Part shown: one piece after another, positions 1 to 64,000 of the stretch
Layout of the letters: each line of letters begins with the position of its first letter
Numbering within the stretch: position 1 is the stretch's first letter
Virus record (IMG/VR): IMGVR_UViG_3300007513_000001
Coordinates: 186,001 to 250,000 of that record
Strand: one strand, 5' to 3'
Length of the DNA stretch: 64,000 bases
The notes under the pieces: generated by a model
What the model was told of the DNA's origin: nothing
Database searches by the model: none
The model's input: only the letters and a program-made list of their open reading frames with translations
Position numbers and translations under genes: made by a program

Positions 1-1044
1 GGACTAAACGTTTTAAATAAAGCTAACGCGCTTATGAATGATAGAGCAGCCTCTACAGATCCAAAAGGTCTTGCTGGGGATGATCCACCGGGCGGTGGAC
101 TCGGTCTTGGCGGAACAGCTGGAAACGGATCAATGTCTGGGCTGGGACGCCAAAACAACGTAGTTTTCTCTTACAGAAAAGCTGTAGAGATTATGACTGA
201 TCCAATGATAGTCAACACTAATCTTCTTGCGGTACCAGGCATAAGAGATCCATTCATTACTGATCTTGCTGCTGATAGAACTAGAGATTATTCAATGGCT
301 ATGTATGTTATGGACATTCAGCAGTACGACGAAGATGAAAATAGACTGTTTGATTCTGACACTGCGAAGCGAGATGTAAGAGAAACTGCCGAGCAGTTTG
401 AAGGCCGTAGAGTTAATAACAACTATGCTGCGACTTACTTCCCCGACGTATATATCGATGACCCAGTTAATAATAAGAGTGTTTTAGTTCCTTCATCTGT
501 AGTTGCTATGGGGGCTTTGGGTTATAACGACACTGTAGCATATCCTTGGTTCGCGCCTGCTGGATTTAACCGCGGATCATTAGACAACGTTAGAAATACT
601 GCGGTGAGATTAACTGCTGGAGATAGAGATGAGCTATATGATGCTAGAGTTAATCCTATAGCTAATTTTCCAAATGGCGGATTCGTCATCTTCGGCCAAA
701 AGACCCTGCAGATCAACAAGAGTGCGCTTGACAGGGTAAACGTTCGAAGAATGTTACTTGAAGTCAAGAGATTAGTGGTTCAAGTAGCAGATAGACTGTT
801 ATTCGAACCAAACACACCGGCAACAAGATCGAGATTTATTTCTCAAGTTGCACCAATTTTAGCACTAGTTCAATCACAGGCAGGTATAGAGAAGTTTTCT
901 GTGGTCATGGACGACACAAACAATTCGCCACAAGATGTAGAGCAAAATAAACTGAATGGTAGAATAGTGGTTGTTCCCACTCGTTCTGTTGAATTCATTG
1001 CTATTGACTTTATTATCACAAATAGTGGCGTATTGTTCATGTAA
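1..1044 (+). CDS. Contractile tail sheath protein 1, C-terminal part (5' end outside the window)
   Basis: The frame is open from base 1 (GLNVLNKANALMND...). It carries the sheath C-terminal motifs PWFAPAGFNRG, FGQKTLQ...SALDRVNVRR, LFEPN and PTRSVEFIAIDF. Confidence 0.93.
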   Translation, partial: GLNVLNKANALMNDRAASTDPKGLAGDDPPGGGLGLGGTAGNGSMSGLGRQNNVVFSYRKAVEIMTDPMIVNTNLLAVPGIRDPFITDLAADRTRDYSMAMYVMDIQQYDEDENRLFDSDTAKRDVRETAEQFEGRRVNNNYAATYFPDVYIDDPVNNKSVLVPSSVVAMGALGYNDTVAYPWFAPAGFNRGSLDNVRNTAVRLTAGDRDELYDARVNPIANFPNGGFVIFGQKTLQINKSALDRVNVRRMLLEVKRLVVQVADRLLFEPNTPATRSRFISQVAPILALVQSQAGIEKFSVVMDDTNNSPQDVEQNKLNGRIVVVPTRSVEFIAIDFIITNSGVLFM

Positions 1045-1085
1045 TGAATAGTTACTTGTAAGAGAAATTTTAGGAGCACAAATAA

Positions 1086-4000
1086 ATGGCTGAATTAACT
1101 TTTAAAAGTCCGGGAGTTGCAACAAGGGAGATTGACCTTTCAGGTCCGACTAGTGTTGCCCCTCAAGGTACCCCAGCTGGAATAATCGCTACGGCAAATC
1201 AAGGTCGAGCTTTTGTTCCAGTGACAGTTGCTACTTACCAAGATTTCATCGCAACATTCGGAGCTTCCGATGGCGAGAAATTTGGACCGTTAGCTATGAA
1301 CGAATGGATGAGAAATGCAAAGGCGGGTACTTATCTAAGAGTTCTCGGCGTTGGCGATGGAAAAAAGAGAATTACATCGCAAACAACAGATGCTGGTGGT
1401 TACGACATTTATCCTGGAGCAGTAAAAAATGCAGGATTTATTGTAGGGACCAAACAATTAAACGATAAAGGATACCTCAACACTAACGTTTATGCTTACG
1501 ACTATGGTGTAGCTGGCGGAACATATATGTTTGGCGCACTAATGTCTGAATCTGCAGGAAGTACAATATTTTCCGATGCGGGTTTGCAGAGCAAAAATTA
1601 TTCGTGGATTGGATATGGCGCAAAAGCAGTTCCAATTTTAAGAGCTGTTTTAATGGTTGCATCTGGTGTTACTTTAGGACTTTCTGGCAACTTAGTTAAA
1701 GGGCCGGGCGCTGGAGTTGTAACAGCTTCTGCCACAGGAACAAAGGGAATATTAAGCTCTGCGTTTGACGGCGGTGCAAGTTGGGGAGAGCTAGATCTTA
1801 CCTCGGCAAACCACTACAACTTTACAATGCTGTTAAACGGGCACAAGAACACCTCGGCTTATCCAAATACAATTACAGCTTCTATGTCTCCTTGGAGCCC
1901 TTCATATTTTACAAATGTATTCAACACAGATCCAACTAAACTACAGCAAGCTGGATATTATATGTACACGCATTATGATATTGCTCCAACTCTTGCGGTT
2001 GTTACTGGTACCGGAGTAGTTTCAGTCAATGCTTGGACCGGATCTTATGCAGCTTCGAACTATGAGCCCTGCTTATTCGTTCTAACAGCTTCTGATGGAG
2101 TTAACCAAGGAACGACTACTAAACCTAATTACGAAAACTTCTCTGACAGGTTCCGAACAGCTTTCTCTCCTTGGGCAATATCTCAGAAATTCGGTGGAAA
2201 ATATAAAAACTTGTTTAGATTCCACTGCTTAGATGACGGCCAATATCCAAACACTTTAACAAAAGTTTCTATTAGTAATTTTAAAAAGGGTGCCACTGAA
2301 GAAAATTATGGAACTTTCGATGTAGAAATTAGGGCTTTCGGAGACACCGACGCTGAAAAACAAGTTTTAGAATCCTACCTTGGAGTTAATTTAGATCCAA
2401 CTTCTGATGATTACATTGCAAGAAGAATTGGAAATGTCCACCAATACTTTGATTTTGACCACAAGGTCGCAAGTCAAAAATTGGTAATTGAAGGCATTCA
2501 TCCAAACATGAGTAAATACGTTAGGGTAGAAGTGCACAACGAAGTAGATGTTCAAAATACTCCGGTCACTTCCTTACCGATAGGATATCGTGGTCCTTAT
2601 CACTTAGTTACATCTGGTTCAGACATATTCTCAGATCCAGGTTATCCTGCAATGAATACTATTACAGGCTCAGCTGCTGACGCTGACGGTAGTGGGGTCA
2701 TGGCCCAAGGAACTGTAATCGCGCAATCAACTTGGGGCGAAAGAATGGTAGAACCCCCTATCCCTTATAGACTTTGTATCTCAAACAACACAGGAGATAA
2801 AAGAACGGCTAATAGCTCTTATTATTGGGGTGTCCAGTTTACTAAGCAAGATAGGATTTATGAAAAAGGCCCTAACGCTAGTAACGTTTTGGAAGAGTCA
2901 TTAGCTTCTTATACTAAATACTTTCCTCGGTTCGCCACCGGCCAACGACACGTTTCAGTCGGGAATAACGCCGGAGCTTTAGACGCTAGTGGAACCGTAT
3001 TAGACTCAGATAAATTTAATAACAATATCTTCACGCTCGAAAGAGTTCAAGTTCACACTAAATCTTCAGAAGACAAAGTAGATTCTAAAGAGTGGGCATT
3101 CTCAGTCTATAGAAGATCAGGGGTGTTAAGTTCTTCACTTCTAAAGAGCGATGGAACTTATTCAACTGGTCGCTTCTTAAATGTCGATAAAGACTTTGGA
3201 GATGTAGCTTCTCGCAAATACATGAAATTTACGATGTTTATGCAGGGAGGATTTGACGGCGTTAATATCTTCGATGAAGATAAAGCTAAGCTTAATAATG
3301 CTGCTGCATCCCGCGAGATGGATGATGAGAACCAAGGCTACGCGCAAGGTCCAACAGTTGCAACTTACATGAAAGCTATCGATGTAATGTCTGAAAAATC
3401 AGATGCTGATATTATGCTCTTAGCTATTCCTGGAATCCGCGAGACAAAAATTACTGATCACGCACTAGACAGAACTGAAGAGCGTTTCGATGCTATGTAC
3501 GTCATGGATATTGAAGAAAGAGACACTCAGAATAATGTAGTAACTGGATCTCTAGAGATAATTGGTGTTAATAACACTGTTACTAATTTTAAATCTAGAA
3601 ATCTTGATAGCTCATTTGGAGCTGCTTACTTCCCAGACACCTATATTACTGATCCAGCGACTGGAACCAATGTAAGGTGTCCACCATCAGTTTCAGTTTT
3701 AGGAGCTATGTCGTTAAACGATGCAGTTGCATATCCATGGTATGCTCCAGCAGGATTTACTCGAGGCGCTCTGTCTACTACTCTTTGGGCTCACGTCCAG
3801 TTGAGTCGAGCTAATTTAGACACACTTTATGATGCTGATATTAACCCAATAACAAACTTCCCAACTTCTAACGGGGTCGTAGTATTCGGTCAAAAGACAA
3901 TACTCCGGTCTGCTAGCGCTTTGGATAGAGTAAACGTTAGAAGGCTTCTTATCGATATTCGTAGAAAAGTTAGAAAAATTGCAGATACTTTCCTCTTTGA

Positions 4001-4235
4001 GCCTAACCGAGAAGATACTCTTGCTAGATTCTCTGCTTCAGTAACGCCTGTTCTTACAAGAATTCAGCAACAGCAGGGTCTCGATAGGTTCAAGGTCTTA
4101 ATTGACACCACAACCACCACCCAGGCTGATGTAGAAAATAATACTATTAGAGGAAAAATATTCTTGCAGCCCACTCGCTCTGTCGAGTTCATATCTCTTG
4201 ATTTCGTTGTTACAAATAATGGGACAGAGATTTAG
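1086..4235 (+). CDS. Contractile tail sheath protein 2 (T4 gp18-like)
   Basis: N-terminal SPGVATREID and C-terminal PWYAPAGFTRG / SALDRVNVRR / PTRSVEFISLDF motifs. AGGAG SD. Confidence 0.95.
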   Translation: MAELTFKSPGVATREIDLSGPTSVAPQGTPAGIIATANQGRAFVPVTVATYQDFIATFGASDGEKFGPLAMNEWMRNAKAGTYLRVLGVGDGKKRITSQTTDAGGYDIYPGAVKNAGFIVGTKQLNDKGYLNTNVYAYDYGVAGGTYMFGALMSESAGSTIFSDAGLQSKNYSWIGYGAKAVPILRAVLMVASGVTLGLSGNLVKGPGAGVVTASATGTKGILSSAFDGGASWGELDLTSANHYNFTMLLNGHKNTSAYPNTITASMSPWSPSYFTNVFNTDPTKLQQAGYYMYTHYDIAPTLAVVTGTGVVSVNAWTGSYAASNYEPCLFVLTASDGVNQGTTTKPNYENFSDRFRTAFSPWAISQKFGGKYKNLFRFHCLDDGQYPNTLTKVSISNFKKGATEENYGTFDVEIRAFGDTDAEKQVLESYLGVNLDPTSDDYIARRIGNVHQYFDFDHKVASQKLVIEGIHPNMSKYVRVEVHNEVDVQNTPVTSLPIGYRGPYHLVTSGSDIFSDPGYPAMNTITGSAADADGSGVMAQGTVIAQSTWGERMVEPPIPYRLCISNNTGDKRTANSSYYWGVQFTKQDRIYEKGPNASNVLEESLASYTKYFPRFATGQRHVSVGNNAGALDASGTVLDSDKFNNNIFTLERVQVHTKSSEDKVDSKEWAFSVYRRSGVLSSSLLKSDGTYSTGRFLNVDKDFGDVASRKYMKFTMFMQGGFDGVNIFDEDKAKLNNAAASREMDDENQGYAQGPTVATYMKAIDVMSEKSDADIMLLAIPGIRETKITDHALDRTEERFDAMYVMDIEERDTQNNVVTGSLEIIGVNNTVTNFKSRNLDSSFGAAYFPDTYITDPATGTNVRCPPSVSVLGAMSLNDAVAYPWYAPAGFTRGALSTTLWAHVQLSRANLDTLYDADINPITNFPTSNGVVVFGQKTILRSASALDRVNVRRLLIDIRRKVRKIADTFLFEPNREDTLARFSASVTPVLTRIQQQQGLDRFKVLIDTTTTTQADVENNTIRGKIFLQPTRSVEFISLDFVVTNNGTEI

Positions 4236-4275
4236 TTTGCGTAATACTTAGTTTATACCATAGGAGAAAAAGAAA

Positions 4276-4764
4276 ATGGCCGAAACTCTCGCAGTTCAAG
4301 ACATGCTTCCAAATAAATTTGAGCCAAAAAGAAAATTTAGATGGATATTTGCTATCGAAGGAATCGATGCTTTCTTAATGAAGGCAGCGGCTCGCCCCAA
4401 CGTTACAATTTCTGAACAGGAATTGCACTTCATTAATTCACGGAGATACCTTGCTGGTAAGATGAATTATGATCCAATCAGTGTTACCCTTTATGATCCA
4501 ATTGCTCCATCTGGAGCTCAACAGGTCATGGAGTGGGTTCGTACACATTCAGAATCTGTTTCTGGTAGATCTGGTTATGCTGATTTCTATAAAAGAGATT
4601 GCCAGCTTAAAATGCTAGATCCAGTAGGAACAGTAGTGGAGCTCTGGGATCTTAAGGGATGCTTTTTAACTAATGCTAACTTTAACGATCTAGATTATAC
4701 AGCTGAAGATCCAACCGAAATTGCTTTGACGATTAGATTCGACAATTGCGTACTTCAATACTGA
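4276..4764 (+). CDS. Tail tube protein (T4 gp19-like)
   Basis: 162 aa directly after the sheath, with FEPKRKFRW, ITLYDP-like, QQVMEW and YKRD...LDP.G..VE.W.L motifs. Confidence 0.9.
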   Translation: MAETLAVQDMLPNKFEPKRKFRWIFAIEGIDAFLMKAAARPNVTISEQELHFINSRRYLAGKMNYDPISVTLYDPIAPSGAQQVMEWVRTHSESVSGRSGYADFYKRDCQLKMLDPVGTVVELWDLKGCFLTNANFNDLDYTAEDPTEIALTIRFDNCVLQY

Positions 4765-4802
4765 TATTTTCTCCATTTTCTTTTTAGTTTTGAACTGCTT
4801 AG

Positions 4803-4835
4803 CAGCTCCGTTTAACGACGGAGCTGTTTTATTTT
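4803..4835 (+). terminator. Intrinsic terminator after the tail tube gene
   Basis: Perfect 9-bp stem CAGCTCCGT / ACGGAGCTG with a 6-nt loop, followed by TTTTATTTT. Confidence 0.85.
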
Positions 4836-4888
4836 ACATTTGCTGAAATTGGTAAAAATTACAGTAAGATCTTTATTTAGGAGATTAA

Positions 4889-5755
4889 ATGTCTGATAAC
4901 AGTGATAGAGCAAAAAGAAACGAAGTTTTCGGATCTGGCAACGGACCTACTGGTCACGCTCCCGGCATGCCGACTAGAAATGTAATGAAAGACGATTTTG
5001 GCTTGGATATTCCAGTCGACATCGTTCCATTGCCTTCGAAGGGGGTAGTCTACCCAGTAGATTCTGCGATGTATGGAAAGGAAACAGTTTCCATCAGAGC
5101 AATGACAGCTAGAGAAGAAGATATTTTAACTTCTAGAGCTCTTATTAAAAATGGAACGGTTATTTCCGAGCTTCTAAAGTCCTGTATTGTTGACGAAGGC
5201 TTCGAGCCTATGAATATGTTAACTGGCGACCGGAATGCCCTGATGACAGCTCTGAGGATCACGGGCTATGGTGCTGAGTATAGTGTGGAAGTTAATTGTC
5301 CAGCATGTAGTGAAAGATCTAAACAAGATTTTAATCTTGCAGAACTTCCAGTCAAAAGATTAGAAATAAATCCAGTTTCCGATGGCGCTAATTTGTTCGA
5401 AGTTGATTTACCGGTAACTAAGAAAACAGCACGGTTTAAGTTTTTAATAGGCTCTGATGAGCAAGAAATATCTACTGTTTCTGAAAGAAGAAAGAAGGCG
5501 GGTCAGAGAACTGATAATTTAGTTACGACAAGACTTCAATATTCTCTAGTTTCTATTGGCGGTATTACCGATAAATCTAAGCTTAATATTTTTATTAGAA
5601 GCATGCCAGCTAAAGACTCTCTTTTCTTGAGAAGATATATTGATGCTAACGAACCAGGAATAGAAATGAAGGCTTGGATGGAATGCCCATCTTGTTTTGA
5701 GTCTTCGGAGGTAAAAATGCCGCTTGGCGCAAGCTTTTTTTGGCCTGAATCCTGA
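4889..5755 (+). CDS. Tail/baseplate-hub assembly chaperone (T4 gp26-like)
   Basis: LPSKG..Y, MTAREEDIL and GDR.A....LR..GYG motifs, two CxxC pairs, FFWP end. Lies between the tube and tape-measure genes. Confidence 0.75.
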   Translation: MSDNSDRAKRNEVFGSGNGPTGHAPGMPTRNVMKDDFGLDIPVDIVPLPSKGVVYPVDSAMYGKETVSIRAMTAREEDILTSRALIKNGTVISELLKSCIVDEGFEPMNMLTGDRNALMTALRITGYGAEYSVEVNCPACSERSKQDFNLAELPVKRLEINPVSDGANLFEVDLPVTKKTARFKFLIGSDEQEISTVSERRKKAGQRTDNLVTTRLQYSLVSIGGITDKSKLNIFIRSMPAKDSLFLRRYIDANEPGIEMKAWMECPSCFESSEVKMPLGASFFWPES

Positions 5756-5993
5756 AGATAAAAAAGTGTTTTTAGAACACACTTTCTTGCTTATGTATTA
5801 TAGCGGTTTTTCTTACATTGAGTGCTATAATATGCCGATATGGCAGAGGGTGTGGTTTATTAATCGAATTAATGAAGAAATAAAGAAATCGCAAGGTCAG
5901 TCTCACGCCGCGCATCACAACGATCCTCAAACAAGAGCCATGATGAATCGAGCTCGATCAAATGTGCCCAGTAAATTAAGAAGATTTACTTGA
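5724..5993 (+). CDS. Small tail-assembly ORF overlapping the chaperone, possibly a frameshift extension
   Basis: Has only a TTG start with no SD and overlaps the upstream gene across a T7 run. Contains a Y.MP...R.W motif typical of T/gp51-like extensions. Confidence 0.6.
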   Translation: MAQAFFGLNPEDKKVFLEHTFLLMYYSGFSYIECYNMPIWQRVWFINRINEEIKKSQGQSHAAHHNDPQTRAMMNRARSNVPSKLRRFT

Positions 5994-6022
5994 TGGGTAA
6001 TAGTTATATTGAGAGGCGCAAA

Positions 6023-6283
6023 ATGTCAAAGAAAAACAATGCTGGTGAGAAAAAATTATTCGCAGCTTCAGCTGCTTATATTTTGGGTTTGGGTCCCGTT
6101 CAAACGATACGTGGAACCCCAGTCCAAGTAGAAGCTTATAAAAAAACAATAGCAGCCTCTAGAAATCTTTACGAAGCTTTAGAGATAAGTGAAGACTCAA
6201 GTGCAGTTTTGGCTTTAATTGAAGAAAAGAATAAGAAAGCAAGAGACTTATATAACAAAACGGGCATTCGCTGGCCATTTTAG
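6023..6283 (+). CDS. Hypothetical protein (tail module)
   Basis: GAGAGG SD before the ATG at 6023; preceded by an ATAGTTA motif. Confidence 0.6.
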   Translation: MSKKNNAGEKKLFAASAAYILGLGPVQTIRGTPVQVEAYKKTIAASRNLYEALEISEDSSAVLALIEEKNKKARDLYNKTGIRWPF

Positions 6284-6369
6284 TTTACTACAGCTTCAGA
6301 TTTAACACCATAAATTTCTGGAGAAGATATTTATTACATAAGTCGTAAAATTGCATGTAGAGAATATTA

Positions 6370-9300
6370 ATGGCCAATGACGATCAGCACCAGTTAGACA
6401 TCCAATCACAGATAAATAAAGTTATCGAAGCTCGTGCTGCGCTAATGAAAAATGTGACTTCTGAAATAAGCGCGCAAGTTTCAATGGCCCAGGAATTATG
6501 CAAGGCTTTAGATTGCGAAGATCTCGAAGGCATGCAAGAGAGGATGGATGGTTTCCACGAAGCTCTTAATAGAGCGGGAGATTCTGCTAGGGATATGGAT
6601 TCAACCCTAGTTGACATCGGCGAAGCCGCGGAGGATTCTGCCAGCTCAGCGAATAATTTAGTTAGTGAATTAGCAGATATTGCTCCAAAAGCCACGGGCG
6701 CCGTTGGGGCGATGAATGCGTTTAAGGGCGTAAAAACTTCTCTCCATGGCCTTTGGGATACTGTTAGTGGATTAGGCAGTTCTTTGATGAATATTGGCGG
6801 CGCTATAATGGGCGCTGTTTCTGCTGGAATAGGTTTTTTAGCTGATAAAGCTATGCAGGCTGGAAATGCTAATGTTGGCTTTGCTAACGCAATGAACAAA
6901 CTAAATGCCGCGTTTGGGGAATCTTCAGCGCAAGCAAAAAATGTGCGCGGAGCTTTTGATAATATAAAATCTGGCTCCAACGCAATGGGAGAGGCTGGAG
7001 TTTCTCTCACGGCCATTTATGGCCGAGGCCCAGATGGTATGGCTGCAGCCTTAGAAGATATAACTGAACTAGCTAAAGAGATGGGAACTGAGTTCAACAA
7101 GCTAGGCGACGACTTTGAAAAAAATGCTGGCCAGTATATGCTTGCTTATAAGGGCTTGGGACTCTCGGCCGAAGCTTTAGCAAATATAAACAAAGAAGCC
7201 ATGGCTGGTGGAAAAAAGACTTCCGATGTTTTAAAGATGCAGGCAAAGATGGTGGGTCATCTCTCTAAAGAGTATGGCGTATCCGTCAAGCAGATGGGAA
7301 AGAATTTGTCCGAAATGGCAGAGGCACATGAGACATTCGGAGGAATGTCTCAAAAGCAGTTAACTGCGACTGCAGCTTTTGCTGCGAAGCTTGGTGTTGA
7401 GATTAAATCCCTGGCAAGCGTTACTAAAAAATGGGACGATTTTGCCAGTGCGGCGGAAGGAGCTTCTGAATTGGCAGCCAGCTTTGGCATGGCTATTGAC
7501 ACTATGGATATGATGAATGCGGATCCAGCTGAGAAAATAGGGATGCTCAGAGACAGTTTCCACGCAGCAGGAAAATCTTTCGCAGATATGTCCAGGCAAG
7601 AAAAGGCCAGGTTGGCAGAGCTTTCAGGCGGACTCTCAACTAAAGAACTCGAGACAATGTTAGATCCAGCTAATGCTGGTTTATCTTTTGATGAGCTCGA
7701 AGCCGCAGCTCAAGATGCTGCCGATGGAGCAATCACTCAAGAAGAAGCCAATGTGATGTTAGCTAAATCTATTGAAAAGCTTACGGAAGCTTTTGGTGGA
7801 ATGACAAACGTTGGCGGACCGCTAGATGCGTTTTTGCAGGGTGTAACTCAGGGAATAATGAAGTCTCCACAAATGAGAGAGATTTTAAATAATTTCCGAG
7901 AAGTCTTAATGACTATCTACAACGCTGGAAAAGAAGTCGGTAAAATGTTCATGGAGCTCTTTCCCGGAATGGAACAGTTTGCGGGTGGTTTTGCTGAGCT
8001 TCTTAATCCTGAACAATGGAAAGCCATGATGGGAGATGTCGTTGAAGCTTTTAGAGAGTTCTTTATTCTGTTAGAGACAGATCCAGAAGCTGCAATGGAT
8101 AACTTGATAGAAAAAATTAAAACTATTTTTACTGACTTTTTTGCTGGTAACGAAGGCTCTAGCATGATGCAAGAAGGTCTACAAAAAATGTGGGGGGCTA
8201 TCCAGGGTATTGTTGGTTGGCTAGCCAAAAAATTAGCTGAATTTATGGCGCAAATATTTGATGCTCTTATGAAGAGCGCGCTGTTTAAGAAAGCTGCAAC
8301 TGCTCTTGGTATGTTTGTCGGCGCCAGATTTGCTCTTGGTTTAGCAATGGCTGCTGGGCAAGCAATGTTTGTCGAGTGGTTAAAGAATAAGTTTTTTCCA
8401 AAAGGTGCGGCTGATAAGATTGCTAAGACAGCTGGTAAAGGTGTTGGCGGCGCAGTCGGTGAAGGCGCAGAAGACGGAGTCAGGTCTAATAAAGGAATAA
8501 TAGAAGCTCTAAAGGAAATTACTGAGAAAGACATCAAAAAAGCTTTTAAAATTGGAATGTATTTAGTCGCGTTCGTTTCTATAGCTATGGTAGCGTTGGC
8601 TGGAGCTTTCTTTTTGGTATCTAAAATATTAGGTGCTCTTTCAGTAGAAGAAATGGTGAAGGGCATAGTAGGATTAGCTTCGGCATTAGGTGCAACTTGG
8701 GTAATGATTCAATTTGCTAAAATGATGAAGAAAGCTGATATCATGAAAGCTTCTATGGGTATGTTGGCCGCGGCGGGAATGTTTTTGGTATCTGGTTATT
8801 TATATGCTACAGGCTTAAAACTTATGCACGGTGTTCTCGAGGGCATTCCGTTGTTGCGAATGGTAGAGGTTATGGCTATGCTTGGTATGGCTCTGCTAGC
8901 AACTTGGGGTATGATCCTTTTGGGTTCTTTGCTGGTAGCCGATGGTGGAGTCATGATGGCCATGACAGCTCTCGGAATGCTCGCTGCTGGATTATTGTTC
9001 TTGATTACTGCTCCAATATTCGGTGCTGGCTTAGTGGCTTTACACGATACCATGGCCGGTATTGATCTCATGAGAATGATCGAAGTCATGGCGATGTTGG
9101 GAATGGCACTATTAGCAACTTGGGGGATGGTTATGGTTGGAGCTACATTAGGCTCTTCTCTCGTAGCCATCGGCCTTGCATTAATTGGTAGTTTGGCTGC
9201 TGGCGCTTTGTTTGTAGTCATGTCAACAGTTCTAGGCGCTGCGATGATAGAGTTTTATAATGCAATGTCTGGTATAGACGCAACAAGAATGATTCTTCTT

Positions 9301-11127
9301 TTATCAGCAATGGGTCAAGTTCTGCTAATGGTTACTTTGTTCATGCCAATTGCCGCTGCTTTAGGCTTGGTAGCCATGGCTTCTTTTGGAATGGGGATCG
9401 CTGTTGTGAAAAAAGGATTTAAAGTTATTGGAGAACTTGCTTCCTCGATGGCTGAATCGTTAGTTCCAGCTATAGAAACAATAGGCGCCATGCGAATCGG
9501 AGATCCAACCGCTTTTGAGAAAAAGATGGATGCTATTTTTCAAATTATTGAAGCTACTGAAAAATTCGGAGATATGGCAATAAAAATTGCTGTATTAGAT
9601 ACCATAGCAACGGCCGAAGGCGGCGAAGCTGGAGCGATACTAGAGGGAGCAGCTTCGTTTATAGATTCAATGCTTGGCGGTATGGTCGATCTAATAGATG
9701 CCATGGTGTTGATGACAAACTTAATAGGCGAAGATGATATAGGAAAACTTGGTGCAATGGGCAGTCTTATAGCCTCAATATCGACTTTAATGACATCACT
9801 TCAGCCTCCACCCGCTTTACTTGAAGCTATGAAACCATCATATAGTGTTGGAATGCTTGGAGTGTCAAGGCAAGCTCCAGACGTGGCGGGAATTATGGGA
9901 GCCTATGGTGGCGCAGTAGTACGAATCATGAAGACTATGACAAAGCACTTACCGCCAATGCTTAAATCTATTATGGAGCTTGATCTAGGCGAAGACCCCT
10001 GTAAAGCAATACAAAAAATGCAAGCCATCGCTATTGCAATAGACGCAATAGGCAAGATGGCAGCTACTATGGGTGGTATGGCAGCTGAAATGATGTGCAT
10101 CCATGAAAATCAGCGCCATTGGTATAGTAATGATGCTAGTATGACTGATACTATGAAAACTTATAATGGCGCGATTGTATCTATTATGAAATCCATGAAA
10201 CAGCACATTCCAGAAATGCTAGAAGTAGTTATCGAAGCTGCTAAAAAGATAGACAATCCAGAAAAAGCATTGAAAAGCATGGAAGTTGTATCTAAAGCTC
10301 TTACTGCTGTTGGGTCTTTTGCTTCAGGGATAGGATCAATCGCTTCTTTAATACCAGAAGATGATTCTTGGAACCCATTCGCCGATGATCCAGATAGGGC
10401 GGCTCAGTTGACCAACGATATAAGAGACATAGTTGATGCTGTTAAAGACGCCATACCTGGATTAGTTGAGGCTTTATTAAGTGTAGAGATTGGAAATCCC
10501 CAAGCTGCAATGGGCAAATTAGAAGTAGTAAGTGCTGTCTTAGAAAGAGTGGCTCAGTTTGGAAGAGTTATAAAAGGCATCGGTGGAGATATGGGCGATG
10601 CAGGAGGAGCATTAGCTTTTGCCGCTGATGCAACTAACGCATTTGATATAGTGACAACCATTATTACAGGCCACGGAAAGTCTATGGAAGGCAAGTCTAG
10701 CATGCGGGATCTGGTGACAGCTATTAATGATCTTCCAATTAGTAGAAGTACGGGCACAAACTTAGAAATCGCTGGTCAAATGATTGAACACGTTGCGCAA
10801 TTTATAAATCACTCAACAGCGATAATGGAGACAATTAGTGGCACATCATCTTTGGCAATTGGCACTGCTGTTGGCACCGCAGTAGATGCTTATAATGCAG
10901 TTTCTCAAGAACTAACAAGAATAGACCCCATAAACATTGACGCTATTATGTCTGCAGTTGAAACAGGGCTGCAAGTCAACAGAGATCAGATTACAGTCCA
11001 AGATAATGGGCTTACAATTCAGTTAAGCCTTAACGTTACTATGGAAGCTGACGACTTAGCAGAAGTGCTAGTTGAAAAGAAACTTGTTGTAGCCGGAACA
11101 GGCATGGAAAATCAAAACCCAAACTAG
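6370..11127 (+). CDS. Tape measure protein
   Basis: 1585 aa, Ala/Gly/Met-rich and helical, with hydrophobic internal repeats. Sits after the tube and chaperone genes. Confidence 0.85.
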   Translation: MANDDQHQLDIQSQINKVIEARAALMKNVTSEISAQVSMAQELCKALDCEDLEGMQERMDGFHEALNRAGDSARDMDSTLVDIGEAAEDSASSANNLVSELADIAPKATGAVGAMNAFKGVKTSLHGLWDTVSGLGSSLMNIGGAIMGAVSAGIGFLADKAMQAGNANVGFANAMNKLNAAFGESSAQAKNVRGAFDNIKSGSNAMGEAGVSLTAIYGRGPDGMAAALEDITELAKEMGTEFNKLGDDFEKNAGQYMLAYKGLGLSAEALANINKEAMAGGKKTSDVLKMQAKMVGHLSKEYGVSVKQMGKNLSEMAEAHETFGGMSQKQLTATAAFAAKLGVEIKSLASVTKKWDDFASAAEGASELAASFGMAIDTMDMMNADPAEKIGMLRDSFHAAGKSFADMSRQEKARLAELSGGLSTKELETMLDPANAGLSFDELEAAAQDAADGAITQEEANVMLAKSIEKLTEAFGGMTNVGGPLDAFLQGVTQGIMKSPQMREILNNFREVLMTIYNAGKEVGKMFMELFPGMEQFAGGFAELLNPEQWKAMMGDVVEAFREFFILLETDPEAAMDNLIEKIKTIFTDFFAGNEGSSMMQEGLQKMWGAIQGIVGWLAKKLAEFMAQIFDALMKSALFKKAATALGMFVGARFALGLAMAAGQAMFVEWLKNKFFPKGAADKIAKTAGKGVGGAVGEGAEDGVRSNKGIIEALKEITEKDIKKAFKIGMYLVAFVSIAMVALAGAFFLVSKILGALSVEEMVKGIVGLASALGATWVMIQFAKMMKKADIMKASMGMLAAAGMFLVSGYLYATGLKLMHGVLEGIPLLRMVEVMAMLGMALLATWGMILLGSLLVADGGVMMAMTALGMLAAGLLFLITAPIFGAGLVALHDTMAGIDLMRMIEVMAMLGMALLATWGMVMVGATLGSSLVAIGLALIGSLAAGALFVVMSTVLGAAMIEFYNAMSGIDATRMILLLSAMGQVLLMVTLFMPIAAALGLVAMASFGMGIAVVKKGFKVIGELASSMAESLVPAIETIGAMRIGDPTAFEKKMDAIFQIIEATEKFGDMAIKIAVLDTIATAEGGEAGAILEGAASFIDSMLGGMVDLIDAMVLMTNLIGEDDIGKLGAMGSLIASISTLMTSLQPPPALLEAMKPSYSVGMLGVSRQAPDVAGIMGAYGGAVVRIMKTMTKHLPPMLKSIMELDLGEDPCKAIQKMQAIAIAIDAIGKMAATMGGMAAEMMCIHENQRHWYSNDASMTDTMKTYNGAIVSIMKSMKQHIPEMLEVVIEAAKKIDNPEKALKSMEVVSKALTAVGSFASGIGSIASLIPEDDSWNPFADDPDRAAQLTNDIRDIVDAVKDAIPGLVEALLSVEIGNPQAAMGKLEVVSAVLERVAQFGRVIKGIGGDMGDAGGALAFAADATNAFDIVTTIITGHGKSMEGKSSMRDLVTAINDLPISRSTGTNLEIAGQMIEHVAQFINHSTAIMETISGTSSLAIGTAVGTAVDAYNAVSQELTRIDPINIDAIMSAVETGLQVNRDQITVQDNGLTIQLSLNVTMEADDLAEVLVEKKLVVAGTGMENQNPN

Positions 11128-11138
11128 AGAGGAAATAA

Positions 11139-11438
11139 GTGAGTAAAGACGATAAAAAAGAAGATGCATTTACGGAAGAGCAGTTAAAAGACGTAAATCA
11201 AAAATTGAATGACAGCGCCATTCCAGAATTTGATGTGAAGGGCACCTTGGAGTCCCTAGAAGCATATTCTCACTTTTTAGATCAGTGCCCAGAAGAACAA
11301 AAAGAAAAAGTTTTAGAAGATGTCCAAAAGCAAACAGATGCTTGGCAAAAAGTGTTTGATGGTTTTAAAGAAGCGTTAAAAGATCCAGAGTCGAAACAGC
11401 GTTTAAGAAAAATGATAATAGATGGCTGGAAAAAATAA
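11139..11438 (+). CDS. Hypothetical protein
   Basis: GTG start with GAGG SD; charged helical 99 aa. Confidence 0.6.
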   Translation: MSKDDKKEDAFTEEQLKDVNQKLNDSAIPEFDVKGTLESLEAYSHFLDQCPEEQKEKVLEDVQKQTDAWQKVFDGFKEALKDPESKQRLRKMIIDGWKK

Positions 11439-11485
11439 AGCCTTGCTATTTATGAATAGCGGTAAATAAATTAAAAGGAGATAAA

Positions 11486-14400
11486 ATGAGTGAAATAAAA
11501 GATTCTGATTTTGCTCCTGAGCCGTCTAATGCTGACGGGACAGTTAATATTGATTTACCCGATGAGATCCAAGGTATCACTAGCGCTGATCCCCCTAAGC
11601 AAACTTTGGGAGATTGGCTTGCAGACACAACTTCAAAAAATACATACGGCCCAGCAAGCGGGTTAGAGAGAAATCCAGCATTCCAAGGGCAAATAGAAAG
11701 ACCTCCAATTGTAACTGGGGGAGAAAGTTCTAGTGCAAGGGTATTTTTTGATGATGTGTTAGATCAAGCTTCTTCTTATTTTGAAAACATTACCGCTGGT
11801 GGTACACCTGACACCCGCGAGGGCGGAACTTTTACACCAACTCAATTAGCTACTTTATTAGAAAAAAATAACCCACAATCTGCAGATGAAGCAAAAACGG
11901 GAAACACACTATTGTCTAGCGTCGAAGGAGACCCCTTTAATACAGCTGGCACTACAAACTATGGAGATAGTTCTAAAACTGCTTTGCAGGGAAGGATAAA
12001 CGGAGTCTTAAGATATAATAGATTTAGCCCTGGAGGAGAGTCTCCGTATATCCAAGACAGAGAGTACTCAAGAGGAATTTGGGCTAATCAAACAAAGTTT
12101 GGCGAGTTCGATGAAAATGGAAAAACTCCTTCTTTGGAAGATTTAGCAAAAGTTGGTCTATCCCTTATGTTAAGAGCAACAGGAGATAATTCTGATCCAG
12201 ATAGTCAAGGCACTGGTGGCGCGATGTTAACTGGAATATTACCTCAGCTAGCAATGAAAAAAGTGGATGTGGTAGATTTAGATGCTGCTGCCACCCTAGA
12301 TTCAGTTGCAGGAATCACCACTGAAGGATCTACTTTTAACTATATTGATGAGAAAGGTATACGCAGAAAGGGTTCTGCTACAGAGCCTCTAGATGCTGAA
12401 AGCAAAAAATCATTCGGGCAACTAAACAGTTATCTCGAGCCTTTTGGAGGACCACTCCCAACTTCAATGATTTTATTGGCTGTTTTATCTGCGTTAGCAA
12501 CTTTAGTTGCTGGAGTCATCATCGGCCTATTTTTAGATTTAATAATCTTAATATTTCCAAATGTAGACGCTACTCAACCTGGGCAAATATATCCATTGGG
12601 AGCTGCATCTGGAACTCCCGCATATGGAAGAGGTGGCACTGGCCAAAGTATTAAAAAGTTTTTAAACATGCCAGTTCTTAGATCTGGAGAGCCATTCTGG
12701 AAATGTATGTCCTTGGGCGCAGTTCAGTTTTACTCTAAGCTTTTGGGAGTGAGCGCCGGATATTATACTATAGTGTCTAGAGCCGCAATTCGAGATGTAG
12801 AGCAAATAGCTGACGCTTTTTCAAATATGCCATCAATTACAGATCCGATAGGCTTTATCGCAGGCTTGTTTATGATAATGGAGGCATTTGCAACTTCTAC
12901 AACGTTTAATTTTTTAAACACTATAGCCAAAATAGGCGATATTGGTTATCTCACTGGCGGGTGGGGCGGCAAAGGTCCATGGACTCAAAGCCCTTATCCA
13001 GATGGAATTCCGCCTGAACAAATTAAGCCAACGCTTGCTGTTGCACACACAAAGTCTAGAACACTGGTTGCTGGGCAAACAGATGATTCTACTTCTTTAT
13101 CATGGAGATTTGGATCTACTCCGTCTATGCATTTACTTCCTGCTGGTTTTGATACTTACGTGAAAAGAAAAAATTGGCCAGGATTATCTCTAAAAAATGC
13201 TTTTACTTCTGAGGCAGATTCTACTGATAATCCAAACGGATATGAAAAAATACAACGTATGCCAGCTGGTAAATTTAGAATAGACCAAGAGGAAGTAGAT
13301 AGGATAGAAAACATTTTAGATACTTCTTATATGCCATTTTATTTACATGATGTAAGAACTAATGAAATTCTTTCTTTCCATGCGTTTTTTGAAGCGATCA
13401 CAGATAGTTTCGCGCCAAAATGGAAAGAAGAAGAAGGCTTTGGTCGAATGGACCCAGTCCAAATATACCAAAACACTCAGCGAAAAATGGGGATAAACTT
13501 TTATATAGCTGCAACTAATCCAGATGATCATGATGAAATGTGGTATTCTATAAACAGATTGGTCGCAATGGTGTATCCACAGTGGTCTAAAGGAATTCAG
13601 CGGCAAGACGCTGAAGGTAATAAGTTTATTCAGCCATTTTCGCAAATTCCAACTGCTTCACCATTAGTCAGGTTGAGGGTAGGAGAATTATTTAAAACAA
13701 ATTATTCTGATTTAAATCTTGAAAGGCTTTTTGGAATTGTGACCAATGCTTTTGGCTTAGTTGTAGACGATGCAGAAAAATCACAAGAGATTCAAGAAAA
13801 AATTGAAGCTGCCAGCGCTAATGCTCGTGCTTTATTAGAAAAAGCAAATCTCGGCCCTCCTCCGTATGGTGATGTCCTTGGCCTCATAACTACTCTTTCT
13901 TTAGGCCTGCCGGTCATGCCAGCCCAGGGCTTTGCTCCAGATATGCCCGTTGAAGTAACAGCCAACAAGTTCCCGCGGGCAAAATCTGGCTTAGTTCCTG
14001 GAACTTTCGAAATCGATTCAGCTGCTGGAGAGATACAATTAACAGAAGCGCAAAATAGAGAAGGTGTCGTGAAGGGCTGGATTGCCACACCCATGATCAC
14101 TTTGGGAATGTCGGAAGATGATGTTTCTAAAGCTGGCCAAGAAGCGGAGCAACCGCCAGAAGTCAAATATATTGTTGAACTACCTTCTTTGGGGGACGAT
14201 CCAGTAGTTGTTATAGCGAATCAAGCAAATGTGTCAACAGAAAAATCAAACATTCAACAGCGGTACATAAACGCTTTTATAGCCGAAGCTTTTGCAGCTG
14301 GTGGAGCCGCAATACCGCCAGCTGGTATGCCAGGAGCTGCTGGTGATACTAGTGGCAGGGCTGGAATAGCAAACGACGCAGAGTGGTTTTATGCAGAAGA

Positions 14401-14785
14401 AGTGAGAAAATTCTTTTCTGCTGAAGAAAATGCAGTTGTTCGGTCATTTAAGTCTGCGGGTGGACAAGGAATAGCTGGGGTAATAAACGCGCTAGATTTT
14501 GATTATATGATAGACAAGGTTGGTTGGGAAACTGCTCCTGGAAGCAGAGCTCCACAAATGGTTAAAGTTTCTATTGGATTTTCTCCAATACATGATATTC
14601 CTCTTGGCTTGGCGCACGACGGTTCAATGAGGGCAGTTTCACATCCAGTTGGAAGTAAAGTTAGGGGCTTGTATGGAGCTCCAAACGCAGGATATGGAGA
14701 CGAAGCGTACTTCAGGGCCCTCGAAGTGTTTAAGTCAATGACTACTCCGCCACCTCCGCCCACTACTACACCGGAACTGGAATAA
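11486..14785 (+). CDS. Baseplate/tail-tube initiator-like protein (gp48/gp54-type tube domain) with hydrophobic segments
   Basis: Segment PFYLHDVRTNEILSFHAF...D.F.P.W....FGRMDPV..Y.NT.R and SPLVRLRVG resembles tube-initiator domains. Located between the TMP and LysM genes. Confidence 0.6.
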   Translation: MSEIKDSDFAPEPSNADGTVNIDLPDEIQGITSADPPKQTLGDWLADTTSKNTYGPASGLERNPAFQGQIERPPIVTGGESSSARVFFDDVLDQASSYFENITAGGTPDTREGGTFTPTQLATLLEKNNPQSADEAKTGNTLLSSVEGDPFNTAGTTNYGDSSKTALQGRINGVLRYNRFSPGGESPYIQDREYSRGIWANQTKFGEFDENGKTPSLEDLAKVGLSLMLRATGDNSDPDSQGTGGAMLTGILPQLAMKKVDVVDLDAAATLDSVAGITTEGSTFNYIDEKGIRRKGSATEPLDAESKKSFGQLNSYLEPFGGPLPTSMILLAVLSALATLVAGVIIGLFLDLIILIFPNVDATQPGQIYPLGAASGTPAYGRGGTGQSIKKFLNMPVLRSGEPFWKCMSLGAVQFYSKLLGVSAGYYTIVSRAAIRDVEQIADAFSNMPSITDPIGFIAGLFMIMEAFATSTTFNFLNTIAKIGDIGYLTGGWGGKGPWTQSPYPDGIPPEQIKPTLAVAHTKSRTLVAGQTDDSTSLSWRFGSTPSMHLLPAGFDTYVKRKNWPGLSLKNAFTSEADSTDNPNGYEKIQRMPAGKFRIDQEEVDRIENILDTSYMPFYLHDVRTNEILSFHAFFEAITDSFAPKWKEEEGFGRMDPVQIYQNTQRKMGINFYIAATNPDDHDEMWYSINRLVAMVYPQWSKGIQRQDAEGNKFIQPFSQIPTASPLVRLRVGELFKTNYSDLNLERLFGIVTNAFGLVVDDAEKSQEIQEKIEAASANARALLEKANLGPPPYGDVLGLITTLSLGLPVMPAQGFAPDMPVEVTANKFPRAKSGLVPGTFEIDSAAGEIQLTEAQNREGVVKGWIATPMITLGMSEDDVSKAGQEAEQPPEVKYIVELPSLGDDPVVVIANQANVSTEKSNIQQRYINAFIAEAFAAGGAAIPPAGMPGAAGDTSGRAGIANDAEWFYAEEVRKFFSAEENAVVRSFKSAGGQGIAGVINALDFDYMIDKVGWETAPGSRAPQMVKVSIGFSPIHDIPLGLAHDGSMRAVSHPVGSKVRGLYGAPNAGYGDEAYFRALEVFKSMTTPPPPPTTTPELE

Positions 14786-14788
14786 AAA

Positions 14789-15082
14789 ATGAGCGTTTCT
14801 AGATATGGAAGAACACAAATTGTAAAAGGTGGTACTCAGTATGGCACTTCTAAAGGTTCCACAGCCATTTATTATGCTGTTAAGCGCGGCCAAATTAGTT
14901 ACTACAGAAGAGTATCCAAAGAGGGCGAGCGCTTAGACACTATCGCTGGAGAAGTTTGGGGCAACGCGTCCCTGTGGTGGATCATAGCCGCAGCTTCTGG
15001 TATCGGGTGGGGAACTCAAGTTCCGCCAGGCGTAGTTTTAAGAATACCTTCTAATTTAGAAGATATAGCGATGTTTGTTTAA
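14789..15082 (+). CDS. LysM/tail-X baseplate wedge protein (gp53-like)
   Basis: GERLDTIA...WG...LWWIIA..SGI...PG..LRIP motif. Confidence 0.85.
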   Translation: MSVSRYGRTQIVKGGTQYGTSKGSTAIYYAVKRGQISYYRRVSKEGERLDTIAGEVWGNASLWWIIAAASGIGWGTQVPPGVVLRIPSNLEDIAMFV

Positions 15083-15092
15083 GGGGGCCACT

Positions 15093-18000
15093 ATGGGAAA
15101 AGCAGAAATGCTAGAACAGGCTTGCCAATCCCTTGGTGGGTATTTTGGTGCCAACACAAAAGATCGCTTTATGGACAAAGTTTTAGAAACTAATCCAGAG
15201 TTTGTGGAACAACCAGATGGGTCTGTGATGATCGTCTATTATAAAGTAGACGATGAGCTAGCTAAAGAAGTAGTATCTATAGTTGATGGCGGAAAATATT
15301 CGTATGAACTTTTGTCATCTAGCAAATTTGATGGAATAGACGCAGAATCTAAATCTGCGCTTCAAAATGCTTTTATTTTTGTCTGTAAAGATGATGTTGG
15401 AGACCCAGCTGGCTTACGGCACGAAGCAGTAACGATGGCTGATATGTTGGGAGCTACAGCAGCAGGAGTAAACCAAAATCAGCCTTACATGAGATCTCAA
15501 CCCGCGCTTTCCACTATCCAGGTTTTACCAGTTAAGCTTAACTTTTCTAATAGAGATACTGGTGCCCTTCAAATTTTTCTTAATGCTATTCCTACAATTG
15601 AGTGGTCCAGAGCGGTTCCTTATCTATCAGCCGAAGTAATAAGTCCAGGCAATGTAATTCAGGGTGGATTCATTCAAAAAATGGGTTTAATGAGATTTTT
15701 AATGGGCACTGCATTCGTCCAAAGTGATTCTGGTGGCTCTCCCGATGAAATAATGGCAAATGCAGTCTCTGCCGACGTTGCAGGAATGAATGCTGCCGCT
15801 ATAATAGATGCAGCCATAGAAGAAAATAGACAGGCAGATTTACCCGAAGAGCTCCAGAGTGACGAAGAGGCTGCTCCAGCAACATATTCTTCTGCCGGGA
15901 TGGAAATTTTTACTGCTCCCCAGACACTAATAAATGCAGACGAACAATATAGATCTTTTGAAGGGATTGCTTATAGTCATATAGAGGGTGGAATCGCAGA
16001 TATAGGAGCTGCCATGTCGGCAGAAGAAAGAGCTAATAACCAAGAATTCTTTTTTCCCGGAGAGCCAGGATCTACGCGGCCCGCCCCCATTTTAGATCGG
16101 ATGCGGCCATTTATGAGCATCAACGATGTAAATATTAGCGTCAAGCCAACTAACGGAATGATGTCTCATAAATCTGCAAAAATGAAGCTTACTCTTCATG
16201 ATAGATCTAGATTGGCTGAAATAGCTGAATTCGTAAAACCTTCTAGTTTTGGCCAAACGGAAATCTTGCTAGAGTACGGCTGGAGTCATCCCGATTGGGC
16301 TACAAATGAATACGGAAAATTTATAAATTGTTTAAGAGTTAAAGAGAAATTTGGTGTCTACAATACAGCTTACAGCTTTGATGACGCGGGCCAGGTTAAA
16401 ATTACGCTAGATATGGTAACTAAAGGTACTGCCCATATGAATATTACTGACATCGGCATGAGCAGTGAAGTTCAAGCTAAGTGGTATTTCATGGAAAAGC
16501 TGATCGAAAAAATCCGTCAAGTAAGAAGACAAGTTCTTTCTGATGAGGGTATGAGAGATGTAATTGGAATGAGTGTAATTTCTTCTTTAAGCCCTAGCAA
16601 CATTGGAGACGCTTTTGATGGAGAAAAACTTCAAGAGCTTAATGCCTTTATTTCAAATAGTCTTAATAGTGAAAATGAAGATATGGCTGATCTTGCCACA
16701 TATATGAATGACTTAAAGAGTAGTGTAGAAAGTTTTAATACTACGATTGGTGATGTGATCGCTGCTAAAATAACTCAAGCAAAAGCTGTGGGAGACCCTT
16801 TTTTAGTTAAAAGAAATGGAGATCCTTTAATAACTCCATGGATTCAACCTTCTTGGCAGGGGAGGGGAAGCGCTACTATATCTCCAGAAGACAATGCGAA
16901 CTACTGTTCATTAGCAAAAATAATGAACTTATTTTTAGGTTTGCCTATTGCAGAGAGCGGAAGATTTGAAGAAGTTCAAATGATATTTTATTGCTTTAAT
17001 GATAGAGCAAGCCATATGGCTAAATACAATATAGGCTCTTATCCAGTTAGAATAGATGGGGATAATGGATTTGATAAACTTTTCACAGCATATCAAGAAG
17101 AGAAAATTCAAGTTTCTCCTGCTAGATTTATAAATTTTATGAATACTAACTTTTTAAGCAATCAGGCCGCAGAAGCATATGGATTCTCTAAACTATACAC
17201 AAGAAATGACGACGGAAAAGTTGAAGTCACCGAAACTTCAAACAACAATCCTGGAGACACTAAGACGTTTAAGGATGCGGTCCTTGAAGAGGCTTACGGT
17301 ACAACAGAAGGCTTAGTATTTAAACTTCCAAGAGTACAAATGTATGTTGAAGCCGTTCCTCATACCGCAGATGTAGATCCAAGCGAAGCAGGTGAACCTT
17401 GGAGACCCGGCCACGGAAACACAATACTTCGGCTACATTTCTTTGATGCTGTTGCAACAAAATATGCTGGGGAAGCAGATTTAATTAAAGCGTCAAGAAA
17501 TAGCGATATAGGATCTATAGCTTCTGTTTTAAGAGATGTTATATCGACAGAAGATGGAGATCAAAGCCAGCACGGCATTCAGTTCAAACAAACTATGGAA
17601 TCAGCTGTAGAGCACGGACTGCTAGAAAAAGTTGTCGCTAGTGCAGCAGCTGGAGGTGGAGAATTCTGGCGTCCTGTTGGTGGAGTACCAAGACTTAAAC
17701 ACTTTGTCAAAATGTCAATGCCAACAATAAATTATGGGAGCCAAAACTGTTCTGTGAAATCAATATCTGCAGATTCTATGCATAACTCTAAAGATACTAC
17801 TATTCATATGCAAAGAGCTCAAAGAAATGCGTCTTCAGACGCTAATGCTCCCGGAGAACAAGACCGTGGCCTTCCGTTAAGAATGATGCCAATGAAAATA
17901 AAAATCAAGTCTTTGGGTTGTCCTTTAGTTTCTCACGGTCAGCAAATGTTTGTAGACTTCTTTACAGGAACTTCGGTTGACAACACTTATGCAGTAAATG

Positions 18001-18146
18001 GCTTAACTCACGACCTTTCTCCTGGCACTTTTGAAACAAGTTTTGATATGGTTCCATTTGGAGATGCTTATGGAGCTTACGAATCTTTAGACACCATGAT
18101 TCAAAAAGCTTCTGGTATAGTTGAAAGAGCTCAAGAAGGCGAATAA
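15093..18146 (+). CDS. Baseplate hub-like protein (gp27 / late control D-like)
   Basis: Follows the LysM gene, with LLEYGWS and a C-terminal G.P....Q.....G...D..Y.V....H....G.FET motif. Start moved to the ATG at 15093. Confidence 0.6.
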   Translation: MGKAEMLEQACQSLGGYFGANTKDRFMDKVLETNPEFVEQPDGSVMIVYYKVDDELAKEVVSIVDGGKYSYELLSSSKFDGIDAESKSALQNAFIFVCKDDVGDPAGLRHEAVTMADMLGATAAGVNQNQPYMRSQPALSTIQVLPVKLNFSNRDTGALQIFLNAIPTIEWSRAVPYLSAEVISPGNVIQGGFIQKMGLMRFLMGTAFVQSDSGGSPDEIMANAVSADVAGMNAAAIIDAAIEENRQADLPEELQSDEEAAPATYSSAGMEIFTAPQTLINADEQYRSFEGIAYSHIEGGIADIGAAMSAEERANNQEFFFPGEPGSTRPAPILDRMRPFMSINDVNISVKPTNGMMSHKSAKMKLTLHDRSRLAEIAEFVKPSSFGQTEILLEYGWSHPDWATNEYGKFINCLRVKEKFGVYNTAYSFDDAGQVKITLDMVTKGTAHMNITDIGMSSEVQAKWYFMEKLIEKIRQVRRQVLSDEGMRDVIGMSVISSLSPSNIGDAFDGEKLQELNAFISNSLNSENEDMADLATYMNDLKSSVESFNTTIGDVIAAKITQAKAVGDPFLVKRNGDPLITPWIQPSWQGRGSATISPEDNANYCSLAKIMNLFLGLPIAESGRFEEVQMIFYCFNDRASHMAKYNIGSYPVRIDGDNGFDKLFTAYQEEKIQVSPARFINFMNTNFLSNQAAEAYGFSKLYTRNDDGKVEVTETSNNNPGDTKTFKDAVLEEAYGTTEGLVFKLPRVQMYVEAVPHTADVDPSEAGEPWRPGHGNTILRLHFFDAVATKYAGEADLIKASRNSDIGSIASVLRDVISTEDGDQSQHGIQFKQTMESAVEHGLLEKVVASAAAGGGEFWRPVGGVPRLKHFVKMSMPTINYGSQNCSVKSISADSMHNSKDTTIHMQRAQRNASSDANAPGEQDRGLPLRMMPMKIKIKSLGCPLVSHGQQMFVDFFTGTSVDNTYAVNGLTHDLSPGTFETSFDMVPFGDAYGAYESLDTMIQKASGIVERAQEGE

Positions 18147-18190
18147 TTTATAGCTAACCATTTATGGTTTCGTGGTTATTTTATAATATC

Positions 18191-19396
18191 ATGAAACTAT
18201 TGATAGCGTCATCTAATTTTGGAAAAGATAAGCATTTAGCTTATGATGGCGAAAATTATTCTTGGGTTTCGTCAATTGACAATGATTCTTTAATTTTGTG
18301 TGGTGATCCGCACAAGAGTTACGCTATAGATCATCTTTGTTCTTTGCTTAAGCTAGAAAAACCTTCACTTCTTGATGAAGCTCAAAAAAAATCTTTTGAA
18401 GAACTTGGAGTGTCTACATCAGAAATTCCAACTATGTGGATTTACCCTTCAGAAAAATTTAAAAAGCGCTTAGAAAAAATCACAGAATGGGCTTCTGATA
18501 TATACGAAAATTTAGATGGGTATTCCTATATAAAGACGTTCCAAGAAGAACTAGAGTTACTTCAGGGTATGGAAGCGGCTATGTTTGACACAACCTCATT
18601 TAATCGGTGGTGCTTGGGTAAAAGTATAGACAAAAAAGTTAAAAAATCTTTTGCCACAAATCGCTTTGGGTATCTAGAAAGAGTCTCTTACAACAATTAT
18701 TCTACAAGGACTGGAAGGATAGTAACACAGTCTGGACCGCAACTTTTGACGGCTAACAAAGAAATTAGAAAATTTTTAAAATCTAGATACAAAAATGGAA
18801 AGATAATTCAGTTAGATTTCGTATCTCTCGAGCCAAGAGTGGCTTTGTATGCTGCTGAAAATGATTTTGTTCAAGATGTTTACAAGATGTTTAATGAAGT
18901 TTATTTTGCTAATTCTTTAGAGCGCTCTCAAATTAAAAAGCTCGTGCTGTGCGCTCTGTACGGAGCAGGTACAAGAACTTTAAAGAAAATATTGCCAGAA
19001 AACATTTCTCCTTCTAAGGCGGTGAAAAATGTTAGAGAAGCAATGAATTTTTCTAATTTAGTAGAAACCAAGAAAAAAGAACTTCAAGAAGATTCTGAGA
19101 TGACTAATTTTTTTGGAAGAAAAATAATTCCTTCATCTGATCGAGATTCTATCATTTTCAATAATTGGGTTCAATCTTCAGCGGTTGATGTCTCTTTACT
19201 TGGGTTTAGAAAATTGATAAAGAGGTTCAGAGACTTCAATATAAAATTTAATCCTCTCTTTTTAATTCACGACGCTTTAATAATTGACGCGTCTCCAGAA
19301 ATGATCGAAAAATTAGAACCTGAGAGCGATATTAATGTTTTTATAGACGCTTTGGGCAATTTTCCACTTTCGTTGGAATACCTATCCGAAAAGTGA
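18191..19396 (+). CDS. Short family-A DNA polymerase (polymerase domain only)
   Basis: TRTGR, motif A DFVSLEPR, motif B RSQIKKLVLCALYG, motif C LIHDAL. No exonuclease domains recognisable. Confidence 0.8.
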   Translation: MKLLIASSNFGKDKHLAYDGENYSWVSSIDNDSLILCGDPHKSYAIDHLCSLLKLEKPSLLDEAQKKSFEELGVSTSEIPTMWIYPSEKFKKRLEKITEWASDIYENLDGYSYIKTFQEELELLQGMEAAMFDTTSFNRWCLGKSIDKKVKKSFATNRFGYLERVSYNNYSTRTGRIVTQSGPQLLTANKEIRKFLKSRYKNGKIIQLDFVSLEPRVALYAAENDFVQDVYKMFNEVYFANSLERSQIKKLVLCALYGAGTRTLKKILPENISPSKAVKNVREAMNFSNLVETKKKELQEDSEMTNFFGRKIIPSSDRDSIIFNNWVQSSAVDVSLLGFRKLIKRFRDFNIKFNPLFLIHDALIIDASPEMIEKLEPESDINVFIDALGNFPLSLEYLSEK

Positions 19397-19419
19397 TATT
19401 TATATCAAAGGTGTTGAAA

Positions 19420-20202
19420 ATGAGAGAAGCTCAACTTAGAAAATATATTCAGAAAATTATAAAAGAGCAAGCTAAAAAAGAACCTCAAGAAACTGAGAAG
19501 CTTAAAGGTGGTAGATACAAGAAGGAAATTGAATCCTTGAAACTTGTTCCCCCTGGCGAACTAATGAAACGCTTAAAAGCAAAGAAAGCATCGGGTGATT
19601 CGACCGGACAAAAGCTTGCTTCTTTTCTTGGTTCCGCTGCTGGTGGCGTAGAAGAAATGAGGCTAGTTTATGGTAAACCCATAAGAAAAGAAGACAAGGC
19701 CGGGCACCAGGGAGTATCAATCCCGCTCAATTCTATCAAGGGCGGAGCTGGAACAATTCCGCCAAGAGACGGAAGAAGATATATACAGCATACAGTAACT
19801 GCGGGTTTAGAATCTGGATATTTACCGCTCCCTAAAAAAGAAGTCCAAATAGAGATTTTTGGTAAGGGAGTTTTGGTATATGTGGCTAAAAAGAAATATT
19901 CGTGGGGCAAAGGAGAAAAGAAAAAAGAAGAAAAACCAAAAGATGAATCTCATCACGGAGTAGATGAAGAGCTTTTGGGTGAGCCAGATCTTTCGCAAGA
20001 AGATGAAAGGCAGGACGATGAAACAAAAGACGAATATAGTGTTTCAGCTAACGTAGCCGGAGTTGTAACGCCTCTTGGGACTGGACCTGACGGCGGAAAA
20101 GGAAAAAAGAAGAAAAATTCTCCAAGAAAAAGAGCGATAGACGCTAATAAAAGAGCTTTCGGAGGCGGAGAGATATACAAGCCCGCAAAGAAAAATAAAT
20201 AA
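19420..20202 (+). CDS. Hypothetical basic protein, possible internal virion protein
   Basis: N-terminal LRKYIQKIIKEQ motif shared with other ORFs; late-type motif upstream. Confidence 0.55.
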   Translation: MREAQLRKYIQKIIKEQAKKEPQETEKLKGGRYKKEIESLKLVPPGELMKRLKAKKASGDSTGQKLASFLGSAAGGVEEMRLVYGKPIRKEDKAGHQGVSIPLNSIKGGAGTIPPRDGRRYIQHTVTAGLESGYLPLPKKEVQIEIFGKGVLVYVAKKKYSWGKGEKKKEEKPKDESHHGVDEELLGEPDLSQEDERQDDETKDEYSVSANVAGVVTPLGTGPDGGKGKKKKNSPRKRAIDANKRAFGGGEIYKPAKKNK

Positions 20203-20244
20203 ATCGCTCTCGAAATCTTATATCTAATAATATAAGGTTCCAAC

Positions 20245-20685
20245 ATGAAAAAAACGAAACCACAATTCAACGTGGGCGATTTGATAGCAGTCTTTGGTGG
20301 AGAGATAAAACAAGAGACAGAAAGTGCCGACAAAGTTTATTTCTGTGAAATAATATCAGTCGGCCAAAGTGATCTAATGGTAGAAGAAAAGTCTGATTCT
20401 TATTCCGTTAGAAAGCTTTTTTATATAGTCCCTAAAGATATATGCGTTAAGATCGAAATTGATCCGACCGTTGTGGTCAAAGCGCGATGCTTGGAACCGA
20501 AGATTGGAGATTTAGTCCTTTCTTATATAAGAGAAGCGTTCAAAAAAGAAGAACCTGTTGAAATAACTGGAATATTGTATAAAATAGTTTATAAGTTCGG
20601 CCGGCCATCAAAAGCAACAATAATTCATGACAATGAAATGAAAGAAGTACCCTTTTCAAGTTTAATGGTTTTGCAAAGAAATTAA
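20245..20685 (+). CDS. Hypothetical protein (two SH3/KOW-like beta segments)
   Basis: Repeated F/P.vGDL motifs. Confidence 0.5.
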   Translation: MKKTKPQFNVGDLIAVFGGEIKQETESADKVYFCEIISVGQSDLMVEEKSDSYSVRKLFYIVPKDICVKIEIDPTVVVKARCLEPKIGDLVLSYIREAFKKEEPVEITGILYKIVYKFGRPSKATIIHDNEMKEVPFSSLMVLQRN

Positions 20686-20686
20686 A

Positions 20687-20715
20687 TTGAACAATTCACT
20701 ATAAAGTTATAGATT
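20687..20715 (+). promoter_or_regulatory. Sigma70-like promoter upstream of the SSB gene
   Basis: TTGAAC-N17-TAGATT. Confidence 0.6.
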
Positions 20716-20782
20716 TATTATGTGGTTATCTACCACACTTCAAACTAAAAATCTGCACATTTAAACATTTAAGGAGTTAAAA

Positions 20783-21592
20783 ATGGCAATCGATCTAGAT
20801 GCAATCCGCAAGAAGCTAAATCAGCTTTCTGGCAACAATTCAAAGCGTAATTCGATGTGGCGTCCCCAAGAGGGAGAAGATCACACAGTTCGAATTCTAG
20901 CTTTTTCTGATAACGACGGACAACCCTTTAAGGAGCGTTGGTTCTATTATAATATTGGCAACAATCCAGGCCTCCTTGCGCCTCACCAGTTTGGTCAACC
21001 AGATCCTATTCAAGATCTGATCAACACTCTTAGGAATGATGGAACTAAGGAGTCTTATGAGCTAGCTAAGAAGCTTTATCCAAAAATGCGAGCTTACGCT
21101 CCAGTGATTGTTCGAGGAGAAGAATCGCAAGGAGTTCGTCTCTGGTCTTTTGGAAAGACGGTGTATCAGTCACTTCTCAACTTGATGCTTGATGATGAAG
21201 TGGGCGATATTACAGATCCAACAACCGGCCGCGACATTAAAGTAACTTGCACGAAACCCCCCGGCCGGATGTGGGCCACGACTGAAGTTCGTCCTCGTAT
21301 GAGTACTTCGGATCTAGCAGAGAGCGCAAAGCAAGCTAAGCAGTGGCTCTCAGAAATTCCAGATTTGGATGATTTGTACCAATGCAAAACTTATGAAGAG
21401 TTGGAAACTATTGTTAACGCATGGCTCAACGGAGATACTGAAGAAAATTCTAACGACTATGGCTCCACTCGTGGAGGAAACACGACAACTCAGCCGAAAA
21501 CGCCTCAAACAACCGAGGCAGATAATTCTAAAATGGCTGAGAAGTATGCAAGTCTCGATGACGCTTTCGCTGATATCGAAAAAGATTTCTAA
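20783..21592 (+). CDS. ssDNA-binding protein (T4 gp32-like)
   Basis: W.P......VRIL, G..LW.FGK and DITDP..GRD motifs, plus an acidic C-terminal tail (LDDAFADIEKDF). Confidence 0.88.
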   Translation: MAIDLDAIRKKLNQLSGNNSKRNSMWRPQEGEDHTVRILAFSDNDGQPFKERWFYYNIGNNPGLLAPHQFGQPDPIQDLINTLRNDGTKESYELAKKLYPKMRAYAPVIVRGEESQGVRLWSFGKTVYQSLLNLMLDDEVGDITDPTTGRDIKVTCTKPPGRMWATTEVRPRMSTSDLAESAKQAKQWLSEIPDLDDLYQCKTYEELETIVNAWLNGDTEENSNDYGSTRGGNTTTQPKTPQTTEADNSKMAEKYASLDDAFADIEKDF

Positions 21593-21623
21593 GATATAGA
21601 TTAAAGCATCATCTTAATTTCGG

Positions 21624-21665
21624 GGCGCCGGCTTTCTTTAAAAGAGTTTAGCCGGCGCCTTTTTT
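21624..21665 (+). terminator. Intrinsic terminator after the SSB gene
   Basis: 10-bp stem GGCGCCGGCT / AGCCGGCGCC followed by T6. Confidence 0.85.
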
Positions 21666-21666
21666 G

Positions 21667-21695
21667 ATGAACATCGAAGACTCTTTTTTTATATT
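21667..21695 (+). promoter_or_regulatory. Sigma70-like promoter for the recA-exonuclease-helicase-RNR operon
   Basis: ATGAAC-N17-TATATT directly after the terminator. Confidence 0.55.
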
Positions 21696-21714
21696 ACAAT
21701 AGGAGAATTAATTT

Positions 21715-22908
21715 ATGGCAAAAAAGAAAAAAGAAAAAACTCAAGCTGATGATTTTACTAGCGATTTAATAAAGCAGCTCAACAAGGAACACGGCTCTAA
21801 AGTTGCCTACAATTTAGAAAATGATGAATCTCCTACGCATATCAAACGCTGGATAAGCACGGGCTGCAAACAACTAGACTATATTGTTTCTAATCGTCCG
21901 AATGGTGGATTGCCAGAGGGAAGAATTATTGAAATATTCGGTCCTCCATCTATTGGGAAATCTCACATTGCTATTCAAATTGCACGCACAACTCAAAAAA
22001 TGGGAGGAATTGTAGTTTATATCGATACTGAAAATGCTACCTCAGTTGAAAACTTGGGCAATTTAGGCGTTAACATTTCTAAACGTTTTGTGTACGTCGA
22101 CACTCATTGCACCGAAGAAGTGTTATCAATAGCAGAGTCAACGATTCTAAAAGCAAGAGCGATGGAGAAGGATGTCCCAATTACTATTATTTGGGATTCT
22201 GTAGCGGCTTCTTCTCCGAAGGCTGAACTAAATGGTACTTATGAGCAAAACTCTATCGGACTTCAGGCGAGAGCTATTTCCAAAGGAATGCGTAAAATAA
22301 CTGGCGTCATCGGTCAAACGAATGCTTTGTTCGTGATTCTTAATCAAATTAGAACTAAGATTGGCGTAATGTATGGAGATCCAACTACGACCCCTGGCGG
22401 GAAAGCAATTCCATTCCACTCTTCTGTTAGAATTAAGCTTGGAGCTGGCCAGCAGATCCAAAACAAAGACAAAGAAGTCATTGGTATCAACGTGTCTGCA
22501 AAGACTATCAAGAATAAAGTTGCGCCACCATTTCGGACTGCTAATTTTGAGATACATTTTGGCAAAGGTGTATATGAACACGAGCAAGTCTTTGATTTAT
22601 TGAGAAAGCATGGTCCAGAAATCGTAGATGGAAACGAAATTAACATATCTGGTACAGGAGCTTGGAAAAATCTCGCAGTCGTAAATGTAGAAACGGGTGA
22701 AATTTTAGTAGAGAAGAAATTTTATAAAGCTGACTTTGGAGAAGTTTGGAAAAACCCTGAATATGAGCCGTATATTGAGAAGCTGCTTAATTGTTGTTTA
22801 GTAAAAACTTTAAAAGATCCCGAAAGCATGGATTTAGACATTGAATCATTTGAAGAAGTAAGATCTCTAGCAATGGAAGCAGATTTGTTATTAGAGTCTA
22901 ATGAATAA
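21715..22908 (+). CDS. recA: RecA recombinase
   Basis: GGLPEGRIIEIFGPPSIGKS Walker A, IDTE, DSVAA, NQIR.KIGVMYGDP.TTPGGKA and KNKVAPPF. Confidence 0.95.
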   Translation: MAKKKKEKTQADDFTSDLIKQLNKEHGSKVAYNLENDESPTHIKRWISTGCKQLDYIVSNRPNGGLPEGRIIEIFGPPSIGKSHIAIQIARTTQKMGGIVVYIDTENATSVENLGNLGVNISKRFVYVDTHCTEEVLSIAESTILKARAMEKDVPITIIWDSVAASSPKAELNGTYEQNSIGLQARAISKGMRKITGVIGQTNALFVILNQIRTKIGVMYGDPTTTPGGKAIPFHSSVRIKLGAGQQIQNKDKEVIGINVSAKTIKNKVAPPFRTANFEIHFGKGVYEHEQVFDLLRKHGPEIVDGNEINISGTGAWKNLAVVNVETGEILVEKKFYKADFGEVWKNPEYEPYIEKLLNCCLVKTLKDPESMDLDIESFEEVRSLAMEADLLLESNE

Positions 22909-23863
22909 AAAAGAAAGACCAATAGTTTTTATCGATGCTTTGAATTTTTTTATGCGTCATTTCACAGTAAACCCTTCAGTTGGTGTGAATGGCCAGCATG
23001 TAGGCGGAGCTTTAGGGTTCTTAAGGGGCTTGGGATATTTAGCCGATTTATTAAACCCAGAGTGTGTATATGTGGTCTGGGAAGGGGGCGGCTCGCCTCG
23101 AAGAAGAAACATATTTCCCGAATACAAGAAAAACAAACGACCAGTAAAGCTTAATAGGTTTTACGAGGGAGATATTCCAAACACGATAGAAAATCGAAAC
23201 TATCAAGTTAATCTTATAGTCAACCTTTTAAAAAGGTCAGGCATAAAACAAATATACACCTCGGATTGCGAAGCAGATGATGTTATAGGCTACGTTTGCA
23301 AAAGAGAATTTAAAGAAAACCAAAAAGTGATAGTTTCGTCAGACAAAGATTATTATCAACTTTTAGAAGATGAAAAAATAAGAGTCTGGTCTCCAGGCCA
23401 GAAAGATTTCGTAACTTCTGAAAAAATTTTAAAAAAATTTGGTGTCACTGCTGCCAATTATTGCCTATGTCGATGCTTTACTGGCGATGGTTCTGACGGC
23501 ATTCCGGGAATAAAAGGTGTTGGTTTTCGATCATTAGTGAAACGATTTCCAGATTTAGCTTCTTCTGGATCGATGAATGTAGAAGAAATAGTTAGTTTAA
23601 GTAGATCCAAAGCGGTGAACAGCAAACTTCAGATCTATCAAAATATCATCAAAGATGATGAAATAGTCAGGAGAAATTGGAAATTGATGTACTTAGATAC
23701 TTCCAATCTCTCGTTTAACCAAATACAAAAAATAAAAAGTCAACTGGAATCCGAGATTCCAAAAATGAATAAAATGGATTTTATGAGGATTATTCTAAGA
23801 GAAGGAATTCAAGATTTCGATGTAGAAAAATTCTTCATGAGCATGAAAGCAATGAGCTATTAG
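22901..23863 (+). CDS. 5'-3' exonuclease / flap endonuclease (Pol I N-terminal or T4 RNase H family)
   Basis: ID..N, YK..K, EADDVI, SSDKDYYQL and GD.SDGIPGIKGVG. Confidence 0.92.
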   Translation: MNKKERPIVFIDALNFFMRHFTVNPSVGVNGQHVGGALGFLRGLGYLADLLNPECVYVVWEGGGSPRRRNIFPEYKKNKRPVKLNRFYEGDIPNTIENRNYQVNLIVNLLKRSGIKQIYTSDCEADDVIGYVCKREFKENQKVIVSSDKDYYQLLEDEKIRVWSPGQKDFVTSEKILKKFGVTAANYCLCRCFTGDGSDGIPGIKGVGFRSLVKRFPDLASSGSMNVEEIVSLSRSKAVNSKLQIYQNIIKDDEIVRRNWKLMYLDTSNLSFNQIQKIKSQLESEIPKMNKMDFMRIILREGIQDFDVEKFFMSMKAMSY

Positions 23864-23871
23864 GAGTAATT

Positions 23872-25284
23872 GTGCTATCAGAAAATTATGACGTGTCTCC
23901 CAGCTCGGGAGTTTCATATTTCTCTAAATATGGAAAGCATTTTCAAGAAAAAATATTTCAGGGTCTATTGACAGACCATCGATGGGCTGCCCAAATAATG
24001 GAGGTAATGCATCCTGATTTTTTTGAACTTAAATACTTGACATATCTTTCAGAAAAATACTTTTCTTATTTTGAAAAATATAATACGTTTCCCACTCCAC
24101 AGTTGTTGATCTCTATAGTAAAGGAAGATTTATCTGATACTGGCGACATTCTTCTTAAAGAGCAAGTTGTAGAATTTCTTCATAGGCTCAAATCAAATCC
24201 AGATTTGGGAGACCAAAGCTATGTCAAAGACAAGGCTTTAGATTTCTGCAAATGCCAAGTTTTCAAAGAAGCTTTAGACAAGGCTGTAGATCTTATTTCT
24301 ACTGAAAAATTTGATTCTGTTGTCGGGCTCATGAAAGAAGCAGTTTCTGTTGGTATGCCAAGTAGTTTGGGTCACGATTTTTTCGAAGATATGGACTCTA
24401 GATTTGTTAAGAATACTAGAATCGTAATCCCTACGGGTCTTGCTAGATTAGATGCACACGACATTTTGCGCGGAGGCCTTGGCAGGGGAGAAATTGGCGT
24501 CATAACCGCAAATACTGGCGTGGGAAAATCTCATTGGCTTGTGGAGATGGGCGCTAATGCAATGCGTGCTGGCAAAAATGTTGTTCATTACACTTTCGAG
24601 CTTTCTGAAGAAGCCGTTGGCCTCAGGTATGATTCAAATCTTTGTGATATTGCAAATAATGATATCGTAAATCACAAAGAGAGCGTAGTTGATCACTATA
24701 AAGACAACGAGATGGGTAAATTAATAATCAAAGAGTACCCAACAGGGTCAGCTAGCGTTTTAACTTTAAAGAACCATTTAGACAAATTACTTTTGAAAAA
24801 TTTCAAGCCGCACATTATCATTGTAGATTATGCTGATATTATGAGATCAACAAGGTCTTTTGATTCTTTGAGGCATGAATTGAAATTAGTTTACGAAGAA
24901 TTAAGAAATTTAGCTATGGAACTTAGCATTCCAGTGTGGACGGCATCTCAAGCTAATAGAGATTCAGCAAATTCTGATATTGTCGGACTCGAAAATATGT
25001 CAGAAGCTTATGGCAAGGCAATGGTTGCTGATTTGGTGGTTTCTATATCGAGAAAAGCTACTGAAAAAGCTTCTGGAAAAGGTAGACTTTTTATTGCAAA
25101 AAATCGAGCTGGGCGAGACGGCCTTCTTTTTCCACTCTCAATCGACACCGCGAAATCTAAATTCGAGATTTTAGATGAAAATCACCTTACACTAAACGAA
25201 GCAGTAAAACAAGATAATAATGAAATGAAAGATCAGCTTCGCCTTCGATGGCAAGAAGTGAGAGGAATACAGAGAAATGGCTAA
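23872..25284 (+). CDS. Replicative DnaB-like helicase (gp41-like)
   Basis: ANTGVGKS Walker A, IIVDYAD, WTASQANR and AKNRAG. Confidence 0.92.
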   Translation: MLSENYDVSPSSGVSYFSKYGKHFQEKIFQGLLTDHRWAAQIMEVMHPDFFELKYLTYLSEKYFSYFEKYNTFPTPQLLISIVKEDLSDTGDILLKEQVVEFLHRLKSNPDLGDQSYVKDKALDFCKCQVFKEALDKAVDLISTEKFDSVVGLMKEAVSVGMPSSLGHDFFEDMDSRFVKNTRIVIPTGLARLDAHDILRGGLGRGEIGVITANTGVGKSHWLVEMGANAMRAGKNVVHYTFELSEEAVGLRYDSNLCDIANNDIVNHKESVVDHYKDNEMGKLIIKEYPTGSASVLTLKNHLDKLLLKNFKPHIIIVDYADIMRSTRSFDSLRHELKLVYEELRNLAMELSIPVWTASQANRDSANSDIVGLENMSEAYGKAMVADLVVSISRKATEKASGKGRLFIAKNRAGRDGLLFPLSIDTAKSKFEILDENHLTLNEAVKQDNNEMKDQLRLRWQEVRGIQRNG

Positions 25285-27718
25285 AATCTATCAAAAGGAA
25301 GAGGTAATAAAAGAAACTAATCTATATTTTGGTGGAGATGAATTAGCAACTAGCGCTATAGTAAACAAATACTTGCTTAGAGACGCTGAGGGAAATTGGT
25401 TAGAAAAAAATCCAGACCAAATGCATAAAAGGTTATCTAAAGAGTTTGCTAGAATAGAAAAAAAGTATAACGGATCTAGAGCTCTTGACGAAAATCAAAT
25501 TTATGATTTGTTAAAGAATTTCAAGCAAATTATTCCCCAGGGTTCTCCCATGTTCGGGATTGGAAATGATTATGCCATCGCAAGTCTTTCAAATTGTGTA
25601 GTTGTTGATTCGCCAGCAGATGATATAAGTTCTATTTTAAATCGGGGTAAAGATTTAGCGAATTTGTTTAAAAGAAGGTGCGGGGTTGGAATCGATATAT
25701 CGACGCTCCGGCCAGAAGGGACTTTTGTTTCAAATTCTGCAAGAACAACAACTGGTGCTTGGAGCTTTGCAGATTTTTATAGTTACGTTTGTCGTATGAT
25801 AGGTCAAAATGGTCGCCGTGGTGCTTTAATGATCACTCTCGACGTTCGTCATCCCGACATCGAAAATTTTGTAACTATGAAGCATGATCTCAAGAAAGTT
25901 ACTGGCGCTAATGTTTCTGTAAAAATAAACGATGAATTCATGAGAGCTGTGGAAAATAAACAGCCATTTACTCTGCAGTTTCCAATAGACTCAGATAATC
26001 CAACTATAGTTAAAGAAATAGACGCGCAATCTTTATGGAGCGTTATTATAGATAGCGCTACGAAAACAGCAGAGCCCGGATTAATGATGTGGGATAATAT
26101 CCTCGAAGATCTCCCGGCAGAATCTTATAGTAGCGATGGATTTAAAACGATTACCACGAACCCTTGCGGAGAAATTCCTTTAAGCGCTTACGATTCTTGC
26201 AGATTAATAGCCATTAATTTAACTAGTTTCGTAAACAATCCATTTGAAGCGAGCGCCGCTTTTGATTTTGAAAAATTCAAAATGATCTCAAGATACGCGA
26301 TGAGATTAAGCGATGATCTTATTGATTTAGAAGCAGAAAAATTAAAAACTATATTGGAAAAAGTAGATACGGAAGATGAAAAAATTTTATGGACAAAACT
26401 TTTAAAAGCTTGCTTAAACGGTAGGAGAACCGGTTTAGGAACTCTTGGTTTGGGTGATGTATTAGCCTCTCTTGGTTTGGTTTATGGTTCTGAAGAATCT
26501 ATTTTTCTTATAGAAAAGATATACGAAAGCTTAAAAATATCAGCTTATACAGAAAGCGTTATTCTTTCTGAAGAAAGGGGCCCTTTTAAAGTTTGGGATT
26601 GGGAAAAAGAAAAAGACAACTCTTTTATTAAGCGGCTCCCTGAAAGTCTCAAGTCTGCTATTAAAAAACACGGCCGCCGAAACATAGCTTGTTTAACAAA
26701 CGCCCCTACTGGCACGTGTTCAATTGCAGCTCAAACTTCAAGCGGAATTGAGCCTATTTTTAGGTTAAGCTACACAAGAAGAAAAAAAATAAATCCAGAC
26801 GAAAATGAAAAACCAGATTTCGTTGATAGCCTTGGAGATAAATGGAAAGAGTTTGAAATATATCATCATTCCGTAAAACAATACATGGAGATTAACAAAA
26901 AAAATAAAGATAATCTTCCAAACTATTTTATTACTTCTGAAGAAATTGACTGGTCTAAAAGAATCGAAGTTCAAGCTGCCATCCAGCGCCACATCGATCA
27001 CTCCATAAGCAGTACTATTAATTTACCCGCCAACACTAAACCAGAAGTTGTCGACACCCTTTACAGAAAAGCTTGGAAGCATGGTTTGAAAGGGGTGACA
27101 GTTTACGTTGACGGATCTAGAGCTGGAGTGCTAATCACTAAAAAAGAAAAGAAGTCCAAACTACAGTACCACTCTGCTCCAAAAAGAGAAGAAATGTTGA
27201 GTTGTGAGATACATAGAGCTTCTATAACAGGAGATGATTGGACTATTTTAGTTGGGTTGTACGATGGAAAGCCATACGAAATTTTCGGAGGTCTTTCAGA
27301 ATATGTAGAGATCCCTAGAAAGCATACTAGCGGAAAAATTAGAAAAAGGTCTAGAAAAACAGTAGAATCAAAATATGATCTAATTTTAGGTGAAGGAGAA
27401 GACGAATTAACTATAAAAGATGTAGTAAGCGTTTTTAGAAACCCTAACCATACAGCTTTTACAAGGACTATTTCACTGTCGATGCGCCACGGAGTGCCAG
27501 TCCAGTATTTAGTAGAGCAGCTTCAAAAAGATAAAGAAGCTGATTTATTTTCTTTCAGTAAAGTTATAGCTAGAGTGCTAAAAAAATATATTAAAGACGG
27601 AACAAAAGTAAGCAACGGAATCATAGATTGTAATTGTGAAAATAGAGAGCATTCTAAAGTGGTGTATCAAGAAGGGTGCGCTACTTGTCTGACTTGCGGA
27701 CATGCTAAGTGTGGATAA
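25277..27718 (+). CDS. nrdJ: Class II (adenosylcobalamin-dependent) ribonucleotide reductase
   Basis: SNC, GRRGALM, TNPCGEIPL, APTGT, ISSTINL and KGVTVY motifs, with a C-terminal EGC..C..CG. No beta-subunit gene nearby. Confidence 0.9.
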   Translation: MAKIYQKEEVIKETNLYFGGDELATSAIVNKYLLRDAEGNWLEKNPDQMHKRLSKEFARIEKKYNGSRALDENQIYDLLKNFKQIIPQGSPMFGIGNDYAIASLSNCVVVDSPADDISSILNRGKDLANLFKRRCGVGIDISTLRPEGTFVSNSARTTTGAWSFADFYSYVCRMIGQNGRRGALMITLDVRHPDIENFVTMKHDLKKVTGANVSVKINDEFMRAVENKQPFTLQFPIDSDNPTIVKEIDAQSLWSVIIDSATKTAEPGLMMWDNILEDLPAESYSSDGFKTITTNPCGEIPLSAYDSCRLIAINLTSFVNNPFEASAAFDFEKFKMISRYAMRLSDDLIDLEAEKLKTILEKVDTEDEKILWTKLLKACLNGRRTGLGTLGLGDVLASLGLVYGSEESIFLIEKIYESLKISAYTESVILSEERGPFKVWDWEKEKDNSFIKRLPESLKSAIKKHGRRNIACLTNAPTGTCSIAAQTSSGIEPIFRLSYTRRKKINPDENEKPDFVDSLGDKWKEFEIYHHSVKQYMEINKKNKDNLPNYFITSEEIDWSKRIEVQAAIQRHIDHSISSTINLPANTKPEVVDTLYRKAWKHGLKGVTVYVDGSRAGVLITKKEKKSKLQYHSAPKREEMLSCEIHRASITGDDWTILVGLYDGKPYEIFGGLSEYVEIPRKHTSGKIRKRSRKTVESKYDLILGEGEDELTIKDVVSVFRNPNHTAFTRTISLSMRHGVPVQYLVEQLQKDKEADLFSFSKVIARVLKKYIKDGTKVSNGIIDCNCENREHSKVVYQEGCATCLTCGHAKCG

Positions 27719-27757
27719 ATCTGTAACGGATAAAATTTATAAAAGTAGAGAAGAGAA

Positions 27758-28360
27758 ATGAAGTGGATTACGAAAATATCTCCATTAGTTAAAGAATTTG
27801 AATTGAGAAAAAACCCGATTATTATTCGAGTAAATAAGTTCGATGAAGAAGCAGCTAAAAAGTTTAGTCAGGAAGTAGCGCAAGCTCATAACACTGGCCA
27901 AAAAGTTATTCCAGTAGTAATAGATTCTTACGGAGGGCAAGTATATAGTTTAATGTCTATGATTAGCGCTATTAAAAACTCTGAGCTTCCTGTAGCCACA
28001 ATAGTTGAGGGCAAGGCTATGTCGTGCGGTGCTATATTGTTTTCTTTCGGTACAGCCGGCTATAGGTTTATGGATGCTGATGCAACAGTAATGATTCATG
28101 ACGTTTCTTCTATGGATATGGGTAAGGTTGAAGAATTAAAAGCTGGAGCAATGGAAGCAGATCGATTAAATCAAATTGTGTATAAAATGATGGCACAAAA
28201 CTGTGGTAAAAAAGACGATTATTTCATGAAGCTTGTAGACAAGAAAAAGCACGCCGATTGGTTCTTAGACGCTAATGAAGCTAAAAAGCACGGGCTAGCA
28301 AATCACGTCAGAGTTCCGGTTTTACACGTTAAAGTAAATGTAGACTTAGATTTTGAGTAG
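27758..28360 (+). CDS. ClpP-like protease
   Basis: IDSYGG, G.AMSCGA (catalytic Ser), MIHD (His) and D.FL.A.EA...GL. Confidence 0.88.
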   Translation: MKWITKISPLVKEFELRKNPIIIRVNKFDEEAAKKFSQEVAQAHNTGQKVIPVVIDSYGGQVYSLMSMISAIKNSELPVATIVEGKAMSCGAILFSFGTAGYRFMDADATVMIHDVSSMDMGKVEELKAGAMEADRLNQIVYKMMAQNCGKKDDYFMKLVDKKKHADWFLDANEAKKHGLANHVRVPVLHVKVNVDLDFE

Positions 28361-28374
28361 ATAGGAGCTACAAA

Positions 28375-29310
28375 ATGGCTATAGACAAAGTTTTTTATAA
28401 CAAGAGCTCAGCAGATTCTTTGGGTTGGAAACCAGATTGGTTCAACGCGAAATATCATGATGAAGATCTAGTTAAAGCAATTCGAGCTTGGCAAAAAGAA
28501 AGGGGCTTAACAGCCGACGGGCTTTGTGGACCAGCGACGTATAGAAGAATCTGGACAGAAAGAGACGCTGAAATAGGAAACTATATACCTTATCATCATA
28601 AAGCAAAAGATCGTAATTTTATCATTCACAACAGTAAGCCAATCCACATAGAGTGGGATAAAGTCGTGTTATGGTCTGATGAGGGTGGATTAAAAATGAA
28701 GCCAGGTACATATTACGATTATGGTGGCAAACCAGATAGAAATCCCTCACATTTCGTGAATCATTGGGATGTATGCCTTTCTTCTGAGTCGTGCGTAAAA
28801 GTTCTTAACAAAAGAGGGGTTTCCGTACATTTTTGCATTGATAACGATGGAACAATATACCAAATTTTGGACACTCAACACGGAGCTTGGCACGCTGGAA
28901 ACGTTTATGGAAACAAACAAGGGATTGGCGTAGAGATAAGCAATGCTTATTACACAAAATACCAAAACTGGTATGTTAAAAATGGATTCGGAGAAAGACC
29001 AATTCAAGAACACGGTTACGTACACGGCAGAACTCTAGACCCGTTCACCGATTTTTATCCAGTTCAACTCGAAGCGCTTAAAGCTCTGTGGAAAGCTGTT
29101 CACCTTGGACTTGGTGTTCCTCTAGAATATCCAAAAAATTCTGATGGATATATTGAAACTGGGGTCCACAAAGATGTTTCAAAGGGTAAGTTCGCTGGTT
29201 TTTGTAATCATTATAATTTTACTAGAAACAAAATAGACTGCGCTGGCTTAGACCTTCCCTCTCTTCTTCAAGATGTTATAAATTCTCCAAAGTATTGTTT
29301 GGACGACTAA
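28375..29310 (+). CDS. Endolysin: peptidoglycan-binding domain plus N-acetylmuramoyl-L-alanine amidase
   Basis: WQ...GLTADGLCGP.T PG-binding motif; SVHF.ID.DG.IYQ, AWHAG, IGVEI and H......K.DC amidase_2 motifs. Confidence 0.88.
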   Translation: MAIDKVFYNKSSADSLGWKPDWFNAKYHDEDLVKAIRAWQKERGLTADGLCGPATYRRIWTERDAEIGNYIPYHHKAKDRNFIIHNSKPIHIEWDKVVLWSDEGGLKMKPGTYYDYGGKPDRNPSHFVNHWDVCLSSESCVKVLNKRGVSVHFCIDNDGTIYQILDTQHGAWHAGNVYGNKQGIGVEISNAYYTKYQNWYVKNGFGERPIQEHGYVHGRTLDPFTDFYPVQLEALKALWKAVHLGLGVPLEYPKNSDGYIETGVHKDVSKGKFAGFCNHYNFTRNKIDCAGLDLPSLLQDVINSPKYCLDD

Positions 29311-29311
29311 A

Positions 29312-29758
29312 ATGGCAAACATAAAAAATCGCTGGAGAACGATGAGTTTAGTTTCTACGCATCTGTGTAAAACTAGCGACGTTGGATTTCATGGAAATCT
29401 TTTTGGAGGTAAGCTTTTAGCTTGGCTCGACGAAGCAGGAGCTGCTTTATCGGCTGAGTTTACAGAGACGGGAAAAATTGTTACGAAACATATTTCAGAA
29501 GTAAACTTTCAAAGCCCTGTCAGGCCAGGCCAGCTTATTAAGATTTATGGAAAGATTTTAAAAGTTGGAAAAACGTCTTTGACGATAGAAGTAGAAGCTA
29601 GGAGACACAGTATTTATAACGGAACGCAAAAACCAGTTTGTAAATGTCAGATGGTTTTTGTTAGAATCGATGGTGATGGAGAGGCTGTGCCTATCCCTCC
29701 CCATATTCACCAAAAATTCGCTCGGCCCATTGAAAGAGGAAATAAAGATGGAAAATAA
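29312..29758 (+). CDS. Hotdog-fold acyl-CoA thioesterase (YciA-like)
   Basis: HGNLFGGKLLAWLDEA, F..PV..G and VGKTS. Confidence 0.85.
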   Translation: MANIKNRWRTMSLVSTHLCKTSDVGFHGNLFGGKLLAWLDEAGAALSAEFTETGKIVTKHISEVNFQSPVRPGQLIKIYGKILKVGKTSLTIEVEARRHSIYNGTQKPVCKCQMVFVRIDGDGEAVPIPPHIHQKFARPIERGNKDGK

Positions 29759-30464
29759 ATCAATAGAGCTTTATGGAGACGGCATTGGCTCTGTAGATTA
29801 TGTCGACCACATGGGTTCCGATCTTACTATTGTCAACAGCGCTCGCGTATCATTTGGCAAGCAAAAAATGACAATGGATAAAAGAGATGAAAAACTTATT
29901 AAGTACCTTATGGAACACAAGCACACCTCAACGATGGAACACAATATTGTTACGTTTCGTTTTACTGTTCCTCTTTACGTTAGGTCTCAGCATCATCGTC
30001 ATAGAACTTGGTCCTATAATGAGATCTCTCGCAGATACACGGATGTAGATATTAGATTTTATGAACCAAAATCTTTTAGAACTCAGCATGAATCAAATCG
30101 ACAAGCGTCTAATACAAAAGAATTAATCAATCCAGAGTTAAATTTGGGCGGCGGCAAATATAAGATGACAGCTGCGGAGGCATCAATCGGACTTCGAAAT
30201 ACTTCACTAGAACTTTTTAATTTATTGATTGAATCTGGTGTTTGCCGAGAACAAGCCAGAGGAATACTCCCGCAAAACATGTACACAGAATACTATGGTA
30301 CTGTCGATCTAAATAATTTGCTTAAATTTGTTGAGCTTAGAACGCATGATGGTGCTCAGTGGGAAATTCAAAAAGTCGCTGAAGCTTGTTTAGATATTGC
30401 TGAAACTCTGTGGCCAATTACTATTAATTGTTACAGAGAAACTAGGGGCAAAACTCATGAATGA
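29748..30464 (+). CDS. thyX: Flavin-dependent thymidylate synthase
   Basis: RHRTWSYNEISRRY signature, ARVSF, EQAR..LP and AQWEI. Start at ATG 29748 with GAGG SD. Confidence 0.95.
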   Translation: MENKSIELYGDGIGSVDYVDHMGSDLTIVNSARVSFGKQKMTMDKRDEKLIKYLMEHKHTSTMEHNIVTFRFTVPLYVRSQHHRHRTWSYNEISRRYTDVDIRFYEPKSFRTQHESNRQASNTKELINPELNLGGGKYKMTAAEASIGLRNTSLELFNLLIESGVCREQARGILPQNMYTEYYGTVDLNNLLKFVELRTHDGAQWEIQKVAEACLDIAETLWPITINCYRETRGKTHE

Positions 30465-30675
30465 AAATGACAGATCTACCCTTAATGACAAGCAAATGCT
30501 TTTCACGCTTATTACAGCTTTGGTTAAGCGTGAGGGTGGAGAAATACGAATTTCTGAAGAAGAGATGGATTCCGTTATAAAACAAGACATCATGATGATG
30601 TATTATGATAAAAAATTAGCTGAAATAATTTTAACAGTAAAGCTTTTGGGGTCTGAAATATCTGGAGAACAATGA
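30457..30675 (+). CDS. Hypothetical protein
   Basis: ATG overlaps the end of thyX; GGGG SD. Confidence 0.5.
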   Translation: MNENDRSTLNDKQMLFTLITALVKREGGEIRISEEEMDSVIKQDIMMMYYDKKLAEIILTVKLLGSEISGEQ

Positions 30676-30709
30676 TTAAATCTTCTATACTTATAGAAGT
30701 GGTGAAGAG

Positions 30710-30892
30710 ATGTTTTTTCTAAAAATTTGGAATTTTTTAAAAATAAAATTTAAAAAAAAAGATCCTATTGCTGATGAGCTCCCAGAAACCATAATTTATT
30801 TTAATGAGTACTCGCATTATAGACTAAAGTTTAATGCTGATAAAAACATGTATCAAAAAGTTCTCGAATATCAAGAAGAGAACATAGATTAA
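30710..30892 (+). CDS. Hypothetical small protein
   Basis: GGTG SD and ATACTTA motif upstream. Confidence 0.4.
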   Translation: MFFLKIWNFLKIKFKKKDPIADELPETIIYFNEYSHYRLKFNADKNMYQKVLEYQEENID

Positions 30893-30937
30893 TAGAAGAA
30901 CGTATTATATTTATAGACGTTAACCCAGTGAGCGTTT

Positions 30938-31177
30938 ATGTCTAGTTCTAATAAGTGCATTGAAGTCTCTGAATCGATATTAAAGTTAAGAACTTTAAGA
31001 GAAAAGCTCTGTAAAAATGACGATGAATGGAAAAAAGCTTTTGAAGTAAGAGACTATGTTATAAGTGGATTGCAAGAACTTCAAGACATGCTTGACGATG
31101 AAACAACAGCTAAAAAAGATTGTTCTTTAAAATTGAGAGAAATATTACATTACTTCAAGGAAAACAACAATGTCTGA
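30938..31177 (+). CDS. Hypothetical protein
   Basis: ORF track; overlaps the next gene. Confidence 0.5.
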   Translation: MSSSNKCIEVSESILKLRTLREKLCKNDDEWKKAFEVRDYVISGLQELQDMLDDETTAKKDCSLKLREILHYFKENNNV

Positions 31178-31490
31178 TCAAGATGGCTGGAGCGAATATT
31201 CTCGTTTAGTTCTTAAAGAGCTTGAAACCTTAGCGTCAAGCATACAATCTTTAAATTCTGAAATTCAAGAGCTCAAACAAGAGATTGCTAGAATGAGAGA
31301 ACGCGAAGACCGAGTTGACGAGCTTCGAGCGTGGAAAGAAAAAGTCGATGAAGTTGCTTCCCCATCTCAATTACAAACTGTACTCAAAGAAGTAGATGAT
31401 CTCAAACAGTTTAAAACGAAAGCAGTTACAATCTTTGCGGTTGTGCAGTTTGGCATGGCGTTTTTCGCTTGGGCAATGAAATTTATGTAA
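31170..31490 (+). CDS. Coiled-coil protein with a C-terminal membrane anchor
   Basis: Heptad-rich N-terminal part followed by AVTIFAVVQFGMAFFAWAM. Confidence 0.6.
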   Translation: MSDQDGWSEYSRLVLKELETLASSIQSLNSEIQELKQEIARMREREDRVDELRAWKEKVDEVASPSQLQTVLKEVDDLKQFKTKAVTIFAVVQFGMAFFAWAMKFM

Positions 31491-31513
31491 AGATTATTTG
31501 ATTGTGTTATAAT
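31485..31513 (+). promoter_or_regulatory. Sigma70-like promoter with extended -10, probably leaderless
   Basis: ATGTAA-N17-TATAAT with TG at -15/-14; ATG lies 6 nt downstream. Confidence 0.65.
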
Positions 31514-31519
31514 CAAATA

Positions 31520-32329
31520 ATGACGAATGAAGAATTCCAGCGCTTACTTGGAAAAGGTTTATGGTGGGACCAAGTAATTAATCCAAAGACAAGATCGTGC
31601 TACGATGATCTTAAAAATCTGCCGAATGTATTTGAGTGTTTCTGCCAGGCTCATCCCCTTCCAATACGCCCAGCTTTACCATATTACGATGGCGATAAAA
31701 AAATCACAACTTTGCTAGCAGGAATTCCAAGATCGGGAAACACTGTTACCTGGCAGATTTTAAACTCTTTAACCGATGGCCATGTTGTTAGAACCCACGG
31801 GTTTGCGGATAGCTGCCCTCTTTTATATGATTTTAGCGAAATTATTATAACTGTTAGGCACCCTTATGATGTAGCACATTCTATGAAAAGGCTGGGGTGG
31901 TATTCTAAAGAAAAAAATAAAGAAATTTGGAGCGATTTAAAAAACTTTACAAAGGTCAGTCAGTTTCAAAACTTAGGTTATCGCGCTGATTTAAAAATAA
32001 CGTATTTAAAATACGAAGAAGTCTGGAATAAGCCAGAGCAAAGAATAAGATATTTGAGCGACTTTTTAAATAAAAAACTGACAAATCAAGAGTTCAAAAA
32101 TGTTCTTTACGATACATCGATAGAAAAAAATATAAAAAGATCTAAAGCTCAAAGAATTCTATCTTTTAAAGCTGGGAAAAAGATTCAAGATAAAAATAAA
32201 ATTAATCCAAACCATATCGGCCCAAGAAAGGGTGCTCCCGGCGAAGGCCAAAATCTAAATAGAGATACGAAGATGGAAGTTTTTCAAACTTGCAGTTGGG
32301 CTTTTAATTGTTTTGGATATGAAAGATAG
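31520..32329 (+). CDS. Sulfotransferase-family protein
   Basis: 5'-PSB loop GIPRSGNT, 3'-PB motif VRHPYDVAHS and LKYEE. Confidence 0.7.
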   Translation: MTNEEFQRLLGKGLWWDQVINPKTRSCYDDLKNLPNVFECFCQAHPLPIRPALPYYDGDKKITTLLAGIPRSGNTVTWQILNSLTDGHVVRTHGFADSCPLLYDFSEIIITVRHPYDVAHSMKRLGWYSKEKNKEIWSDLKNFTKVSQFQNLGYRADLKITYLKYEEVWNKPEQRIRYLSDFLNKKLTNQEFKNVLYDTSIEKNIKRSKAQRILSFKAGKKIQDKNKINPNHIGPRKGAPGEGQNLNRDTKMEVFQTCSWAFNCFGYER

Positions 32330-32337
32330 GAGAAGAT

Positions 32338-33144
32338 ATGCCTGAAGGGCCAGAATGTAAAAGGATTGGGGAGTCTCTCGCTCGAGAAGTCTCTAATAAG
32401 ACCATCGTGGGTATCGATATTTTAGGAGGCAGATATACTAAGAAAGAGCCTTCCGGTTTATCAGATTTAATTTCTGAATTGCCAGTAGGCGTCGTTGGAG
32501 TGGGCGTGCATGGAAAATTTATTTATTGGATCTTGCTCAAAGAATACTCTCTTTGGAACACGTTGGGAATGAGTGGATTTTGGTCTGGTGAAAAACAAAA
32601 GCATTCTAGAATAAGATTTAGCTTTTTAGATGGCTCTCAAGTTTATTTTAACGACACTAGAAATTTTGGAACTGTTAAGTTAGTAAAGGGAAAATCTGAG
32701 CTAGTAAAAAAACTACAGTCTCTTGGACCAGACATGCTTTCAGAAGACGTAGAAGACTCAACTTTTATTTCAGCTTTAAGAAAAAAGAATAAGCACAACA
32801 TTTGCAAAGTTATCATGGATCAAAGCGTAATAGCTGGTGTCGGAAATTATGTAAAAGCAGAATCTCTTTGGCTTGCTAAAATTAATCCAGCTAACGCAGT
32901 ATCAGAGTTAAATGATGAAAAGCTTGTTTCGCTTAACACTTCTATAAAAAATGTTCTTAGAGCTTCTTACCAAAGCGGAGGAGCAACAATTAAATCATAT
33001 CAAAATTTTAACGGTGAAATTGGAGATTACTCTTCGAAGTTTTTAGTATATAATCAGAAAACTGATCCTCACGGAAACAAAGTAATCAAATATCGAACTC
33101 CAGACGGAAGAACGACGCACTGGGTACCAGAAATTCAAATTTAG
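32338..33144 (+). CDS. Fpg/Nei DNA glycosylase-AP lyase lacking a Zn finger
   Basis: N-terminal MPEGPE, HGKF, LGMSG, F.D.R.FG, LGPD and H2TH DQ..IAGVGNY...E.L. The C-terminus GRTTHWVP has no cysteines. Confidence 0.92.
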   Translation: MPEGPECKRIGESLAREVSNKTIVGIDILGGRYTKKEPSGLSDLISELPVGVVGVGVHGKFIYWILLKEYSLWNTLGMSGFWSGEKQKHSRIRFSFLDGSQVYFNDTRNFGTVKLVKGKSELVKKLQSLGPDMLSEDVEDSTFISALRKKNKHNICKVIMDQSVIAGVGNYVKAESLWLAKINPANAVSELNDEKLVSLNTSIKNVLRASYQSGGATIKSYQNFNGEIGDYSSKFLVYNQKTDPHGNKVIKYRTPDGRTTHWVPEIQI

Positions 33145-33153
33145 GAGAATAAA

Positions 33154-33432
33154 ATGGCAGAAAATAATTATAAAATGACAGATCACGCAATCGCGCACGT
33201 TGCTAAGCTCGTTCAGGTTGCTATGCTTACTGGCACAGATATTGTCGACCACTTGAGATCTCTAGAGTTTTCTTTAGATGAGTCTGGAAATCTTGTACCG
33301 GCAGAAAAGTCTTTATCTTCTTTAGGCATGGAAATTGAATCTATGTTTACTGAAATTGAAAATTCGCAACCCCAAGAAGAAGAAAACAATTTTCAATTAG
33401 ATTCTCGAAACGTCTCTATTTTTGAAGCTTAA
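33154..33432 (+). CDS. Hypothetical protein
   Basis: AGGAG SD; QVAMLTGTDIVDHLR segment. Confidence 0.6.
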   Translation: MAENNYKMTDHAIAHVAKLVQVAMLTGTDIVDHLRSLEFSLDESGNLVPAEKSLSSLGMEIESMFTEIENSQPQEEENNFQLDSRNVSIFEA

Positions 33433-33471
33433 AGCGAAAATGTGATACTTAGCATTAGCAAGTGTCATACA

Positions 33472-34281
33472 ATGAAAGCATCAAACAAAAGAGAAAAAAT
33501 AAAGCTTAGCCAAAAATATTCAGAAATGAATTTTTGGAAGAGCTCTCTTGAAGATATAAAAGATTTATTTCATGCTTATGATATAGAATTATCTGATTTT
33601 TTGCAACAACTAGAATTTGCGGTCGGGGAATCTGTTAAATCTCCAACAGAAGAAACTTCAATAATAAACCGAGAAGAAAAAGAAGATCCTCAAGCTAAGC
33701 TTGAAAACCCCCAATCTTGCAAAGAGTCTTTTGAAGAAAAAGAAAGAGAAGTTTACAATAATTCTGCTCCTTCGTGGATGAAAAAAGCTTTTAAAGCTAT
33801 TGCGATAAAAACGCATCCAGACAAAGTTTTATTTAGAGACGACTTATCTGAATCGCAAAAAGAAGATTTAGTAAAAAAATATGCTGCAGCTGCTGATGCA
33901 ATAGCGTCATCAAGCGGAATTGCTCTGTTGGAGATATCGAAATCTTTAGATATTGAATTAGATCTTTCGCCTAAAGAGCAGATTGATATGCTAGAAAACA
34001 AAATAAAAAAAATAAAATCTGAAATCCATGATCATAAAGCAATGGTTTCTTGGTCTTGGGGAGAATCTGAAGGAGATTTAAGCACTAGGACTAATTTAAT
34101 AGTTTACGTTAGAAGCTATTTGAAAAAACCAGTTTTAAATGCTAGCACAATAAAAACTCTTATAGAGAAATACGAAAATGGAGAAACTCTTTTTGAAAAA
34201 AACAATAAAAGAGATAAAATATTAAAAAGAAAAGTAGGAACGCACCCACATCCAAGCATCGGGAAAATGAGAAAAAAATGA
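33472..34281 (+). CDS. J-domain (DnaJ-like) protein
   Basis: KKAFKAIAIKTHPDK, the helix II-HPD motif. Confidence 0.7.
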   Translation: MKASNKREKIKLSQKYSEMNFWKSSLEDIKDLFHAYDIELSDFLQQLEFAVGESVKSPTEETSIINREEKEDPQAKLENPQSCKESFEEKEREVYNNSAPSWMKKAFKAIAIKTHPDKVLFRDDLSESQKEDLVKKYAAAADAIASSSGIALLEISKSLDIELDLSPKEQIDMLENKIKKIKSEIHDHKAMVSWSWGESEGDLSTRTNLIVYVRSYLKKPVLNASTIKTLIEKYENGETLFEKNNKRDKILKRKVGTHPHPSIGKMRKK

Positions 34282-34538
34282 AAGAAGGATCTCTTATTGT
34301 TTTTGAGCAATCAGCCCACGGTCAAGCTTTAGCAGACTACAAACTAAAAAATGTAGAAAATCAAATGGAGCTTTTTACATACCATTCAGCTCTAATAGAG
34401 CCTGGTGATTATGGAGTAATATGTAAATTACAAAAATTTGACTCTTTTAACCATGTGCTTTTAGCTGATGTTTTGATTGGAGATACTTTAATTTTCGATG
34501 TAGATCTAAGCGTTACTGAAATTTCTATAGTAAATTAG
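34278..34538 (+). CDS. Hypothetical protein
   Basis: ATGA overlap with the preceding gene. Confidence 0.5.
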   Translation: MKEGSLIVFEQSAHGQALADYKLKNVENQMELFTYHSALIEPGDYGVICKLQKFDSFNHVLLADVLIGDTLIFDVDLSVTEISIVN

Positions 34539-35269
34539 AAACATTCTCTAGCTAAAGATACGCTGCCACCTTCACCAACTATAAAAGTTTTGATTTTGAC
34601 GTGAGGAAAATAATCTTTGCAAAGGTCGGCAATAGCATTGACGTTTCCTGAGCTGTCATCATAGAAATAAACTTCTTCTGGGTTATACTGATCTATGTAA
34701 GATCTCATTATTTTAGCTTTTGCTCCTGGTCCACCGCCACTGTCTCCCGCGGTGTTGATGTCAGAGCTAGATATGCTTAGTCCTTGATCAGATAAAAATT
34801 GAGCTATGTCTTTTTGATTAGTTGGGGTTATATTTTTTCCAGCTAGCGATTGAAGGTTTGAAGTTCCAGACCTAGCAGTAATGATTACTAGCATAGATCC
34901 GGGCATACCTTGCGCGCTTTTCGCGATAGACAAAACATTGTCTATGGGAGAAACTGTATCTAAATCAATGCTTGCTGTTTTAGAAAAATCAAACTTGTCT
35001 TCTAGTTCGTTGGCTGTTAAGAAATTTAGGTCTTTTCTTGCTTTTTCTTCGTATTTAGCAAAATCTTCTGAAGAGAACCAAACAACTTCACTCGAAGTTT
35101 CTCGATCATCAACAGCTTCAAAGTCTAAATTGTTATCGATAATCCAGTCCATAAATTGCGGATCTGATTCGTTGTTAGAATTAATTCTTTGTACTCCGAT
35201 TATACTGTTGGTGATAGCCAACGTATCATCAAAATCAAAAGCGAACAATTTTTTGATATTTTGAGGCAT
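34535..35269 (-). CDS. HAD-superfamily hydrolase
   Basis: Motif I FDFDDTL, II ITARS, III K, IV FYDDS. AGGA SD. Confidence 0.8.
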   Translation of the reverse strand: MPQNIKKLFAFDFDDTLAITNSIIGVQRINSNNESDPQFMDWIIDNNLDFEAVDDRETSSEVVWFSSEDFAKYEEKARKDLNFLTANELEDKFDFSKTASIDLDTVSPIDNVLSIAKSAQGMPGSMLVIITARSGTSNLQSLAGKNITPTNQKDIAQFLSDQGLSISSSDINTAGDSGGGPGAKAKIMRSYIDQYNPEEVYFYDDSSGNVNAIADLCKDYFPHVKIKTFIVGEGGSVSLARECF

Positions 35270-35321
35270 TTTTTAGTTTCCTTTTATAAAATATAAATAT
35301 TAATGATAAAGTGAGATACTA

Positions 35322-35612
35322 ATGAATTCTTTACGTCTGTTAATTAGAGAGATTCTAAGAGAGCAAGTTGTTGGCTATACGCCGCCGTCTAAAGATGACG
35401 ATGACAATAGCGGTTATATAGAGTTTGGCGATTTGTCGGCACCTTCGAAAGAAAAAACTTCTGAAACAGAAGATCCAGAAGATCAAGAACAGCTAAGCGC
35501 GCAAGAGCAACAATTAACTCAGCAGCGCCAGCAAGACATAGACAAAAAAGACGCTAATGCTGTAAACTACGACGGAAGGGAACTACAAAGATTAAGAAAT
35601 TCAACAGGATAA
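35322..35612 (+). CDS. Hypothetical acidic protein, possible internal virion protein
   Basis: N-terminal LRLLIREILREQ motif. Confidence 0.55.
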   Translation: MNSLRLLIREILREQVVGYTPPSKDDDDNSGYIEFGDLSAPSKEKTSETEDPEDQEQLSAQEQQLTQQRQQDIDKKDANAVNYDGRELQRLRNSTG

Positions 35613-35613
35613 A

Positions 35614-35642
35614 GTGAAAAACCTCTCGTTATTTGATATAAT
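35614..35642 (+). promoter_or_regulatory. Sigma70-like promoter for dnaE
   Basis: GTGAAA-N17-TATAAT with an extended TG. Confidence 0.65.
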
Positions 35643-35665
35643 GGATTATCAATAGAGGTTTTTAA

Positions 35666-38600
35666 GTGAAGGTTCCTAGTAAGTTTTTTGGTTTGCATTC
35701 CCATTCTGGTTTTTCTATTTTTGATGGTCTTGGATACCCCCAAGAGCATATTGACTTTTGCCGCGAAAATGGATTAGATGGTTGGTCTTTGACCGATCAT
35801 GGTCATATGAACGGTTTTGCGCATGCTTATCTCCATACAGAAAAATTAAATAAAGCTGGAGGCAACTTTAAGCTTATTCCGGGTTGTGAAATGTATGTCC
35901 ACCCAGATTTAGACGTGTGGAAGCTAGATTATGAAATAAACAAAATGGCTAAAAAAGGCGACAAAGAAGCTTTGGATATTCTAAAAAAGCAAAGAGAAGC
36001 AATTCAAACTCCGCTTTTAGCTTTTGTAGATGAACACGATGAAACTTTAGATGTCGGTTTAGAGGGTGCCTCTTTAACTGTTGAAAACGAGGAAGAAACG
36101 AAATCAGGAAAATTTTACGATCCAATCAAACGTCGACACCATTTAGTAGTTTTACCGAAAACGTCTGAAGGTCTACAAAGGTTGTTTCATTTGATTTCTA
36201 GAGGGTACACAGAAGGATTCTATAGGTTTCCAAGAGTGGACTATAAGATGCTTAAAGAGGCAGCCAAGGGAGGCCATCTAATGGTTTCGACAGCTTGTAT
36301 TGGCGGCCCTTTAGCTTATGACGTATTTCAACCACTACAAGAAACTAACTTTGAAGATCTTATTCCTTCGCTTTTTGATGACGAATCTTTGAGAAATAAA
36401 ATTCTTTCTAAGTTTGAATATTCTTATGACCAGCTCGCAGACGCTGTTGGCGAAGAAAACGTTATGCTAGAACTTCAATTCAACAAGCTTCCAGCTCAGC
36501 ACTTAGTGAATAGAGCAATATTAGAATTTGCAAGAACACGGTCTTTAACCGACCAACTTGTCGTTACTTGCGATTCTCATTATGCTTCTCCAGAGCACTG
36601 GAAAGAAAGAGAACTCTATAAAAAGTTGGGCTGGCTAAATTATAAAAGCTTTAATCCAGACAATCTTCCAAAATCTAAAGACGATCTTAAGTGTGAGCTT
36701 TATCCTAAAAATGCTCAACAGGTGTGGGAATCTTATCTTGAAACTTCTGCTGAGCATGATTTTTATAATAGCGATGAAATATTTGAAGCTATCGAAAGAA
36801 CTCACGATGTAGCTCACGAAATGATTGGCGAGATACACCCAGACCGCAAAATGAAACTTCCGTCGTATGTCGTTCCAGAAGGGGTGACAGCAAATAAAGC
36901 TCTTTTAGAAGCTTCTAAAGAGGGGCTGGTCAAGCGAGGGCTAGCAAATAAGCCAGAATATGTGGAGCGGATGAAAACCGAGCTAAAAGTTATTTTTGAT
37001 AAAAACTTTTCTGAGTATTTTCTTACAATGAAAGCAATTATTGATTTAGCTCGAGAAAAAATGCTAGCTGGCCCAGGTCGAGGCTCTGGTGCGGGATCTT
37101 TAGTAAACTATGCACTGTATATTACGGATATCGATCCTGTAGAATATGGGCTTTTGTTTGAGCGTTTTATGTCTCCAGAGCGTACTGAAATGCCAGATAT
37201 CGATACAGATATTGCGGATAGAGATGAGCTCATCAAGATTCTTAGAAGTAATTTTGGAAATAAAAACGTAATTCCAATTTCAAATTACAATACTTTTAAA
37301 ATCAAGAGTCTTCTTAAAGATGTATCTAGGTTTTACGGCATTGAGTTTTCTGAAGTAAACAAAACTTTAGCTTCATTAGAAAGAGAAGTAGCCCAAGGAA
37401 GAAAAGCTGACGGCGTAGATGCAGCTTTTGATATTAGTTTTGAAGAAGCTAAAAAGTATTCTACGAAAGTCAGAGATTATCTAGAAAAATACCCGCAAAT
37501 TGCTGATCCTATAAACGTGTTATATAAGCAAAACAAGGCTCTCGGCCGACACGCTGGTGGAGTAATTGTATCTGAAAAGATCGAAGAAAGAATGCCGTTG
37601 ATTGTTGCTAGGGGAGAAATGCAAACTCCTTGGGTAGAAGGCATGAACTATAAACATCTAGAAGAATTTGGGTGGATCAAATTTGATTTACTTGGATTGG
37701 AAACACTTAGAATTATTGAGAGGACTATTTCTCTTGTTTTAGAAAAGTCTGGAATAGAAAATCCTTCTTTCGAGCAAATTGTTGAATGGTACAATTCTCA
37801 TATTGCTCCAAATGTGATAGATTTCAACGACCAAAAAGTTTATGAAAATGTTTATCACTCTGGAAGATGGGCTGGAATTTTTCAGTGTACTCAGCGAGGA
37901 GCTCAAGCGCTTTTCAAAAGAGCTAAGCCGGTAGGGTTAGTTGATTTGGCTACTTTGACTTCTATTTACCGACCAGGTCCACTGTCTGCCAAAGTAGACA
38001 AACTTTATATTAAGGCTAAAAACAATCCAGAAAATGTTTTTTATGGTCATCCATTGATTGAACAAGTTCTTAATTCAACTTATGGAATGATTATTTTTCA
38101 AGAGCAAGTAATGGAGCTTTGCCACGTGGTTGCTGGATTCCCTAAAGCTGAATGTAACAAACTTAGAAAAATGATGAAGCCAGTTGGTTCTGGTAATGAA
38201 AACATAAAGAAAGCTGCCGCCCTTAAGAATAAGTTTGTAGAAGGCGCATCAAAAAATGGTGTAGAGAAAAATATTGCTAGCGAGCTTTATGATAGGATTC
38301 TGTATTTCTCTGGGTACGGATTTAATAAGTCTCACGCGGTTTCTTATGCTGTGAACTCATATCATTGTGCATGGTTCATGACCTATTTTGAACAAGAGTG
38401 GATTCAAGCTTACTTAGAAGCATGTTCAGGAAATCCTAAAAAGCTTTCAAAGGCTTTAAGCGAAGTAAAGGCGCTTGGCTATAAAATAGTCCCAATTGAC
38501 ATTAATAAAGCTGGTAAAGCTTGGACTTGCATAGACGATAATTCTTTGATGCCCTCATTTTTGTCTTGCAAAGGTGTGGGCGCAGCAGCGGTTGAAGAAA

Positions 38601-39265
38601 TTTTGGAAAAACGCCCTTACAAATCGCTTGAAGATATGTTTTGGAGTGAAGATGGAACTTGGAAGCATGCTAAATTCAACAAGAGAGCTATAGAGTCCTT
38701 GATAAAAATTAGAGCTTTTGACTCCCTAGAGTGCGTCGGCCCAGACAAAGATTTTAAGAGTTATGCGCATATGCACTCTGTTGTTATAGAAAACTTTAAC
38801 GAGCTTAGAAAACGTACTAAGAAAGATCCTTATCGTGGAAAAAATAATTTCTTTAAAATTCTTGTAGAGAGCTCTGAAATTTCTGAGTGGTCTTTCGACG
38901 CAATGATGAATTTTGAACAAGAGCTTTTGGGAACCATTAATGTAGAAGCTCTTTTACCAGAAAAATTTGTAAAAAGAATGAATGACAAAAATATTCTTTC
39001 TTTAGATGAACATTGTGGTAGAGAGTTTTACTGGTTTGTTTTAACAAAAGCAATCCCCAAACTCACAAAAAACAAGAAGCCGTACTTACTCTTGAACGGC
39101 ATAGCTTCAACAGGAAAATCTCATAGAATGTTTTGCTGGGGAGTGCCCAAAGATGCTGATTTAGATCCTTTTACTTTTTGCATCGCAGAAGTAGATAAAA
39201 ATGATTTCGGAATGTCTACGAAGTGGAACAGGATCAAAAAATTTAGCTTTAATGATCTTTCTTAA
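35666..39265 (+). CDS. dnaE: DNA polymerase III alpha subunit (family C)
   Basis: PHP motifs HSH..FS..DG, TDHG, GCE, CDSHY; also GPGRGSGAGSLV, FERF, PDIDTD, RHAGG, KFDLLGL and GYGFNKSHA. Confidence 0.96.
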   Translation: MKVPSKFFGLHSHSGFSIFDGLGYPQEHIDFCRENGLDGWSLTDHGHMNGFAHAYLHTEKLNKAGGNFKLIPGCEMYVHPDLDVWKLDYEINKMAKKGDKEALDILKKQREAIQTPLLAFVDEHDETLDVGLEGASLTVENEEETKSGKFYDPIKRRHHLVVLPKTSEGLQRLFHLISRGYTEGFYRFPRVDYKMLKEAAKGGHLMVSTACIGGPLAYDVFQPLQETNFEDLIPSLFDDESLRNKILSKFEYSYDQLADAVGEENVMLELQFNKLPAQHLVNRAILEFARTRSLTDQLVVTCDSHYASPEHWKERELYKKLGWLNYKSFNPDNLPKSKDDLKCELYPKNAQQVWESYLETSAEHDFYNSDEIFEAIERTHDVAHEMIGEIHPDRKMKLPSYVVPEGVTANKALLEASKEGLVKRGLANKPEYVERMKTELKVIFDKNFSEYFLTMKAIIDLAREKMLAGPGRGSGAGSLVNYALYITDIDPVEYGLLFERFMSPERTEMPDIDTDIADRDELIKILRSNFGNKNVIPISNYNTFKIKSLLKDVSRFYGIEFSEVNKTLASLEREVAQGRKADGVDAAFDISFEEAKKYSTKVRDYLEKYPQIADPINVLYKQNKALGRHAGGVIVSEKIEERMPLIVARGEMQTPWVEGMNYKHLEEFGWIKFDLLGLETLRIIERTISLVLEKSGIENPSFEQIVEWYNSHIAPNVIDFNDQKVYENVYHSGRWAGIFQCTQRGAQALFKRAKPVGLVDLATLTSIYRPGPLSAKVDKLYIKAKNNPENVFYGHPLIEQVLNSTYGMIIFQEQVMELCHVVAGFPKAECNKLRKMMKPVGSGNENIKKAAALKNKFVEGASKNGVEKNIASELYDRILYFSGYGFNKSHAVSYAVNSYHCAWFMTYFEQEWIQAYLEACSGNPKKLSKALSEVKALGYKIVPIDINKAGKAWTCIDDNSLMPSFLSCKGVGAAAVEEILEKRPYKSLEDMFWSEDGTWKHAKFNKRAIESLIKIRAFDSLECVGPDKDFKSYAHMHSVVIENFNELRKRTKKDPYRGKNNFFKILVESSEISEWSFDAMMNFEQELLGTINVEALLPEKFVKRMNDKNILSLDEHCGREFYWFVLTKAIPKLTKNKKPYLLLNGIASTGKSHRMFCWGVPKDADLDPFTFCIAEVDKNDFGMSTKWNRIKKFSFNDLS

Positions 39266-39294
39266 TTGTAAAAATCACAAACTCGGAGTAGAAT
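39266..39294 (+). promoter_or_regulatory. Sigma70-like promoter heading the base-modification operon
   Basis: TTGTAA-N17-TAGAAT; ATG lies 6 nt downstream. Confidence 0.65.
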
Positions 39295-39300
39295 AATCTT

Positions 39301-40146
39301 ATGGTTGAAAACTATATAAATTTAAATCAAGCGTTTGTTGAAGAATTAGTAGACCTCAAATTTAACGGTGAAGAAGTTAAGTCGAGAGGATTCACGCAAA
39401 AAGAAAAATTGTTTTGCTCTTTCATTATAAAAGATCCAACAGATCTAAAGATCAAAGTGCCCGCCCGCAAGTTTAATGAAGATTACGCTGTTTTAGAGTG
39501 GCTTTGGTATCTTACTTCCAATTGCGAAGTAAGCAATATTGGGAAGTTTGCTGATATATGGAATAAAATAGCTGATGAAGATAATTTAGTTGAATCAAAT
39601 TATGGAAGTTATATAAAGCCTGCTTGGTATGATTTAGTAAACGAGCTTCTTAACGATAGAGATACAAGAAGAGCTACTTGCGTAATTAACCAACCTCACC
39701 ATCGATGGAAAAATCCTAACGACTACCCCTGCACTCATTATATTCATTTTTTTATTAGAGGAGATGCTCTTCACTTGGGAGTTTACATGAGATCTAACGA
39801 TGCAGTTTTTGGTTTTTGCAATGACGTTTTTACTTTTGCGTTGTTTCAACAGCTTATGTTAAACGAACTAAATTCTCGTGGTGCTAATTTAAAGCTAGGC
39901 AATTATTACCATTCAGCTGGAAGCTTTCATGTTTATGATCGACATTACGAAATGCTAGAAAAAATCTCAAAAAACTACTTTAAGAAAGCTAGAAAAGAAG
40001 GGTATCCCACATTTGAAAAAATGACTTTAAATCCAGATTTAACTTGGCCAAAAATGGAAAAATTTATATCTTTTTTTGAAGAAAACCTAGACAAAGACGA
40101 AATATCGAGTAAGATTAAAGAGATTAGGGAGATTATCTTTCAATGA
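39301..40146 (+). CDS. Thymidylate-synthase-fold dNMP-modifying enzyme, dCMP hydroxymethylase-like
   Basis: TRRA, catalytic YPCT, MRSNDAVFGFCND and SFHVY. Has Asp at the position of E. coli ThyA Asn177. Confidence 0.85.
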   Translation: MVENYINLNQAFVEELVDLKFNGEEVKSRGFTQKEKLFCSFIIKDPTDLKIKVPARKFNEDYAVLEWLWYLTSNCEVSNIGKFADIWNKIADEDNLVESNYGSYIKPAWYDLVNELLNDRDTRRATCVINQPHHRWKNPNDYPCTHYIHFFIRGDALHLGVYMRSNDAVFGFCNDVFTFALFQQLMLNELNSRGANLKLGNYYHSAGSFHVYDRHYEMLEKISKNYFKKARKEGYPTFEKMTLNPDLTWPKMEKFISFFEENLDKDEISSKIKEIREIIFQ

Positions 40147-40424
40147 ATATTCTTGACGAAGCTAACAAAATTATTAACGAAAGATCTGAAGAAAAAGAAA
40201 GACAATATGGCCCGATGGGCGAAGGCTTAGAGCGCGCTGCAATGATTGCTTCTGGGATGACTGGAAAAGATTTTACTGCCGACGATATTTTTGCTGCTTT
40301 AGTAGCTCTTAAGTTTTCGAGGCACTCATACAATTATAAAGAAGATAATTTTTTAGATGCCGCAGCTTATCTGGGCGCGTGGAATAACTACATTCAAAAG
40401 GGTTTGAAAAATGAAAATAAGTAA
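40143..40424 (+). CDS. Small all-alpha protein (DUF6378 / NTP-pyrophosphohydrolase-like)
   Basis: IL.EA..II..R....YG and LK.SR.......D...D...Y pattern. Confidence 0.6.
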   Translation: MNILDEANKIINERSEEKERQYGPMGEGLERAAMIASGMTGKDFTADDIFAALVALKFSRHSYNYKEDNFLDAAAYLGAWNNYIQKGLKNENK

Positions 40425-40845
40425 AGTAAGAAGTGTTAAAACTCCAACTCGAGGAACTCCTGAATCTGCAGGCATAGATTTTTATGTTCCGCAAGGAATG
40501 GTTGTTAGCTTACCTCCGGGTTATTCTTGTTTGATGCCAAGCGGAATAAAGGCTAATGTTCCAGCAGGCCATGCTTTAATTGCATTTAACAAGAGTGGCG
40601 TAGCTGTAAAAAAGAATCTCCACGTCGGCGCATGCGTTGTTGATGAAGATTATCAAGGAGAGATCCATATTAACTTGATCAATGTTGGCAGAGAAACAGT
40701 GAAAATTTCTTCTGGAGAAAAAATTATACAATTTGTTTTACTTCCAGTATTTTATGACACAATTGAAGAAGTAGAACTAGAAAATCTTTATGAACAACAA
40801 ACCCAGCGCGGCGAAGGCGGATTTGGAAGTACGGGAGTTGAGTGA
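40411..40845 (+). CDS. dut: Trimeric dUTPase
   Basis: SAGIDF, KSG, VDEDYQGEI, IIQFV and RGEGGFGSTG. Confidence 0.93.
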   Translation: MKISKVRSVKTPTRGTPESAGIDFYVPQGMVVSLPPGYSCLMPSGIKANVPAGHALIAFNKSGVAVKKNLHVGACVVDEDYQGEIHINLINVGRETVKISSGEKIIQFVLLPVFYDTIEEVELENLYEQQTQRGEGGFGSTGVE

Positions 40846-41900
40846 TGAATTATTTTGTAGATTATGAATTACCAAAAAGTTGCAAAATCGGTATTGATGG
40901 ATTAGAGCGCAATATTCCAACTCGTAAACATAGTCACAACGCGGCTTGGGTTCATTTGTATAAAAACATGCTTCAATCTGCCGGCTGGGAAGACGTTCAC
41001 GTCTTGGGAAATCATGATACTTACGAAGGCTATGAAGCCATGATTTTTTATCCTGGAATTGCTTATTCGGGAGCCATTAATTTCTTTTTTGGAGTGGATG
41101 ATAATGTCGTTAGAAGATTTTCTAGAGTTCAAGACTTTGAAGGCCCGACATTTATTTTAAATCATGAAATGCCCCTTATCGGAAACACGATCAAAGGAAG
41201 ACTTCATAATAAATCTACTAGTAGTCGAGTTGGAAACCTTAAGCTAGACTTGTTAGACGATATCTGCAAGTCTACTCGTAGAATCGACTATGTAGAAAGA
41301 TCGAAAAAACTTTGTTTTGGAGACAGCCACTGCTTCTCAACTTATGCCCCCGGGTATTCTGTTTGTCGAAACGATGGTCTTACACTTTTTTCTACTTTAC
41401 GAAATGGAGTGAAGCAAACCATTGAAGAAAAATCGGGTATGATGACTAAAGATTTAACTCATCTTACGTTTTATATGGGTAATATTGATATTCGACATCA
41501 CCTCATGAGACAAGAAAACCCTTTTGAAAAAGCCCATGCAATGGGAATAGAATTGGGATACCAGCTTAAATCTTTAGGCATTCCAAACATAGAAATTGTT
41601 CACGTTCTTCCAATTGAAAATATTTCTCGAAAACTTCCAAAAACTGGCTACTATAAGAAGACTCCATATTTTGGAACTTGGGAAGAAAGAACCAAACTAG
41701 TCAATACATTTAACAACGCTGTGGATAAAATTTGTATAGAAAACAAATGGAATACTTTCCATTGGCCCGAAGAGTTTTTAAATGATTCTAAAGAGTTGGA
41801 TTTTGAATATATGGAGCGTCCAAAAAGTGTTCATTTAAGCCCAGTTTCTTATAGGTGGGATCTTTTTGAAAATAAATTAAATAGCTTGCATAGTAGCTAA
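40842..41900 (+). CDS. Conserved phage protein with an SGNH/GDSL-like C-terminal domain
   Basis: FGDSH (block I), G..L (block II), YMGNIDIRHH (block III) and SVHL (block V). Confidence 0.55.
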   Translation: MMNYFVDYELPKSCKIGIDGLERNIPTRKHSHNAAWVHLYKNMLQSAGWEDVHVLGNHDTYEGYEAMIFYPGIAYSGAINFFFGVDDNVVRRFSRVQDFEGPTFILNHEMPLIGNTIKGRLHNKSTSSRVGNLKLDLLDDICKSTRRIDYVERSKKLCFGDSHCFSTYAPGYSVCRNDGLTLFSTLRNGVKQTIEEKSGMMTKDLTHLTFYMGNIDIRHHLMRQENPFEKAHAMGIELGYQLKSLGIPNIEIVHVLPIENISRKLPKTGYYKKTPYFGTWEERTKLVNTFNNAVDKICIENKWNTFHWPEEFLNDSKELDFEYMERPKSVHLSPVSYRWDLFENKLNSLHSS

Positions 41901-41914
41901 AAATGGAGAAAAAT

Positions 41915-43105
41915 ATGCCAAAAAATAAATCAATTCGAGTTGCAATTGTCGGTGTCGGAAATTGCGCTAATTCTTTCTATCAAGGATTAACATATTATGC
42001 TGGATACACCGAAGGCCAAGAGCGCGACGGCGTTATGAAGAGCCGAATCGGAGGATATTCAGTAGCTGACCTCGATGTTGTAGCTGCGTTTGATATAGAC
42101 AAAAGAAAAGTCGGCAAGTGTTTTAGAGAAGCTATGTGGGCTAAACCAAACTGTACTCCAGAATATGAACCTAATGTTCCCGATGGTCCAATAGTTCAGA
42201 TGGGCCCAGTGTTAGATGGGGTACCGTCTTTGATGAAATCTTATCCAGACGATGAAGCTTTTAGACCAGCTGATTTAGAGCCCGTAGATGTGGCTCAGAT
42301 ATTAACAGACTTAAAGGTGGATATTCTAATCAACTATCTACCAGTGGGTTCTCAGAAGGCTACTGAGTGGTATGCAGAACAGTGTCTAAAGACGGGAGTT
42401 TCTCTTCTTAACTGTATTCCAGTCTTTATTGCTTCTAATCCAATTTGGGAACAGAAGTTTATTGATGCTGGAATTCCTTTGGTTGGGGACGATATGAAAT
42501 CTCAGTTTGGGGCGTCTATTTTATCTCAAATGCTGCAAGAATTAGCTTTCGCCCGAGGACTAAATGTGAATGCTCATATTCAGCGTAATGTTGGTGGAAA
42601 TACTGATTTCTTGAATATGGTCGATCAATCTAGGTTAAAGTATAAAAAGGTTTCTAAGGAAAATGTAATTCGATCTCAGCATGTTATCAGGGGAGTTGAT
42701 CCAGAAGAATCATTCTTACATGCTGGCCCTTCAGAATATATTCGTTTTTATGGAGATAACAAGGTTGCCAATTTTAGAGTAGAGATGGAAGGTTTCCTCG
42801 GCGCACCAGTAATTCTAGACGCGCAACTTTCCGTAATCGACTCTCCAAACTCTGGTGGAGTTGTTATCGACGCGGCTCGATATCTAAAGGTTGCGAGAGA
42901 AATGGGGATTGTTGGAGCTTTGCGTGGGCCATCTGCCTTTACGCAAAAAACCCCGCCCCAACAATTAATGTTTTCAGAAACTCTTTACGAATGCGACGCT
43001 CTTTCAGAGAGAAAGCTTACTAGATTTACAAAGAGGCAAACTCAAAATTACAGTGCGGAAGAGTTGTATCAATCTTGCCCAGCAGGAAACAAGGAAGTAG
43101 ATTAA
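41915..43105 (+). CDS. ino1: Myo-inositol-1-phosphate synthase (bacterial/archaeal type)
   Basis: VAIVGVGNCA, AFDID.RKVG, NYLPVGS, GDD.KSQ.GA, NVGGNTDFLNM, YGDNK and DSPNSGGVVIDA. Confidence 0.95.
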   Translation: MPKNKSIRVAIVGVGNCANSFYQGLTYYAGYTEGQERDGVMKSRIGGYSVADLDVVAAFDIDKRKVGKCFREAMWAKPNCTPEYEPNVPDGPIVQMGPVLDGVPSLMKSYPDDEAFRPADLEPVDVAQILTDLKVDILINYLPVGSQKATEWYAEQCLKTGVSLLNCIPVFIASNPIWEQKFIDAGIPLVGDDMKSQFGASILSQMLQELAFARGLNVNAHIQRNVGGNTDFLNMVDQSRLKYKKVSKENVIRSQHVIRGVDPEESFLHAGPSEYIRFYGDNKVANFRVEMEGFLGAPVILDAQLSVIDSPNSGGVVIDAARYLKVAREMGIVGALRGPSAFTQKTPPQQLMFSETLYECDALSERKLTRFTKRQTQNYSAEELYQSCPAGNKEVD

Positions 43106-43106
43106 A

Positions 43107-43823
43107 ATGCCGAAAATCCACGAGCAAAAAGGGAAATTATTTAATCCTGAAGCTGGAAATTTTGAAGAATGCATTATTAAACTAAACCCTCGTAATAACT
43201 TTTGGTATCGTCCTGGCACTTTTGATCTTAATTCTATTAGAGAGTGCCGAGACAACTATAGTGAAATAGACACTTGCGGAAAAGTTGTTCTAGATCTGGG
43301 TGCCAATATTGGCGGTTTTGCTCGGATGGCTCTTCAAAAGGGCGCGAAACAAGTTATTGCTCTAGAGCCGTGCCCATATAATTTTCAACTGCTAGAGATT
43401 AATGCTGAAAATGCTGAAAACATAAATGCAGCAGTTTCAGAAGAAGATACTGATAGCGTTGTTTTTCATTATGCTAGTTCTAAAAGAAATTCTGTTTCTT
43501 CTTCTACGGTTCGACGCAGAAACGCTTCGGGAACCACTATTTCAGTCCCAGGCCTTTCTTTTGGAGGGCTATTAGAGAAATATAAGCCTGAAATTCTTAA
43601 AATTGATATCGAAGGAAAAGAGTATGATATTTTAGATTCGATTAAAGAGATACCAGATTTTGTAGAAGTTGTTGGTATTGAATTTCACAATACTCGAAAA
43701 CCATATTCGGAATATCCTTCTCGTTTTTTTCCAGAATCTACTTGGAAAAAAGTAGAGCACCCTATTTTGATGTACGGACAGAAAAAGGTTTTAGATTACA
43801 CATTTTATCGCAAAGTTGTTTAG
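43107..43823 (+). CDS. FkbM-family SAM-dependent (O-)methyltransferase
   Basis: VLDLGANIG, ALEP...NF..L..N and LKIDIEG.EY....EFH. Confidence 0.88.
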   Translation: MPKIHEQKGKLFNPEAGNFEECIIKLNPRNNFWYRPGTFDLNSIRECRDNYSEIDTCGKVVLDLGANIGGFARMALQKGAKQVIALEPCPYNFQLLEINAENAENINAAVSEEDTDSVVFHYASSKRNSVSSSTVRRRNASGTTISVPGLSFGGLLEKYKPEILKIDIEGKEYDILDSIKEIPDFVEVVGIEFHNTRKPYSEYPSRFFPESTWKKVEHPILMYGQKKVLDYTFYRKVV

Positions 43824-43832
43824 GAGAAAATA

Positions 43833-44249
43833 ATGGTTGTTAATGGTTTTGATATTGACGGAGTGATTCACCTTGGAGATAGTGTCTGTGGAATCCGCCC
43901 TGGTCCTGGTGATGTGATTATTACCGGTCGAAGTTTTGAGGAAGAGGCCGAAACTCTAGCTTTTCTTCGTCGTAATGGAATTAATAATCCAGTATTTTTT
44001 AACCAGTGTCATTATGATGAAAAAACTCGTGAAGGTTCTGGTTGGCACAAAGGCGAAACTATTAAGTTGTTGCATCGAGCTGGCCTCAGCATTCGATATT
44101 TTTTCGAAGACGATGAAGTTCAAAAAGCCGAAATTGAAAGAATTTTAGCAGAAAAAGAAATCTGGAATATGCCAACCAAAGTAATTCACGTTAACAATCC
44201 ACATGTAGCGAAAGAGAATAGACGTCACTTAGAGGATTTACATGAGTAA
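43833..44249 (+). CDS. Capless HAD phosphatase
   Basis: GFDIDGVI, IITGRS, HK and FFEDD. Confidence 0.85.
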   Translation: MVVNGFDIDGVIHLGDSVCGIRPGPGDVIITGRSFEEEAETLAFLRRNGINNPVFFNQCHYDEKTREGSGWHKGETIKLLHRAGLSIRYFFEDDEVQKAEIERILAEKEIWNMPTKVIHVNNPHVAKENRRHLEDLHE

Positions 44250-45687
44250 TTCTGAGCTTCTTAAAATGACTGATAAGCAGCTTTTTGATGAAATTCCCTC
44301 TCATAAAAAGCAAGATTTTATAGACTTTATAAAAGAGCTTAATCGAAGAGAGTATTTAGTTAGATTTGCAAAATCGTGCACCTTTGAAAGCTTTCAGCAT
44401 TTACCTGGTACTTCTTTTAAATTTGGTAATGGTTTTATCGTAAATGGAAAATCAGTCCCTTATTTCCACCCCAATCGTAGCTTTCATGATGAAATTATTT
44501 GGTTGAATGAAAATCTTTTCTACAACCCTCATGCTACTTTTGAAGACAAGCTCATCAACGCAGCGATTGTAAAGTTTTATGGGCCATCTAACACTTTGAA
44601 GCTTATTGCTAGCGGAACAGGAAAGAATTTTGTAGATTATAAACGATTCATAGGAGACGCTAAGTATCTTCAACAAGTTTGTGTAAATTTGGAAACAGCT
44701 GTGAAAAATAAAGAGAAGATATACGGAACCACAGAACTAAGAACAAGCCTACAAACTGCTGCTCGAAACTACGCAAGAGACGTTGGTTCTCCAATAGATA
44801 AACTTGAATTAATTCCGTTGGTAGATAGAAAAGTTAGATCATGTCGACCTTCTGATATTCTTTTTTGGTTTACTAAGATCGGTCCAGATTTTGTAAATTT
44901 TTATAAGAAGACTCCAAACATGGAAGAGTCTTTCAAGTTTTTAAATTCTTTTAGAGGGATTGGAAATTATTATGGTTATCATTTTAGTTGCAATCTTGCT
45001 CGTATGCCCTCCGTTGGAAATTTAATATTCAAGGGTACCCCTGGCAAAATCGATGAAGATGATGAATATGTTGTTCCGGGTGTTGGAGCGATGTCTGCGA
45101 TAAATTGGTTTTATGAACACCGCGGCCACTCTATAAACACAAAAGTTGGAAAAAAATTAATAAACGCTATTCGCGAACACCAAAATGATTTCTTCGATTT
45201 AAAGAAATCTGACAATTCTAAATTTTATATGGAAAAAGTTTCTGAGCTTGGGTATTTTACTAATTTCGGCTGTGAAATATCTTGCTGCCAGTTCGGAGTT
45301 TATCGAAGATTAAGAGAAGATAAAAAATTAGCTTTAAGAAGAGCAGCTGCACCAATTTCAAAAGAGGAAGTCAAAATGATTCTTACGCCAAAAACCCTAA
45401 TGCAAAAACTGGGTCTTATTTCAGAAGATAAGCCTTCTGAAGAACACATCCAAACCACCAATCCCGCTTTAGATTTTTCTTCTACAAGCAAAGAAGATTT
45501 AATTCTTGCTATTGTCGATGAATCTGGAGGAGCTTGTTCACATTCTGCAGTGGCAAAAATGATAGAAGAAAAGGGATATACTCAATATAAACAGTCTGGA
45601 AGCTGGAAAGAAAGCTGGGTAATAATGAGAGAATTAGTTAAAAAGGGTGCTCTAGTTAAAGATGGAAAATTTTATCGGAGGTCGTAA
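44242..45687 (+). CDS. aGPT-Pplase / amino acid:DNA transferase-like protein (HhH glycosylase fold) with a C-terminal wHTH-like tail
   Basis: GIGNYYGYH...NL (HhH), VVPGVGA..AI and EISCCQF..Y, matching the family G.G.f.a / GpGa / E...Ce..ky pattern. Confidence 0.65.
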   Translation: MSNSELLKMTDKQLFDEIPSHKKQDFIDFIKELNRREYLVRFAKSCTFESFQHLPGTSFKFGNGFIVNGKSVPYFHPNRSFHDEIIWLNENLFYNPHATFEDKLINAAIVKFYGPSNTLKLIASGTGKNFVDYKRFIGDAKYLQQVCVNLETAVKNKEKIYGTTELRTSLQTAARNYARDVGSPIDKLELIPLVDRKVRSCRPSDILFWFTKIGPDFVNFYKKTPNMEESFKFLNSFRGIGNYYGYHFSCNLARMPSVGNLIFKGTPGKIDEDDEYVVPGVGAMSAINWFYEHRGHSINTKVGKKLINAIREHQNDFFDLKKSDNSKFYMEKVSELGYFTNFGCEISCCQFGVYRRLREDKKLALRRAAAPISKEEVKMILTPKTLMQKLGLISEDKPSEEHIQTTNPALDFSSTSKEDLILAIVDESGGACSHSAVAKMIEEKGYTQYKQSGSWKESWVIMRELVKKGALVKDGKFYRRS

Positions 45688-46865
45688 TGCAAAACGTGAG
45701 GTGGGGAACTATCATTCCCCTTATTGGGGGTAGCGCTATAGGGTGCTCTCAAGCCACTAAAAATAAGCCAGAATTTCATCTTAGTTATTCTGCTTTTGGC
45801 GCTAACGAAAAGTATTTAACCGATTATTGGAAAGACGTACCTCGTATAGTTTTAGATGAAGGTGGAGAAATCCCAAATCAGCAAATTGATTTTATCAACT
45901 CAGTTTGTCCATGCGCGGGTTTAAGTCAGCTTAATACTTCTAGAAGCAAAGATATGCGTGAATCTAAAAATTACTGGATGTACGAATCCGCTCAAAGGAT
46001 AATGGGAGAACTTAAACCGAGAGTTTACTGGGGAGAAAATGCTCCCGGCCTTTTTACTAATTCGGGTGCGTACGTACGTGACAAGCTTAAAACCCTGGCC
46101 AAAGAACATGGTTATTCCTTTTCTCTTTATAAAACTGATACTCAAAAACATGGAATACCACAGCGAAGAGTAAGAACTTTTTATTTTTTTTGGAGAGATA
46201 CTAATCCGCCTATTTTAAATTATTTTGATCAAACTCCTGTCCCTTTTGCAGAGTACATCAAAGAGATACCAGATACAGCAACTTTACAAGATCAGTTTAA
46301 TATTGCGGGAAAAATTTCTGACAATTTTGATTCTTACGCTTTCGTTCTTCAGAAGTTGAAAATAACCCACAGAGAATTCGTGAAATCTAATGATTCCGGG
46401 TCTATTCATTCAATTTTTTCTTACCTTGCTGAAAATGAACTTTTAAAAGAGTGCATAGACTGGATAGAAAAAAACAAAAATGAAGAAACAGCTGAACACA
46501 GAAGATTGAAAGCTATTTATAAAAAAGTTCAATCTGGTGGGAGATTTATGGATGCTTCTCCGGGGTATTATTATGCTAGAACTAACGCTATAGTGGGAAG
46601 GACTTTAACGCATTTAGTTCACCCCACTGAAGATCGCGGCATGTCTATTCGAGAGCTGCTTCATATGATGGGGCTGCCTCATGACTTTGAAATGAGCGAT
46701 AGAAAATCCTTGAATGTAATAGCGCAGAACGTTCCTACGTGTACAGCCCGAGATATGGCTACTCAAGTTATTGAATACTTAAACGGTGGTTTACAAATTG
46801 CAGAAAACAGTTTTTTAATGCAAAATAACTTAAAACAGGAGACCACGTTATGCGAGCCCTTGTAA
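45687..46865 (+). CDS. DNA cytosine-C5 methyltransferase-fold protein with an atypical motif I
   Basis: Motif IV CPCAGLS, VI ENAP, VIII PQRRVR, IX R.MS.RE...MGLP and X AQNVP. Motif I reads IPLIGG instead of FxGxGG. Confidence 0.85.
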   Translation: MQNVRWGTIIPLIGGSAIGCSQATKNKPEFHLSYSAFGANEKYLTDYWKDVPRIVLDEGGEIPNQQIDFINSVCPCAGLSQLNTSRSKDMRESKNYWMYESAQRIMGELKPRVYWGENAPGLFTNSGAYVRDKLKTLAKEHGYSFSLYKTDTQKHGIPQRRVRTFYFFWRDTNPPILNYFDQTPVPFAEYIKEIPDTATLQDQFNIAGKISDNFDSYAFVLQKLKITHREFVKSNDSGSIHSIFSYLAENELLKECIDWIEKNKNEETAEHRRLKAIYKKVQSGGRFMDASPGYYYARTNAIVGRTLTHLVHPTEDRGMSIRELLHMMGLPHDFEMSDRKSLNVIAQNVPTCTARDMATQVIEYLNGGLQIAENSFLMQNNLKQETTLCEPL

Positions 46866-47836
46866 CTGGAGGTTGCGGATTTATTGGATCATGCATCTCT
46901 AAAAAATTAGTAGATTCAGGATGGGATGTTGAGATAGTTGACGATATGTCTAATGGGAATTATGAGTTTTTAGATGGCTATCGCATAAGATCAGTTCCGG
47001 TTCAGCTTGGTGAAAGTTTTGAAAACCAAGTCAAAAAGCAAGAACATCAAATTTTAGTTTTGGTTGGAGATTTTACTAGCTACGAAGTCGTTAGAAGAAT
47101 TGTGGAAAAAAAATATGATGTAATATTTCATTGCGCAGCCAATCCACGCGTAGAATACTCAGTTCAAAACCCTGTTGAAACAACAGACGAAAATCTAACT
47201 AAAACAATTAAGCTTTTTACTCACTCTATTGGAAACGTCAAAAGGATAGTGTTTTCCTCTAGTTGTTCAATATACGGTGATCCGTGGACTCTTCCTACTA
47301 CAGAATCTCACGGAAAAAATCCAAATAGTCCATACGCGCTTCAAAAGCTTTGTGTCGAAGAGTTTGCGCGACTGTATTCTAAAACTTATGATTTAGACAT
47401 AGCTTGTTTGCGATACTTCAATGTTTATGGCCCTTATCAATATGGAGGGTCTCCATATTCTACAGCTATCGTATCTTGGTGTGACAAAGTAAAAAATGGT
47501 TTACCGCTTCGCAGTGATGGTGATGGAACGCAGTCTAGAGATATGGTTTTTGTAGAAGACGTTGCGAGAGCAAATATTTTAGCTGCGACTCATAAAGAAA
47601 ACTTTAGTGGAAAATGCATTAATATTGGAACTGGAGCTTCTTATACTAATAATCAAATTTTAGATATTTTTAAGTCTAAGTTTCCCGACATAGAAATTAG
47701 TCATGCACCAGAAAGATCCGGAGACGTAAAACACACTCAGGCATGCACAAAAGAAGCAAGGAATTTTTTAGGATTCAGAACTGAATATTCTTTAGAAGAA
47801 GGTCTAGAAAAAACTTTTGACTGGTGGGAGATTTGA
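46850..47836 (+). CDS. NAD-dependent NDP-sugar epimerase/dehydratase
   Basis: GGCGFIG, FSSS...YG, YALQK, LRYFNVYGP and GDG.Q.RD. Confidence 0.92.
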   Translation: MRALVTGGCGFIGSCISKKLVDSGWDVEIVDDMSNGNYEFLDGYRIRSVPVQLGESFENQVKKQEHQILVLVGDFTSYEVVRRIVEKKYDVIFHCAANPRVEYSVQNPVETTDENLTKTIKLFTHSIGNVKRIVFSSSCSIYGDPWTLPTTESHGKNPNSPYALQKLCVEEFARLYSKTYDLDIACLRYFNVYGPYQYGGSPYSTAIVSWCDKVKNGLPLRSDGDGTQSRDMVFVEDVARANILAATHKENFSGKCINIGTGASYTNNQILDIFKSKFPDIEISHAPERSGDVKHTQACTKEARNFLGFRTEYSLEEGLEKTFDWWEI

Positions 47837-48393
47837 TGAAAAATGAATTTGTTATGTTTGTCGGACCCATGTTTGGTGGGAAAACTACTAAACTTTTAAG
47901 CGCGATAGACAGATATCGATATCAAGGTAGAGACATTCATGTGTTTAAACCGATAGTAGATGAAAGATATTCTAAGGAAGAAATAGTAACCCATTGGGGA
48001 ACTAAAATTCCAGCTACTAGAATCACCTCTCCAGTTAGCAGCCTTCATCCAGTATTTGAGCCTTTCTATCACCTTAAAGAATCTTGCGTTTTAGCAGTAG
48101 ATGAAGCTTTTATGTTAGAGGGAGTTGGAAAAGTTTTGGTCGACCTGTTTAGAAGAGGCCACACAGTGCTTGTTTCTTCTCTTCAGCTTTCTTCTGATTT
48201 TACTCCATATAAAGAGCTTCAAACCATGCTTCCGTACGCTACAAAAGTAGAAGTTTGTCCGGCAGTATGCTCTACGTGCGGCGCAGACGCGCACTATACT
48301 AAAAAGGTTGGCGGTCGTTCTGATCACGCAATCGAGGTAGGGGGATCAGAGATGTATCAGCCTAAGTGTTTAGAGCATTTTTATTTGGGATAA
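47836..48393 (+). CDS. tdk: Thymidine kinase
   Basis: GPMFGGKTT, D.RY, VDEA, C..CG and Y.P.C..H. TGATG coupling to the preceding gene. Confidence 0.9.
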   Translation: MKNEFVMFVGPMFGGKTTKLLSAIDRYRYQGRDIHVFKPIVDERYSKEEIVTHWGTKIPATRITSPVSSLHPVFEPFYHLKESCVLAVDEAFMLEGVGKVLVDLFRRGHTVLVSSLQLSSDFTPYKELQTMLPYATKVEVCPAVCSTCGADAHYTKKVGGRSDHAIEVGGSEMYQPKCLEHFYLG

Positions 48394-48395
48394 TT

Positions 48396-48424
48396 ATGAA
48401 ATTCTAGTTAATTCTAGTTATAAT
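48396..48424 (+). promoter_or_regulatory. Sigma70-like promoter containing a 10-bp direct repeat
   Basis: ATGAAA-N17-TATAAT; ATTCTAGTTA occurs twice at 48401-48420. Confidence 0.5.
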
Positions 48425-48428
48425 TTTA

Positions 48429-48869
48429 TTGAAGGATATTTTAACATTGTCAGACAAACACCACAAATCATCTTGGAAGTCTAGATCTTCTCTTGCTGTT
48501 ACCCCATGGGGATCTGAGATCCGATGGGCTGCAACTGCCGGAGTAAATGGAAAATGCCTCAGCATTAACAAGGGCATGAGAACAAGCTTAAAATACTATA
48601 AGTTAAAAGACGAAGTTCTTTTTCTTTACAAGGGGAAGATTTTAGTAACTCACGGAGATGAAAAAACTATAACGCATCCAGAAACACATCCATATGTTCA
48701 ATCTATTCTTGCGCCTGGAGAAATGGTAATAGTGCAGAGCCATTGCCCTTACAGGATTGAAGCTTTAGAAGATTCTGAAGTTATTGAAATAGGCTCTCGA
48801 GGTCCAGGCGACACAGTCATGCTGGAGGATGATTTCGGGAGAGCAGATAAAGCAGATAAGGAGCTTTAA
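48429..48869 (+). CDS. Cupin (mannose-6-phosphate-isomerase type II C-terminal-like); start uncertain
   Basis: PWG.E, TSL..Y..K.E, RI.A.EDS...E and EDDFGR. Confidence 0.7.
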   Translation: MKDILTLSDKHHKSSWKSRSSLAVTPWGSEIRWAATAGVNGKCLSINKGMRTSLKYYKLKDEVLFLYKGKILVTHGDEKTITHPETHPYVQSILAPGEMVIVQSHCPYRIEALEDSEVIEIGSRGPGDTVMLEDDFGRADKADKEL

Positions 48870-49775
48870 ATGACAGTAACTGACCCATCTTCAGTCAATG
48901 TAGTGATATATCACGCAGACTGCACTGACGGATTCGGAGCTGCATACGCAGCTTGGAAACTACTTGGAAATAGAGCTGAATATCATGCATGTAAACATGG
49001 TAAACCACCGCCAGACGTAAAAGGAAAAGTTGTTGCTATTTTAGATTTTTCTTATGACAATGCTACAACTAAACGAATGATAGAAGACGCGGAAGGGCTG
49101 ATCATCATCGATCATCATAAGTCAGCAGTCGTAGAATTGCACGATATCAGTAATGCTATTTTTGATATGGCTCATTCTGGAACAGTTCTTTCTTGGAACT
49201 TTTTTCACCCGGGAAAAGAATCTCCTAAGTTTTTGACTTATATTGAAGATCGCGATCTTTGGAAGTGGGAACTCCCATATTCAAAAGAATTTAGTGCAGC
49301 ATTTGATATGGTTCCATTTGAATTCGAGGAATTTGAAAAATTTGAAGACGATTCTGTATTCGATGACGCTGTAAAACGAGGTTCTTACATTTTGGCGTAT
49401 TCAAAAACTGTTGTAAAGAAAGTTTGTGAAAAAGCTGAGCCGAGAAAGTTTGAAGGTAAGGATGTACTAGTCGTCAATGCGTCTCACTGGATGTCAGAGA
49501 TTGGAGCTCGTCTTTCTCCAGACTGCGATTTTGCGATGATCTGGTATTGGGATCACGTTGCGCAGCACACTAAAGTTTCTCTAAGAGCTTTTCATGAAAC
49601 TGTGGACGTTTCTGAAATTTCTAAAAAGTTCGGTGGCGGCGGCCACAAAAAAGCAGCTGGATTTCAGCTTTCCAAAAGTAAGCATGTTGAAGATTTATTT
49701 GATAAGCCGAAAACAACTAGAAAAAAATCTACTAAATCTTCAGCTAAAACTGTAAAGAAAACGGAGACTTCTTGA
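48870..49775 (+). CDS. DHH/DHHA1 phosphoesterase
   Basis: YH.DC.DG, DHH, EDRDLW, SLR and GGGGH..AAG. Confidence 0.9.
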   Translation: MTVTDPSSVNVVIYHADCTDGFGAAYAAWKLLGNRAEYHACKHGKPPPDVKGKVVAILDFSYDNATTKRMIEDAEGLIIIDHHKSAVVELHDISNAIFDMAHSGTVLSWNFFHPGKESPKFLTYIEDRDLWKWELPYSKEFSAAFDMVPFEFEEFEKFEDDSVFDDAVKRGSYILAYSKTVVKKVCEKAEPRKFEGKDVLVVNASHWMSEIGARLSPDCDFAMIWYWDHVAQHTKVSLRAFHETVDVSEISKKFGGGGHKKAAGFQLSKSKHVEDLFDKPKTTRKKSTKSSAKTVKKTETS

Positions 49776-50173
49776 GACCGTCGTGGGATAAAATATGGAT
49801 GGATTTCGCAAGCTCAATCGCTGAGAGATCTTACGACCCAAGATTTCAAGTGGGCGCTGTTATTATTACTGAAGACAACAGCCAAGTTTTAGCTGTTGGA
49901 TATAACGGAAATTACGCTGGAGGTCCCAATGAAGTAGAATCAGAAACCCCTGGGGAATCTGGCATGCTTCATGCTGAAATTAATGCATTACTTAAAATGG
50001 ATTACAACAACCCTAAAAAGAAAAAGCTTTATCTAACTCTTTCTCCTTGTAGAATGTGCGCAAAGGCTATAATTAATAGCGGAATTAATGAAGTAGTTTA
50101 TGCTGAATCTTATAGGGACCTATCGGGGATAGAACTTTTAAAAGAATGTGGCATATCTGTAAGACACGTTTGA
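49772..50173 (+). CDS. dCMP deaminase
   Basis: VGAVI, GYNG, HAE.NA and SPC.MC. Confidence 0.92.
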   Translation: MRPSWDKIWMDFASSIAERSYDPRFQVGAVIITEDNSQVLAVGYNGNYAGGPNEVESETPGESGMLHAEINALLKMDYNNPKKKKLYLTLSPCRMCAKAIINSGINEVVYAESYRDLSGIELLKECGISVRHV

Positions 50174-50220
50174 TTCAGAACTTAATATGTAGTAATGAAT
50201 TGTAATTAACGAGGACCGTA

Positions 50221-51621
50221 ATGTCACGATTAACTATGAAAGAGAGATTCGAGCTTTTTGCGAAGTGTGGAGCTTTCGGAAATTTAGAAGATTTAATGCT
50301 TCAAGAATCCAGCGTTTCTTTTCTAATGATAGAACAATTAGAAAATGACGACGTTCAAAAACTTAGAACGTCTATTGCTAATAGTAAAAAGGTAGTAAAC
50401 CAAGCGAAATCATCTCTAGCTGATAAGTTTCCTAAATCTTTAGGACCTTATTTGTCTGGGCATGCTTCAAACCTTGACAAGGCTGAGCAGTTAGCTTCTA
50501 AAATAGATTTGTCTAACCCGGAAGGACTTAAGGGCATGCTTTCAAGCATGCTTGGCGGCAAAGTCGACGTCGGCAGAGCTCTTCAGGGAGTGTTAGAAAT
50601 TGAAGCACAGTCAAATCAATCGTTAGAAACTTTTAAAAATGCTATCGCCTTAATACACAGAAATCTTGATGGTAAGCTAGAAGACGACACGAAACTTTCG
50701 GAAATTCCAGCGGATGTGGGAATTACTTCAGATCAATTAAAAGACGCTGTTAAAAAAGCGTTTAAGGGAGCTGGCAAAAAAGGCGTATTCGCAAAGATGG
50801 CCGGCTTTTTTAAGAAAAAAGCGGCAGATATTCCTGGCGCTGAAGAGGTTGGAGAATTTCCAGCTGAAGAGTTTGCTACTGAACTTTTAGAATTACCGTT
50901 TAAAGAGCTGAAAGCTTTGGCTTCTGGCACGCAGAAATTAGAGCCTCCTGCGCCAAACGAAGATGCTATTACCGATGTAAATCAAAAAGCAGAAGAAGAA
51001 ACTACAGAAACCCCGGGAGAAGAAACTACAGAAACCCCGGGAGAAGACGCTGAAGAAACCCCTGGAGAAGATACTGAAGAGCCAGATGCTCCAGAAAACC
51101 CAGACCAAGAACAAGCGGAAAACGAAGCCGCTCTAGATGCGGCTGTTTCCGCTGAAGAAAACCAAGCCCAATCCCCCTTAAAAGCTGCCATGGACGCAGT
51201 TGATGGGTGGGTTAGTGGTCTTTCGCCATCATCTCAACAAACTCTCAAAAGAGGAAAAAGAGACGAAGAGCTTAAAACAGGGATTCAATCTGCCGTAGAG
51301 GACGTCGCCGGGGCTTTACAAAAAGCCGTGAAAGGCTCAATAGATAAGTGGGTTGGTACGCACGGTGAAACCCTTATTAAATCTAAACGTTTTAAGAAGG
51401 GAACTTTTGAAAATATGTCAGACACTATTGCTGACCTCATGGCCAATTTAATGATTTCCACTAACGAATCTGGAATACCACTTACTAAAAACAAGGTTCA
51501 AAAATCAGTTTATTCTTATTTAAACAGAAAATATTTGACTGATTACGATTCTATGATAAGTGAATCATCTAAAATTATGGATAGGTGGAATCATTTAGCG
51601 GGTTTAGATCATGAAAATTGA
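50221..51621 (+). CDS. Hypothetical protein with acidic repeats, probable internal virion protein
   Basis: EETTETPG repeats; C-terminal RWNHLAGL motif. Confidence 0.6.
   Translation: MSRLTMKERFELFAKCGAFGNLEDLMLQESSVSFLMIEQLENDDVQKLRTSIANSKKVVNQAKSSLADKFPKSLGPYLSGHASNLDKAEQLASKIDLSNPEGLKGMLSSMLGGKVDVGRALQGVLEIEAQSNQSLETFKNAIALIHRNLDGKLEDDTKLSEIPADVGITSDQLKDAVKKAFKGAGKKGVFAKMAGFFKKKAADIPGAEEVGEFPAEEFATELLELPFKELKALASGTQKLEPPAPNEDAITDVNQKAEEETTETPGEETTETPGEDAEETPGEDTEEPDAPENPDQEQAENEAALDAAVSAEENQAQSPLKAAMDAVDGWVSGLSPSSQQTLKRGKRDEELKTGIQSAVEDVAGALQKAVKGSIDKWVGTHGETLIKSKRFKKGTFENMSDTIADLMANLMISTNESGIPLTKNKVQKSVYSYLNRKYLTDYDSMISESSKIMDRWNHLAGLDHEN
50995..51084 (+). repeat. 24-bp tandem repeat (about 3.7 copies) encoding EETTETPG
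   Basis: GAAGAAACTACAGAAACCCCGGGA twice exactly, then degenerate copies. Confidence 0.85.
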
Positions 51622-51979
51622 TAAATTAGCTAATCGTCTCTTGCACGCAAGATATAAACAGCGGCTTCTTGAAGCGATATCAGAGGTAGATGTTGTAGAC
51701 GATCAAGGAAATATTATTATTGCTAAAGACTTAAAAGTTCGCCATAAAGATTCTGGTTACGAATATACGGTAGACGATGTAGTTGATGACGCCGGCGCAA
51801 TTAGTGTAGTTTTAAGAGAACCTTCAGAGCCCAGGTTTGAGCCGGCTGGCTCCGAAGCGCTATTGGGCTCTCCGCCAAACCAACAGCTTGATCTAAACGA
51901 AGACGACGCTGCCGAAGAAGAAGAGGTAGTTTTTATAGTAGACCAGGCAGAATTTGAAAAGGAGTACGAAGTCAAATGA
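51611..51979 (+). CDS. Hypothetical acidic protein
   Basis: Overlapping operon gene. Confidence 0.6.
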   Translation: MKIDKLANRLLHARYKQRLLEAISEVDVVDDQGNIIIAKDLKVRHKDSGYEYTVDDVVDDAGAISVVLREPSEPRFEPAGSEALLGSPPNQQLDLNEDDAAEEEEVVFIVDQAEFEKEYEVK

Positions 51980-52662
51980 GCAATTTAGAAAGAGATATAA
52001 AAAATCAAATTATTTCTGATTTGGGATTAGAAAATAGAGAGCTCTCTGAAGCTTATGTGACTCAAGCGAAGCAGTTTGAATTGAACACTGAATTATTGAG
52101 TTCGAAAACTAAGAAAGTTCAGCAAGAGATGATGAATGGTTATGTTGAAACTCTTAATCACGTTGCTGCTTCACTAGATACTGCCGCAGAAGACAACGCT
52201 AATTCAGATTCTTCAAAGTTCAGATCTTTAAAAATAGACGAAGTTTACAACATGAATGGTGCGTTTTTGTTCGGAATGCACTTTGAAAATATATCGGACC
52301 CTCAATCTAAAATAATGGTAGATTCTTTGACATTTATGCGCTTAGAGAGAGACTTTGGGACTTTTGATGAGTGGCAAAAAGATTTCATCGGTTGCGCCCT
52401 ATCATCTCGCTCGGGCTGGGTAGTGACAGTTTATAACGGGTTTTTAAATCGGTACATGAATGTCTGCATTGATTCTAACGATATTAGTGTACCACTCAAT
52501 TGTTATCCCCTTATAGTATTAAGCATGCACCCAGAGTCTTACGTGAGGGATTATCTGGGGGATAAGAAAGCCTATGTTTATGCGATGATGCAAGAATTTA
52601 AGTGGGACGTAGTAGAATCTAGATTCAAAAAATCTGATAAAATCAGCAAGGTGCTTAAATGA
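51976..52662 (+). CDS. Fe/Mn superoxide-dismutase homologue lacking metal ligands
   Basis: YV..LN, RDFGTFDEW..DF, GW, PL.VL, Y..DY...K..Y and W..V..RF are present, but the His/Asp ligands are replaced. Confidence 0.8.
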   Translation: MSNLERDIKNQIISDLGLENRELSEAYVTQAKQFELNTELLSSKTKKVQQEMMNGYVETLNHVAASLDTAAEDNANSDSSKFRSLKIDEVYNMNGAFLFGMHFENISDPQSKIMVDSLTFMRLERDFGTFDEWQKDFIGCALSSRSGWVVTVYNGFLNRYMNVCIDSNDISVPLNCYPLIVLSMHPESYVRDYLGDKKAYVYAMMQEFKWDVVESRFKKSDKISKVLK

Positions 52663-53318
52663 AAAGAGACGACCTAAAAGAATATTTCAGAAAATTTTAT
52701 TCTGACACTCTTTTGACTGAGCAAGATGATTTATTTGGCGATGACGAGAACGCAGATGATGAAGCGGCAGACGAAGAAGGCGATACTGAAGCTGAAGAAG
52801 AAGCAGCTCCAGAAGAGGAAGAAGAAGAAGAAGTAGAAATCGAAGCTGGAGACGAAGTCCGATTAAACAAGCCGTTCGAAGCTCAGATAGATTCAATTCT
52901 TTCAGATTTCGAAATGGATGCTCTAAAGAGTGCACAAATTAATGTTGTTGATTCTGAAGTTACCGCAGAGTCTAAATGGTGGAAAAAATCTCTTTCTAAT
53001 ATTTTGCTTGAGCAAGATGAAGAAGAAGTTACTACAGAAGCTGATATAGATTTAGATTTATTTGCATCTGATGTTGCTAGGCTTATTGGAAATTATGATG
53101 TTTTGTTAGACATGGAGTCGATTCTTTACAATAAAGCTAGAGAGCTGTTGGCGGTGAAGTATACTGAAGAAACTGCTGCTGCTTTCGATGAAATACTTCA
53201 AACTCGCTACGGGATAGAGTTAGCAAAACCTGTAGACGGTAAAGTTTCTTCTCCCGGAGAAGAAGTACAGCCCCCTCTTTCTGTGGGCGCAACTGGTGGA
53301 GAGGGCGGAGCAGCGTGA
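52659..53318 (+). CDS. Highly acidic hypothetical protein
   Basis: Glu/Asp-rich; LLTEQ and LLEQ motifs. Confidence 0.6.
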   Translation: MKRDDLKEYFRKFYSDTLLTEQDDLFGDDENADDEAADEEGDTEAEEEAAPEEEEEEEVEIEAGDEVRLNKPFEAQIDSILSDFEMDALKSAQINVVDSEVTAESKWWKKSLSNILLEQDEEEVTTEADIDLDLFASDVARLIGNYDVLLDMESILYNKARELLAVKYTEETAAAFDEILQTRYGIELAKPVDGKVSSPGEEVQPPLSVGATGGEGGAA

Positions 53319-53596
53319 CTAGCCCATTTCAAACTAGAAAATCTGTGCATGTTAATTTAACCACTGGTACTCATGCTGAGTTTAGAATGTCTCTTTTTGA
53401 AAGAGGTCTTTCGATGCAAGAAGTTTTTGAACATTTAGCATGTTCGATTGTTGACGGAGATTCTTACTTAAATAATCTTTTAGACAATCTTGAATATAAT
53501 AAGAAATATAGAGTAGGCACAAAGCAAATTATAAGCTCAGATTCTGAGACTATATTTGAGGAAATTAAAGCCAACAATACTTTTGGAGAAGATTAA
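53315..53596 (+). CDS. Possible ribbon-helix-helix DNA-binding protein
   Basis: RKSVHVNL beta-ribbon, then two helices with G.SMQE. Confidence 0.5.
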   Translation: MTSPFQTRKSVHVNLTTGTHAEFRMSLFERGLSMQEVFEHLACSIVDGDSYLNNLLDNLEYNKKYRVGTKQIISSDSETIFEEIKANNTFGED

Positions 53597-53887
53597 ATGT
53601 TTGATTTTTTGTTTAGAGATAATAAGGCTCGCGAAAACGTAGTTAGGCTTTCTAAAGAAGTTGATTCTCTCAACAAAGAATTAAACGAAGTAAAAGAAGA
53701 TTTAGATAAGATAAAAATTTCGTTAACAGAACTTCAAATGAGCTTAACTCTAGTTTTAGGTGCAACTCAAGGAGTGGCTGACGACTTAGCAGTGCTTTAT
53801 ACGACTGTTTTTGGATCTGAGCAGAAAAAAATATCAGCTTTGTCTTTTACAATGACAAAAACTGATGATGAAGACTACGAAAACTAA
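53597..53887 (+). CDS. Coiled-coil hypothetical protein
   Basis: GGAG SD; heptad pattern. Confidence 0.55.
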   Translation: MFDFLFRDNKARENVVRLSKEVDSLNKELNEVKEDLDKIKISLTELQMSLTLVLGATQGVADDLAVLYTTVFGSEQKKISALSFTMTKTDDEDYEN

Positions 53888-53910
53888 TATTTAAAAGTAG
53901 GAGGTGGTTT

Positions 53911-54102
53911 ATGAAGACACCACTTATGGATAAATTAGTTAATAAGTTAATTTCTAGGAAGTTTTTAGTTTTTCTTACGGCTACTGGACTTCTTACTTGG
54001 TCTGGATTAGATTCAGACACATGGGGCATGATCGCAATAGTCTACATTGGGGGACAATCAGTGATCGATGCTGCTTTAGCTTGGAAACATGGCGATAATT
54101 AG
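53911..54102 (+). CDS. Holin-like small membrane protein
   Basis: 63 aa, KL.SRKF followed by two hydrophobic segments; strong AGGAGG SD. Confidence 0.6.
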   Translation: MKTPLMDKLVNKLISRKFLVFLTATGLLTWSGLDSDTWGMIAIVYIGGQSVIDAALAWKHGDN

Positions 54103-54523
54103 TACAATGGCTACAGCGCTTTGGTGGATATCATTTCAAGCATGGCTTAAAAAAGCTTTGGCTTGGTGTAAGAAAAACTGGAAGCTTTTTGTGGGTATGG
54201 CTATCCCTATATTGATAATGATTATCTCTAGGAAGCGAGTCGATCTCAAAAAAGTTTTAGATAGAACTCGAGAAGATTACGAAAAAGAATTAGATCTAAT
54301 AGAAGAATCTAAACAAAAAGAGCTAGAGAAGCGAGATGAAGCTCGTAAAAATTATTTTTCTACTGTTGAAGAGATTAAAGAAAAATATGAAGAAGAAAGA
54401 AGCTCATTAGAGAAAGAAAAAACAGAAGCAATAGATAAACTTTTAGAAGAATACGCAGATGACCCCAAGGTTCTTACTGAGAAGATTAAAAGTTTAACAG
54501 GCGTAAGCATATATAATAAATGA
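54089..54523 (+). CDS. Membrane-anchored coiled-coil protein (i-spanin-like)
   Basis: N-terminal TM segment plus a charged coiled coil; overlaps the holin-like gene. Confidence 0.5.
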   Translation: MAIISTMATALWWISFQAWLKKALAWCKKNWKLFVGMAIPILIMIISRKRVDLKKVLDRTREDYEKELDLIEESKQKELEKRDEARKNYFSTVEEIKEKYEEERSSLEKEKTEAIDKLLEEYADDPKVLTEKIKSLTGVSIYNK

Positions 54524-54542
54524 ACTAATGGAGCAAAATTAA

Positions 54543-56117
54543 ATGTCCTATTCTTTAAAAGACGTTTACGGTTTTAATAAAAAGAAATCTAACCCTAAAA
54601 AAGTCCGCGCAAGAGATGTTGCTAAGCTAATACTCAGAGAAGCTATTTTAATAGAACAAGAAGAATTAGCGAAACAAGTTCAGTCTGCTGGTGGAAAGCC
54701 TATTACTCTTGTTGTTCTTTATGGACCACCAGCGGCCGGAAAGGGAGCTGCGAAAAAAGATATAGGTACTTTCATAGGAGCTTCTGGCGAGAAAGATTTT
54801 GAGAAATGGCTAGAAGACATTGGAGACGAAGGAAACAAGCATTTCCAAGAAGAAGATGCCGCCATGGTAAATATAACTACAAAGCAAATGGCACCTGCAG
54901 TGTATGGAGAAATTTCTAAGAGAGTCTCTGCCGGAGAAAATTTTGACGACGTAGTTCAAGAATATTTTCATGTAAATGAATCTGGCAAAAAGTTTTCAGT
55001 TGCTGATATTTTAAGCAAATCAGCTTTCGATAAACTTGAAAAGTCTGGAGGCGCAGAAGAATTTGCAAATTTCCCTCAAACCCAGGCATTCTTTACACAA
55101 GCTAGAGGTTTTTCTAAGCCTGTTGAGGGTTTATCTGACGACGTTAATAAAATGATGGGCCCAAGTGACGATTCACCCACACTTGGCATTCGAGCAGCCG
55201 CCGCTGGCAGATACATGAAAGATGTAAAATCGGAACTTCAGGGAATGTTAAGCACTGAAGAAATCGGATCTACTCCCTATGCCACAGTCTATTTAGCGGA
55301 TCAAGCTGGAGAGTCTACAGCTGATACAGCTAGAATTGCAGCTCTTGGAAAAATGAAAGAAGATCCAGAATTTGACGCTCTTAAAATAATCGGTGTATAT
55401 ATTCATCAACCAGCTGAAAGAACAAGGATAGCCAATCTTCATAGAGCATCTACTGGCGGCCGCCGAGTTGCTCAAAAAGAAGTTGACCGTATCTTTAAAG
55501 CGGGTCCAGAGATCGGAGCTGATGGAAACCTTGTAAATAAAGGAGCTGCTCTCGAAGCAATGGAAGGCGCTGGATTTGATCAAATTCACTTATACCACCC
55601 GCCAGACCCATTTGATCCTGAGGGAGTTGAAGTTAATGGGCGCCCAATAGGTAATGCTATTTGCGAACCTCTTGGATCCGGCAAGGGCCACTTAGATATC
55701 GAGGGCTGTGATCAGGAATCTGAGGGATCAGCGACAGGCGCAAAATCATTGAAGGGGATGGAAAAATACGCAGTTAAGCAAGCTAAAATTCCTGATGAAG
55801 AAGTTGAAGCAGCCGGTGGCGGAATTCCCGAAGATTTAGAAGCTGAAGAAAAAGAAAAGATAATTGCTGCTTTTAACAAAATGGGCTTCAGCGGAGTTTC
55901 AAGTGGAGATTTAGACAGCTACCTTACTACTTTAGCACCACCCAACGTAAGAGGTGCTTCTAAGCATGGAAAAGTCCCGTGGGCTGGTGATTTATTTGGA
56001 AAAGGAACAAATCCAACTGAGAAAATCACGCTTAAAGGAGAAAATGCCAGAAGTCAAAAGACTCAAGACGATGTTCTTCTTGAAAGGTGGCAACGCCTCG
56101 CGGGTTTACTTAAGTAG
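54543..56117 (+). CDS. P-loop kinase (zeta-toxin/AAA_33-like)
   Basis: VVLYGPPAAGKG Walker A and N..R...GGR.V lid motif; C-terminal RWQRLAGL. Confidence 0.6.
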   Translation: MSYSLKDVYGFNKKKSNPKKVRARDVAKLILREAILIEQEELAKQVQSAGGKPITLVVLYGPPAAGKGAAKKDIGTFIGASGEKDFEKWLEDIGDEGNKHFQEEDAAMVNITTKQMAPAVYGEISKRVSAGENFDDVVQEYFHVNESGKKFSVADILSKSAFDKLEKSGGAEEFANFPQTQAFFTQARGFSKPVEGLSDDVNKMMGPSDDSPTLGIRAAAAGRYMKDVKSELQGMLSTEEIGSTPYATVYLADQAGESTADTARIAALGKMKEDPEFDALKIIGVYIHQPAERTRIANLHRASTGGRRVAQKEVDRIFKAGPEIGADGNLVNKGAALEAMEGAGFDQIHLYHPPDPFDPEGVEVNGRPIGNAICEPLGSGKGHLDIEGCDQESEGSATGAKSLKGMEKYAVKQAKIPDEEVEAAGGGIPEDLEAEEKEKIIAAFNKMGFSGVSSGDLDSYLTTLAPPNVRGASKHGKVPWAGDLFGKGTNPTEKITLKGENARSQKTQDDVLLERWQRLAGLLK

Positions 56118-56138
56118 CTAGAAGTTTAATATTTTCAT

Positions 56139-56588
56139 ATGATTATGAAAAAAATATTTGCGGGAATAATAAGCCTTCAGCTTATTTTCATTCCTGTTTC
56201 TGCTCACGCTGAAGAGCTAATCGCTAACGTCAATGAAGGAGATCCCGCACCATTTAGTGGTACGCTGTTTAATCCAGAAGCTAGCGCTAGAGTAATAATA
56301 GAGTTGGAGCACGCAAATGCAGCTTGCGACCTTAGAATATCAGAGGCAACTGATAGTTTAACTGCTCGCCATACTTTTGAATTAGAAGTACTTCAATCTT
56401 CGCTAACAAGTTGCAATGATTTATGTACGGCTAGATTAGATATTCGACAGAATCAAATTGATTTTCTAAACCAGGAATTAACTAAGCAAAAGCCAGCAAA
56501 CCAAACGCTTTATTTTATAATTGGGGCAGTGCTGGGAGTTGGCTTAACTTTGGGTACTTCTTACGCATATTCAAATATTGTAAATTAG
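56139..56588 (+). CDS. Exported coiled-coil protein with a C-terminal TM segment (spanin-like)
   Basis: Signal peptide ending AHA, G.PAPF.G.L motif, coiled coil and C-terminal hydrophobic helix. Confidence 0.5.
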   Translation: MIMKKIFAGIISLQLIFIPVSAHAEELIANVNEGDPAPFSGTLFNPEASARVIIELEHANAACDLRISEATDSLTARHTFELEVLQSSLTSCNDLCTARLDIRQNQIDFLNQELTKQKPANQTLYFIIGAVLGVGLTLGTSYAYSNIVN

Positions 56589-56626
56589 CTTTCATCTACA
56601 TACTTAGTTATGTTCACGGAGTCATT

Positions 56627-57667
56627 ATGCCCAAGAGTAAAAGATCCAACTTATTAAAAACGATAGACAGCATTCTGTTCGAAGACGTATGGCAAAAGTA
56701 CGGTTCCGAATATATGTCTCATCCAATGGATCAAAAAGATTTTGAAGATACCACAGTACCACCAAGCTTGCCCATACAAGCTTTGGATCAAATGGCAACT
56801 CAGCTTACAGTAGAGCGTCCGCCAGTTGAAGATCCCGATTATATTCCTGATGGCGTAGAAGAGCTTTCTAGATCTGCTAGCACCCTTGCGCAGCAAGTTC
56901 CGAGAGATCAAGTCGCTTTTTTCTACGAGAAGATAAAAAAAGATTTAGAAGTTGCAATTGAAAATGAAAACAATCCAGAAACAGTAACTACTAAAAAAGA
57001 AGAAGAAGAGGCGGAAGAAGCTTCGCAGGCAGTTGAAAAAATGGACGAAACTAAAAACTTAAGAAGATATTTAAAAGGTTTGCTAAAAGAACAAGGTCGA
57101 GGACCTTCTGATTGGTCTCAGTTTAAACTGGGTAAACATTATGATGAAGATGAGCCAGAGGAATGGGAACTAGAAGACGAAGATCCACAACCCGCTGGAG
57201 GCTCTAATAAAGATACTATAAAGGGCAAACACATAGCAAAATACTACGGGAAAGCTGGTCCATCAGGAGTAAACGTATCTAGCGATAGATTAATGCAGAA
57301 TTTTCTCGCCCCACTTTTTAGCGTACCCTCAGAAGATTTAAGAGATGCAATGGATTATATTCGTTATTTCTATCGCGAGCACGCTACCGGAGAAGAGCCA
57401 CAAGGATCTGAGCAGTCATTTGTGAGTTATGTTCTTAAAAAAGTGGTGAAAGATTTAGTTAAAAAGAATCCTGACATAACTCAAACTCTTTTGCCTGCGG
57501 TTGTACAGCACGTTAAAGAAATGCCAGATAAACAATTTTCAAAACTCATAGACAAAGCTTCGAAAGAATCTTCTAGTGAAATTAAAGCTAGGGGAGAACT
57601 TGCGGATACTTTAGAAAGAGAAGATCCAGAACAATTTGAGGTCCTTCAAGATTTAGGGCTAGCTTAA
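56627..57667 (+). CDS. Hypothetical protein, probable virion protein
   Basis: Late-type motif upstream; internal LRRYLKGLLKEQ motif. Confidence 0.55.
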   Translation: MPKSKRSNLLKTIDSILFEDVWQKYGSEYMSHPMDQKDFEDTTVPPSLPIQALDQMATQLTVERPPVEDPDYIPDGVEELSRSASTLAQQVPRDQVAFFYEKIKKDLEVAIENENNPETVTTKKEEEEAEEASQAVEKMDETKNLRRYLKGLLKEQGRGPSDWSQFKLGKHYDEDEPEEWELEDEDPQPAGGSNKDTIKGKHIAKYYGKAGPSGVNVSSDRLMQNFLAPLFSVPSEDLRDAMDYIRYFYREHATGEEPQGSEQSFVSYVLKKVVKDLVKKNPDITQTLLPAVVQHVKEMPDKQFSKLIDKASKESSSEIKARGELADTLEREDPEQFEVLQDLGLA

Positions 57668-58047
57668 TGAACCTTCAAGATGTCTTAAAAGAGTATTTTG
57701 AAACTGAAGATTCTCCAAGGTCTTCTTTGAATGAGAGCATGGGCATGTTTTGTTCAGTTCCGGTGCAGCCAACGCAAAGAGACGATTGGGAAGTTGTGGC
57801 TAGTCCAAACCGCTTGAATAAAACATATGAATTTGAAAATTCGCAAATTCTTAAAGCTTTTTTACTAGAAATGCTAGACTATCAAGAGTCTGTTTCTCAT
57901 CATGGTAAATTTATTGTAGATTATCCAAAGGTCACCGTAGAAGTATATACACATGATCTAGACGATGTCACTGAAATAGATTTGGAATGGTCAAAAATGG
58001 CTGACAATATATACAGAGACGTTAATGACTATGCCCCAAGATACTGA
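57667..58047 (+). CDS. Pterin-4a-carbinolamine dehydratase-like protein
   Basis: W......L.K.Y.F, HH and V.V...THD...VT..D pattern. Confidence 0.75.
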   Translation: MNLQDVLKEYFETEDSPRSSLNESMGMFCSVPVQPTQRDDWEVVASPNRLNKTYEFENSQILKAFLLEMLDYQESVSHHGKFIVDYPKVTVEVYTHDLDDVTEIDLEWSKMADNIYRDVNDYAPRY

Positions 58048-58441
58048 TCCAGAGTTGTCTAGAGTCCTTTCGAATCCAGACAACTTGATAATAAGCGAGT
58101 CTCTTCTAGAGAGGCTTCCGACAAAAAAAGAGCCCCTACTACAAAGATGCAGTTTAAAAATTAACGACGCTTTGTATTCTGGTTTTTGTTTGCAGATAAA
58201 TTTTCAAAAAGATAAAGCAAAAATTTCTATAGAGCTAGAATCTAATGAGCCTAAATTTAAATTTATAGATTCTAATTTTCCAAATTCTCTCTTTCAGCAC
58301 CGCGTTTCTATTACGTTAGACGAAGAAGAAAAAATCATAACTGGTAAACTGCTTGAAGTTTCTTATGATTTATCTCTAAGCTCTAAATGTATAATGTCGT
58401 TAGAGATATATAATTACCAATTGGAGGGTCATCATGGCTGA
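58025..58441 (+). CDS. Hypothetical protein
   Basis: ORF track; overlaps both neighbours. Confidence 0.45.
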   Translation: MTMPQDTDPELSRVLSNPDNLIISESLLERLPTKKEPLLQRCSLKINDALYSGFCLQINFQKDKAKISIELESNEPKFKFIDSNFPNSLFQHRVSITLDEEEKIITGKLLEVSYDLSLSSKCIMSLEIYNYQLEGHHG

Positions 58442-58604
58442 TGAATTCGATTTTTCTAAATTCGTGAAAGATATAGAAAAAAGAGAGAACGAAGCTAAAA
58501 AGAAAAGGCTTCAACATCAAGAAGGTCAAAAAGACCATCCTATTAGAAAGCTGAATATTCTCACTAGAGAACTATGGCAAAATCGTATTAAATGGAGAAA
58601 ATAA
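58434..58604 (+). CDS. Small 56-aa protein missing from the ORF track (MADEFDFSKFVKDIEKRE...NRIKWRK)
   Basis: GGAGG SD 6 nt upstream; its TAA overlaps the ATG of the next gene (TAATG); fills the apparent gap exactly. Confidence 0.75.
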   Translation: MADEFDFSKFVKDIEKRENEAKKKRLQHQEGQKDHPIRKLNILTRELWQNRIKWRK

Positions 58605-59254
58605 TGAATTTTTCTCAATTAGACGAAATAACAAAATCTTCAGTAACGCAAGCTATTAAAGAATTATACACTCAGCTGCTAGAAGAAAAAGAACAAACAA
58701 CACAACATAAAACATCTTCTGAAATAGATGACCTCAATCTTAGAGCTAAAAAAGAAGCTCAATCTACCGATGAAGAAGAAGAAGAAGAAAAAGTAGTAGT
58801 AAAATCTACATCTACTGAAAAAGCTTCTTCAGAAGAAAAACCTGAAATCGTCGTTCCTGAAAAGCTGCCTGACGTTTTAGAGCCAGAATCTATCATTAAA
58901 TCTATAAACGTGATAAGATCTGGAAACTCTTTAAAAGATGCGGGCGTTCAAGAGAGATTCCAAATTTATTTTGATAAATTAGATCCCGCAGAAAAAGTAG
59001 CTCTTAAGGGATTTTTAGACGGGCTCGCCCAAGTTATAGCTGGTGATATACCTGGACAAGATGCTGTTGCACCTTCGTCTCCGCCATATAACGTCTCAAT
59101 GAAAGACAAACCTTTACAAAAAAAATCTAGCGCTAAATCATCTCCAGATGCTGGGCTTGCTGTCGGCAATAGCCAACCAGACGCTCCTATTATTGTCGGA
59201 GAAAGTGCTAATAAACAATGGGTTAAAAATGTATTCTCAAAAAATAAAAAATAG
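58604..59254 (+). CDS. Hypothetical acidic protein
   Basis: TAATG coupling; N.IRSG.SL segment; LLEE motif. Confidence 0.6.
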   Translation: MNFSQLDEITKSSVTQAIKELYTQLLEEKEQTTQHKTSSEIDDLNLRAKKEAQSTDEEEEEEKVVVKSTSTEKASSEEKPEIVVPEKLPDVLEPESIIKSINVIRSGNSLKDAGVQERFQIYFDKLDPAEKVALKGFLDGLAQVIAGDIPGQDAVAPSSPPYNVSMKDKPLQKKSSAKSSPDAGLAVGNSQPDAPIIVGESANKQWVKNVFSKNKK

Positions 59255-59261
59255 TCTTTTT

Positions 59262-59390
59262 GGCGGGCGGCCGTTCCTATCTCAGGTCGACCATAGGTTA
59301 AGCTACATTTCGCTACTTTCTGGTGCTTCTCCCAGCGACTTAAGTCGCTATCAACCCCAAGCAGGATAGTTAGCTAGCCGGTCGTCCGCC
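59262..59390. ncRNA. Candidate structured non-coding RNA
   Basis: GC-rich intergenic island closed by a 12-bp helix, with several internal hairpins. Confidence 0.45.
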
Positions 59391-59411
59391 TCTTATATAG
59401 TAGATAAAATA

Positions 59412-59672
59412 ATGAAAACTCTTAGAAAACTAATAAAAGAAATGATTGCCCAAGAAGATTCTTGGAGAAGGGTGGATGGCTCTGTAGTTCCGTTTGGCTG
59501 CCCAGAGTGCGTTGATGATATTACTGGTAGAATAGAAGATACTTCTACGCTAAGAGATCAAATACCTAAGGGGTCTGCAGATCGCGCTCATTTAAATGGC
59601 GTGTTAGCTTTTTTAAGAAAAAAGAACAGACAAGCTCAAAAACTTACGCATAATTTTGAGGATAATCTGTAA
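59412..59672 (+). CDS. Hypothetical protein with CxxC
   Basis: N-terminal LRKLIKEMI motif; CPEC. Confidence 0.55.
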   Translation: MKTLRKLIKEMIAQEDSWRRVDGSVVPFGCPECVDDITGRIEDTSTLRDQIPKGSADRAHLNGVLAFLRKKNRQAQKLTHNFEDNL

Positions 59673-59697
59673 AAAACTCCCTTTTTTATGGTATAAT
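59668..59697 (+). promoter_or_regulatory. Sigma70-like extended -10 promoter
   Basis: TGTAAA-N18-TATAAT with a TG extension. Confidence 0.55.
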
Positions 59698-59722
59698 ATA
59701 TCTATAATAAGGAGTAACGTCT

Positions 59723-61003
59723 ATGGGTGGTGTAGGTAAACATCTGAGTCATACTTGGGAAAACCTTGATATGACATTTGGAGAACTAAAAGGAATTCTT
59801 TCTGAGGCAAGTCTGGGAACACTGGAGGTTGTCGAGAAGTTTGACGGAGTTAACTTGCACTTTTGCGTTGACTCTCGTGGAATTCCACGATTCGCAAGAA
59901 ACGATACGCATAAAATGGGCGGCGGTCTCAATTTGAGAGAGCTTAGAGATTTCTTTGAAGGTCACCCAGCCCAGTCAACATTTGTGCGGGGTGCTACGGC
60001 AATTTGCGAGATGCTCACCGATGTTTGGTGGCCTCTTGGATTCACACGAAGAAATTGGGTTAATTGTGACGTCATCGACACAAAGAGGCCTCAATTACTT
60101 AATTATTCTCGCCCCGCAATTACTCTTCACGAAGTCGCTTCTTTTGATTCTTCTGGCAAAAAGTTAAACGTTAGTGAAAGCGTCCAAAATCAATTTAAGC
60201 GACTCATAGAATCAATGCCAGCAGCAGTCTCTTTTGATGGAGAAGAATTCGACGTTGTTGGGCCTCAAAAGATAGAGCTCAATCCGGTTGCTGGCACAGA
60301 AATCTATGATAGCGTGCTGCAGGCTATTTCTCACTGTCAATCAGCGACGCAAGTTAATAACGAAGATACTCTTCGAGAGTTTGCTTATCGCTCTATTTAC
60401 GCTGGAGTTACAAGCCAGATGAATATTTCAGAAAGACGAGCTAAAGATCTTGCTAATCTCATTGTTGGATATGACTCTCCAAAACTAGTAGAGATTAAAA
60501 AAGGTTTAAATCCCTCAGTAGCAAAACTAGTTTCTTCTGTTGGAAGAGCTAACGTAAGAGGCAAAGTAATAGCTGAAGCAATCCTTCCTATTGAAACCGC
60601 AATATCAACCCTTGGATCTTATATGCTGGATGGAGTATCTTCGGTACTTGTAGATAATCCTTCTGGAGAATGCGATAGAATCAAACTTGAATACATTTCA
60701 GCGCGCACTGTTTGCGAAAGCATTGATGATGGATATCAAGCACAAAGAATGGAGATCGTAGAAAAACATGTAAGAAAAATAGAGCTTGAAAATTATTCTT
60801 TGGAAAATTCGACATTTCAAGGCTTTGCAATTGAGGGTGTTGTTTTCGAACAATCCGGACAAAAATACAAACTGACAGGCCACTTCGCTGCAATCAATCA
60901 AATAGTCGGAACCACTCGCTACGGCCGAGGAAAAATTCCTGCTCTTGATGGAAACTCAGCAGAAAAGCAATATTCTATTTTAGAGAATCTGTCAGTCGGA
61001 TAA
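59723..61003 (+). CDS. Ligase-type covalent nucleotidyltransferase-fold protein (DUF6267-like)
   Basis: Motif I EKFDG, motif IV EGVV and motif V YKLTG; N-terminal HLSH..E. Confidence 0.6.
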   Translation: MGGVGKHLSHTWENLDMTFGELKGILSEASLGTLEVVEKFDGVNLHFCVDSRGIPRFARNDTHKMGGGLNLRELRDFFEGHPAQSTFVRGATAICEMLTDVWWPLGFTRRNWVNCDVIDTKRPQLLNYSRPAITLHEVASFDSSGKKLNVSESVQNQFKRLIESMPAAVSFDGEEFDVVGPQKIELNPVAGTEIYDSVLQAISHCQSATQVNNEDTLREFAYRSIYAGVTSQMNISERRAKDLANLIVGYDSPKLVEIKKGLNPSVAKLVSSVGRANVRGKVIAEAILPIETAISTLGSYMLDGVSSVLVDNPSGECDRIKLEYISARTVCESIDDGYQAQRMEIVEKHVRKIELENYSLENSTFQGFAIEGVVFEQSGQKYKLTGHFAAINQIVGTTRYGRGKIPALDGNSAEKQYSILENLSVG

Positions 61004-61567
61004 TAGAGCTTCTACGTTTTGATCTACGGTGTATTGAGAATAGCCTCTGTGGGTGTACACTAGTTCCATGTCTTCGTTAATGTAGAAAAAGGTTGGCCAA
61101 CTTTCAAGAGGCCACCCGTGGGGATCTGAGGGCTTAAGTAAACTTCTGTTACCAGCTAATACTGGTTCTGATATATTAAAAGTTTCTGCCCACCAAGTCA
61201 AATTGTTTGTTGTTGGATCTTCTCCAAAACTATTTTCTATTAATACAGTTATGTAATTTATTTCTGGAAAAGCAGCTACTGTTTCATCTATTCCACCAGC
61301 TGCAGATTGACAAGGGCCACACCACATAGCAGAAAAATCTAATACGATTGGCTCTCCATAAAAATCATACAAATTAACTTCGTTTCCGTTTTGATCTTTT
61401 AGAGAAAAATTGCAAGGATGACTCCCCACTTCAGCATCACAAGAATCCCAAGTTGCAAATGGGTATGGGTCTTGTTCACCGTCATCGATAATAACTGGAG
61501 TGGGTCCGCACCCATTACATCCGATCAGGCAAGTTGCTAAAATAATTGCAGAAAGTATTTTTTTCAT
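60992..61567 (-). CDS. TlpA/thioredoxin-like lipoprotein
   Basis: Lipobox LIGC, DFSAMWCGPC and WPTF. GAGGA SD before the ATG at 61567. Confidence 0.85.
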   Translation of the reverse strand: MKKILSAIILATCLIGCNGCGPTPVIIDDGEQDPYPFATWDSCDAEVGSHPCNFSLKDQNGNEVNLYDFYGEPIVLDFSAMWCGPCQSAAGGIDETVAAFPEINYITVLIENSFGEDPTTNNLTWWAETFNISEPVLAGNRSLLKPSDPHGWPLESWPTFFYINEDMELVYTHRGYSQYTVDQNVEALLSD

Positions 61568-61586
61568 AATGTCCTCTTTGTTTTTT

Positions 61587-63197
61587 TTATTGGCAAGACC
61601 AAATAGCATAATTAATGTTTATAGAGCTTCCATCGGCAGGTGATATTGAGAAAATAATCGTATTAGAAGAAGCTTCATAAGACCAATCAGATGAAACTAC
61701 TCCATCAACAGTCACCTCTATAGTGTCTTCAATTGGTGTATCAGATAGTGCAAACGCTAGTTGAGCGAGTGATTCTCTAGCCAATGTATCCATTGTGCTG
61801 CTCCAATCCGAAGCGCATATTGACATGAAAGTTCCACCTAAATCGTTTACTACGTCATAATAACCATCGCCAAACTGCGCCCCTCCATTAGTGGAACATC
61901 CAGAAGGATAATCTCCAGCAATTGCGTGAGCAACAACGAGGTCTGAAGAGCTTTTTAAAGTGGAAAGATTAGAAGAATAATCGGATGGTGACTTCGTAGG
62001 ATCACGATATGATTGGGATCCATCAGCTTCATCAGAAACATATACCACGACTAATCTTGCATCTGTTCGAAAAAATCCAGTTGAAGAAGTTGGAGAAGCA
62101 TCTCCACCATTGGTAGATTCATACGCTGCCCATAATCCAGCTTCAAGTGCGCTTCCCCTTGTTCCAATATAGTCGATTTGATCGTTGAATTCTGTTACAG
62201 GGTCAGGTGTCGAATTAGTAATAATATCGCCTACGAAATCAGGACTATCAGTAGTGATAAGCGCTATTTGATAAGAAACCCCCGCTGCGGAGAAAGCATT
62301 CATAAATGTGTCAAAGTTGTTCTGGAGATTTGTTTGATTTCCTCCCATGGATCCGGAGTTGTCAATAACAAAAAGAATATCTACGTCTACAGTTCCATCT
62401 TGTGTAAAAGAATCTGTTACCCAAGCCTCGACTTCTCCGAGTCCGTCTTGATCTGCAAAAGCCGTTGGTGTAGCTGGATCGTTAGACGAGATTTCTATAT
62501 ATGAAGCGTCGTCTAAAGTATCTACAGGGATATAATCTACATTAAGCTCTATTGTGTCTCCAGGAGAAACAGTGATAGGTAGTGCTCCCCATGAAGATTC
62601 ATATTCTTGTATAGAAAAATCTACGGGCAAGCTGGCAAAAAACTCAATATCTGAAATTATAAGATTTGAGTTTCCGATATTTCCTATTTCTACTGGAATT
62701 GTATCATCACATCCAAGATAAATTTTTCCGAAATCGTGGTAGTCTGGAGAAACTGTAATAACTGGTGCATCTCCAGATCCATCGAGAGTAACATTAACAA
62801 TAGGCTCATCTTCATCGTTAGAAACAATGCTAATTGTTTCGTAGTTAGTCTCATATGTCCCGGGAGAGTAAGAAACTATCAGAGCTACAGAGTTCAATGG
62901 CTCCACAATGCCAGTCGGCATAGATGTCAACGCGAAATTAGAATTTCCACTATGAAGATATATGTTAGAAATGTTGAGATCACCATTGCCGACATTGTCA
63001 ATATTGATAATAACATCTTGAGTTTCACTCCCTGCGCTTAGCGCTCCATAGCTGTGATGCGTGGGGTCTACTTCAATTTCAGGTGCCGTAATTCCAGGCT
63101 CTGCAGGTTCAACGTCTGGAGATATTTTATAGTCACTAGTACAGCTAATTGAAAGCAAAAATAAAGAAGAAAAAAAGAATTTAGTCCACGTATACAT
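61587..63197 (-). CDS. Lipoprotein with two Ig-like (choice-of-anchor D/ASH-like) domains and a vWA domain
   Basis: Lipobox SISC, repeated N.G...L.I / SND....P segments, MIDAS DNSGSM and VSDE. GAGGTG SD before the ATG at 63197. Confidence 0.8.
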   Translation of the reverse strand: MYTWTKFFFSSLFLLSISCTSDYKISPDVEPAEPGITAPEIEVDPTHHSYGALSAGSETQDVIINIDNVGNGDLNISNIYLHSGNSNFALTSMPTGIVEPLNSVALIVSYSPGTYETNYETISIVSNDEDEPIVNVTLDGSGDAPVITVSPDYHDFGKIYLGCDDTIPVEIGNIGNSNLIISDIEFFASLPVDFSIQEYESSWGALPITVSPGDTIELNVDYIPVDTLDDASYIEISSNDPATPTAFADQDGLGEVEAWVTDSFTQDGTVDVDILFVIDNSGSMGGNQTNLQNNFDTFMNAFSAAGVSYQIALITTDSPDFVGDIITNSTPDPVTEFNDQIDYIGTRGSALEAGLWAAYESTNGGDASPTSSTGFFRTDARLVVVYVSDEADGSQSYRDPTKSPSDYSSNLSTLKSSSDLVVAHAIAGDYPSGCSTNGGAQFGDGYYDVVNDLGGTFMSICASDWSSTMDTLARESLAQLAFALSDTPIEDTIEVTVDGVVSSDWSYEASSNTIIFSISPADGSSININYAIWSCQ

Positions 63198-64000
63198 TAT
63201 ATCCCACCTCCACGAGAGATCCATAGTCTGGAGTAGTGTCAAGTTTTACCGTATTTGTTTCTTCTGTGTAAGTCCATTCATAAATTGGGAATCTGTCAAC
63301 ATAGACGATAATTGATTCTAAAATAGGTTCCGGTTCGCTCAACTGGATAGAGTTTTGTTGTTGGGTGAGATAAGAAGATTCCGATAGCCAAACCGACCAA
63401 TCGTCGGTTTGCAAGTCTACAGTATCTTTTCCATATAGGTTAGCTAGCTCAATATATTTGAATCCTATTTCTTGAGCCCAACCATTCCCAGTTCCATCGT
63501 CTGGATTTACAACACAGACTACATCATGTCTTACATCTTGAAATTCGTCATGCATCCAATCGTAGAATAAATCAGAGGTGATAGCGCTTTGTTCATCTTC
63601 ATCAGAAATCAAAAATAACAGAAAGTCCGCCTCTTGACGCCTGAAGTCGTATAAATCTATGTTCGAAAAAAAAGTATAAGTAGAAGCAAAACCTTCTTCT
63701 GGCATTGTCATTGGAAGAAGGCCAGGCGCCATGAGCATGTCAATCGCTGAAGACGATGCATCATACGGGCCTGTATAAGATAGGTTGCTTGGGTCCATGG
63801 TAATATACCCAAATCGATAGTCAAGAGTGAGAGATTCAATATCTGCTCTCAATATATCCATTCCGTCTGCAACATCGTCATAATTGTCGCTCATAGAACC
63901 CGAGGTATCTAGTACGACTAAGACATCTAGCTCTTCTAGCTGTACTGGTTGAATATAAGAGTCAACAACTACTCTTACTTCGTGGTTATCAGTAACTTGA
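63181..64000 (-). CDS. vWA-domain protein, paralogue of the downstream gene (5' end outside the window)
   Basis: The frame is open to the window edge and reads LDVLVVLDTSGSM (MIDAS). Also ISDEDEQS and a shared C-terminal W.Y....NT....P..G....Y domain. Confidence 0.8.
   Translation of the reverse strand, partial: QVTDNHEVRVVVDSYIQPVQLEELDVLVVLDTSGSMSDNYDDVADGMDILRADIESLTLDYRFGYITMDPSNLSYTGPYDASSSAIDMLMAPGLLPMTMPEEGFASTYTFFSNIDLYDFRRQEADFLLFLISDEDEQSAITSDLFYDWMHDEFQDVRHDVVCVVNPDDGTGNGWAQEIGFKYIELANLYGKDTVDLQTDDWSVWLSESSYLTQQQNSIQLSEPEPILESIIVYVDRFPIYEWTYTEETNTVKLDTTPDYGSLVEVGYNVYVD

What the first reader, a model, noticed from the sequence alone, without database searches (positions are those of the whole stretch)
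19420..59672. Family of unrelated ORFs sharing short targeting/processing motifs
An amphipathic motif LRxxI(K/R)xxLxEQ recurs: LRKYIQKIIKEQ (19420), LRLLIREILREQ (35322), LRKLIKEMIAQE (59412), LRRYLKGLLKEQ (in the 56627 ORF), LILREAILIEQE (54543) and LSNILLEQ (52659). A C-terminal RWxxLAGL ends both the 50221 and 54543 ORFs. (L/I)xE is the T4 prohead-protease cleavage preference. Inference: these are capsid-targeting or cleavage signals marking a set of packaged, possibly injected, proteins.
Basis: partly seen in the sequence, partly recalled or inferred. Interest (0 to 1): 0.6.

Follow-up and report, generated by a model that had tools for sequence, protein, structure and literature searches.

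The report
Shared capsid-loading leader tags, jumbo phage
About one gene in ten of this 293-kb uncultured T4-like phage begins with the same short helical leader ending in a T4-protease cutting site. It is most likely a postal code that loads dozens of unrelated proteins into the capsid, a greatly expanded version of a trick known from phage T4; this is not yet shown by experiment.

Summary
The window is part of a 293-kb circular T4-like phage genome that has a gp21-type prohead protease, a gp22-like scaffold and two gp23-like capsid genes.

Four of the six N-motif instances (ORFs at 19420, 35322, 59412, and internal in 56627) belong to a 14-residue leader, consensus MNLLREYIRELLxE. A related second leader has the consensus MKITKRQLRRIIKEE. 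Together they head 39-46 otherwise unrelated ORFs per genome (10-12%) here and in two relatives. The instances in 54543 and 52659 do not fit.

**Properties of the leader:**
- It always ends in L/I-x-E, the T4 gp21 cleavage motif.
- Internal copies in fusion proteins are flanked by such sites on both sides.
- Each phage lineage has its own version of the leader, while orthologous cargo stays 62-70% identical.
- Conserved head-module proteins next to the protease carry it.

**C-terminal tail.** RWxxLAG(L/I) is confirmed. It is also the conserved tail of the scaffold protein, including in a cultured Flavobacterium phage.

**Best reading (confidence 0.55).** This is an expanded T4-style capsid-targeting and processing system. 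There is no direct evidence of packaging or cleavage. I rate it a new variant of a known kind.

The parts
19420..20202 (+). ORF (260 aa) with an N-terminal class A leader (residues 1-17, nt 19420-19470) and a lysine-rich C-terminal part. The true start is ATG 19420, not GTG 19393.
   Evidence: Translation. Scores 20.2 bits with the outside-trained matrix. The ortholog in relative G002 (122 aa) also has a leader plus a K-rich tail. No Pfam or PHROG family.
35322..35612 (+). ORF (96 aa) with a class A leader at residues 1-15 (nt 35322-35366), followed by an acidic, Q-rich part. It lies just upstream of the DNA polymerase gene.
   Evidence: 14.5 bits. In relative G001 the ortholog is the C-terminal part of a 205-aa fusion, and there it is preceded by a class-B-type leader. 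The two leader classes are therefore interchangeable.
59412..59672 (+). ORF (86 aa) with a class A leader at residues 1-15 (nt 59412-59456).
   Evidence: 13.5 bits. Orthologs in G002 and G001 have different N-terminal leaders that still end in hydrophobic-x-E.
56627..57667 (+). ORF (346 aa) with an internal class A leader (residues 145-155, nt 57059-57091), preceded by M-D-E (nt 57041-57049). It also has a leader-like N-terminus ending in L-F-E (residues 9-19).
   Evidence: 21.8 bits, the best in the window. The upstream hydrophobic-x-E fits the flanking-site pattern of internal leaders.
54543..56117 (+). ORF (524 aa), a P-loop protein with a possible zeta-toxin/AAA_33-like kinase fold.
   Evidence: Tail statistics. 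No score with the leader matrix. The Atlas match is a lead only, score 0.88. No Pfam hit.
50221..51621 (+). ORF (466 aa), acidic with short acidic repeats, ending in the RWNHLAGL tail (nt 51583-51606) plus 4 residues.
   Evidence: The ortholog in G001 (457 aa) ends in the same kind of tail.
52659..53318 (+). ORF (219 aa), very acidic and scaffold-like. It is conserved as hydrophobic-hydrophobic-E in two orthologs, as is an N-terminal L-x-E site.
   Evidence: No score with the leader matrix.

Best explanation
The leaders are removable capsid-targeting propeptides of the T4 type. A 14-16-residue amphipathic N-terminal helix docks the protein to the assembling prohead core. Two interchangeable classes occur here: class A, consensus MNLLREYIRELLxE, and class B, consensus MKITKRQLRRIIKEE.

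Once the shell closes, the gp21-type prohead protease cuts after the final L/I-x-E and frees the mature protein inside the head, from where it can be ejected with the DNA. In fusion proteins the internal leaders act as spacers that are cut on both sides, so one polyprotein delivers several enzymes.

The C-terminal RWxxLAG(L/I) tail is a second, independent anchor. It is copied from the scaffold protein and attaches a few extra proteins (window ORFs 50221 and 54543) to the same partner that the scaffold tail binds. In several of them it is released by an L/I-x-E site placed just before it.

Shown: the motif statistics, the gene content, the flanking sites and the lineage-specific leader versions. 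Inferred: docking, cleavage, packaging and ejection.
For: 1. **T4-type head machinery is present.** Peptidase_S77 protease, 84.7 bits; 31% identical to T4 gp21 with the ...HP... and ...SSRG... motifs aligned. Two gp23-like capsid genes. A scaffold-position ORF whose N-terminus ends ..AIAE|A, like T4 gp22 ..LIAE|A. The capsid protein keeps L-R-E|A at residue 61, where T4 gp23 is cut after L-T-E (residue 65) (PMC9026906).
2. **The leader ends in the protease motif.** P3 is L36/I5/V1 and P1 is E in 39 of 41 class A sites. In the ortholog alignment A1 only M1, L4, E6 and E14 of the leader are invariant. The T4 gp21 motif is L/I-x-E (PMC9026906).
3. **It sits on unrelated proteins**. These include a CCA-adding nucleotidyltransferase, PAP2, DUF192 and GNAT-like domains.
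4. **Internal leaders are flanked.** They are preceded by hydrophobic-x-E in 11 of 20 cases against a 0.10 background, P about 9e-7. In the 923-aa fusion a half-decayed internal leader keeps both sites and aligns with the N-terminal leader of the stand-alone ortholog.
5. **Conserved head-module proteins beside the protease carry class-B-type leaders.** They score 27.5, 19.2, 14.2 and 14.6 bits, with 0-0.1 expected. One family also ends in a scaffold-like tail.
6. **The tail is the scaffold's own tail.** RWxxLAG(L/I) ends the scaffold in all four genomes and in cultured Flavobacterium phage immuto. Several proteins carry both a leader and this tail.
7. **Each lineage has its own leader version.** Leaders are 55-73% identical within a genome across unrelated proteins, but 33-38% between clades, while orthologous cargo is 62-70% identical. 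This is what a shared phage-encoded receptor predicts.
8. **Selection acts on the protein.** The identical-codon fraction at identical residues is 0.42-0.64.
9. **Co-occurrence.** All 9 large leader-bearing contigs tested encode the protease.
10. **Precedent.** T4 internal proteins are diverse, sharing only a conserved 10-residue targeting sequence that gp21 removes (PMC3012670, PMC9026906, PMC5694885).
Against: - No virion proteome, cleavage data or expression timing exists for this uncultured lineage.
- Tagging 10-12% of all genes is far more than in T4.
- The class B array lies in the genome sector where sigma-70-type promoters cluster (13-64 kb), so these may be early cytoplasmic proteins.
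- Window ORFs 19420 and 35322 sit in the replication module.
- The T4 late promoter is not enriched, and a candidate late motif is not conserved in a relative.
- Most cargo is acidic, unlike the basic T4 internal proteins.
- No sequence similarity to the T4 targeting sequence was established.
- Mature cargo is only weakly depleted in L/I-x-E (observed/expected 0.79-1.09 against 1.18-1.22 for other proteins).
Confidence: 0.55

Rival explanations
1. The leader is a docking or oligomerisation helix used in the cytoplasm. It would bring many accessory proteins to one hub, which could be a phage or host protein, a membrane or a multi-enzyme complex. No packaging or cleavage is involved.
For: - It is an amphipathic helix followed by a low-confidence linker in the model.
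- Fusions of tagged proteins fit the logic that fused proteins are partners.
- Lineage-specific leader versions fit any shared receptor.
- The class B array lies in the sector with early-type promoters.
- An Hsp70 gene lies next to the class A array.
Against: - It does not explain the near-invariant L/I-x-E end or the second cleavage-type site upstream of internal copies.
- It does not explain the retained L-T-E|A in a decayed internal leader.
- It does not explain the leader on head-module proteins, or its coupling with the scaffold tail.
- The Hsp70 is absent from all three relatives.
Confidence: 0.2
2. The leader is a turnover or regulation tag. An N-terminal degron, read by a host AAA+ protease or by the phage protease outside the capsid, would limit the lifetime or control the activation of many accessory proteins.
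For: The pattern of N-terminal Met, a basic residue and then hydrophobic residues resembles some ClpX N-terminal recognition motifs (my own recollection, not tested). The tag is on many small accessory proteins in arrays.
Against: - Internal copies in fusions would not work as N-degrons, yet they are conserved between genomes.
- Head-module proteins carry the leader.
- The L/I-x-E end is unexplained.
Confidence: 0.08
3. The conservation serves a nucleic-acid or gene-mobility function. The 5' coding segment could be a recombination cassette that shuffles genes, or a translation-initiation enhancer, and the peptide itself has no role.
For: - The codons for the I-R pair of class A are ATA-AGA in about 80% of copies, against 30-36% and 50% genome-wide. 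The first R is mostly CGN.
- Leaders were clearly exchanged between genes.
- A-rich first codons are typical of well-translated genes.
Against: - Leucine and other codons vary freely. The identical-codon fraction is only 0.42-0.64 at identical residues.
- Different lineage versions keep the hydrophobic periodicity and the final E.
- Internal copies far from any start codon are conserved.
Confidence: 0.07
4. The motif is chance, or the last trace of one old paralogous family, with no present common function.
For: Short amphipathic helices rich in L, I, R, K and E are common.
Against: - Counts are 10- to 30-fold above shuffles or more.
- The position is fixed, with the leader's first L three residues after the start Met.
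- Cargo domains belong to unrelated Pfam families.
- Leader versions follow the genome rather than the gene.
Confidence: 0.03

Closest known systems
[quoted passage not shown]
   Same: A short N-terminal peptide (10-20 residues) is shared by otherwise unrelated proteins. It ends in L/I-x-E, is removed by the gp21 prohead protease, and loads proteins into the scaffolding core for later ejection (PMC3012670, PMC9026906, PMC5694885). This phage has the same protease family, a gp22-like scaffold and a gp23-like capsid protein.
   Different: - The sequence differs and is longer (14-16 residues), with two classes plus lineage-specific versions.
- About 40 tagged genes per genome, against a handful in T4.
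- Tagged multi-domain fusions with internal, doubly flanked leaders.
- The cargo is mostly acidic.
- A second, C-terminal tag exists.
- Function is not shown experimentally here.
Proteolytically matured head and ejection proteins of giant phages phiKZ, 201phi2-1 and SPN3US
   Same: Dozens of head-internal proteins are processed by a diverged gp21-type protease after a glutamate. The propeptides are thought to anchor proteins during assembly (PMC9026906, PMC5694885, PMC10052503).
   Different: In those phages the cleavage motif is S/A/G-x-E. The propeptides are often longer than 100 residues, and no shared leader sequence has been described. Here the protease and capsid genes are T4-type and the leader is a discrete, repeated tag.
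Scaffold C-terminal tails that bind the capsid shell (P22, herpesvirus UL26/UL26.5); from my own knowledge, not tested here
   Same: A short C-terminal peptide of the scaffold mediates incorporation. In herpesviruses the same tail is shared by two proteins and is released by a protease site just upstream. Here RWxxLAG(L/I) ends the scaffold and 2-4 further proteins per genome, often directly after L/I-x-E.
   Different: The binding partner of the tail is unknown here; the complex prediction with the capsid protein gave no verdict. T4 gp22 itself lacks this tail.
Encapsulin cargo-loading peptides; from my own knowledge
   Same: A short terminal peptide directs diverse enzymes into an HK97-fold protein shell.
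   Different: Encapsulins are not viruses. Their peptides are not removed by a protease and have different sequences. This is an analogy only.
Phage P1 Dar system (DarA/Hdf-dependent loading of anti-restriction proteins into the head)
   Same: Accessory, host-directed proteins are incorporated into the head during assembly and ejected (PMC9024508, PMC12810830; titles and abstracts seen).
   Different: In P1, loading depends on specific partner proteins, not on a common leader peptide. No homology was found.

Membership tests
T4-type capsid targeting sequence (CTS) system | The genome encodes a gp21-type (Peptidase_S77) prohead protease together with gp22-like scaffold and gp23-like capsid genes | tested here: met
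   PF03420 at 84.7 bits. 31% identity to T4 gp21 with catalytic-region motifs aligned. PF07068 at 212 bits, twice. The scaffold-position ORF has a gp22-like N-terminus.
T4-type capsid targeting sequence (CTS) system | The tag is a short peptide at the extreme N-terminus (10-20 residues) | tested here: met
   The leader's first L lies three residues after the start Met in most class A copies. 31 of 42 class A sites are N-terminal, and almost all class B copies are. The internal copies are in fusion ORFs.
T4-type capsid targeting sequence (CTS) system | The tag ends in the gp21 cleavage motif L/I-x-E | tested here: met
   P3 is L36/I5/V1 and P1 is E in 39 of 41. E14 is invariant in alignment A1.
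T4-type capsid targeting sequence (CTS) system | The tag is shared by proteins that are otherwise unrelated | tested here: met
   BLAST with the motif masked. 69 class-B mature parts fall into 60 clusters. The cargo has unrelated Pfam domains.
T4-type capsid targeting sequence (CTS) system | Sequence similarity of the tag to the T4 IP targeting sequence | tested here: inconclusive
   Only the general form (Met, polar residues, hydrophobic residues, then L/I-x-E) is shared with the T4 gp22 and gp24 N-termini read. The peptides are too short for a homology test, and I did not read the T4 IP genes themselves.
T4-type capsid targeting sequence (CTS) system | Tagged proteins are present in proheads or virions and lack the tag there | not testable with these tools
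   The lineage is uncultured. There are no relatives in GenBank phages for cargo or class B proteins. No proteome is available.
T4-type capsid targeting sequence (CTS) system | The tag alone is sufficient to load a foreign protein | not testable with these tools
   This needs a cultured phage and genetics.
Scaffold-tail-mediated incorporation (RWxxLAG tail) | The tail is the conserved extreme C-terminus of the scaffold protein across relatives | tested here: met
   Scaffold-position ORFs of G000, G001, G002, G004 and Flavobacterium phage immuto gp067 all end in it.
Scaffold-tail-mediated incorporation (RWxxLAG tail) | The tail binds the capsid protein (or portal) | tested here: inconclusive
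   Complex prediction of the capsid protein with the last 65 scaffold residues scored 0.01, which the tool reports as no verdict.

The most novel reading that the evidence does not exclude
An uncultured lineage of 170-290-kb T4-like phages uses a lineage-specific peptide 'postal code' to load about 40 different proteins into the capsid. These are single enzymes, small acidic proteins and self-cleaving polyproteins, making up a tenth of the gene set. The phage would then inject a ready-made protein arsenal with its DNA. Because the leader evolves in concert with its unknown receptor in the prohead core, co-variation could identify how capsid targeting sequences are recognised.
Probability: 0.45. 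Interest if true: 0.8.

Novelty: new variant of a known kind. Interest (0 to 1): 0.66.

Why it matters
If the tags do what their anatomy suggests, these phages carry by far the largest tagged cargo set known for a T4-type head. The cargo would include enzymes such as a CCA-adding tRNA nucleotidyltransferase and polyproteins cut up inside the capsid.

- This would change estimates of how much of a jumbo phage's accessory genome acts as pre-made injected protein rather than as genes expressed after entry.
- The lineage-specific leader versions give a natural co-variation data set for finding the receptor of capsid targeting sequences, which is still unidentified even in T4.
- Short, portable loading tags and a matching release site are also directly useful for engineering protein delivery by phage capsids.

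Tried and rejected
1. **T4 late promoter.** TATAAATA occurs 8 times on each strand and is not placed before head genes, so it is not usable for timing.
2. **Candidate late motif.** ATATTTA(T/C) lies 25-50 nt upstream of the portal, scaffold, two large structural ORFs, window ORF 19420 and one array ORF. It occurs 23 times on the plus strand and 18 on the minus strand. It is absent from such places in relative G001. Inconclusive and dropped.
3. **Generic promoter scan.** The sigma-70 and terminator scan of the class A array gave 24 sites against 26.8 in shuffles. No information.
4. **Complex prediction.** Capsid protein with the scaffold tail gave no verdict, score 0.01. This is not evidence either way.
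5. **Hsp70 as the leader's receptor.** The gene next to the array has no counterpart in G001, G002 or G004. Rejected as a general explanation.
6. **Family and literature searches.** Pfam and PHROG scans of about 45 tagged proteins found no family covering either leader. A full-text search for the motif strings found nothing relevant.
7. **GenBank phages.**
   - No DNA match to the window.
   - No protein match for a class B protein or the most conserved cargo.
   - The scaffold matches only Flavobacterium phage immuto.
   - The first 50 kb and the head module of immuto show no leader arrays.
8. **Depletion of L/I-x-E in mature cargo.** The effect is weak and is not used as evidence.
9. **Structure model of the conserved cargo.** Mean pLDDT was 63. 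That is too low for a fold search, so none was run.
10. **Not used.** The large protein searches (search for homologous proteins, the search of protein representatives) and the read-mapping tools were not used, because no claim here rests on absence of relatives or on reads. No alternative genetic code was used.

Full report
**Where the window lies.** The window is bases 186001-250000 of a 293,409-bp virus record. Its 'terminal repeat' is only 38 bp. I therefore treat the record as a circular or permuted genome, and one ORF runs across the junction. The genome has T4-type head genes just upstream of the window:
- a large terminase and a portal;
- a Peptidase_S77 prohead protease, 84.7 bits, 31% identical to T4 gp21 with the His- and Ser-containing motifs aligned;
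- a 562-aa ORF in the scaffold position, whose N-terminus ends ..AIAE|A like T4 gp22;
- two tandem gp23-like capsid genes.

The capsid protein is only distantly related to cultured phages: 37-47% identity to a Microcystis phage, Flavobacterium phage immuto and metagenomic huge phages. Inside the window, 18-47 kb is a replication and nucleotide-metabolism module. The region 50-58 kb holds acidic proteins of unknown function and a superoxide-dismutase-like ORF.

**Checking the observation.**
- A simple pattern for the motif gives 14 hits in the proteome against 0.49 in shuffles. Most hits lie outside the window and at the extreme N-terminus, with the first L three residues after the start Met.
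The instances in ORFs 54543 and 52659 do not score.
- The C-terminal RWxxLAGL is confirmed and extended. There are exactly three proteins with it, all at the extreme C-terminus, and the third is the scaffold-position ORF.

**The system is much larger than the window.** Homologs of one array gene led to 11 related IMG/VR loci. In these, 10-20 consecutive, different ORFs all start with the same 14 residues. I fetched three relatives whole: G001 (284 kb), G002 (289 kb) and G004 (175 kb). Two leader classes emerge.
- **Class A** has the consensus MNLLREYIRELLxE.
- **Class B** has the consensus MKITKRQLRRIIKEE and heads arrays of small, mostly acidic proteins. In this genome it forms a block of more than 20 ORFs at 47.6-57 kb.
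- The classes are interchangeable. The ortholog of window ORF 35322 in G001 carries a class-B-type leader.
- With thresholds that let through about 0.1 false hit per proteome, 39 of 387, 40 of 363 and 46 of 371 ORFs carry a leader.
- The mature parts are unrelated. Masked BLAST finds two pairs among 19 class A proteins, and 69 class B mature parts form 60 clusters.
- Where domains are recognisable they differ: DUF192, a CCA-adding nucleotidyltransferase head domain, PAP2 and a weak GNAT signal.
- No Pfam or PHROG model covers the leaders, and the motif strings occur in no relevant paper.
- Exact class A strings occur in about 18 IMG/VR contigs. Class B strings reach the 80-locus return limit.

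**Evidence on function.**
1. *The end of the leader is the T4 gp21 cleavage motif.* In class A the third-last residue is L, I or V in all 42 sites, and the last is E in 39 of 41. T4 gp21 cuts after L/I-x-E (PMC9026906).
2. *Internal leaders are flanked.* Those in long ORFs are preceded by a second hydrophobic-x-E site in 11 of 20 cases, against a background of 0.10, P about 9e-7.
3. *Internal leaders are former N-termini.* The 923-aa ORF at genome 286576-289347 is DUF192, leader, CCA-adding enzyme, decayed leader, a domain that is a stand-alone tagged ORF elsewhere, a leader-like site, then PAP2. The decayed leader aligns with the intact N-terminal leader of the G001 ortholog and keeps both cleavage-type sites. 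The junction-spanning ORF shows the same, and it is fused in G001 too.
4. *Leaders follow the genome, not the gene.* In the alignment of the most conserved cargo, mature parts are 62-70% identical. The leader reads LLREYIRELL in one clade and LLMEQWRQFI or LLENWKHFL in another, with only M1, L4, E6 and E14 fixed. Mean leader identity is 0.55-0.73 within a genome and 0.33-0.38 to G004. This concerted change points to a common phage-encoded reader.
5. *Selection is on the peptide.* Synonymous codons vary. The ATA-AGA pair is over-used, which may reflect recent gene conversion.
6. *There are links to the head.*
   - Two small conserved ORFs beside the protease score with the class B matrix at 14-27 bits with 0-0.1 expected.
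   - One of those two families ends in a scaffold-like tail.
   - The RWxxLAG(L/I) tail ends the scaffold in all four genomes and in cultured Flavobacterium phage immuto, but not in T4 gp22.
   - ParB-like proteins (DGHHRW motif) in G001 and G002 carry both a leader and the tail, often with L/I-x-E directly before the tail.
7. *Co-occurrence.* All nine large leader-bearing contigs tested have the protease. These contigs are related, so this is a necessary condition met rather than independent proof.

**Most likely mechanism.** The pattern matches the T4 capsid targeting sequence. There, a 10-residue N-terminal peptide is shared by otherwise diverse internal proteins, docks them to the scaffolding core and is removed by gp21. 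Its cargo is ejected into the host (PMC3012670, PMC9026906, PMC5694885). I propose the same here, in three parts:
- N-terminal leaders dock the cargo and are removed by the protease.
- Internal leaders in polyproteins are excised as spacers.
- The scaffold-derived C-terminal tail is a second anchor, used by window ORFs 50221 and 54543.

The sequence anatomy and statistics are shown. Docking, cleavage, packaging and ejection are inferred.

**Reasons for caution.**
- No data show that any tagged protein is in a virion or is cut.
- The tagged set is very large.
- The class B array lies in the sector where extended -10 sigma-70-type promoters cluster, and window ORFs 19420 and 35322 sit among replication genes. 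Early cytoplasmic roles are therefore possible.
- Attempts to time expression through promoter motifs failed.
- The complex prediction gave no verdict.
- The structure model (helix at residues 3-13, then a low-confidence linker) is only weakly informative, at pLDDT 63.

**Rivals.** I considered a cytoplasmic docking helix, a degron, a nucleic-acid-level cassette, and chance or paralogy. Each explains part of the data. None explains the invariant L/I-x-E end together with the doubly flanked internal copies and the head-module links.

**Comparison with what is known, and verdict.** In how it works, this is closest to the T4 targeting-sequence system. The membership features I could test are met: the protease family, the N-terminal position, the cleavage motif and the unrelated cargo. 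The experimental ones cannot be tested here. It differs in the leader sequence and length, in having two classes and lineage-specific versions, in scale (about 40 genes against a handful), in tagged polyproteins, and in a second tag copied from the scaffold. I rate it a new variant of a known kind, with interest 0.66 and confidence 0.55 in the mechanism.

Noticed in passing
L011:10269-12167 and L011:12261-14150 (genome 176269-180150, just upstream of the window): Two tandem gp23-like major capsid genes are 86% identical. Their N- and C-terminal thirds are identical, and the differences are concentrated in residues 120-360. A GC-rich hairpin lies between them.
   Followed up: partly
window 51976-52662 (+): ORF with an Fe/Mn superoxide dismutase C-terminal domain (E 3e-12). 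It lies between the tail-bearing and acidic ORFs, and is conserved in the same place in relatives G001 and G002 (47-57% identity).
   Followed up: partly
L003:7624-9498 (genome 281033-282907): A full-length Hsp70/DnaK homolog (832 bits) lies immediately upstream of the class A leader array. No counterpart exists in relatives G001, G002 or G004.
   Followed up: yes
L003:13167-15938 (genome 286576-289347): A 923-aa fusion ORF combines DUF192, a CCA-adding tRNA nucleotidyltransferase, an unknown domain (also found as a stand-alone ORF elsewhere) and a PAP2 phosphatase. The domains are separated by leader-like spacers.
   Followed up: yes
genome 7335-44386, 245667-245697 (window 59667-59697) and 280386-280416: A recurrent promoter-like pair: CTGTAAAA, followed 22 nt later by TGGTATAAT (extended -10). 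There are about 10 copies, mostly at 7-45 kb. One copy in the window sits just after ORF 59412 and before ORF 59723.
   Followed up: no
window 18164-19396 and 35666-39265: Two separate ORFs match DNA polymerase families, with the leader-bearing ORFs 19420 and 35322 next to them. Flavobacterium phage immuto likewise has two 'DNA polymerase family A' genes about 36 kb apart. A small ORF after the first starts with a leader-like peptide ending in L-V-E.
   Followed up: no
L053 (G002 15191-17047, minus strand) and L055 (G002 41818-42363, minus strand): Two ORFs in a relative end with a complete class A leader followed at once by a stop codon. This could be a leader without cargo, a frameshifted junction, or a C-terminal use of the tag.
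   Followed up: no
genome 1-38 and 293372-293409: The 'direct terminal repeat' of the record is only 38 bp. A leader-bearing 515-aa ORF reads through the junction, so the record is best treated as a circular or permuted assembly.
   Followed up: yes
L015:8421-8690, L016:7751-8391, L017:7927-8576: In the G004-type clade several class-B-led small proteins consist almost entirely of lysine/arginine runs after the leader. They look like DNA-condensing internal proteins.
   Followed up: no

Follow-up and report, generated by a model that had tools for sequence, protein, structure and literature searches.

A candidate phage gene module for inositol-linked modification of hydroxymethylcytosine DNA

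Why would a phage carry its own inositol phosphate synthase among genes for nucleotide and DNA modification? We addressed this question for a 293-kb marine phage (IMG/VR record IMGVR_UViG_3300007513_000001), using a window of 64,000 nucleotides that spans positions 186,001 to 250,000 of that record. An earlier note, based on the sequence alone, had described a promoter-like element and 11 overlapping or near-abutting genes directly after dnaE. It proposed that they make inositol, its phosphate or its O-methyl ether and attach it to a C5-modified cytosine as protection against restriction and CRISPR. The gene arrangement described there is confirmed by our analysis, whereas the proposed function is only partly supported. 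The features are as follows (window coordinates).

29802..30416 (+), ThyX flavin-dependent thymidylate synthase, at genome 215802-216416, a dTMP supply independent of g1
39266..39294 (+), promoter-like hexamer pair (TTGTAA-17-TAGAAT)
39301..40146 (+), g1, thymidylate-synthase (TS)-fold candidate dCMP 5-hydroxymethylase
40143..40424 (+), g2, DUF6378 protein
40411..40845 (+), g3, trimeric dUTPase-family enzyme (possible dUTPase/dCTPase)
40842..41900 (+), g4, two-domain protein with an unassigned N-terminal alpha/beta domain (1-150) and a predicted SGNH-fold C-terminal domain (154-352) carrying an invariant GDSH motif
41903..43105 (+), g5, myo-inositol-1-phosphate (inositol-3-phosphate) synthase homologue, Ino1
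43107..43823 (+), g6, FkbM-family (O-)methyltransferase
43833..44249 (+), g7, small HAD-type phosphatase candidate
44242..45687 (+), g8, HMUDK_hel/AADT-superfamily helical domain, putatively DNA-base-modifying (about 22-379), plus a predicted C-terminal winged helix (about 410-481)
45687..46865 (+), g9, atypical cytosine-5 DNA methyltransferase homologue
46850..47836 (+), g10, extended-SDR nucleotide-sugar epimerase/dehydratase homologue
47824..48393 (+), g11, thymidine kinase (TK), for nucleotide salvage
49772..50173 (+), dCMP deaminase, presumably supplying dUMP for ThyX

The dnaE gene ends at 39265, and the ten junctions from g1 to g11 are -4, -14, -4, +2, +1, +9, -8, -1, -16 and -13 nt. 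In contrast, the promoter-like site matches only 9 of 12 positions, and such sites are no more frequent here than in shuffles (34 found against 42.6 expected), which places it at chance level. Co-directional abutting genes continue past TK (cupin, DHH, dCMP deaminase), so the 11 genes cannot be equated with an operon of established limits.

Nine of the eleven family assignments in the note get a database match over threshold: g1 (PF00303, E 3.6e-16), g2 (PF19905, E 2.7e-11), g3 (PF00692, E 2.5e-25; TIGR00576 over its cut-off), g5 (PF01658, E 7.5e-22), g6 (PF05050 and TIGR01444, both over their cut-offs), g8 (PF18723, E 3.4e-7, over the cut-off), g9 (PF00145, E 3e-19), g10 (PF01370, E 2.8e-48) and g11 (PF00265, E 5.8e-32). 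ThyX (PF02511, E 1.6e-46) and the dCMP deaminase (PF00383, E 4e-23) were identified in the same way. The SGNH assignment of g4 has no Pfam match and rests on the predicted fold: the model has a pLDDT of 96.7, Foldseek gave E 2e-4 with probability 1.0, and VIA comparison gave Z about 12 to many GDSL esterases and O-acetyltransferases. g4 corresponds to the N half of phrog_17781, the Aeromonas phage 31 ORF233c fusion. The HAD assignment of g7 rests on motifs, as no Pfam or PDB match was found: DxDGV, T31, K73 and E92-D93-D94 are invariant in 27 homologues, and a PHROG match links g7 to the PNK phosphatase family (phrog_415, E 4e-7). In g9, motif IV PC, motif VI ENA and motif VIII QRRVR align to M.HhaI, while motif I does not align. 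The best NCBIfam match of g10 is GalE, below its cut-off.

Which base is the likely target? The best PDB matches of g1 are the CMP hydroxymethylase MilA and T4 gp42. By the criteria of PMC13326640, its equivalents of D143, Cys146, D169 and D177 (E. coli numbering) form the signature of a dCMP hydroxymethylase, indicating cytosine as the target rather than thymine or 5-hydroxycytosine. The signature is conserved in all 18 distinct TS homologues recovered from the related loci that we retrieved, and the TS genes of loci L098 and L099 carry the same residues. The genomic context of relatives is consistent with this: Aeromonas phage 31 carries a gp42 dCMP hydroxymethylase, and one module variant (locus L081) includes a T4 beta-glucosyltransferase (BGT) homologue.

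The Ino1 homologue matches Mycobacterium tuberculosis Ino1 (1gr0) at E 1.4e-88 over residues 9-355 with the catalytic blocks conserved. However, its TIGR03450 score of 323.6 bits lies below the equivalog cut-off, and the family includes other cyclitol-phosphate synthases (6k96).

To determine whether ino1 is linked to these genes in other phages, a test that the note had set for itself, we examined viral contigs encoding an Ino1 relative, of which there are at least 457. The outcome was strongly positive. Among the 80 closest Ino1 loci, and counting only those with enough flanking DNA, g4 lies upstream of Ino1 in 67 of 75 (median distance 105 nt, across distinct phage lineages and gene orders), DUF6378 is present in 65 of 73 (55-87% identity), the HAD gene follows Ino1 in 68 of 73, g8 (class A or B) lies downstream in 40 of 44, and FkbM is present in 27 of 44. 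The module occurs in many uncultured phages, in both DnaE-type and PolB/T4-like backgrounds. The C5-methyltransferase and the epimerase occur in only 8 of 80 loci each, and TK in 7 of 80. The functional core is therefore smaller than the proposed 11-gene operon: it comprises DUF6378, g4, Ino1, the small HAD phosphatase, FkbM and g8, usually near the TS homologue, whereas g9, g10 and g11 are lineage-specific additions. DUF6378, listed in the note without a role, is the most conserved member; elsewhere it is fused to DUF4406.

Fusion proteins reinforce this linkage. g4::g8 occurs in Aeromonas phages 31 and 44RR, FkbM::g8 in a protein designated P0077, and FkbM::g8::g4 in protein P0131, which is encoded directly after Ino1 and HAD, next to a dCMP-type TS. 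These fusions tie g4, FkbM and g8 into one unit that we infer to act on DNA; Ino1 itself was never seen in the fusion proteins examined. In phage 31, a vSGLT-like sugar/polyol symporter sits where Ino1 and HAD sit here, which fits a free sugar or polyol as the donor.

The note had called g8 aGPT-Pplase-like; its match is in fact to the sister family HMUDK_hel (PF18723). The g8 model (pLDDT 90) matches the amino-acid:DNA transferase (AADT) gp46 of PaMx11 (8z2m) with VIA Z 9.5 over 227 residues, the C-terminal region gives winged-helix matches of Z about 10, and the atlas neighbours of g8 are HMUDK_hel and AADT clusters. A Z of 9.5 is, however, within the range that helical bundles can reach by chance, profile-profile similarity to AADT is not significant (E 0.017, probability under 3%), and a Glu-x3-Cys correspondence to gp46 E243/C247 was seen by eye only. 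The cluster has no 5-HMUDK-type kinase or other obvious activator of the hydroxymethyl group, so the known AADT route of phosphorylation followed by displacement cannot simply be assumed.

We consider it most likely, with a probability of roughly 50%, that the module is a cytosine hypermodification system with a self-supplied cyclitol donor. Gene content, residue signatures, folds (predicted in the case of g4 and g8), conserved linkage and fusions are established by our analysis; every enzymatic activity, the attachment of inositol to DNA and the linkage chemistry are inferred, in the absence of any chemical data. In this view, g1 would convert dCMP to 5-hydroxymethyl-dCMP, g3, DUF6378, the dCMP deaminase, ThyX and TK would reshape the pyrimidine pools (ThyX had been invoked for dTMP supply in the note), and the phage replicase would place hmC into DNA. 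Ino1 would cyclise host glucose-6-phosphate to inositol phosphate, from which g7 would remove the phosphate to give myo-inositol. After replication, g8 would bind DNA, flip out hmC and, together with g4, replace or derivatise the 5-CH2-OH with the cyclitol. Our preferred chemistry is a covalent Cys-C6 adduct, loss of an activated leaving group from C7 and attack by an inositol hydroxyl, giving an ether-linked 5-(inosityl-oxymethyl)cytosine, whose cyclitol g6 would then O-methylate on DNA. In this DnaE-type lineage, g9 and g10 may add further tailoring or serve the glycosyltransferases encoded elsewhere in the genome. The product would shield the DNA from restriction and CRISPR nucleases. In agreement with the note, our literature searches found no described inositol-modified DNA base.

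A possible but less likely alternative is that g4 and g8 modify hmC with some other group, such as an acyl group, an amino acid or a host sugar, while Ino1 and HAD, with or without FkbM, make a soluble (methyl-)inositol for another purpose, for example as an osmolyte or as an acceptor for a glycan or thiol-type metabolite in the infected marine host. Adjacency would then reflect only co-expression with early metabolic genes. In support of this, Ino1 and HAD occur without g4/g8 in Moby (inside a 7-deazaguanine cluster), Cr30 and RP13, Ino1 stands alone in giant-virus-like contigs, Ino1 is absent from the fusions examined, and g4 and g8 occur without Ino1 in Aeromonas phages. In contrast, the close and conserved spacing of g4 and Ino1, the triple fusion directly after Ino1-HAD, the exchange of Ino1 and HAD for an importer next to g4::g8 in phage 31, and the fusion of FkbM, whose known relatives methylate sugar-type hydroxyls, to the putative DNA-binding g8 domain all argue against it.

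Slightly more doubtful is a glycosylated hmC made by GT-B glycosyltransferases of the genome, namely its two GT4-conflict enzymes, with g10 supplying the nucleotide sugar, inositol serving as one unit of a larger glycan (for example glycosyl-inositol, as in MshA chemistry) or as a cap, and g4 acting as an O-acyl transferase or esterase on the sugar. The note saw no classical DNA glycosyltransferase in the operon, but the genome has at least six glycosyltransferases elsewhere; the two GT4-conflict enzymes at genome 110.9-113.3 kb lie next to a PD-(D/E)XK nuclease, and there is a six-gene glycan cluster. g10 is GalE-like, SGNH enzymes typically act on carbohydrate hydroxyls, and the BGT homologue of L081 lies inside the module. 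g4 relatives also pair with glycosyltransferase-type partners or contexts without g8, sitting with UDP-Galp mutase in phage 25 and fused to a GT-B-like domain in protein P0184, so the g4 step is not specific to cyclitol transfer. However, these glycosyltransferases lie more than 70 kb from the module, to which any link is only presumed, the epimerase and the BGT homologue occur in only 8 and 3 of 80 loci, respectively, and the conserved core has no glycosyltransferase.

It is unlikely that there is no modification beyond hmC or 5mC and that the genes are a collection of auxiliary metabolic genes and a methyltransferase: the lack of chemical evidence and the assembly of this DNA from ordinary shotgun metagenomes would be compatible with this, but the fusion of a putative DNA-binding, base-flipping-type domain to FkbM and g4 and the conserved synteny with dCMP-type TS argue against it. 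A canonical thymidine hypermodification system (5-hmdU, kinase, AADT), as in ViI, M6 and PaMx11, is very unlikely even though the only Pfam match of g8 is the helical domain of 5-hmdU DNA kinase, its nearest solved fold is an AADT and a dUTPase is present, because the TS homologue has Asp rather than Asn at position 177 in every member, ThyX, TK and dCMP deaminase secure normal dTMP, there is no P-loop kinase domain, the GFIVNGKS string in g8 is not conserved, and relatives live in hmC phages.

The closest described systems are the thymidine hypermodification pathways of phages ViI, M6, PhiW-14, SP10 and PaMx11, in which a TS-type dUMP hydroxymethylase is followed by the 5-HMUDK DNA kinase and then aGPT-Pplase/AADT (PMC5889632, PMC8989533, PMC11472151). 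As in these pathways, a TS-superfamily enzyme would make a hydroxymethyl pyrimidine nucleotide, a post-replicative step would use a helical, DNA-glycosylase-like domain of the same superfamily, and a free small molecule is probably added, followed by tailoring enzymes acting on DNA. What differs is the inferred base, cytosine rather than uracil (D177), and the lack of a P-loop kinase, whose place in fusions is occupied by the SGNH-fold protein. In addition, the donor-supply genes would make a cyclitol rather than an amino acid or polyamine, there is an FkbM methyltransferase instead of PLP or radical-SAM tailoring, and sequence similarity to AADT proper is not significant.

With T-even hmC glucosylation (gp42 dCMP hydroxymethylase with alpha/beta-glucosyltransferases), the module shares the dCMP hydroxymethylase signature, the surrounding pyrimidine-pool genes (dCMP deaminase, TK, dUTPase-type enzyme) and, by inference, the hmC hydroxyl as attachment point; a BGT homologue occurs in L081. 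However, the phage genome has no BGT/AGT homologue, the module has no Leloir glycosyltransferase, and the donor is probably a free cyclitol rather than a UDP-sugar. In the arabinosylated 5-hydroxycytosine systems of RB69 and DLP3 (PMC13326640), a TS homologue likewise makes a modified dCMP and the cluster encodes its own sugar-donor biosynthesis, including a small HAD-type sugar-phosphate phosphatase. Those TS homologues carry D169N and make 5-hydroxy-dCMP, whereas g1 keeps D169, and those systems use GT-B arabinosyltransferases and UDP-arabinose. Finally, in actinobacteria Ino1 supplies precursors of mycothiol and phosphatidylinositol. The phage homologue is about 50% identical to M. tuberculosis Ino1 by eye and is likewise followed by a (here predicted) dephosphorylation step, but it is phage-encoded, scores below the equivalog cut-off and is embedded in a nucleotide/DNA-modification module.

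The window is bases 186001-250000 of a complete virus record of 293,409 bp with direct terminal repeats, a jumbo phage. Near-identical DNA occurs in at least five marine or seawater metagenome samples from two studies, but a megablast search of the whole region against GenBank phages returned no match, and no isolate was found to carry the full module. The observation made in the earlier note holds: all eleven + strand genes are present as described, starting 35 nt after dnaE, with junctions of -4, -14, -4, +2, +1, +9, -8, -1, -16 and -13 nt. Searches against Pfam, PHROGs and NCBIfam confirm the TS fold (g1), DUF6378 (g2), dUTPase (g3), Ino1 (g5), the FkbM methyltransferase (g6), the C5 DNA methyltransferase (g9), the extended-SDR epimerase (g10) and TK (g11). 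The protein that the note had called aGPT-Pplase-like (g8) instead matches the sister family PF18723, the helical domain of 5-hmdU DNA kinase (HMUDK_hel), above its gathering score. The 'SGNH-like' protein (g4) and the 'HAD' protein (g7) have no Pfam match. The note had also proposed a single promoter-like element in front of the genes. This site matches 9 of 12 positions, and such sites are fewer here than in shuffled sequence (34 found against 42.6 expected); a scan for promoters and terminators gave only chance-level results. Because abutting co-directional genes continue beyond TK with a cupin, a DHH phosphoesterase and a dCMP deaminase, the limits of the operon are arbitrary. The features flanking the eleven genes are as follows.

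39266-39294: promoter-like site, matching 9 of 12 positions.
48429-48869, co-directional: cupin-type protein matching phrog_7851 ('cysteine dioxygenase'), conserved after TK in the DnaE lineage; phage Cr30 also encodes an annotated cysteine dioxygenase a few kb from its Ino1.
48870-49775, co-directional: DHH/DHHA1 phosphoesterase with faint NrnA-like (oligoribonuclease/pAp phosphatase) similarity, between the cupin and the dCMP deaminase, conserved at 82-100% identity in the five fetched loci that extend far enough to include it.
51976-52662: ORF with a Fe/Mn superoxide dismutase C-terminal domain (PF02777, E 3e-12), conserved in the related locus L005.

To determine which base is targeted, we examined the diagnostic positions of TS homologues, in E. 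coli numbering, as given in PMC13326640: N177 specifies dUMP and D177 specifies dCMP; L143 gives methyl, whereas an acidic residue at this position, which provides water access, gives hydroxymethyl; and D169N marks the 5-hydroxy-dCMP synthases. The g1 protein has the TS fold (PF00303, E 3.6e-16), and the cysteine in its 'YPCTHY' motif, equivalent to the catalytic C146, aligns to C148 of T4 gp42. Aligned to T4 gp42 and MilA, g1 has D143 ('NDYPC'), D169 ('MRSND') and D177 ('CND'). The same pattern is present in all 18 distinct TS homologues recovered from the fetched related loci, as well as in the TS genes of L098 and L099, two loci in which TS lies next to a fusion protein. By signature, g1 is a dCMP hydroxymethylase, and is neither a dUMP enzyme nor a 5-hydroxycytosine enzyme. 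ThyX, TK and dCMP deaminase cover the supply of dTMP.

Ino1 (g5) matches the myo-inositol-1-phosphate synthase 1gr0 with an E of 1.4e-88 over residues 9-355. The blocks GDDxKSQ, NVGGNxDFLNM, SK and DSPNS are conserved, and there are 92 invariant columns among 7 viral homologues. However, its TIGR03450 score of 323.6 bits is below the equivalog cut-off of 638, a threshold that would exclude other cyclitol-phosphate synthases, and the five-membered-cyclitol-phosphate synthase 6k96 also matches (E 5.8e-48). In g7, all four HAD motifs (D7-x-D9, T31, K73 and E92-D93-D94) are invariant in 27 homologues, but Pfam, NCBIfam and PDB searches, even with a profile, gave no match; the only match is to phrog_415, of PNK-phosphatase type (E 4e-7). 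Apparent HAD fusions in the related loci L050, L062 and L081 proved to be artefacts of ORF extension across a stop codon. The FkbM protein scores above the curated cut-offs of PF05050 (55.2 bits; cut-off 22.7) and TIGR01444 (80.9 bits; cut-off 37.7). In the C5-methyltransferase homologue g9 (PF00145, E 3e-19), motifs IV (CPCAG), VI (GENAP) and VIII (QRRVR) align to M.HhaI. Its N-terminal 56 residues were not aligned by Pfam or phmmer, and the string 'IPLIGGSAIG' is only partly similar to the FxGxG SAM-binding loop of motif I.

Single-sequence and profile searches of the PDB with g4, g7, g8 and DUF6378 gave nothing useful. The AlphaFold model of g4 (pLDDT 96.7) shows a small N-terminal alpha/beta domain and a C-terminal SGNH fold (residues 154-352). 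Foldseek assigns this fold with probability 1.0 (E 2e-4), a VIA structural search gives Z 10-12 to more than 40 SGNH entries, which include GDSL esterases, sialate and xylan esterases and peptidoglycan O-acetyltransferases, and the corresponding AFDB clusters are named SGNH. The family carries a GDSH motif at 160-163, in which D161 and H163 are invariant and S162 is conserved in at least 90%, together with many invariant Arg and His residues. A 'GNID' string at 213-216 and a nearly invariant H331 are candidates, from sequence alone, for block III (GxND) and the block V histidine.

The g8 model (pLDDT 90) is a helical domain followed by a C-terminal winged helix. Foldseek against the PDB returned only the winged helix. 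The wide VIA search matched the helical part to the only solved amino-acid:DNA transferase (AADT), PaMx11 gp46 (8z2m), which has a two-helix-bundle fold, at Z 9.5 over 227 residues with an rmsd of 4.5, a Z value within the range that helical proteins can reach by chance. There is no significant sequence match to the AADT/aGPT-Pplase families PF18724 and PF18746: the only Pfam match is PF18723, hhalign of the g8 family against the gp46 family gives E 0.017 and a probability of 2.7%, comparisons with PaMx11 gp50 and with a 34-member AADT alignment were likewise not significant, and a forced global alignment was meaningless. The hhalign comparison does align g8 'GNYYGYH', with Y243/H247, to the donor-binding 'GPWIGFK' of gp46, which contains Trp146 and Lys150. 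By eye only, the invariant E345-x3-C349 of g8 mirrors E243-x3-C247 of gp46, the metal ligand and proposed C6 nucleophile (PMC11472151), with similar spacing between the motifs. We treat this as a lead rather than a result.

The earlier note had named the linkage of ino1 to these genes in other phages as a test of its proposal, and the outcome is strongly positive. A scan of IMG/VR found at least 457 contigs with an Ino1 relative, of which we fetched the 80 best. The counts below include only loci with enough flanking DNA, and the survey extends only to these 80 closest loci.

Table. Genes near Ino1 in the 80 closest viral Ino1 loci (gene; position relative to Ino1; present in)
g4; just upstream (median gap 105 nt); 67 of 75
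DUF6378; upstream; 65 of 73
HAD; downstream; 68 of 73
g8-type; downstream; 40 of 44
FkbM; downstream; 27 of 44
TS; within the locus (4 kb up, 5 kb down); 10 of 21

The module sits in DnaE-type phages like this one and in PolB/RNR/UvsX T4-like phages, with different gene orders. The C5-MTase, epimerase and TK are confined to the DnaE lineage (7-8 of 80 loci). The module is common, and most of the closest 80 contigs carry the whole of it. Its parts appear to be swapped as cassettes between near-identical phages. Two g8 classes exist, about 25% identical to each other, and both match PF18723. In L019 (11221-14637), from a close relative of this phage (Ino1 92% and dCMP deaminase 88% identical), the cluster has acquired a divergent FkbM (46%), the other g8 class (24%) and an extra 243-aa gene with faint sulfotransferase similarity. 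Another variant, L081 (3353-7019), has a T4 beta-glucosyltransferase (BGT) homologue (PF09198, over the cut-off) between HAD and FkbM and, after g8, a cREC_REC 'cyclic-phosphate processing receiver' protein and a dUTPase_2-like protein; the latter is conserved at 82-100% identity in 21 of the fetched loci. Such swapping, in which FkbM may be present or absent and a sugar importer can replace Ino1, fits an arms race with restriction and CRISPR systems.

Fusion proteins tie several of these components together. In Aeromonas phages 31 and 44RR2.8t, g4::g8 is a single 795-aa protein. P0077 is an FkbM::g8 fusion lying after Ino1-HAD, and P0131 is an FkbM::g8::g4 fusion flanked by Ino1-HAD on one side and, after a 188-aa ORF, by a dCMP-type TS on the other. 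The arrangement 'catalytic domain::HMUDK_hel' parallels 'kinase::HMUDK_hel' in 5-HMUDK, which argues that g4 and FkbM act on DNA presented by g8.

Among cultured relatives, phage 31 has the dCMP hydroxymethylase gp42. Directly upstream of its g4::g8 fusion (ORF233c) and downstream of motA, it carries a Na+/sugar symporter of the SSF family, closest to Vibrio vSGLT (E 9.4e-104 to 2xq2; L004:4286-8266, NC_007022 160183-164163). Transporter genes seem unusual in lytic T4-like phages, and this importer sits where the present phage has Ino1+HAD. In phage 25 (L095:2743-6014, NC_008208), the same motA-proximal locus holds UDP-galactopyranose mutase, an unknown 358-aa protein (phrog_14998) that is not g8-like, and a standalone g4-like protein, suggesting a furanose-based hmC modification cassette. 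In L099 (157-4180), DUF6378 is followed by P0184, in which g4 is fused to a domain with faint GT-B glycosyltransferase similarity, and by a PLP-dependent enzyme, a dCMP-type TS and MazG, another donor variant built on the DUF6378-g4-TS core. So g4 and DUF6378 are common partners of different transferase types. As the cultured Aeromonas phages 31, 44RR2.8t and 25 carry g4/g8 relatives, part of the system is accessible to experiment now.

We propose the following mechanism. hm-dCMP is synthesized and incorporated into DNA, and Ino1 and HAD synthesize inositol. g8 would then flip hmC and, with g4, exchange or derivatize the hydroxymethyl oxygen with the cyclitol, after which FkbM would O-methylate the appended cyclitol on DNA. 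The gene content, residue signatures, predicted folds, conserved linkage and fusions come from the analysis itself, whereas each of these activities, including the attachment of inositol to DNA, is inferred from them without chemical or read-level evidence. The weak point is activation, because neither the cluster nor the conserved module of related loci contains a kinase other than TK. There are two options: g4 could install an ester leaving group, as SGNH acyltransferases do, or a Cys-C6 adduct of hmC could be dehydrated directly, chemistry that C5-methyltransferases show in vitro. The second option may also explain the atypical g9, which keeps PC, ENA and QRRVR but has a poor motif I. The proposal of the earlier note, that the phage makes inositol and attaches it to a C5-modified cytosine, is partly supported. 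We put at roughly one in three (0.35) the probability of the most far-reaching version, in which a widespread family of marine and freshwater phages replaces cytosine by hmC and links to it a phage-made cyclitol (myo-inositol, O-methylated on DNA) through a HMUDK_hel/AADT-superfamily enzyme that acts without a kinase, using an SGNH-fold partner to activate or process the hydroxymethyl group.

Caveats apply to this reading. The final adduct may include sugars, as the genome carries, outside the window, a six-gene cluster of GT2, GT1, a GFO/IDH/MocA oxidoreductase with faint IolG similarity, a DAO-like flavoenzyme, GT4 and GT9 (genome positions 83961-89253) and, separately, a PD-(D/E)XK nuclease followed by two GT4-conflict glycosyltransferases (genome positions 110018-113345); these are possible DNA or virion glycosylation genes. 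Viral Ino1 is also not confined to the DNA-modification module. Ino1+HAD occur without g4/g8 in Cr30, in RP13 and, inside the FolE-QueC-DpdA-QueE cluster, in Stenotrophomonas Menderaviruses; in Stenotrophomonas phage Moby (L001:8210-13624), Ino1 and a g7-like HAD annotated as hypothetical are embedded in the 7-deazaguanine cluster FolE-Ino1-HAD-QueC-DpdA-QueE, which raises the question of whether inositol also feeds a deazaguanine derivative there. Ino1 occurs alone in giant-virus-like contigs: in L032 (4503-17580), probably a giant-virus fragment, an Ino1 of 65% identity stands among a protein kinase, DUF5901 and DUF2828 genes. A thymidine reading is rejected because of D177, a 5-hydroxycytosine reading because D169 is retained, and a kinase reading of g8 because its Walker-A-like string 'GFIVNGKS' is not conserved in the family.

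In the literature searched, we found no inositol- or cyclitol-modified DNA base, no study of DUF6378, and no link between SGNH proteins and the aGPT-Pplase superfamily. Pyrimidine hypermodification itself is known, and the module can be compared with its systems one by one. The 5-hydroxy-dCMP synthases of RB69 and DLP3 carry D169N, whereas g1 and all 18 relatives keep Asp. For T4-type hmC glucosylation, a PF09198 search for BGT found nothing in the 293-kb genome, although its control also gave no hit, and tblastn with the BGT homologue of L081 found nothing in the genome. 5-HMUDK joins an N-terminal P-loop kinase domain to the helical domain; g8 matches only the helical domain (profile positions 57-274), and its N-terminal part is helical in the model. 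AADT enzymes work downstream of 5-HMUDK on a phosphorylated hydroxymethyl base, whereas the cluster and the conserved module have no such kinase. If inositol is indeed attached to DNA, the system would contain the first cyclitol-modified nucleobase, adding cyclitols as a new chemical class to natural DNA modifications, and its enzymes could become tools for hmC-specific DNA labelling. It would also extend the kinase/AADT paradigm from thymine to cytosine with a different activation chemistry, and transfer by the kinase-free g8-type enzyme with an SGNH-fold partner, if it takes place, would be a new route of post-replicative group transfer to DNA.

What the first reader, a model, noticed from the sequence alone, without database searches (positions are those of the whole stretch)
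39301..40146. ThyA-like enzyme carries the cytosine-specificity Asp, alongside ThyX
RSNDAVFGFCND aligns with E. coli ThyA RSCDVFLGLPFN, putting Asp at Asn177 as in T4 dCMP hydroxymethylase. The substrate is therefore probably dCMP, giving hm-dCMP, m-dCMP or hydroxy-dCMP. This is notable because characterised aGPT-Pplase pathways act on hmU, so a cytosine-based version would be new. An alternative route is hm-dCMP converted to hm-dUMP by the dCMP deaminase at 49772.
Basis: partly seen in the sequence, partly recalled or inferred. Interest (0 to 1): 0.7.

Follow-up and report, generated by a model that had tools for sequence, protein, structure and literature searches.

The report
Phage dCMP hydroxymethylase beside a variable island
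This gene of a 293-kb marine jumbo phage is very probably a T4-type enzyme that turns dCMP into 5-hydroxymethyl-dCMP, an ordinary kind of enzyme, but it sits next to an undescribed gene cassette that is found only with such enzymes and may decorate hydroxymethylcytosine in DNA in a new way.

Summary
ORF 39301-40146 (+, 281 aa) is a ThyA-family protein. Its motif RSNDAVFGFCND puts Asp175 at E. coli Asn177, which is T4 gp42 Asp179. ThyX (29658-30464) and a dCMP deaminase (49772-50173) are also present.

Three published diagnostic positions all read as in T4 gp42:
- Asn177 to Asp, meaning a cytosine substrate.
- Leu143 to Asp, plus a Ser-x-Tyr motif, meaning hydroxymethyl rather than methyl.
- Asp169 retained, meaning it is not a flavin 5-hydroxy-dCMP synthase.

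Controls in the same alignment behaved as expected: SPO1, SP10, M6, ViI and PhiW-14 dUMP hydroxymethylases, the RB69 5-hydroxy-dCMP synthase, and ThyA/Td. Asp177 is invariant in 120 close homologues and in 143 cluster representatives. The enzyme itself is a new member of a known kind, and ThyX plus dCMP deaminase repeats T4's Td/Cd logic.

The "aGPT-Pplase" link is only partly right. The genome has no 5-hmdU DNA kinase and no amino-acid:DNA transferase. It has only a weak clade-1 (PF18723) homologue.

That homologue belongs to a conserved cassette of SGNH-like, inositol-phosphate-synthase-like, HAD and PF18723-like genes. In 80 viral contigs, every hydroxymethylase-type gene found with this cassette was the Asp (dCMP) type. 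An uncharacterised hydroxymethylcytosine modification is therefore plausible but unproven.

The parts
39301..40146 (+). ThyA-family dCMP hydroxymethylase (predicted 5hm-dCMP synthase). Key residues: Glu66, Ser99-Asn-Tyr101, Asp141, Cys144, Arg164-Ser165, Asp167, Asp175, His210, Tyr212.
40143..40424 (+). DUF6378 protein that follows the hydroxymethylase in all three relatives checked. Function unknown; a helical bundle.
40411..40845 (+). Trimeric dUTPase.
40842..41900 (+). SGNH/GDSL-hydrolase-like protein. GDSH (160-163), GNxD (213-216) and His331 are conserved in at least 95% of 59 homologues. It is fused to the PF18723-like protein in Aeromonas T4-like phages.
41903..43105 (+). Protein of the myo-inositol-1-phosphate synthase family, very strongly conserved.
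43107..43823 (+). FkbM-type methyltransferase.
43833..44249 (+). Small HAD-like phosphatase with a conserved DxDG motif at residues 7-10.
44242..45687 (+). PF18723 ('HMUDK_hel', aGPT-Pplase clade 1, M6 gp55 type) homologue. Glu345 and Cys349 are conserved in at least 95% of 64 homologues.
45687..46865 (+). C5-cytosine DNA methyltransferase homologue with PC, ENA, QxRxR, RE and QNVP motifs conserved.
46850..47836 (+). NAD-dependent sugar epimerase/dehydratase.
47824..48393 (+). Thymidine kinase.
48870..49775 (+). DHH/DHHA1 phosphoesterase.
49772..50173 (+). dCMP deaminase.
29658..30464 (+). ThyX flavin-dependent thymidylate synthase. The Pfam match starts at residue 49, so the true start is probably downstream of 29658.
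35666..39265 (+). DNA polymerase III alpha-type replicase, immediately upstream and syntenic in relatives.

Best explanation
The ORF encodes a folate-dependent deoxycytidylate hydroxymethylase, a functional equivalent of T4 gp42. Cys144 attacks C6 of dCMP. Asp175 reads the N3/N4 face of cytosine. Methylene-tetrahydrofolate donates the carbon. The exocyclic methylene intermediate is then trapped by a water molecule activated by Asp141, with Ser99 and Tyr101, instead of being reduced, which gives 5-hydroxymethyl-dCMP. After phosphorylation the phage polymerase incorporates it as 5-hydroxymethylcytosine. ThyX, fed with dUMP by the dCMP deaminase and dUTPase, makes ordinary dTMP in parallel, as Td and Cd do in T4. 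Shown here: family membership, the active-site signature, its conservation and the synteny. Inferred: the activity, the incorporation into DNA and how much cytosine is replaced. The genes between the dUTPase and the thymidine kinase form a variable island that probably decorates the hydroxymethyl group after replication. This last step is inference from context only.
For: (1) The best sequence matches among solved structures are cytosine hydroxymethylases: MilA at 2e-22 and T4 dCH at 3e-18. Classical ThyA scores 1e-5 to 5e-11.
(2) Of the 12 residues within 6 A of C5 listed in PMC13326640, 11 are identical to T4 gp42 and 6 to E. coli ThyA.
(3) The diagnostic positions read Leu143 to Asp, Asp169 kept, and Asn177 to Asp, with a Ser-Asn-Tyr motif. 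The published rules are: Asn177Asp means dCMP (PMC8670742, PMC6400193). Asp three residues before the Cys plus Ser-x-Tyr means hydroxymethylation, and T4 D145N makes no product (PMC6400193). Asp169Asn means 5-hydroxy-dCMP synthase (PMC13326640).
(4) Controls in the same alignment behave as published. Five dUMP hydroxymethylases have Asn177. RB69 has Glu143/Asn169/Asp177. The Td and ThyA sequences have Leu/Asp/Asn.
(5) The MilA residues that set CMP preference (Ala176, Lys133) are Ser and Arg here, as in dCMP enzymes (alignment; PMC6400193).
(6) Asp177 and all catalytic residues are invariant in 120 and in 143 homologues.
(7) In the tree, the Asn-type dUMP hydroxymethylases form one clade (SH-aLRT 98). 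The target lies in an all-Asp group with T4 gp42 (SH-aLRT 87).
(8) The AF2 model has pLDDT 97.8. The best folds are MilA (TM 0.78-0.81) and T4 dCH. The Pfam ThyA profile match ends at position 222 of 266, so the ThyA C-terminal tail is not matched.
(9) The order ThyX - Fpg - PolIII alpha - hydroxymethylase - DUF6378 - dUTPase - [variable genes] - dCMP deaminase (with TK and DHH in two of the three) is conserved in three relatives sharing 53-61% identity with the target.
Against: No enzyme assay exists for this protein or any close relative. The nearest characterised enzyme is only about 28% identical. No homologue of T4 gp1 dNMP kinase, gp56 dCTPase or beta-glucosyltransferase was found in the 293-kb genome by phmmer. 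The route from hm-dCMP to hm-dCTP and the exclusion of dCTP are therefore unexplained. A complete-looking C5-cytosine DNA methyltransferase sits in the same island, which is odd if cytosine is fully replaced. The residue rules come from a limited number of tested enzymes.
Confidence: 0.8

Rival explanations
1. It is a dCMP hydroxymethylase, but most hm-dCMP is deaminated by the phage dCMP deaminase to hm-dUMP. The DNA would then carry hydroxymethyluracil derivatives, and the PF18723-like protein would act on hmU as in M6 or ViI.
For: A dCMP deaminase is present and conserved. PF18723 relatives are known from thymidine-hypermodifying phages.
Against: ThyX is conserved alongside, so normal dTMP is made. 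T4 has the same deaminase without making hmU. There is no 5-hmdU DNA kinase and no AADT in the genome. The same PF18723-like protein occurs, fused to the SGNH domain, in Aeromonas T4-like phages. Those phages carry the hmC gene set (gene 42, 56, alc, denB) (PMC2993671). No Asn-type enzyme accompanies the cassette in 80 loci.
Confidence: 0.07
2. It is a dCMP methyltransferase that makes 5-methyl-dCMP, of the Xp12 type.
For: Asp at Asn177 alone converts ThyA into a dCMP methylase (cited in PMC8670742).
Against: Position Leu143 is Asp, Trp83 is Ile, and the Ser-x-Tyr motif is present. The ThyA C-terminal tail that closes the folate site for hydride transfer is not matched (PMC6400193). I had no sequence of a natural dCMP methylase to use as a control.
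Confidence: 0.04
3. It is a flavin-dependent 5-hydroxy-dCMP synthase like RB69 gp48 or DLP3 gp80.
For: It belongs to the same Asp177 superfamily branch. The solved flavin enzyme 9iqc is also a fold match.
Against: The diagnostic Asp169Asn change is absent here and in all 143 representatives. The RB69 control shows it in the same alignment (PMC13326640).
Confidence: 0.03
4. It is a CMP (ribonucleotide) hydroxymethylase like MilA, feeding a nucleoside metabolite or RNA rather than DNA.
For: MilA is the best sequence and fold match, including the C-terminal helices.
Against: The two MilA residues whose mutation switches CMP to dCMP preference are already in the dCMP state here (Ser165, Arg123) (PMC6400193). 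The gene lies between the replicase and dUTPase/TK/dCMP deaminase.
Confidence: 0.03
5. It is a dUMP-utilising enzyme: a thymidylate synthase or a dUMP hydroxymethylase.
For: It carries the Pfam thymidylate synthase family match, and automatic annotations call its relatives 'thymidylate synthase'.
Against: Asp at 177, Thr at 147 and Met at 165 differ from every dUMP enzyme in the control set. ThyX already supplies dTMP.
Confidence: 0.02

Closest known systems
Bacteriophage T4 gp42 deoxycytidylate hydroxymethylase (PDB 1b5d, 6a9a)
   Same: ThyA fold. Identical at 11 of 12 residues around C5, including Asp145, Cys148, Asp171 and Asp179 equivalents and Ser94-x-Tyr96. It is accompanied by a separate thymidylate synthase and a dCMP deaminase.
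   Different: Only about 28% identical. It has 69 residues after the His-x-Tyr motif, against 28 in T4, and these form MilA-like C-terminal helices. No gp1, gp56 or glucosyltransferase homologues were detected. The thymidylate synthase is ThyX, not Td.
MilA CMP 5-hydroxymethylase of Streptomyces rimofaciens (PDB 5b6d, 5jnh)
   Same: Best sequence match (E 2e-22) and best fold match (TM about 0.8), including the C-terminal extension. It has Asp at both diagnostic positions.
   Different: MilA's ribose-selecting Ala176 and Lys133 are Ser and Arg here. The genomic context here is phage DNA replication, not antibiotic synthesis.
dUMP hydroxymethylases of SPO1 (gp29), SP10, M6, ViI and PhiW-14
   Same: Hydroxymethylase signature Asp at Leu143. 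They are phage enzymes feeding post-replicative hypermodification.
   Different: They have Asn177, Cys-Asn and Asn/Gln-Arg-Ser motifs and form a separate clade. Their downstream enzymes (5-HMUDK, AADT) are absent here.
5-hydroxy-dCMP synthases (RB69 gp48, DLP3 gp80, phage HY126; PDB 9iqc)
   Same: Asp177, acidic residue at 143, and the same fold.
   Different: They carry Asn at Asp169 and use flavin and O2. The target keeps Asp169.
M6 gp55 / Pfam PF18723 (aGPT-Pplase clade 1, now 'HMUDK_hel')
   Same: The neighbouring 481-aa protein matches over the C-terminal half. It shares a GPGA motif and a Glu...Cys pair (hhalign E 3e-4, probability 39%).
   Different: The similarity is weak. The partner is an SGNH-like protein rather than a P-loop kinase. 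It is associated with dCMP- rather than dUMP-hydroxymethylases.

Membership tests
T4 gp42-type dCMP hydroxymethylase (5hm-dCMP synthase) | ThyA/PF00303 fold with catalytic Cys, Glu58, Arg166, Ser167, His207, Tyr209 and the two Arg of the partner subunit | tested here: met
   Pfam 59.5 bits. All residues are present and invariant in homologues. AF2 pLDDT 97.8, with fold matches.
T4 gp42-type dCMP hydroxymethylase (5hm-dCMP synthase) | Asp at E. coli Asn177 (cytosine specificity) | tested here: met
   Asp175. It is invariant in 120 and in 143 homologues.
T4 gp42-type dCMP hydroxymethylase (5hm-dCMP synthase) | Asp/Glu three residues before the catalytic Cys (E. coli Leu143) and a Ser/Thr-x-Tyr motif (hydroxymethylation signature, PMC6400193) | tested here: met
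   Asp141-x-x-Cys144 and Ser99-Asn-Tyr101. All four are invariant in alignment A1.
T4 gp42-type dCMP hydroxymethylase (5hm-dCMP synthase) | Asp retained at E. coli Asp169 (folate chemistry, not flavin hydroxylation) | tested here: met
   Asp167 here. The RB69 control shows Asn in the same alignment.
T4 gp42-type dCMP hydroxymethylase (5hm-dCMP synthase) | Converts dCMP plus methylene-THF to 5hm-dCMP plus THF | not testable with these tools
   Needs an enzyme assay.
T4-type hmC nucleotide pathway | Phage dNMP kinase (gp1) and dCTPase (gp56) that channel hm-dCMP and exclude dCTP | tested here: not met
   phmmer of T4 gp1, gp56 and ViI dnk against all ORFs of the genome gave no hit at E up to 1. 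The P-loop ORFs examined are RecA, PhoH, PrkA, AAA_5 and TK. DUF6378 against gp56 gave only BLASTP E 0.004 over 36 residues, with no fold support.
dUMP hydroxymethylase (SPO1 gp29 type) | Asn at E. coli Asn177, with Cys-Asn and Asn/Gln-Arg-Ser motifs | tested here: not met
   The target has Asp, Cys-Thr and Met-Arg-Ser. It lies outside the Asn clade in the tree.
5-hydroxy-dCMP synthase (RB69 gp48 type) | Asn at E. coli Asp169 | tested here: not met
   Asp167.
Thymidylate synthase ThyA | Leu143, His147, Gln165, Asn177 and the C-terminal tail closing the folate site | tested here: not met
   The target has Asp, Thr, Met and Asp at these positions. The profile match stops at 222/266.
Thymidine hypermodification pathway (5-HMUDK plus amino-acid:DNA transferase) | P-loop 5-hmdU DNA kinase (PF18748) | tested here: not met
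   No match in the whole genome at E up to 1. No phmmer hit to the M6 or ViI kinases in 80 related loci.
Thymidine hypermodification pathway (5-HMUDK plus amino-acid:DNA transferase) | AADT / aGPT-Pplase clade 2 (PF18724) | tested here: not met
   No match in the genome. hhalign to M6 gp51 gave probability 0.1%.
Thymidine hypermodification pathway (5-HMUDK plus amino-acid:DNA transferase) | aGPT-Pplase clade 1 / PF18723 protein | tested here: met
   30.4 bits against a cut-off of 25. hhalign to M6 gp55 gave E 3e-4 and probability 39%. The match is weak, and the activity of this clade is not established (PMC8989533).

The most novel reading that the evidence does not exclude
The SGNH-like, inositol-phosphate-synthase-like, HAD and PF18723-like genes (with FkbM methyltransferase, C5-methyltransferase homologue and epimerase in some lineages) form a previously undescribed pathway that hypermodifies 5-hydroxymethylcytosine in DNA without a DNA kinase. 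The SGNH domain occupies the place next to the PF18723 protein that the P-loop kinase holds in M6 and ViI. It would activate or transfer at the hydroxymethyl group, for example by forming an ester. The PF18723-like protein would use its conserved Cys and Glu. The appended group could be a cyclitol made by the synthase and phosphatase. The same enzyme pair, fused, would explain how Aeromonas phages 44RR, 31 and 25 manage with gene 42 but no glucosyltransferase.
Probability: 0.3. Interest if true: 0.8.

Novelty: new member of a known kind. Interest (0 to 1): 0.5.

Why it matters
The enzyme call tells us that a widespread group of marine jumbo phages, with hundreds of homologues in ocean metagenomes, very probably puts 5-hydroxymethylcytosine in its DNA. 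That affects how their DNA behaves in restriction, CRISPR targeting and some sequencing and library methods.

More interesting is the hypervariable island between the dUTPase and the thymidine kinase. It looks like the counterpart of the variable glucosyltransferase genes of T-even phages. One version of it is a conserved cassette, undescribed in the papers I could search, that is tied to dCMP hydroxymethylases across at least four deep lineages. It gives a concrete and cheap experimental entry to a possible new cytosine hypermodification. It also bears on the unknown function of clade-1 aGPT-Pplase (PF18723) proteins.

Tried and rejected
- DUF6378 as the missing dCTPase. BLASTP to T4 gp56 gave only E 0.004 over 36 residues. 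There was no PDB sequence hit. The AF2 model (pLDDT 82.5) had no significant Foldseek match in PDB or Swiss-Prot. HisE-type pyrophosphatases appeared only at probability 0.18. Left as unknown.
- A phage dNMP kinase. None was found.
- Nucleotide-level relatives among cultured phages. Megablast of 15 kb found nothing. The best cultured-phage protein hits are about 37% identical.
- The inositol-phosphate-synthase-like gene as a marker of hydroxymethylpyrimidine phages. Rejected: Caulobacter phage Cr30 has only a canonical ThyA, and Stenotrophomonas phage Moby has no ThyA-family gene and carries it inside a 7-deazaguanine cluster.
- The Walker-A-like string GFIVNGKS in the PF18723-like protein. 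I judged it a chance match: there is no kinase-domain match and only Gly64 of it is invariant in A2.
- Technical points. A MAFFT L-INS-i run timed out and was replaced by --auto. That row was dropped and the job rerun.
- Literature. I found no paper linking inositol synthase or SGNH genes to phage DNA modification. This covers only the held library.
- Missing control. I could not obtain a natural dCMP methylase (Xp12) sequence.

Full report
**Where the window lies.** The window is bases 186001-250000 of a 293,409-bp IMG/VR virus record with direct terminal repeats, rated 100% complete. It is a jumbo phage. GC content is about 35-44% and GC skew is positive across nearly the whole window. Nearly all long ORFs are on the + strand. 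No tRNA genes lie in the window. Relatives come from Tara, JGI and ENA marine samples and from misbinned MAGs.

**The observation.** The ORF is exactly as stated: 39301-40146, + strand, 281 aa.
- It passes the Pfam thymidylate-synthase threshold (59.5 bits), but only over profile positions 46-222 of 266.
- Among solved structures the best sequence matches are not thymidylate synthases. They are MilA CMP hydroxymethylase (E 2e-22) and T4 dCMP hydroxymethylase (E 3e-18). E. coli ThyA scores about 1e-5.
- The motif RSNDAVFGFCND aligns with T4 RSNDVVFGFRND, so Asp175 falls on T4 Asp179, which is E. coli Asn177.
- ThyX (29658-30464, with an RHR motif) and a dCMP deaminase (49772-50173) are present.
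- It is the only ThyA-family gene in the genome.

**Which reaction.** Three published residue rules can be applied.
- Asn177 to Asp switches the substrate from dUMP to dCMP (PMC8670742, PMC6400193).
- An Asp or Glu three residues before the catalytic Cys (E. coli Leu143), together with a Ser/Thr-x-Tyr motif, marks hydroxymethylation. T4 D145N makes no 5hm-dCMP (PMC6400193).
- Asp169 to Asn marks the recently discovered flavin-dependent 5-hydroxy-dCMP synthases of RB69, DLP3 and others (PMC13326640).

I fetched control enzymes from their genome records and aligned them with the target. The controls were:
- T4 and Aeromonas phage 31 gp42;
- SPO1 gp29 and the ThyA homologues of SP10, M6, ViI and PhiW-14;
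- the RB69 gp42-like protein;
- RB69 and Aeromonas phage 31 Td;
- Cr30 and E. coli ThyA.

Every control read as published.

| Enzyme group | Position 143 | Position 169 | Position 177 |
|---|---|---|---|
| ThyA / Td | Leu | Asp | Asn |
| dUMP hydroxymethylases | Asp | Asp | Asn |
| RB69 5-hydroxy-dCMP synthase | Glu | Asn | Asp |
| T4 gp42 | Asp | Asp | Asp |
| Target | Asp | Asp | Asp |

- The target also has Ser99-Asn-Tyr101, Cys-Thr and Met-Arg-Ser-Asn-Asp, exactly as in T4.
- Of the 12 residues within 6 A of C5, 11 are identical to T4 gp42.
- The two MilA residues whose mutation converts CMP to dCMP preference (Ala176Ser, Lys133Arg) are already Ser and Arg here (PMC6400193).

The predicted product is therefore 5-hydroxymethyl-dCMP. 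It is not 5-methyl-dCMP, 5-hydroxy-dCMP or hm-CMP.

**Conservation and phylogeny.**
- All 120 listed homologues (50-100% identity) keep Asp177 and every catalytic residue.
- An exhaustive profile-free search of 1.84 billion cluster representatives found 2822 relatives at E up to 1e-10.
- All 143 of the best 150 that were long enough to align have Asp177, Asp169 and an Asp at 143.
- In a maximum-likelihood tree the Asn-type dUMP hydroxymethylases form one well-supported clade (SH-aLRT 98).
- The target lies in an all-Asp group that also holds T4 gp42 (SH-aLRT 87).
- The backbone of the tree is weakly resolved.
- The AF2 model is very confident (pLDDT 97.8). Foldseek ranks MilA first (TM 0.78-0.81, covering the C-terminal helices), then T4 dCH. 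The fold alone does not separate the subfamilies.

**Context.** Three relatives sharing 53-61% identity with the target have a similar backbone: ThyX, Fpg, PolIII alpha, hydroxymethylase, DUF6378, dUTPase, a variable stretch, then dCMP deaminase. TK and DHH phosphoesterase lie between the variable stretch and the deaminase in two of the three relatives.
- The variable stretch differs between relatives. One (L027) has the same seven genes as the window. Another has only an epimerase and a small ORF. A third has three unrelated ORFs.
- This is the pattern of T-even phages, where gene 42 is constant and the decorating enzymes vary.
- ThyX plus dCMP deaminase mirrors T4 Td plus Cd, so the deaminase needs no special explanation.
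- What is missing is a gp1-like dNMP kinase and a gp56-like dCTPase.
- DUF6378 is very highly conserved and follows the hydroxymethylase in all three relatives. It could not be shown to be a pyrophosphatase.

**The "aGPT-Pplase" question.** Scanning the M6 and ViI proteins showed how Pfam now names these families.
- The characterised transferase (M6 gp51, clade 2) is PF18724, "ADDT".
- The characterised kinase (M6 gp54, ViI gp67) is PF18748.
- PF18723, "HMUDK_hel", is M6 gp55, a clade-1 protein that was not needed for the reconstituted M6 reaction (PMC8989533).
- The genome has no PF18748 and no PF18724.
- It has one PF18723 match of about 30 bits, the 481-aa protein at 44242-45687.
- Profile comparison with M6 gp55 is modest: E 3e-4, probability 39%. 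It aligns a GPGA motif and a Glu...Cys pair. That pair is conserved in at least 95% of 64 homologues (Glu345, Cys349).

The characterised pathway is therefore not present. A distant clade-1 relative is.

**A conserved cassette tied to dCMP hydroxymethylases.**
- PHROG 17781 covers both the ORF at 40842-41900 and the PF18723-like protein.
- In Aeromonas T4-like phages 31 and 44RR the two are fused into one 795-aa protein, ORF233c.
- Those phages have an Asp-type gp42, no match to T4 beta-glucosyltransferase and, per PMC2993671, no glucosyltransferase genes.
- The ORF at 40842-41900 has conserved GDSH and GNxD blocks and a conserved His. Its relatives' models resemble SGNH hydrolases.
- I then fetched 80 IMG/VR loci encoding a relative of the PF18723-like protein, at 24-100% identity and spanning at least four depth classes.
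- Almost all also carry the SGNH-like gene, the inositol-1-phosphate-synthase-like gene and the small HAD phosphatase. Many carry the FkbM methyltransferase, and about 18 carry the C5-methyltransferase homologue.
- A ThyA-family gene lay within 10 kb in 33 loci. Thirty had the full Asp143/Cys146/Asp169/Asp177 signature. Two were truncated ORFs ending in the Asp residues that could be read. Two were canonical ThyA-type ORFs (Leu143/Cys146), one full-length and one truncated.
- None was an Asn-type hydroxymethylase, and no locus had a homologue of the 5-hmdU kinase or the AADT.
- I checked five large records where no such gene was nearby. The three largest fragments each had an Asp-type gene elsewhere. 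The other two, 23% and 64% complete, had none.
- The loci are not independent samples, so this is an association across a few deep lineages, not a statistic.

**What I infer from this.** The cassette probably acts on hydroxymethylcytosine DNA.
- The SGNH domain sits next to the PF18723 protein, where the P-loop kinase sits in M6 and ViI.
- This suggests an analogous pair of activating enzyme plus DNA-binding or catalytic partner.
- The synthase plus phosphatase would supply a cyclitol. A cyclitol ether or ester on the 5-hydroxymethyl group is one possibility.
- None of this is shown.

Two facts weigh against a simple story.
- The synthase-like gene also occurs in phages without any hydroxymethylase. 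In Moby it lies inside a 7-deazaguanine cluster, and Cr30 has only ThyA.
- A C5-cytosine methyltransferase homologue with all catalytic motifs conserved sits in the island. That is unexpected if every cytosine already carries a C5 substituent.

**Verdict.** The enzyme is a new member of a well-known kind, a dCMP hydroxymethylase (confidence 0.8).

Noticed in passing
window 40842-47836; L027, L028, L029: The genes between the dUTPase and the thymidine kinase (dCMP deaminase in L028, which has no TK) form a hypervariable island. The flanks are syntenic in relatives sharing 53-61% identity with the target, but the content differs completely: seven genes here and in L027, two in L028, and three unrelated ORFs in L029.
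   Followed up: partly
window 40842-45687; loci L037-L116: The SGNH-like, inositol-phosphate-synthase-like, HAD and PF18723-like genes travel together in nearly all of 80 viral contigs. They are accompanied only by Asp-type (dCMP) hydroxymethylases.
   Followed up: partly
L024:4879-7266 (Aeromonas phage 31 ORF233c): This is a 795-aa fusion of the SGNH-like and PF18723-like proteins. It occurs in T4-like Aeromonas phages that have gene 42 but no glucosyltransferase, making it a candidate for their unknown DNA decoration.
   Followed up: partly
window 45687-46865: A C5-cytosine DNA methyltransferase homologue has all catalytic motifs conserved, in a phage predicted to replace cytosine with hydroxymethylcytosine. 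It recurs with the cassette in distant lineages. Its role is unexplained: partial replacement, action on host DNA, or a different chemistry on hmC.
   Followed up: partly
window 40143-40424: DUF6378 follows the hydroxymethylase in all three relatives checked and is far better conserved (about 70-98% identity) than its neighbours. It is a helical bundle with no significant structural match. In other phages it is fused to DUF4406.
   Followed up: yes
L025:8004-9254 (Stenotrophomonas phage Moby); L026:7995-9176 (Caulobacter phage Cr30): The inositol-phosphate-synthase-like gene (44-55% identical) also sits inside a 7-deazaguanine (FolE-QueC-DpdA-QueE) cluster in Moby. In Cr30 it lies near a cupin and a P-loop protein annotated as 'terminase small subunit'. 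The 5-hmdU kinases of M6 and ViI carry that same misannotation.
   Followed up: no
G000:C1:81575-114596 (outside the window): A large glycan-synthesis region has three GT2-type and four GT1-type glycosyltransferase matches and a Polysacc_synt_2 dehydratase. It could glycosylate DNA, virions or host surface.
   Followed up: no
window 31502-33144: A sulfotransferase-like gene lies next to an Fpg/Nei DNA glycosylase. The glycosylase is conserved beside ThyX in all three relatives examined.
   Followed up: no
window 48429-48869: A small cupin (PHROG 'cysteine dioxygenase') lies between the thymidine kinase and the DHH phosphoesterase. Cr30 carries a gene annotated cysteine dioxygenase about 3.5 kb from its inositol-phosphate-synthase-like gene.
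   Followed up: no
whole genome G000: No homologue of a phage dNMP kinase was found, although hm-dCMP must be phosphorylated. The genome does encode PrkA-like and PhoH-like P-loop proteins.
   Followed up: partly
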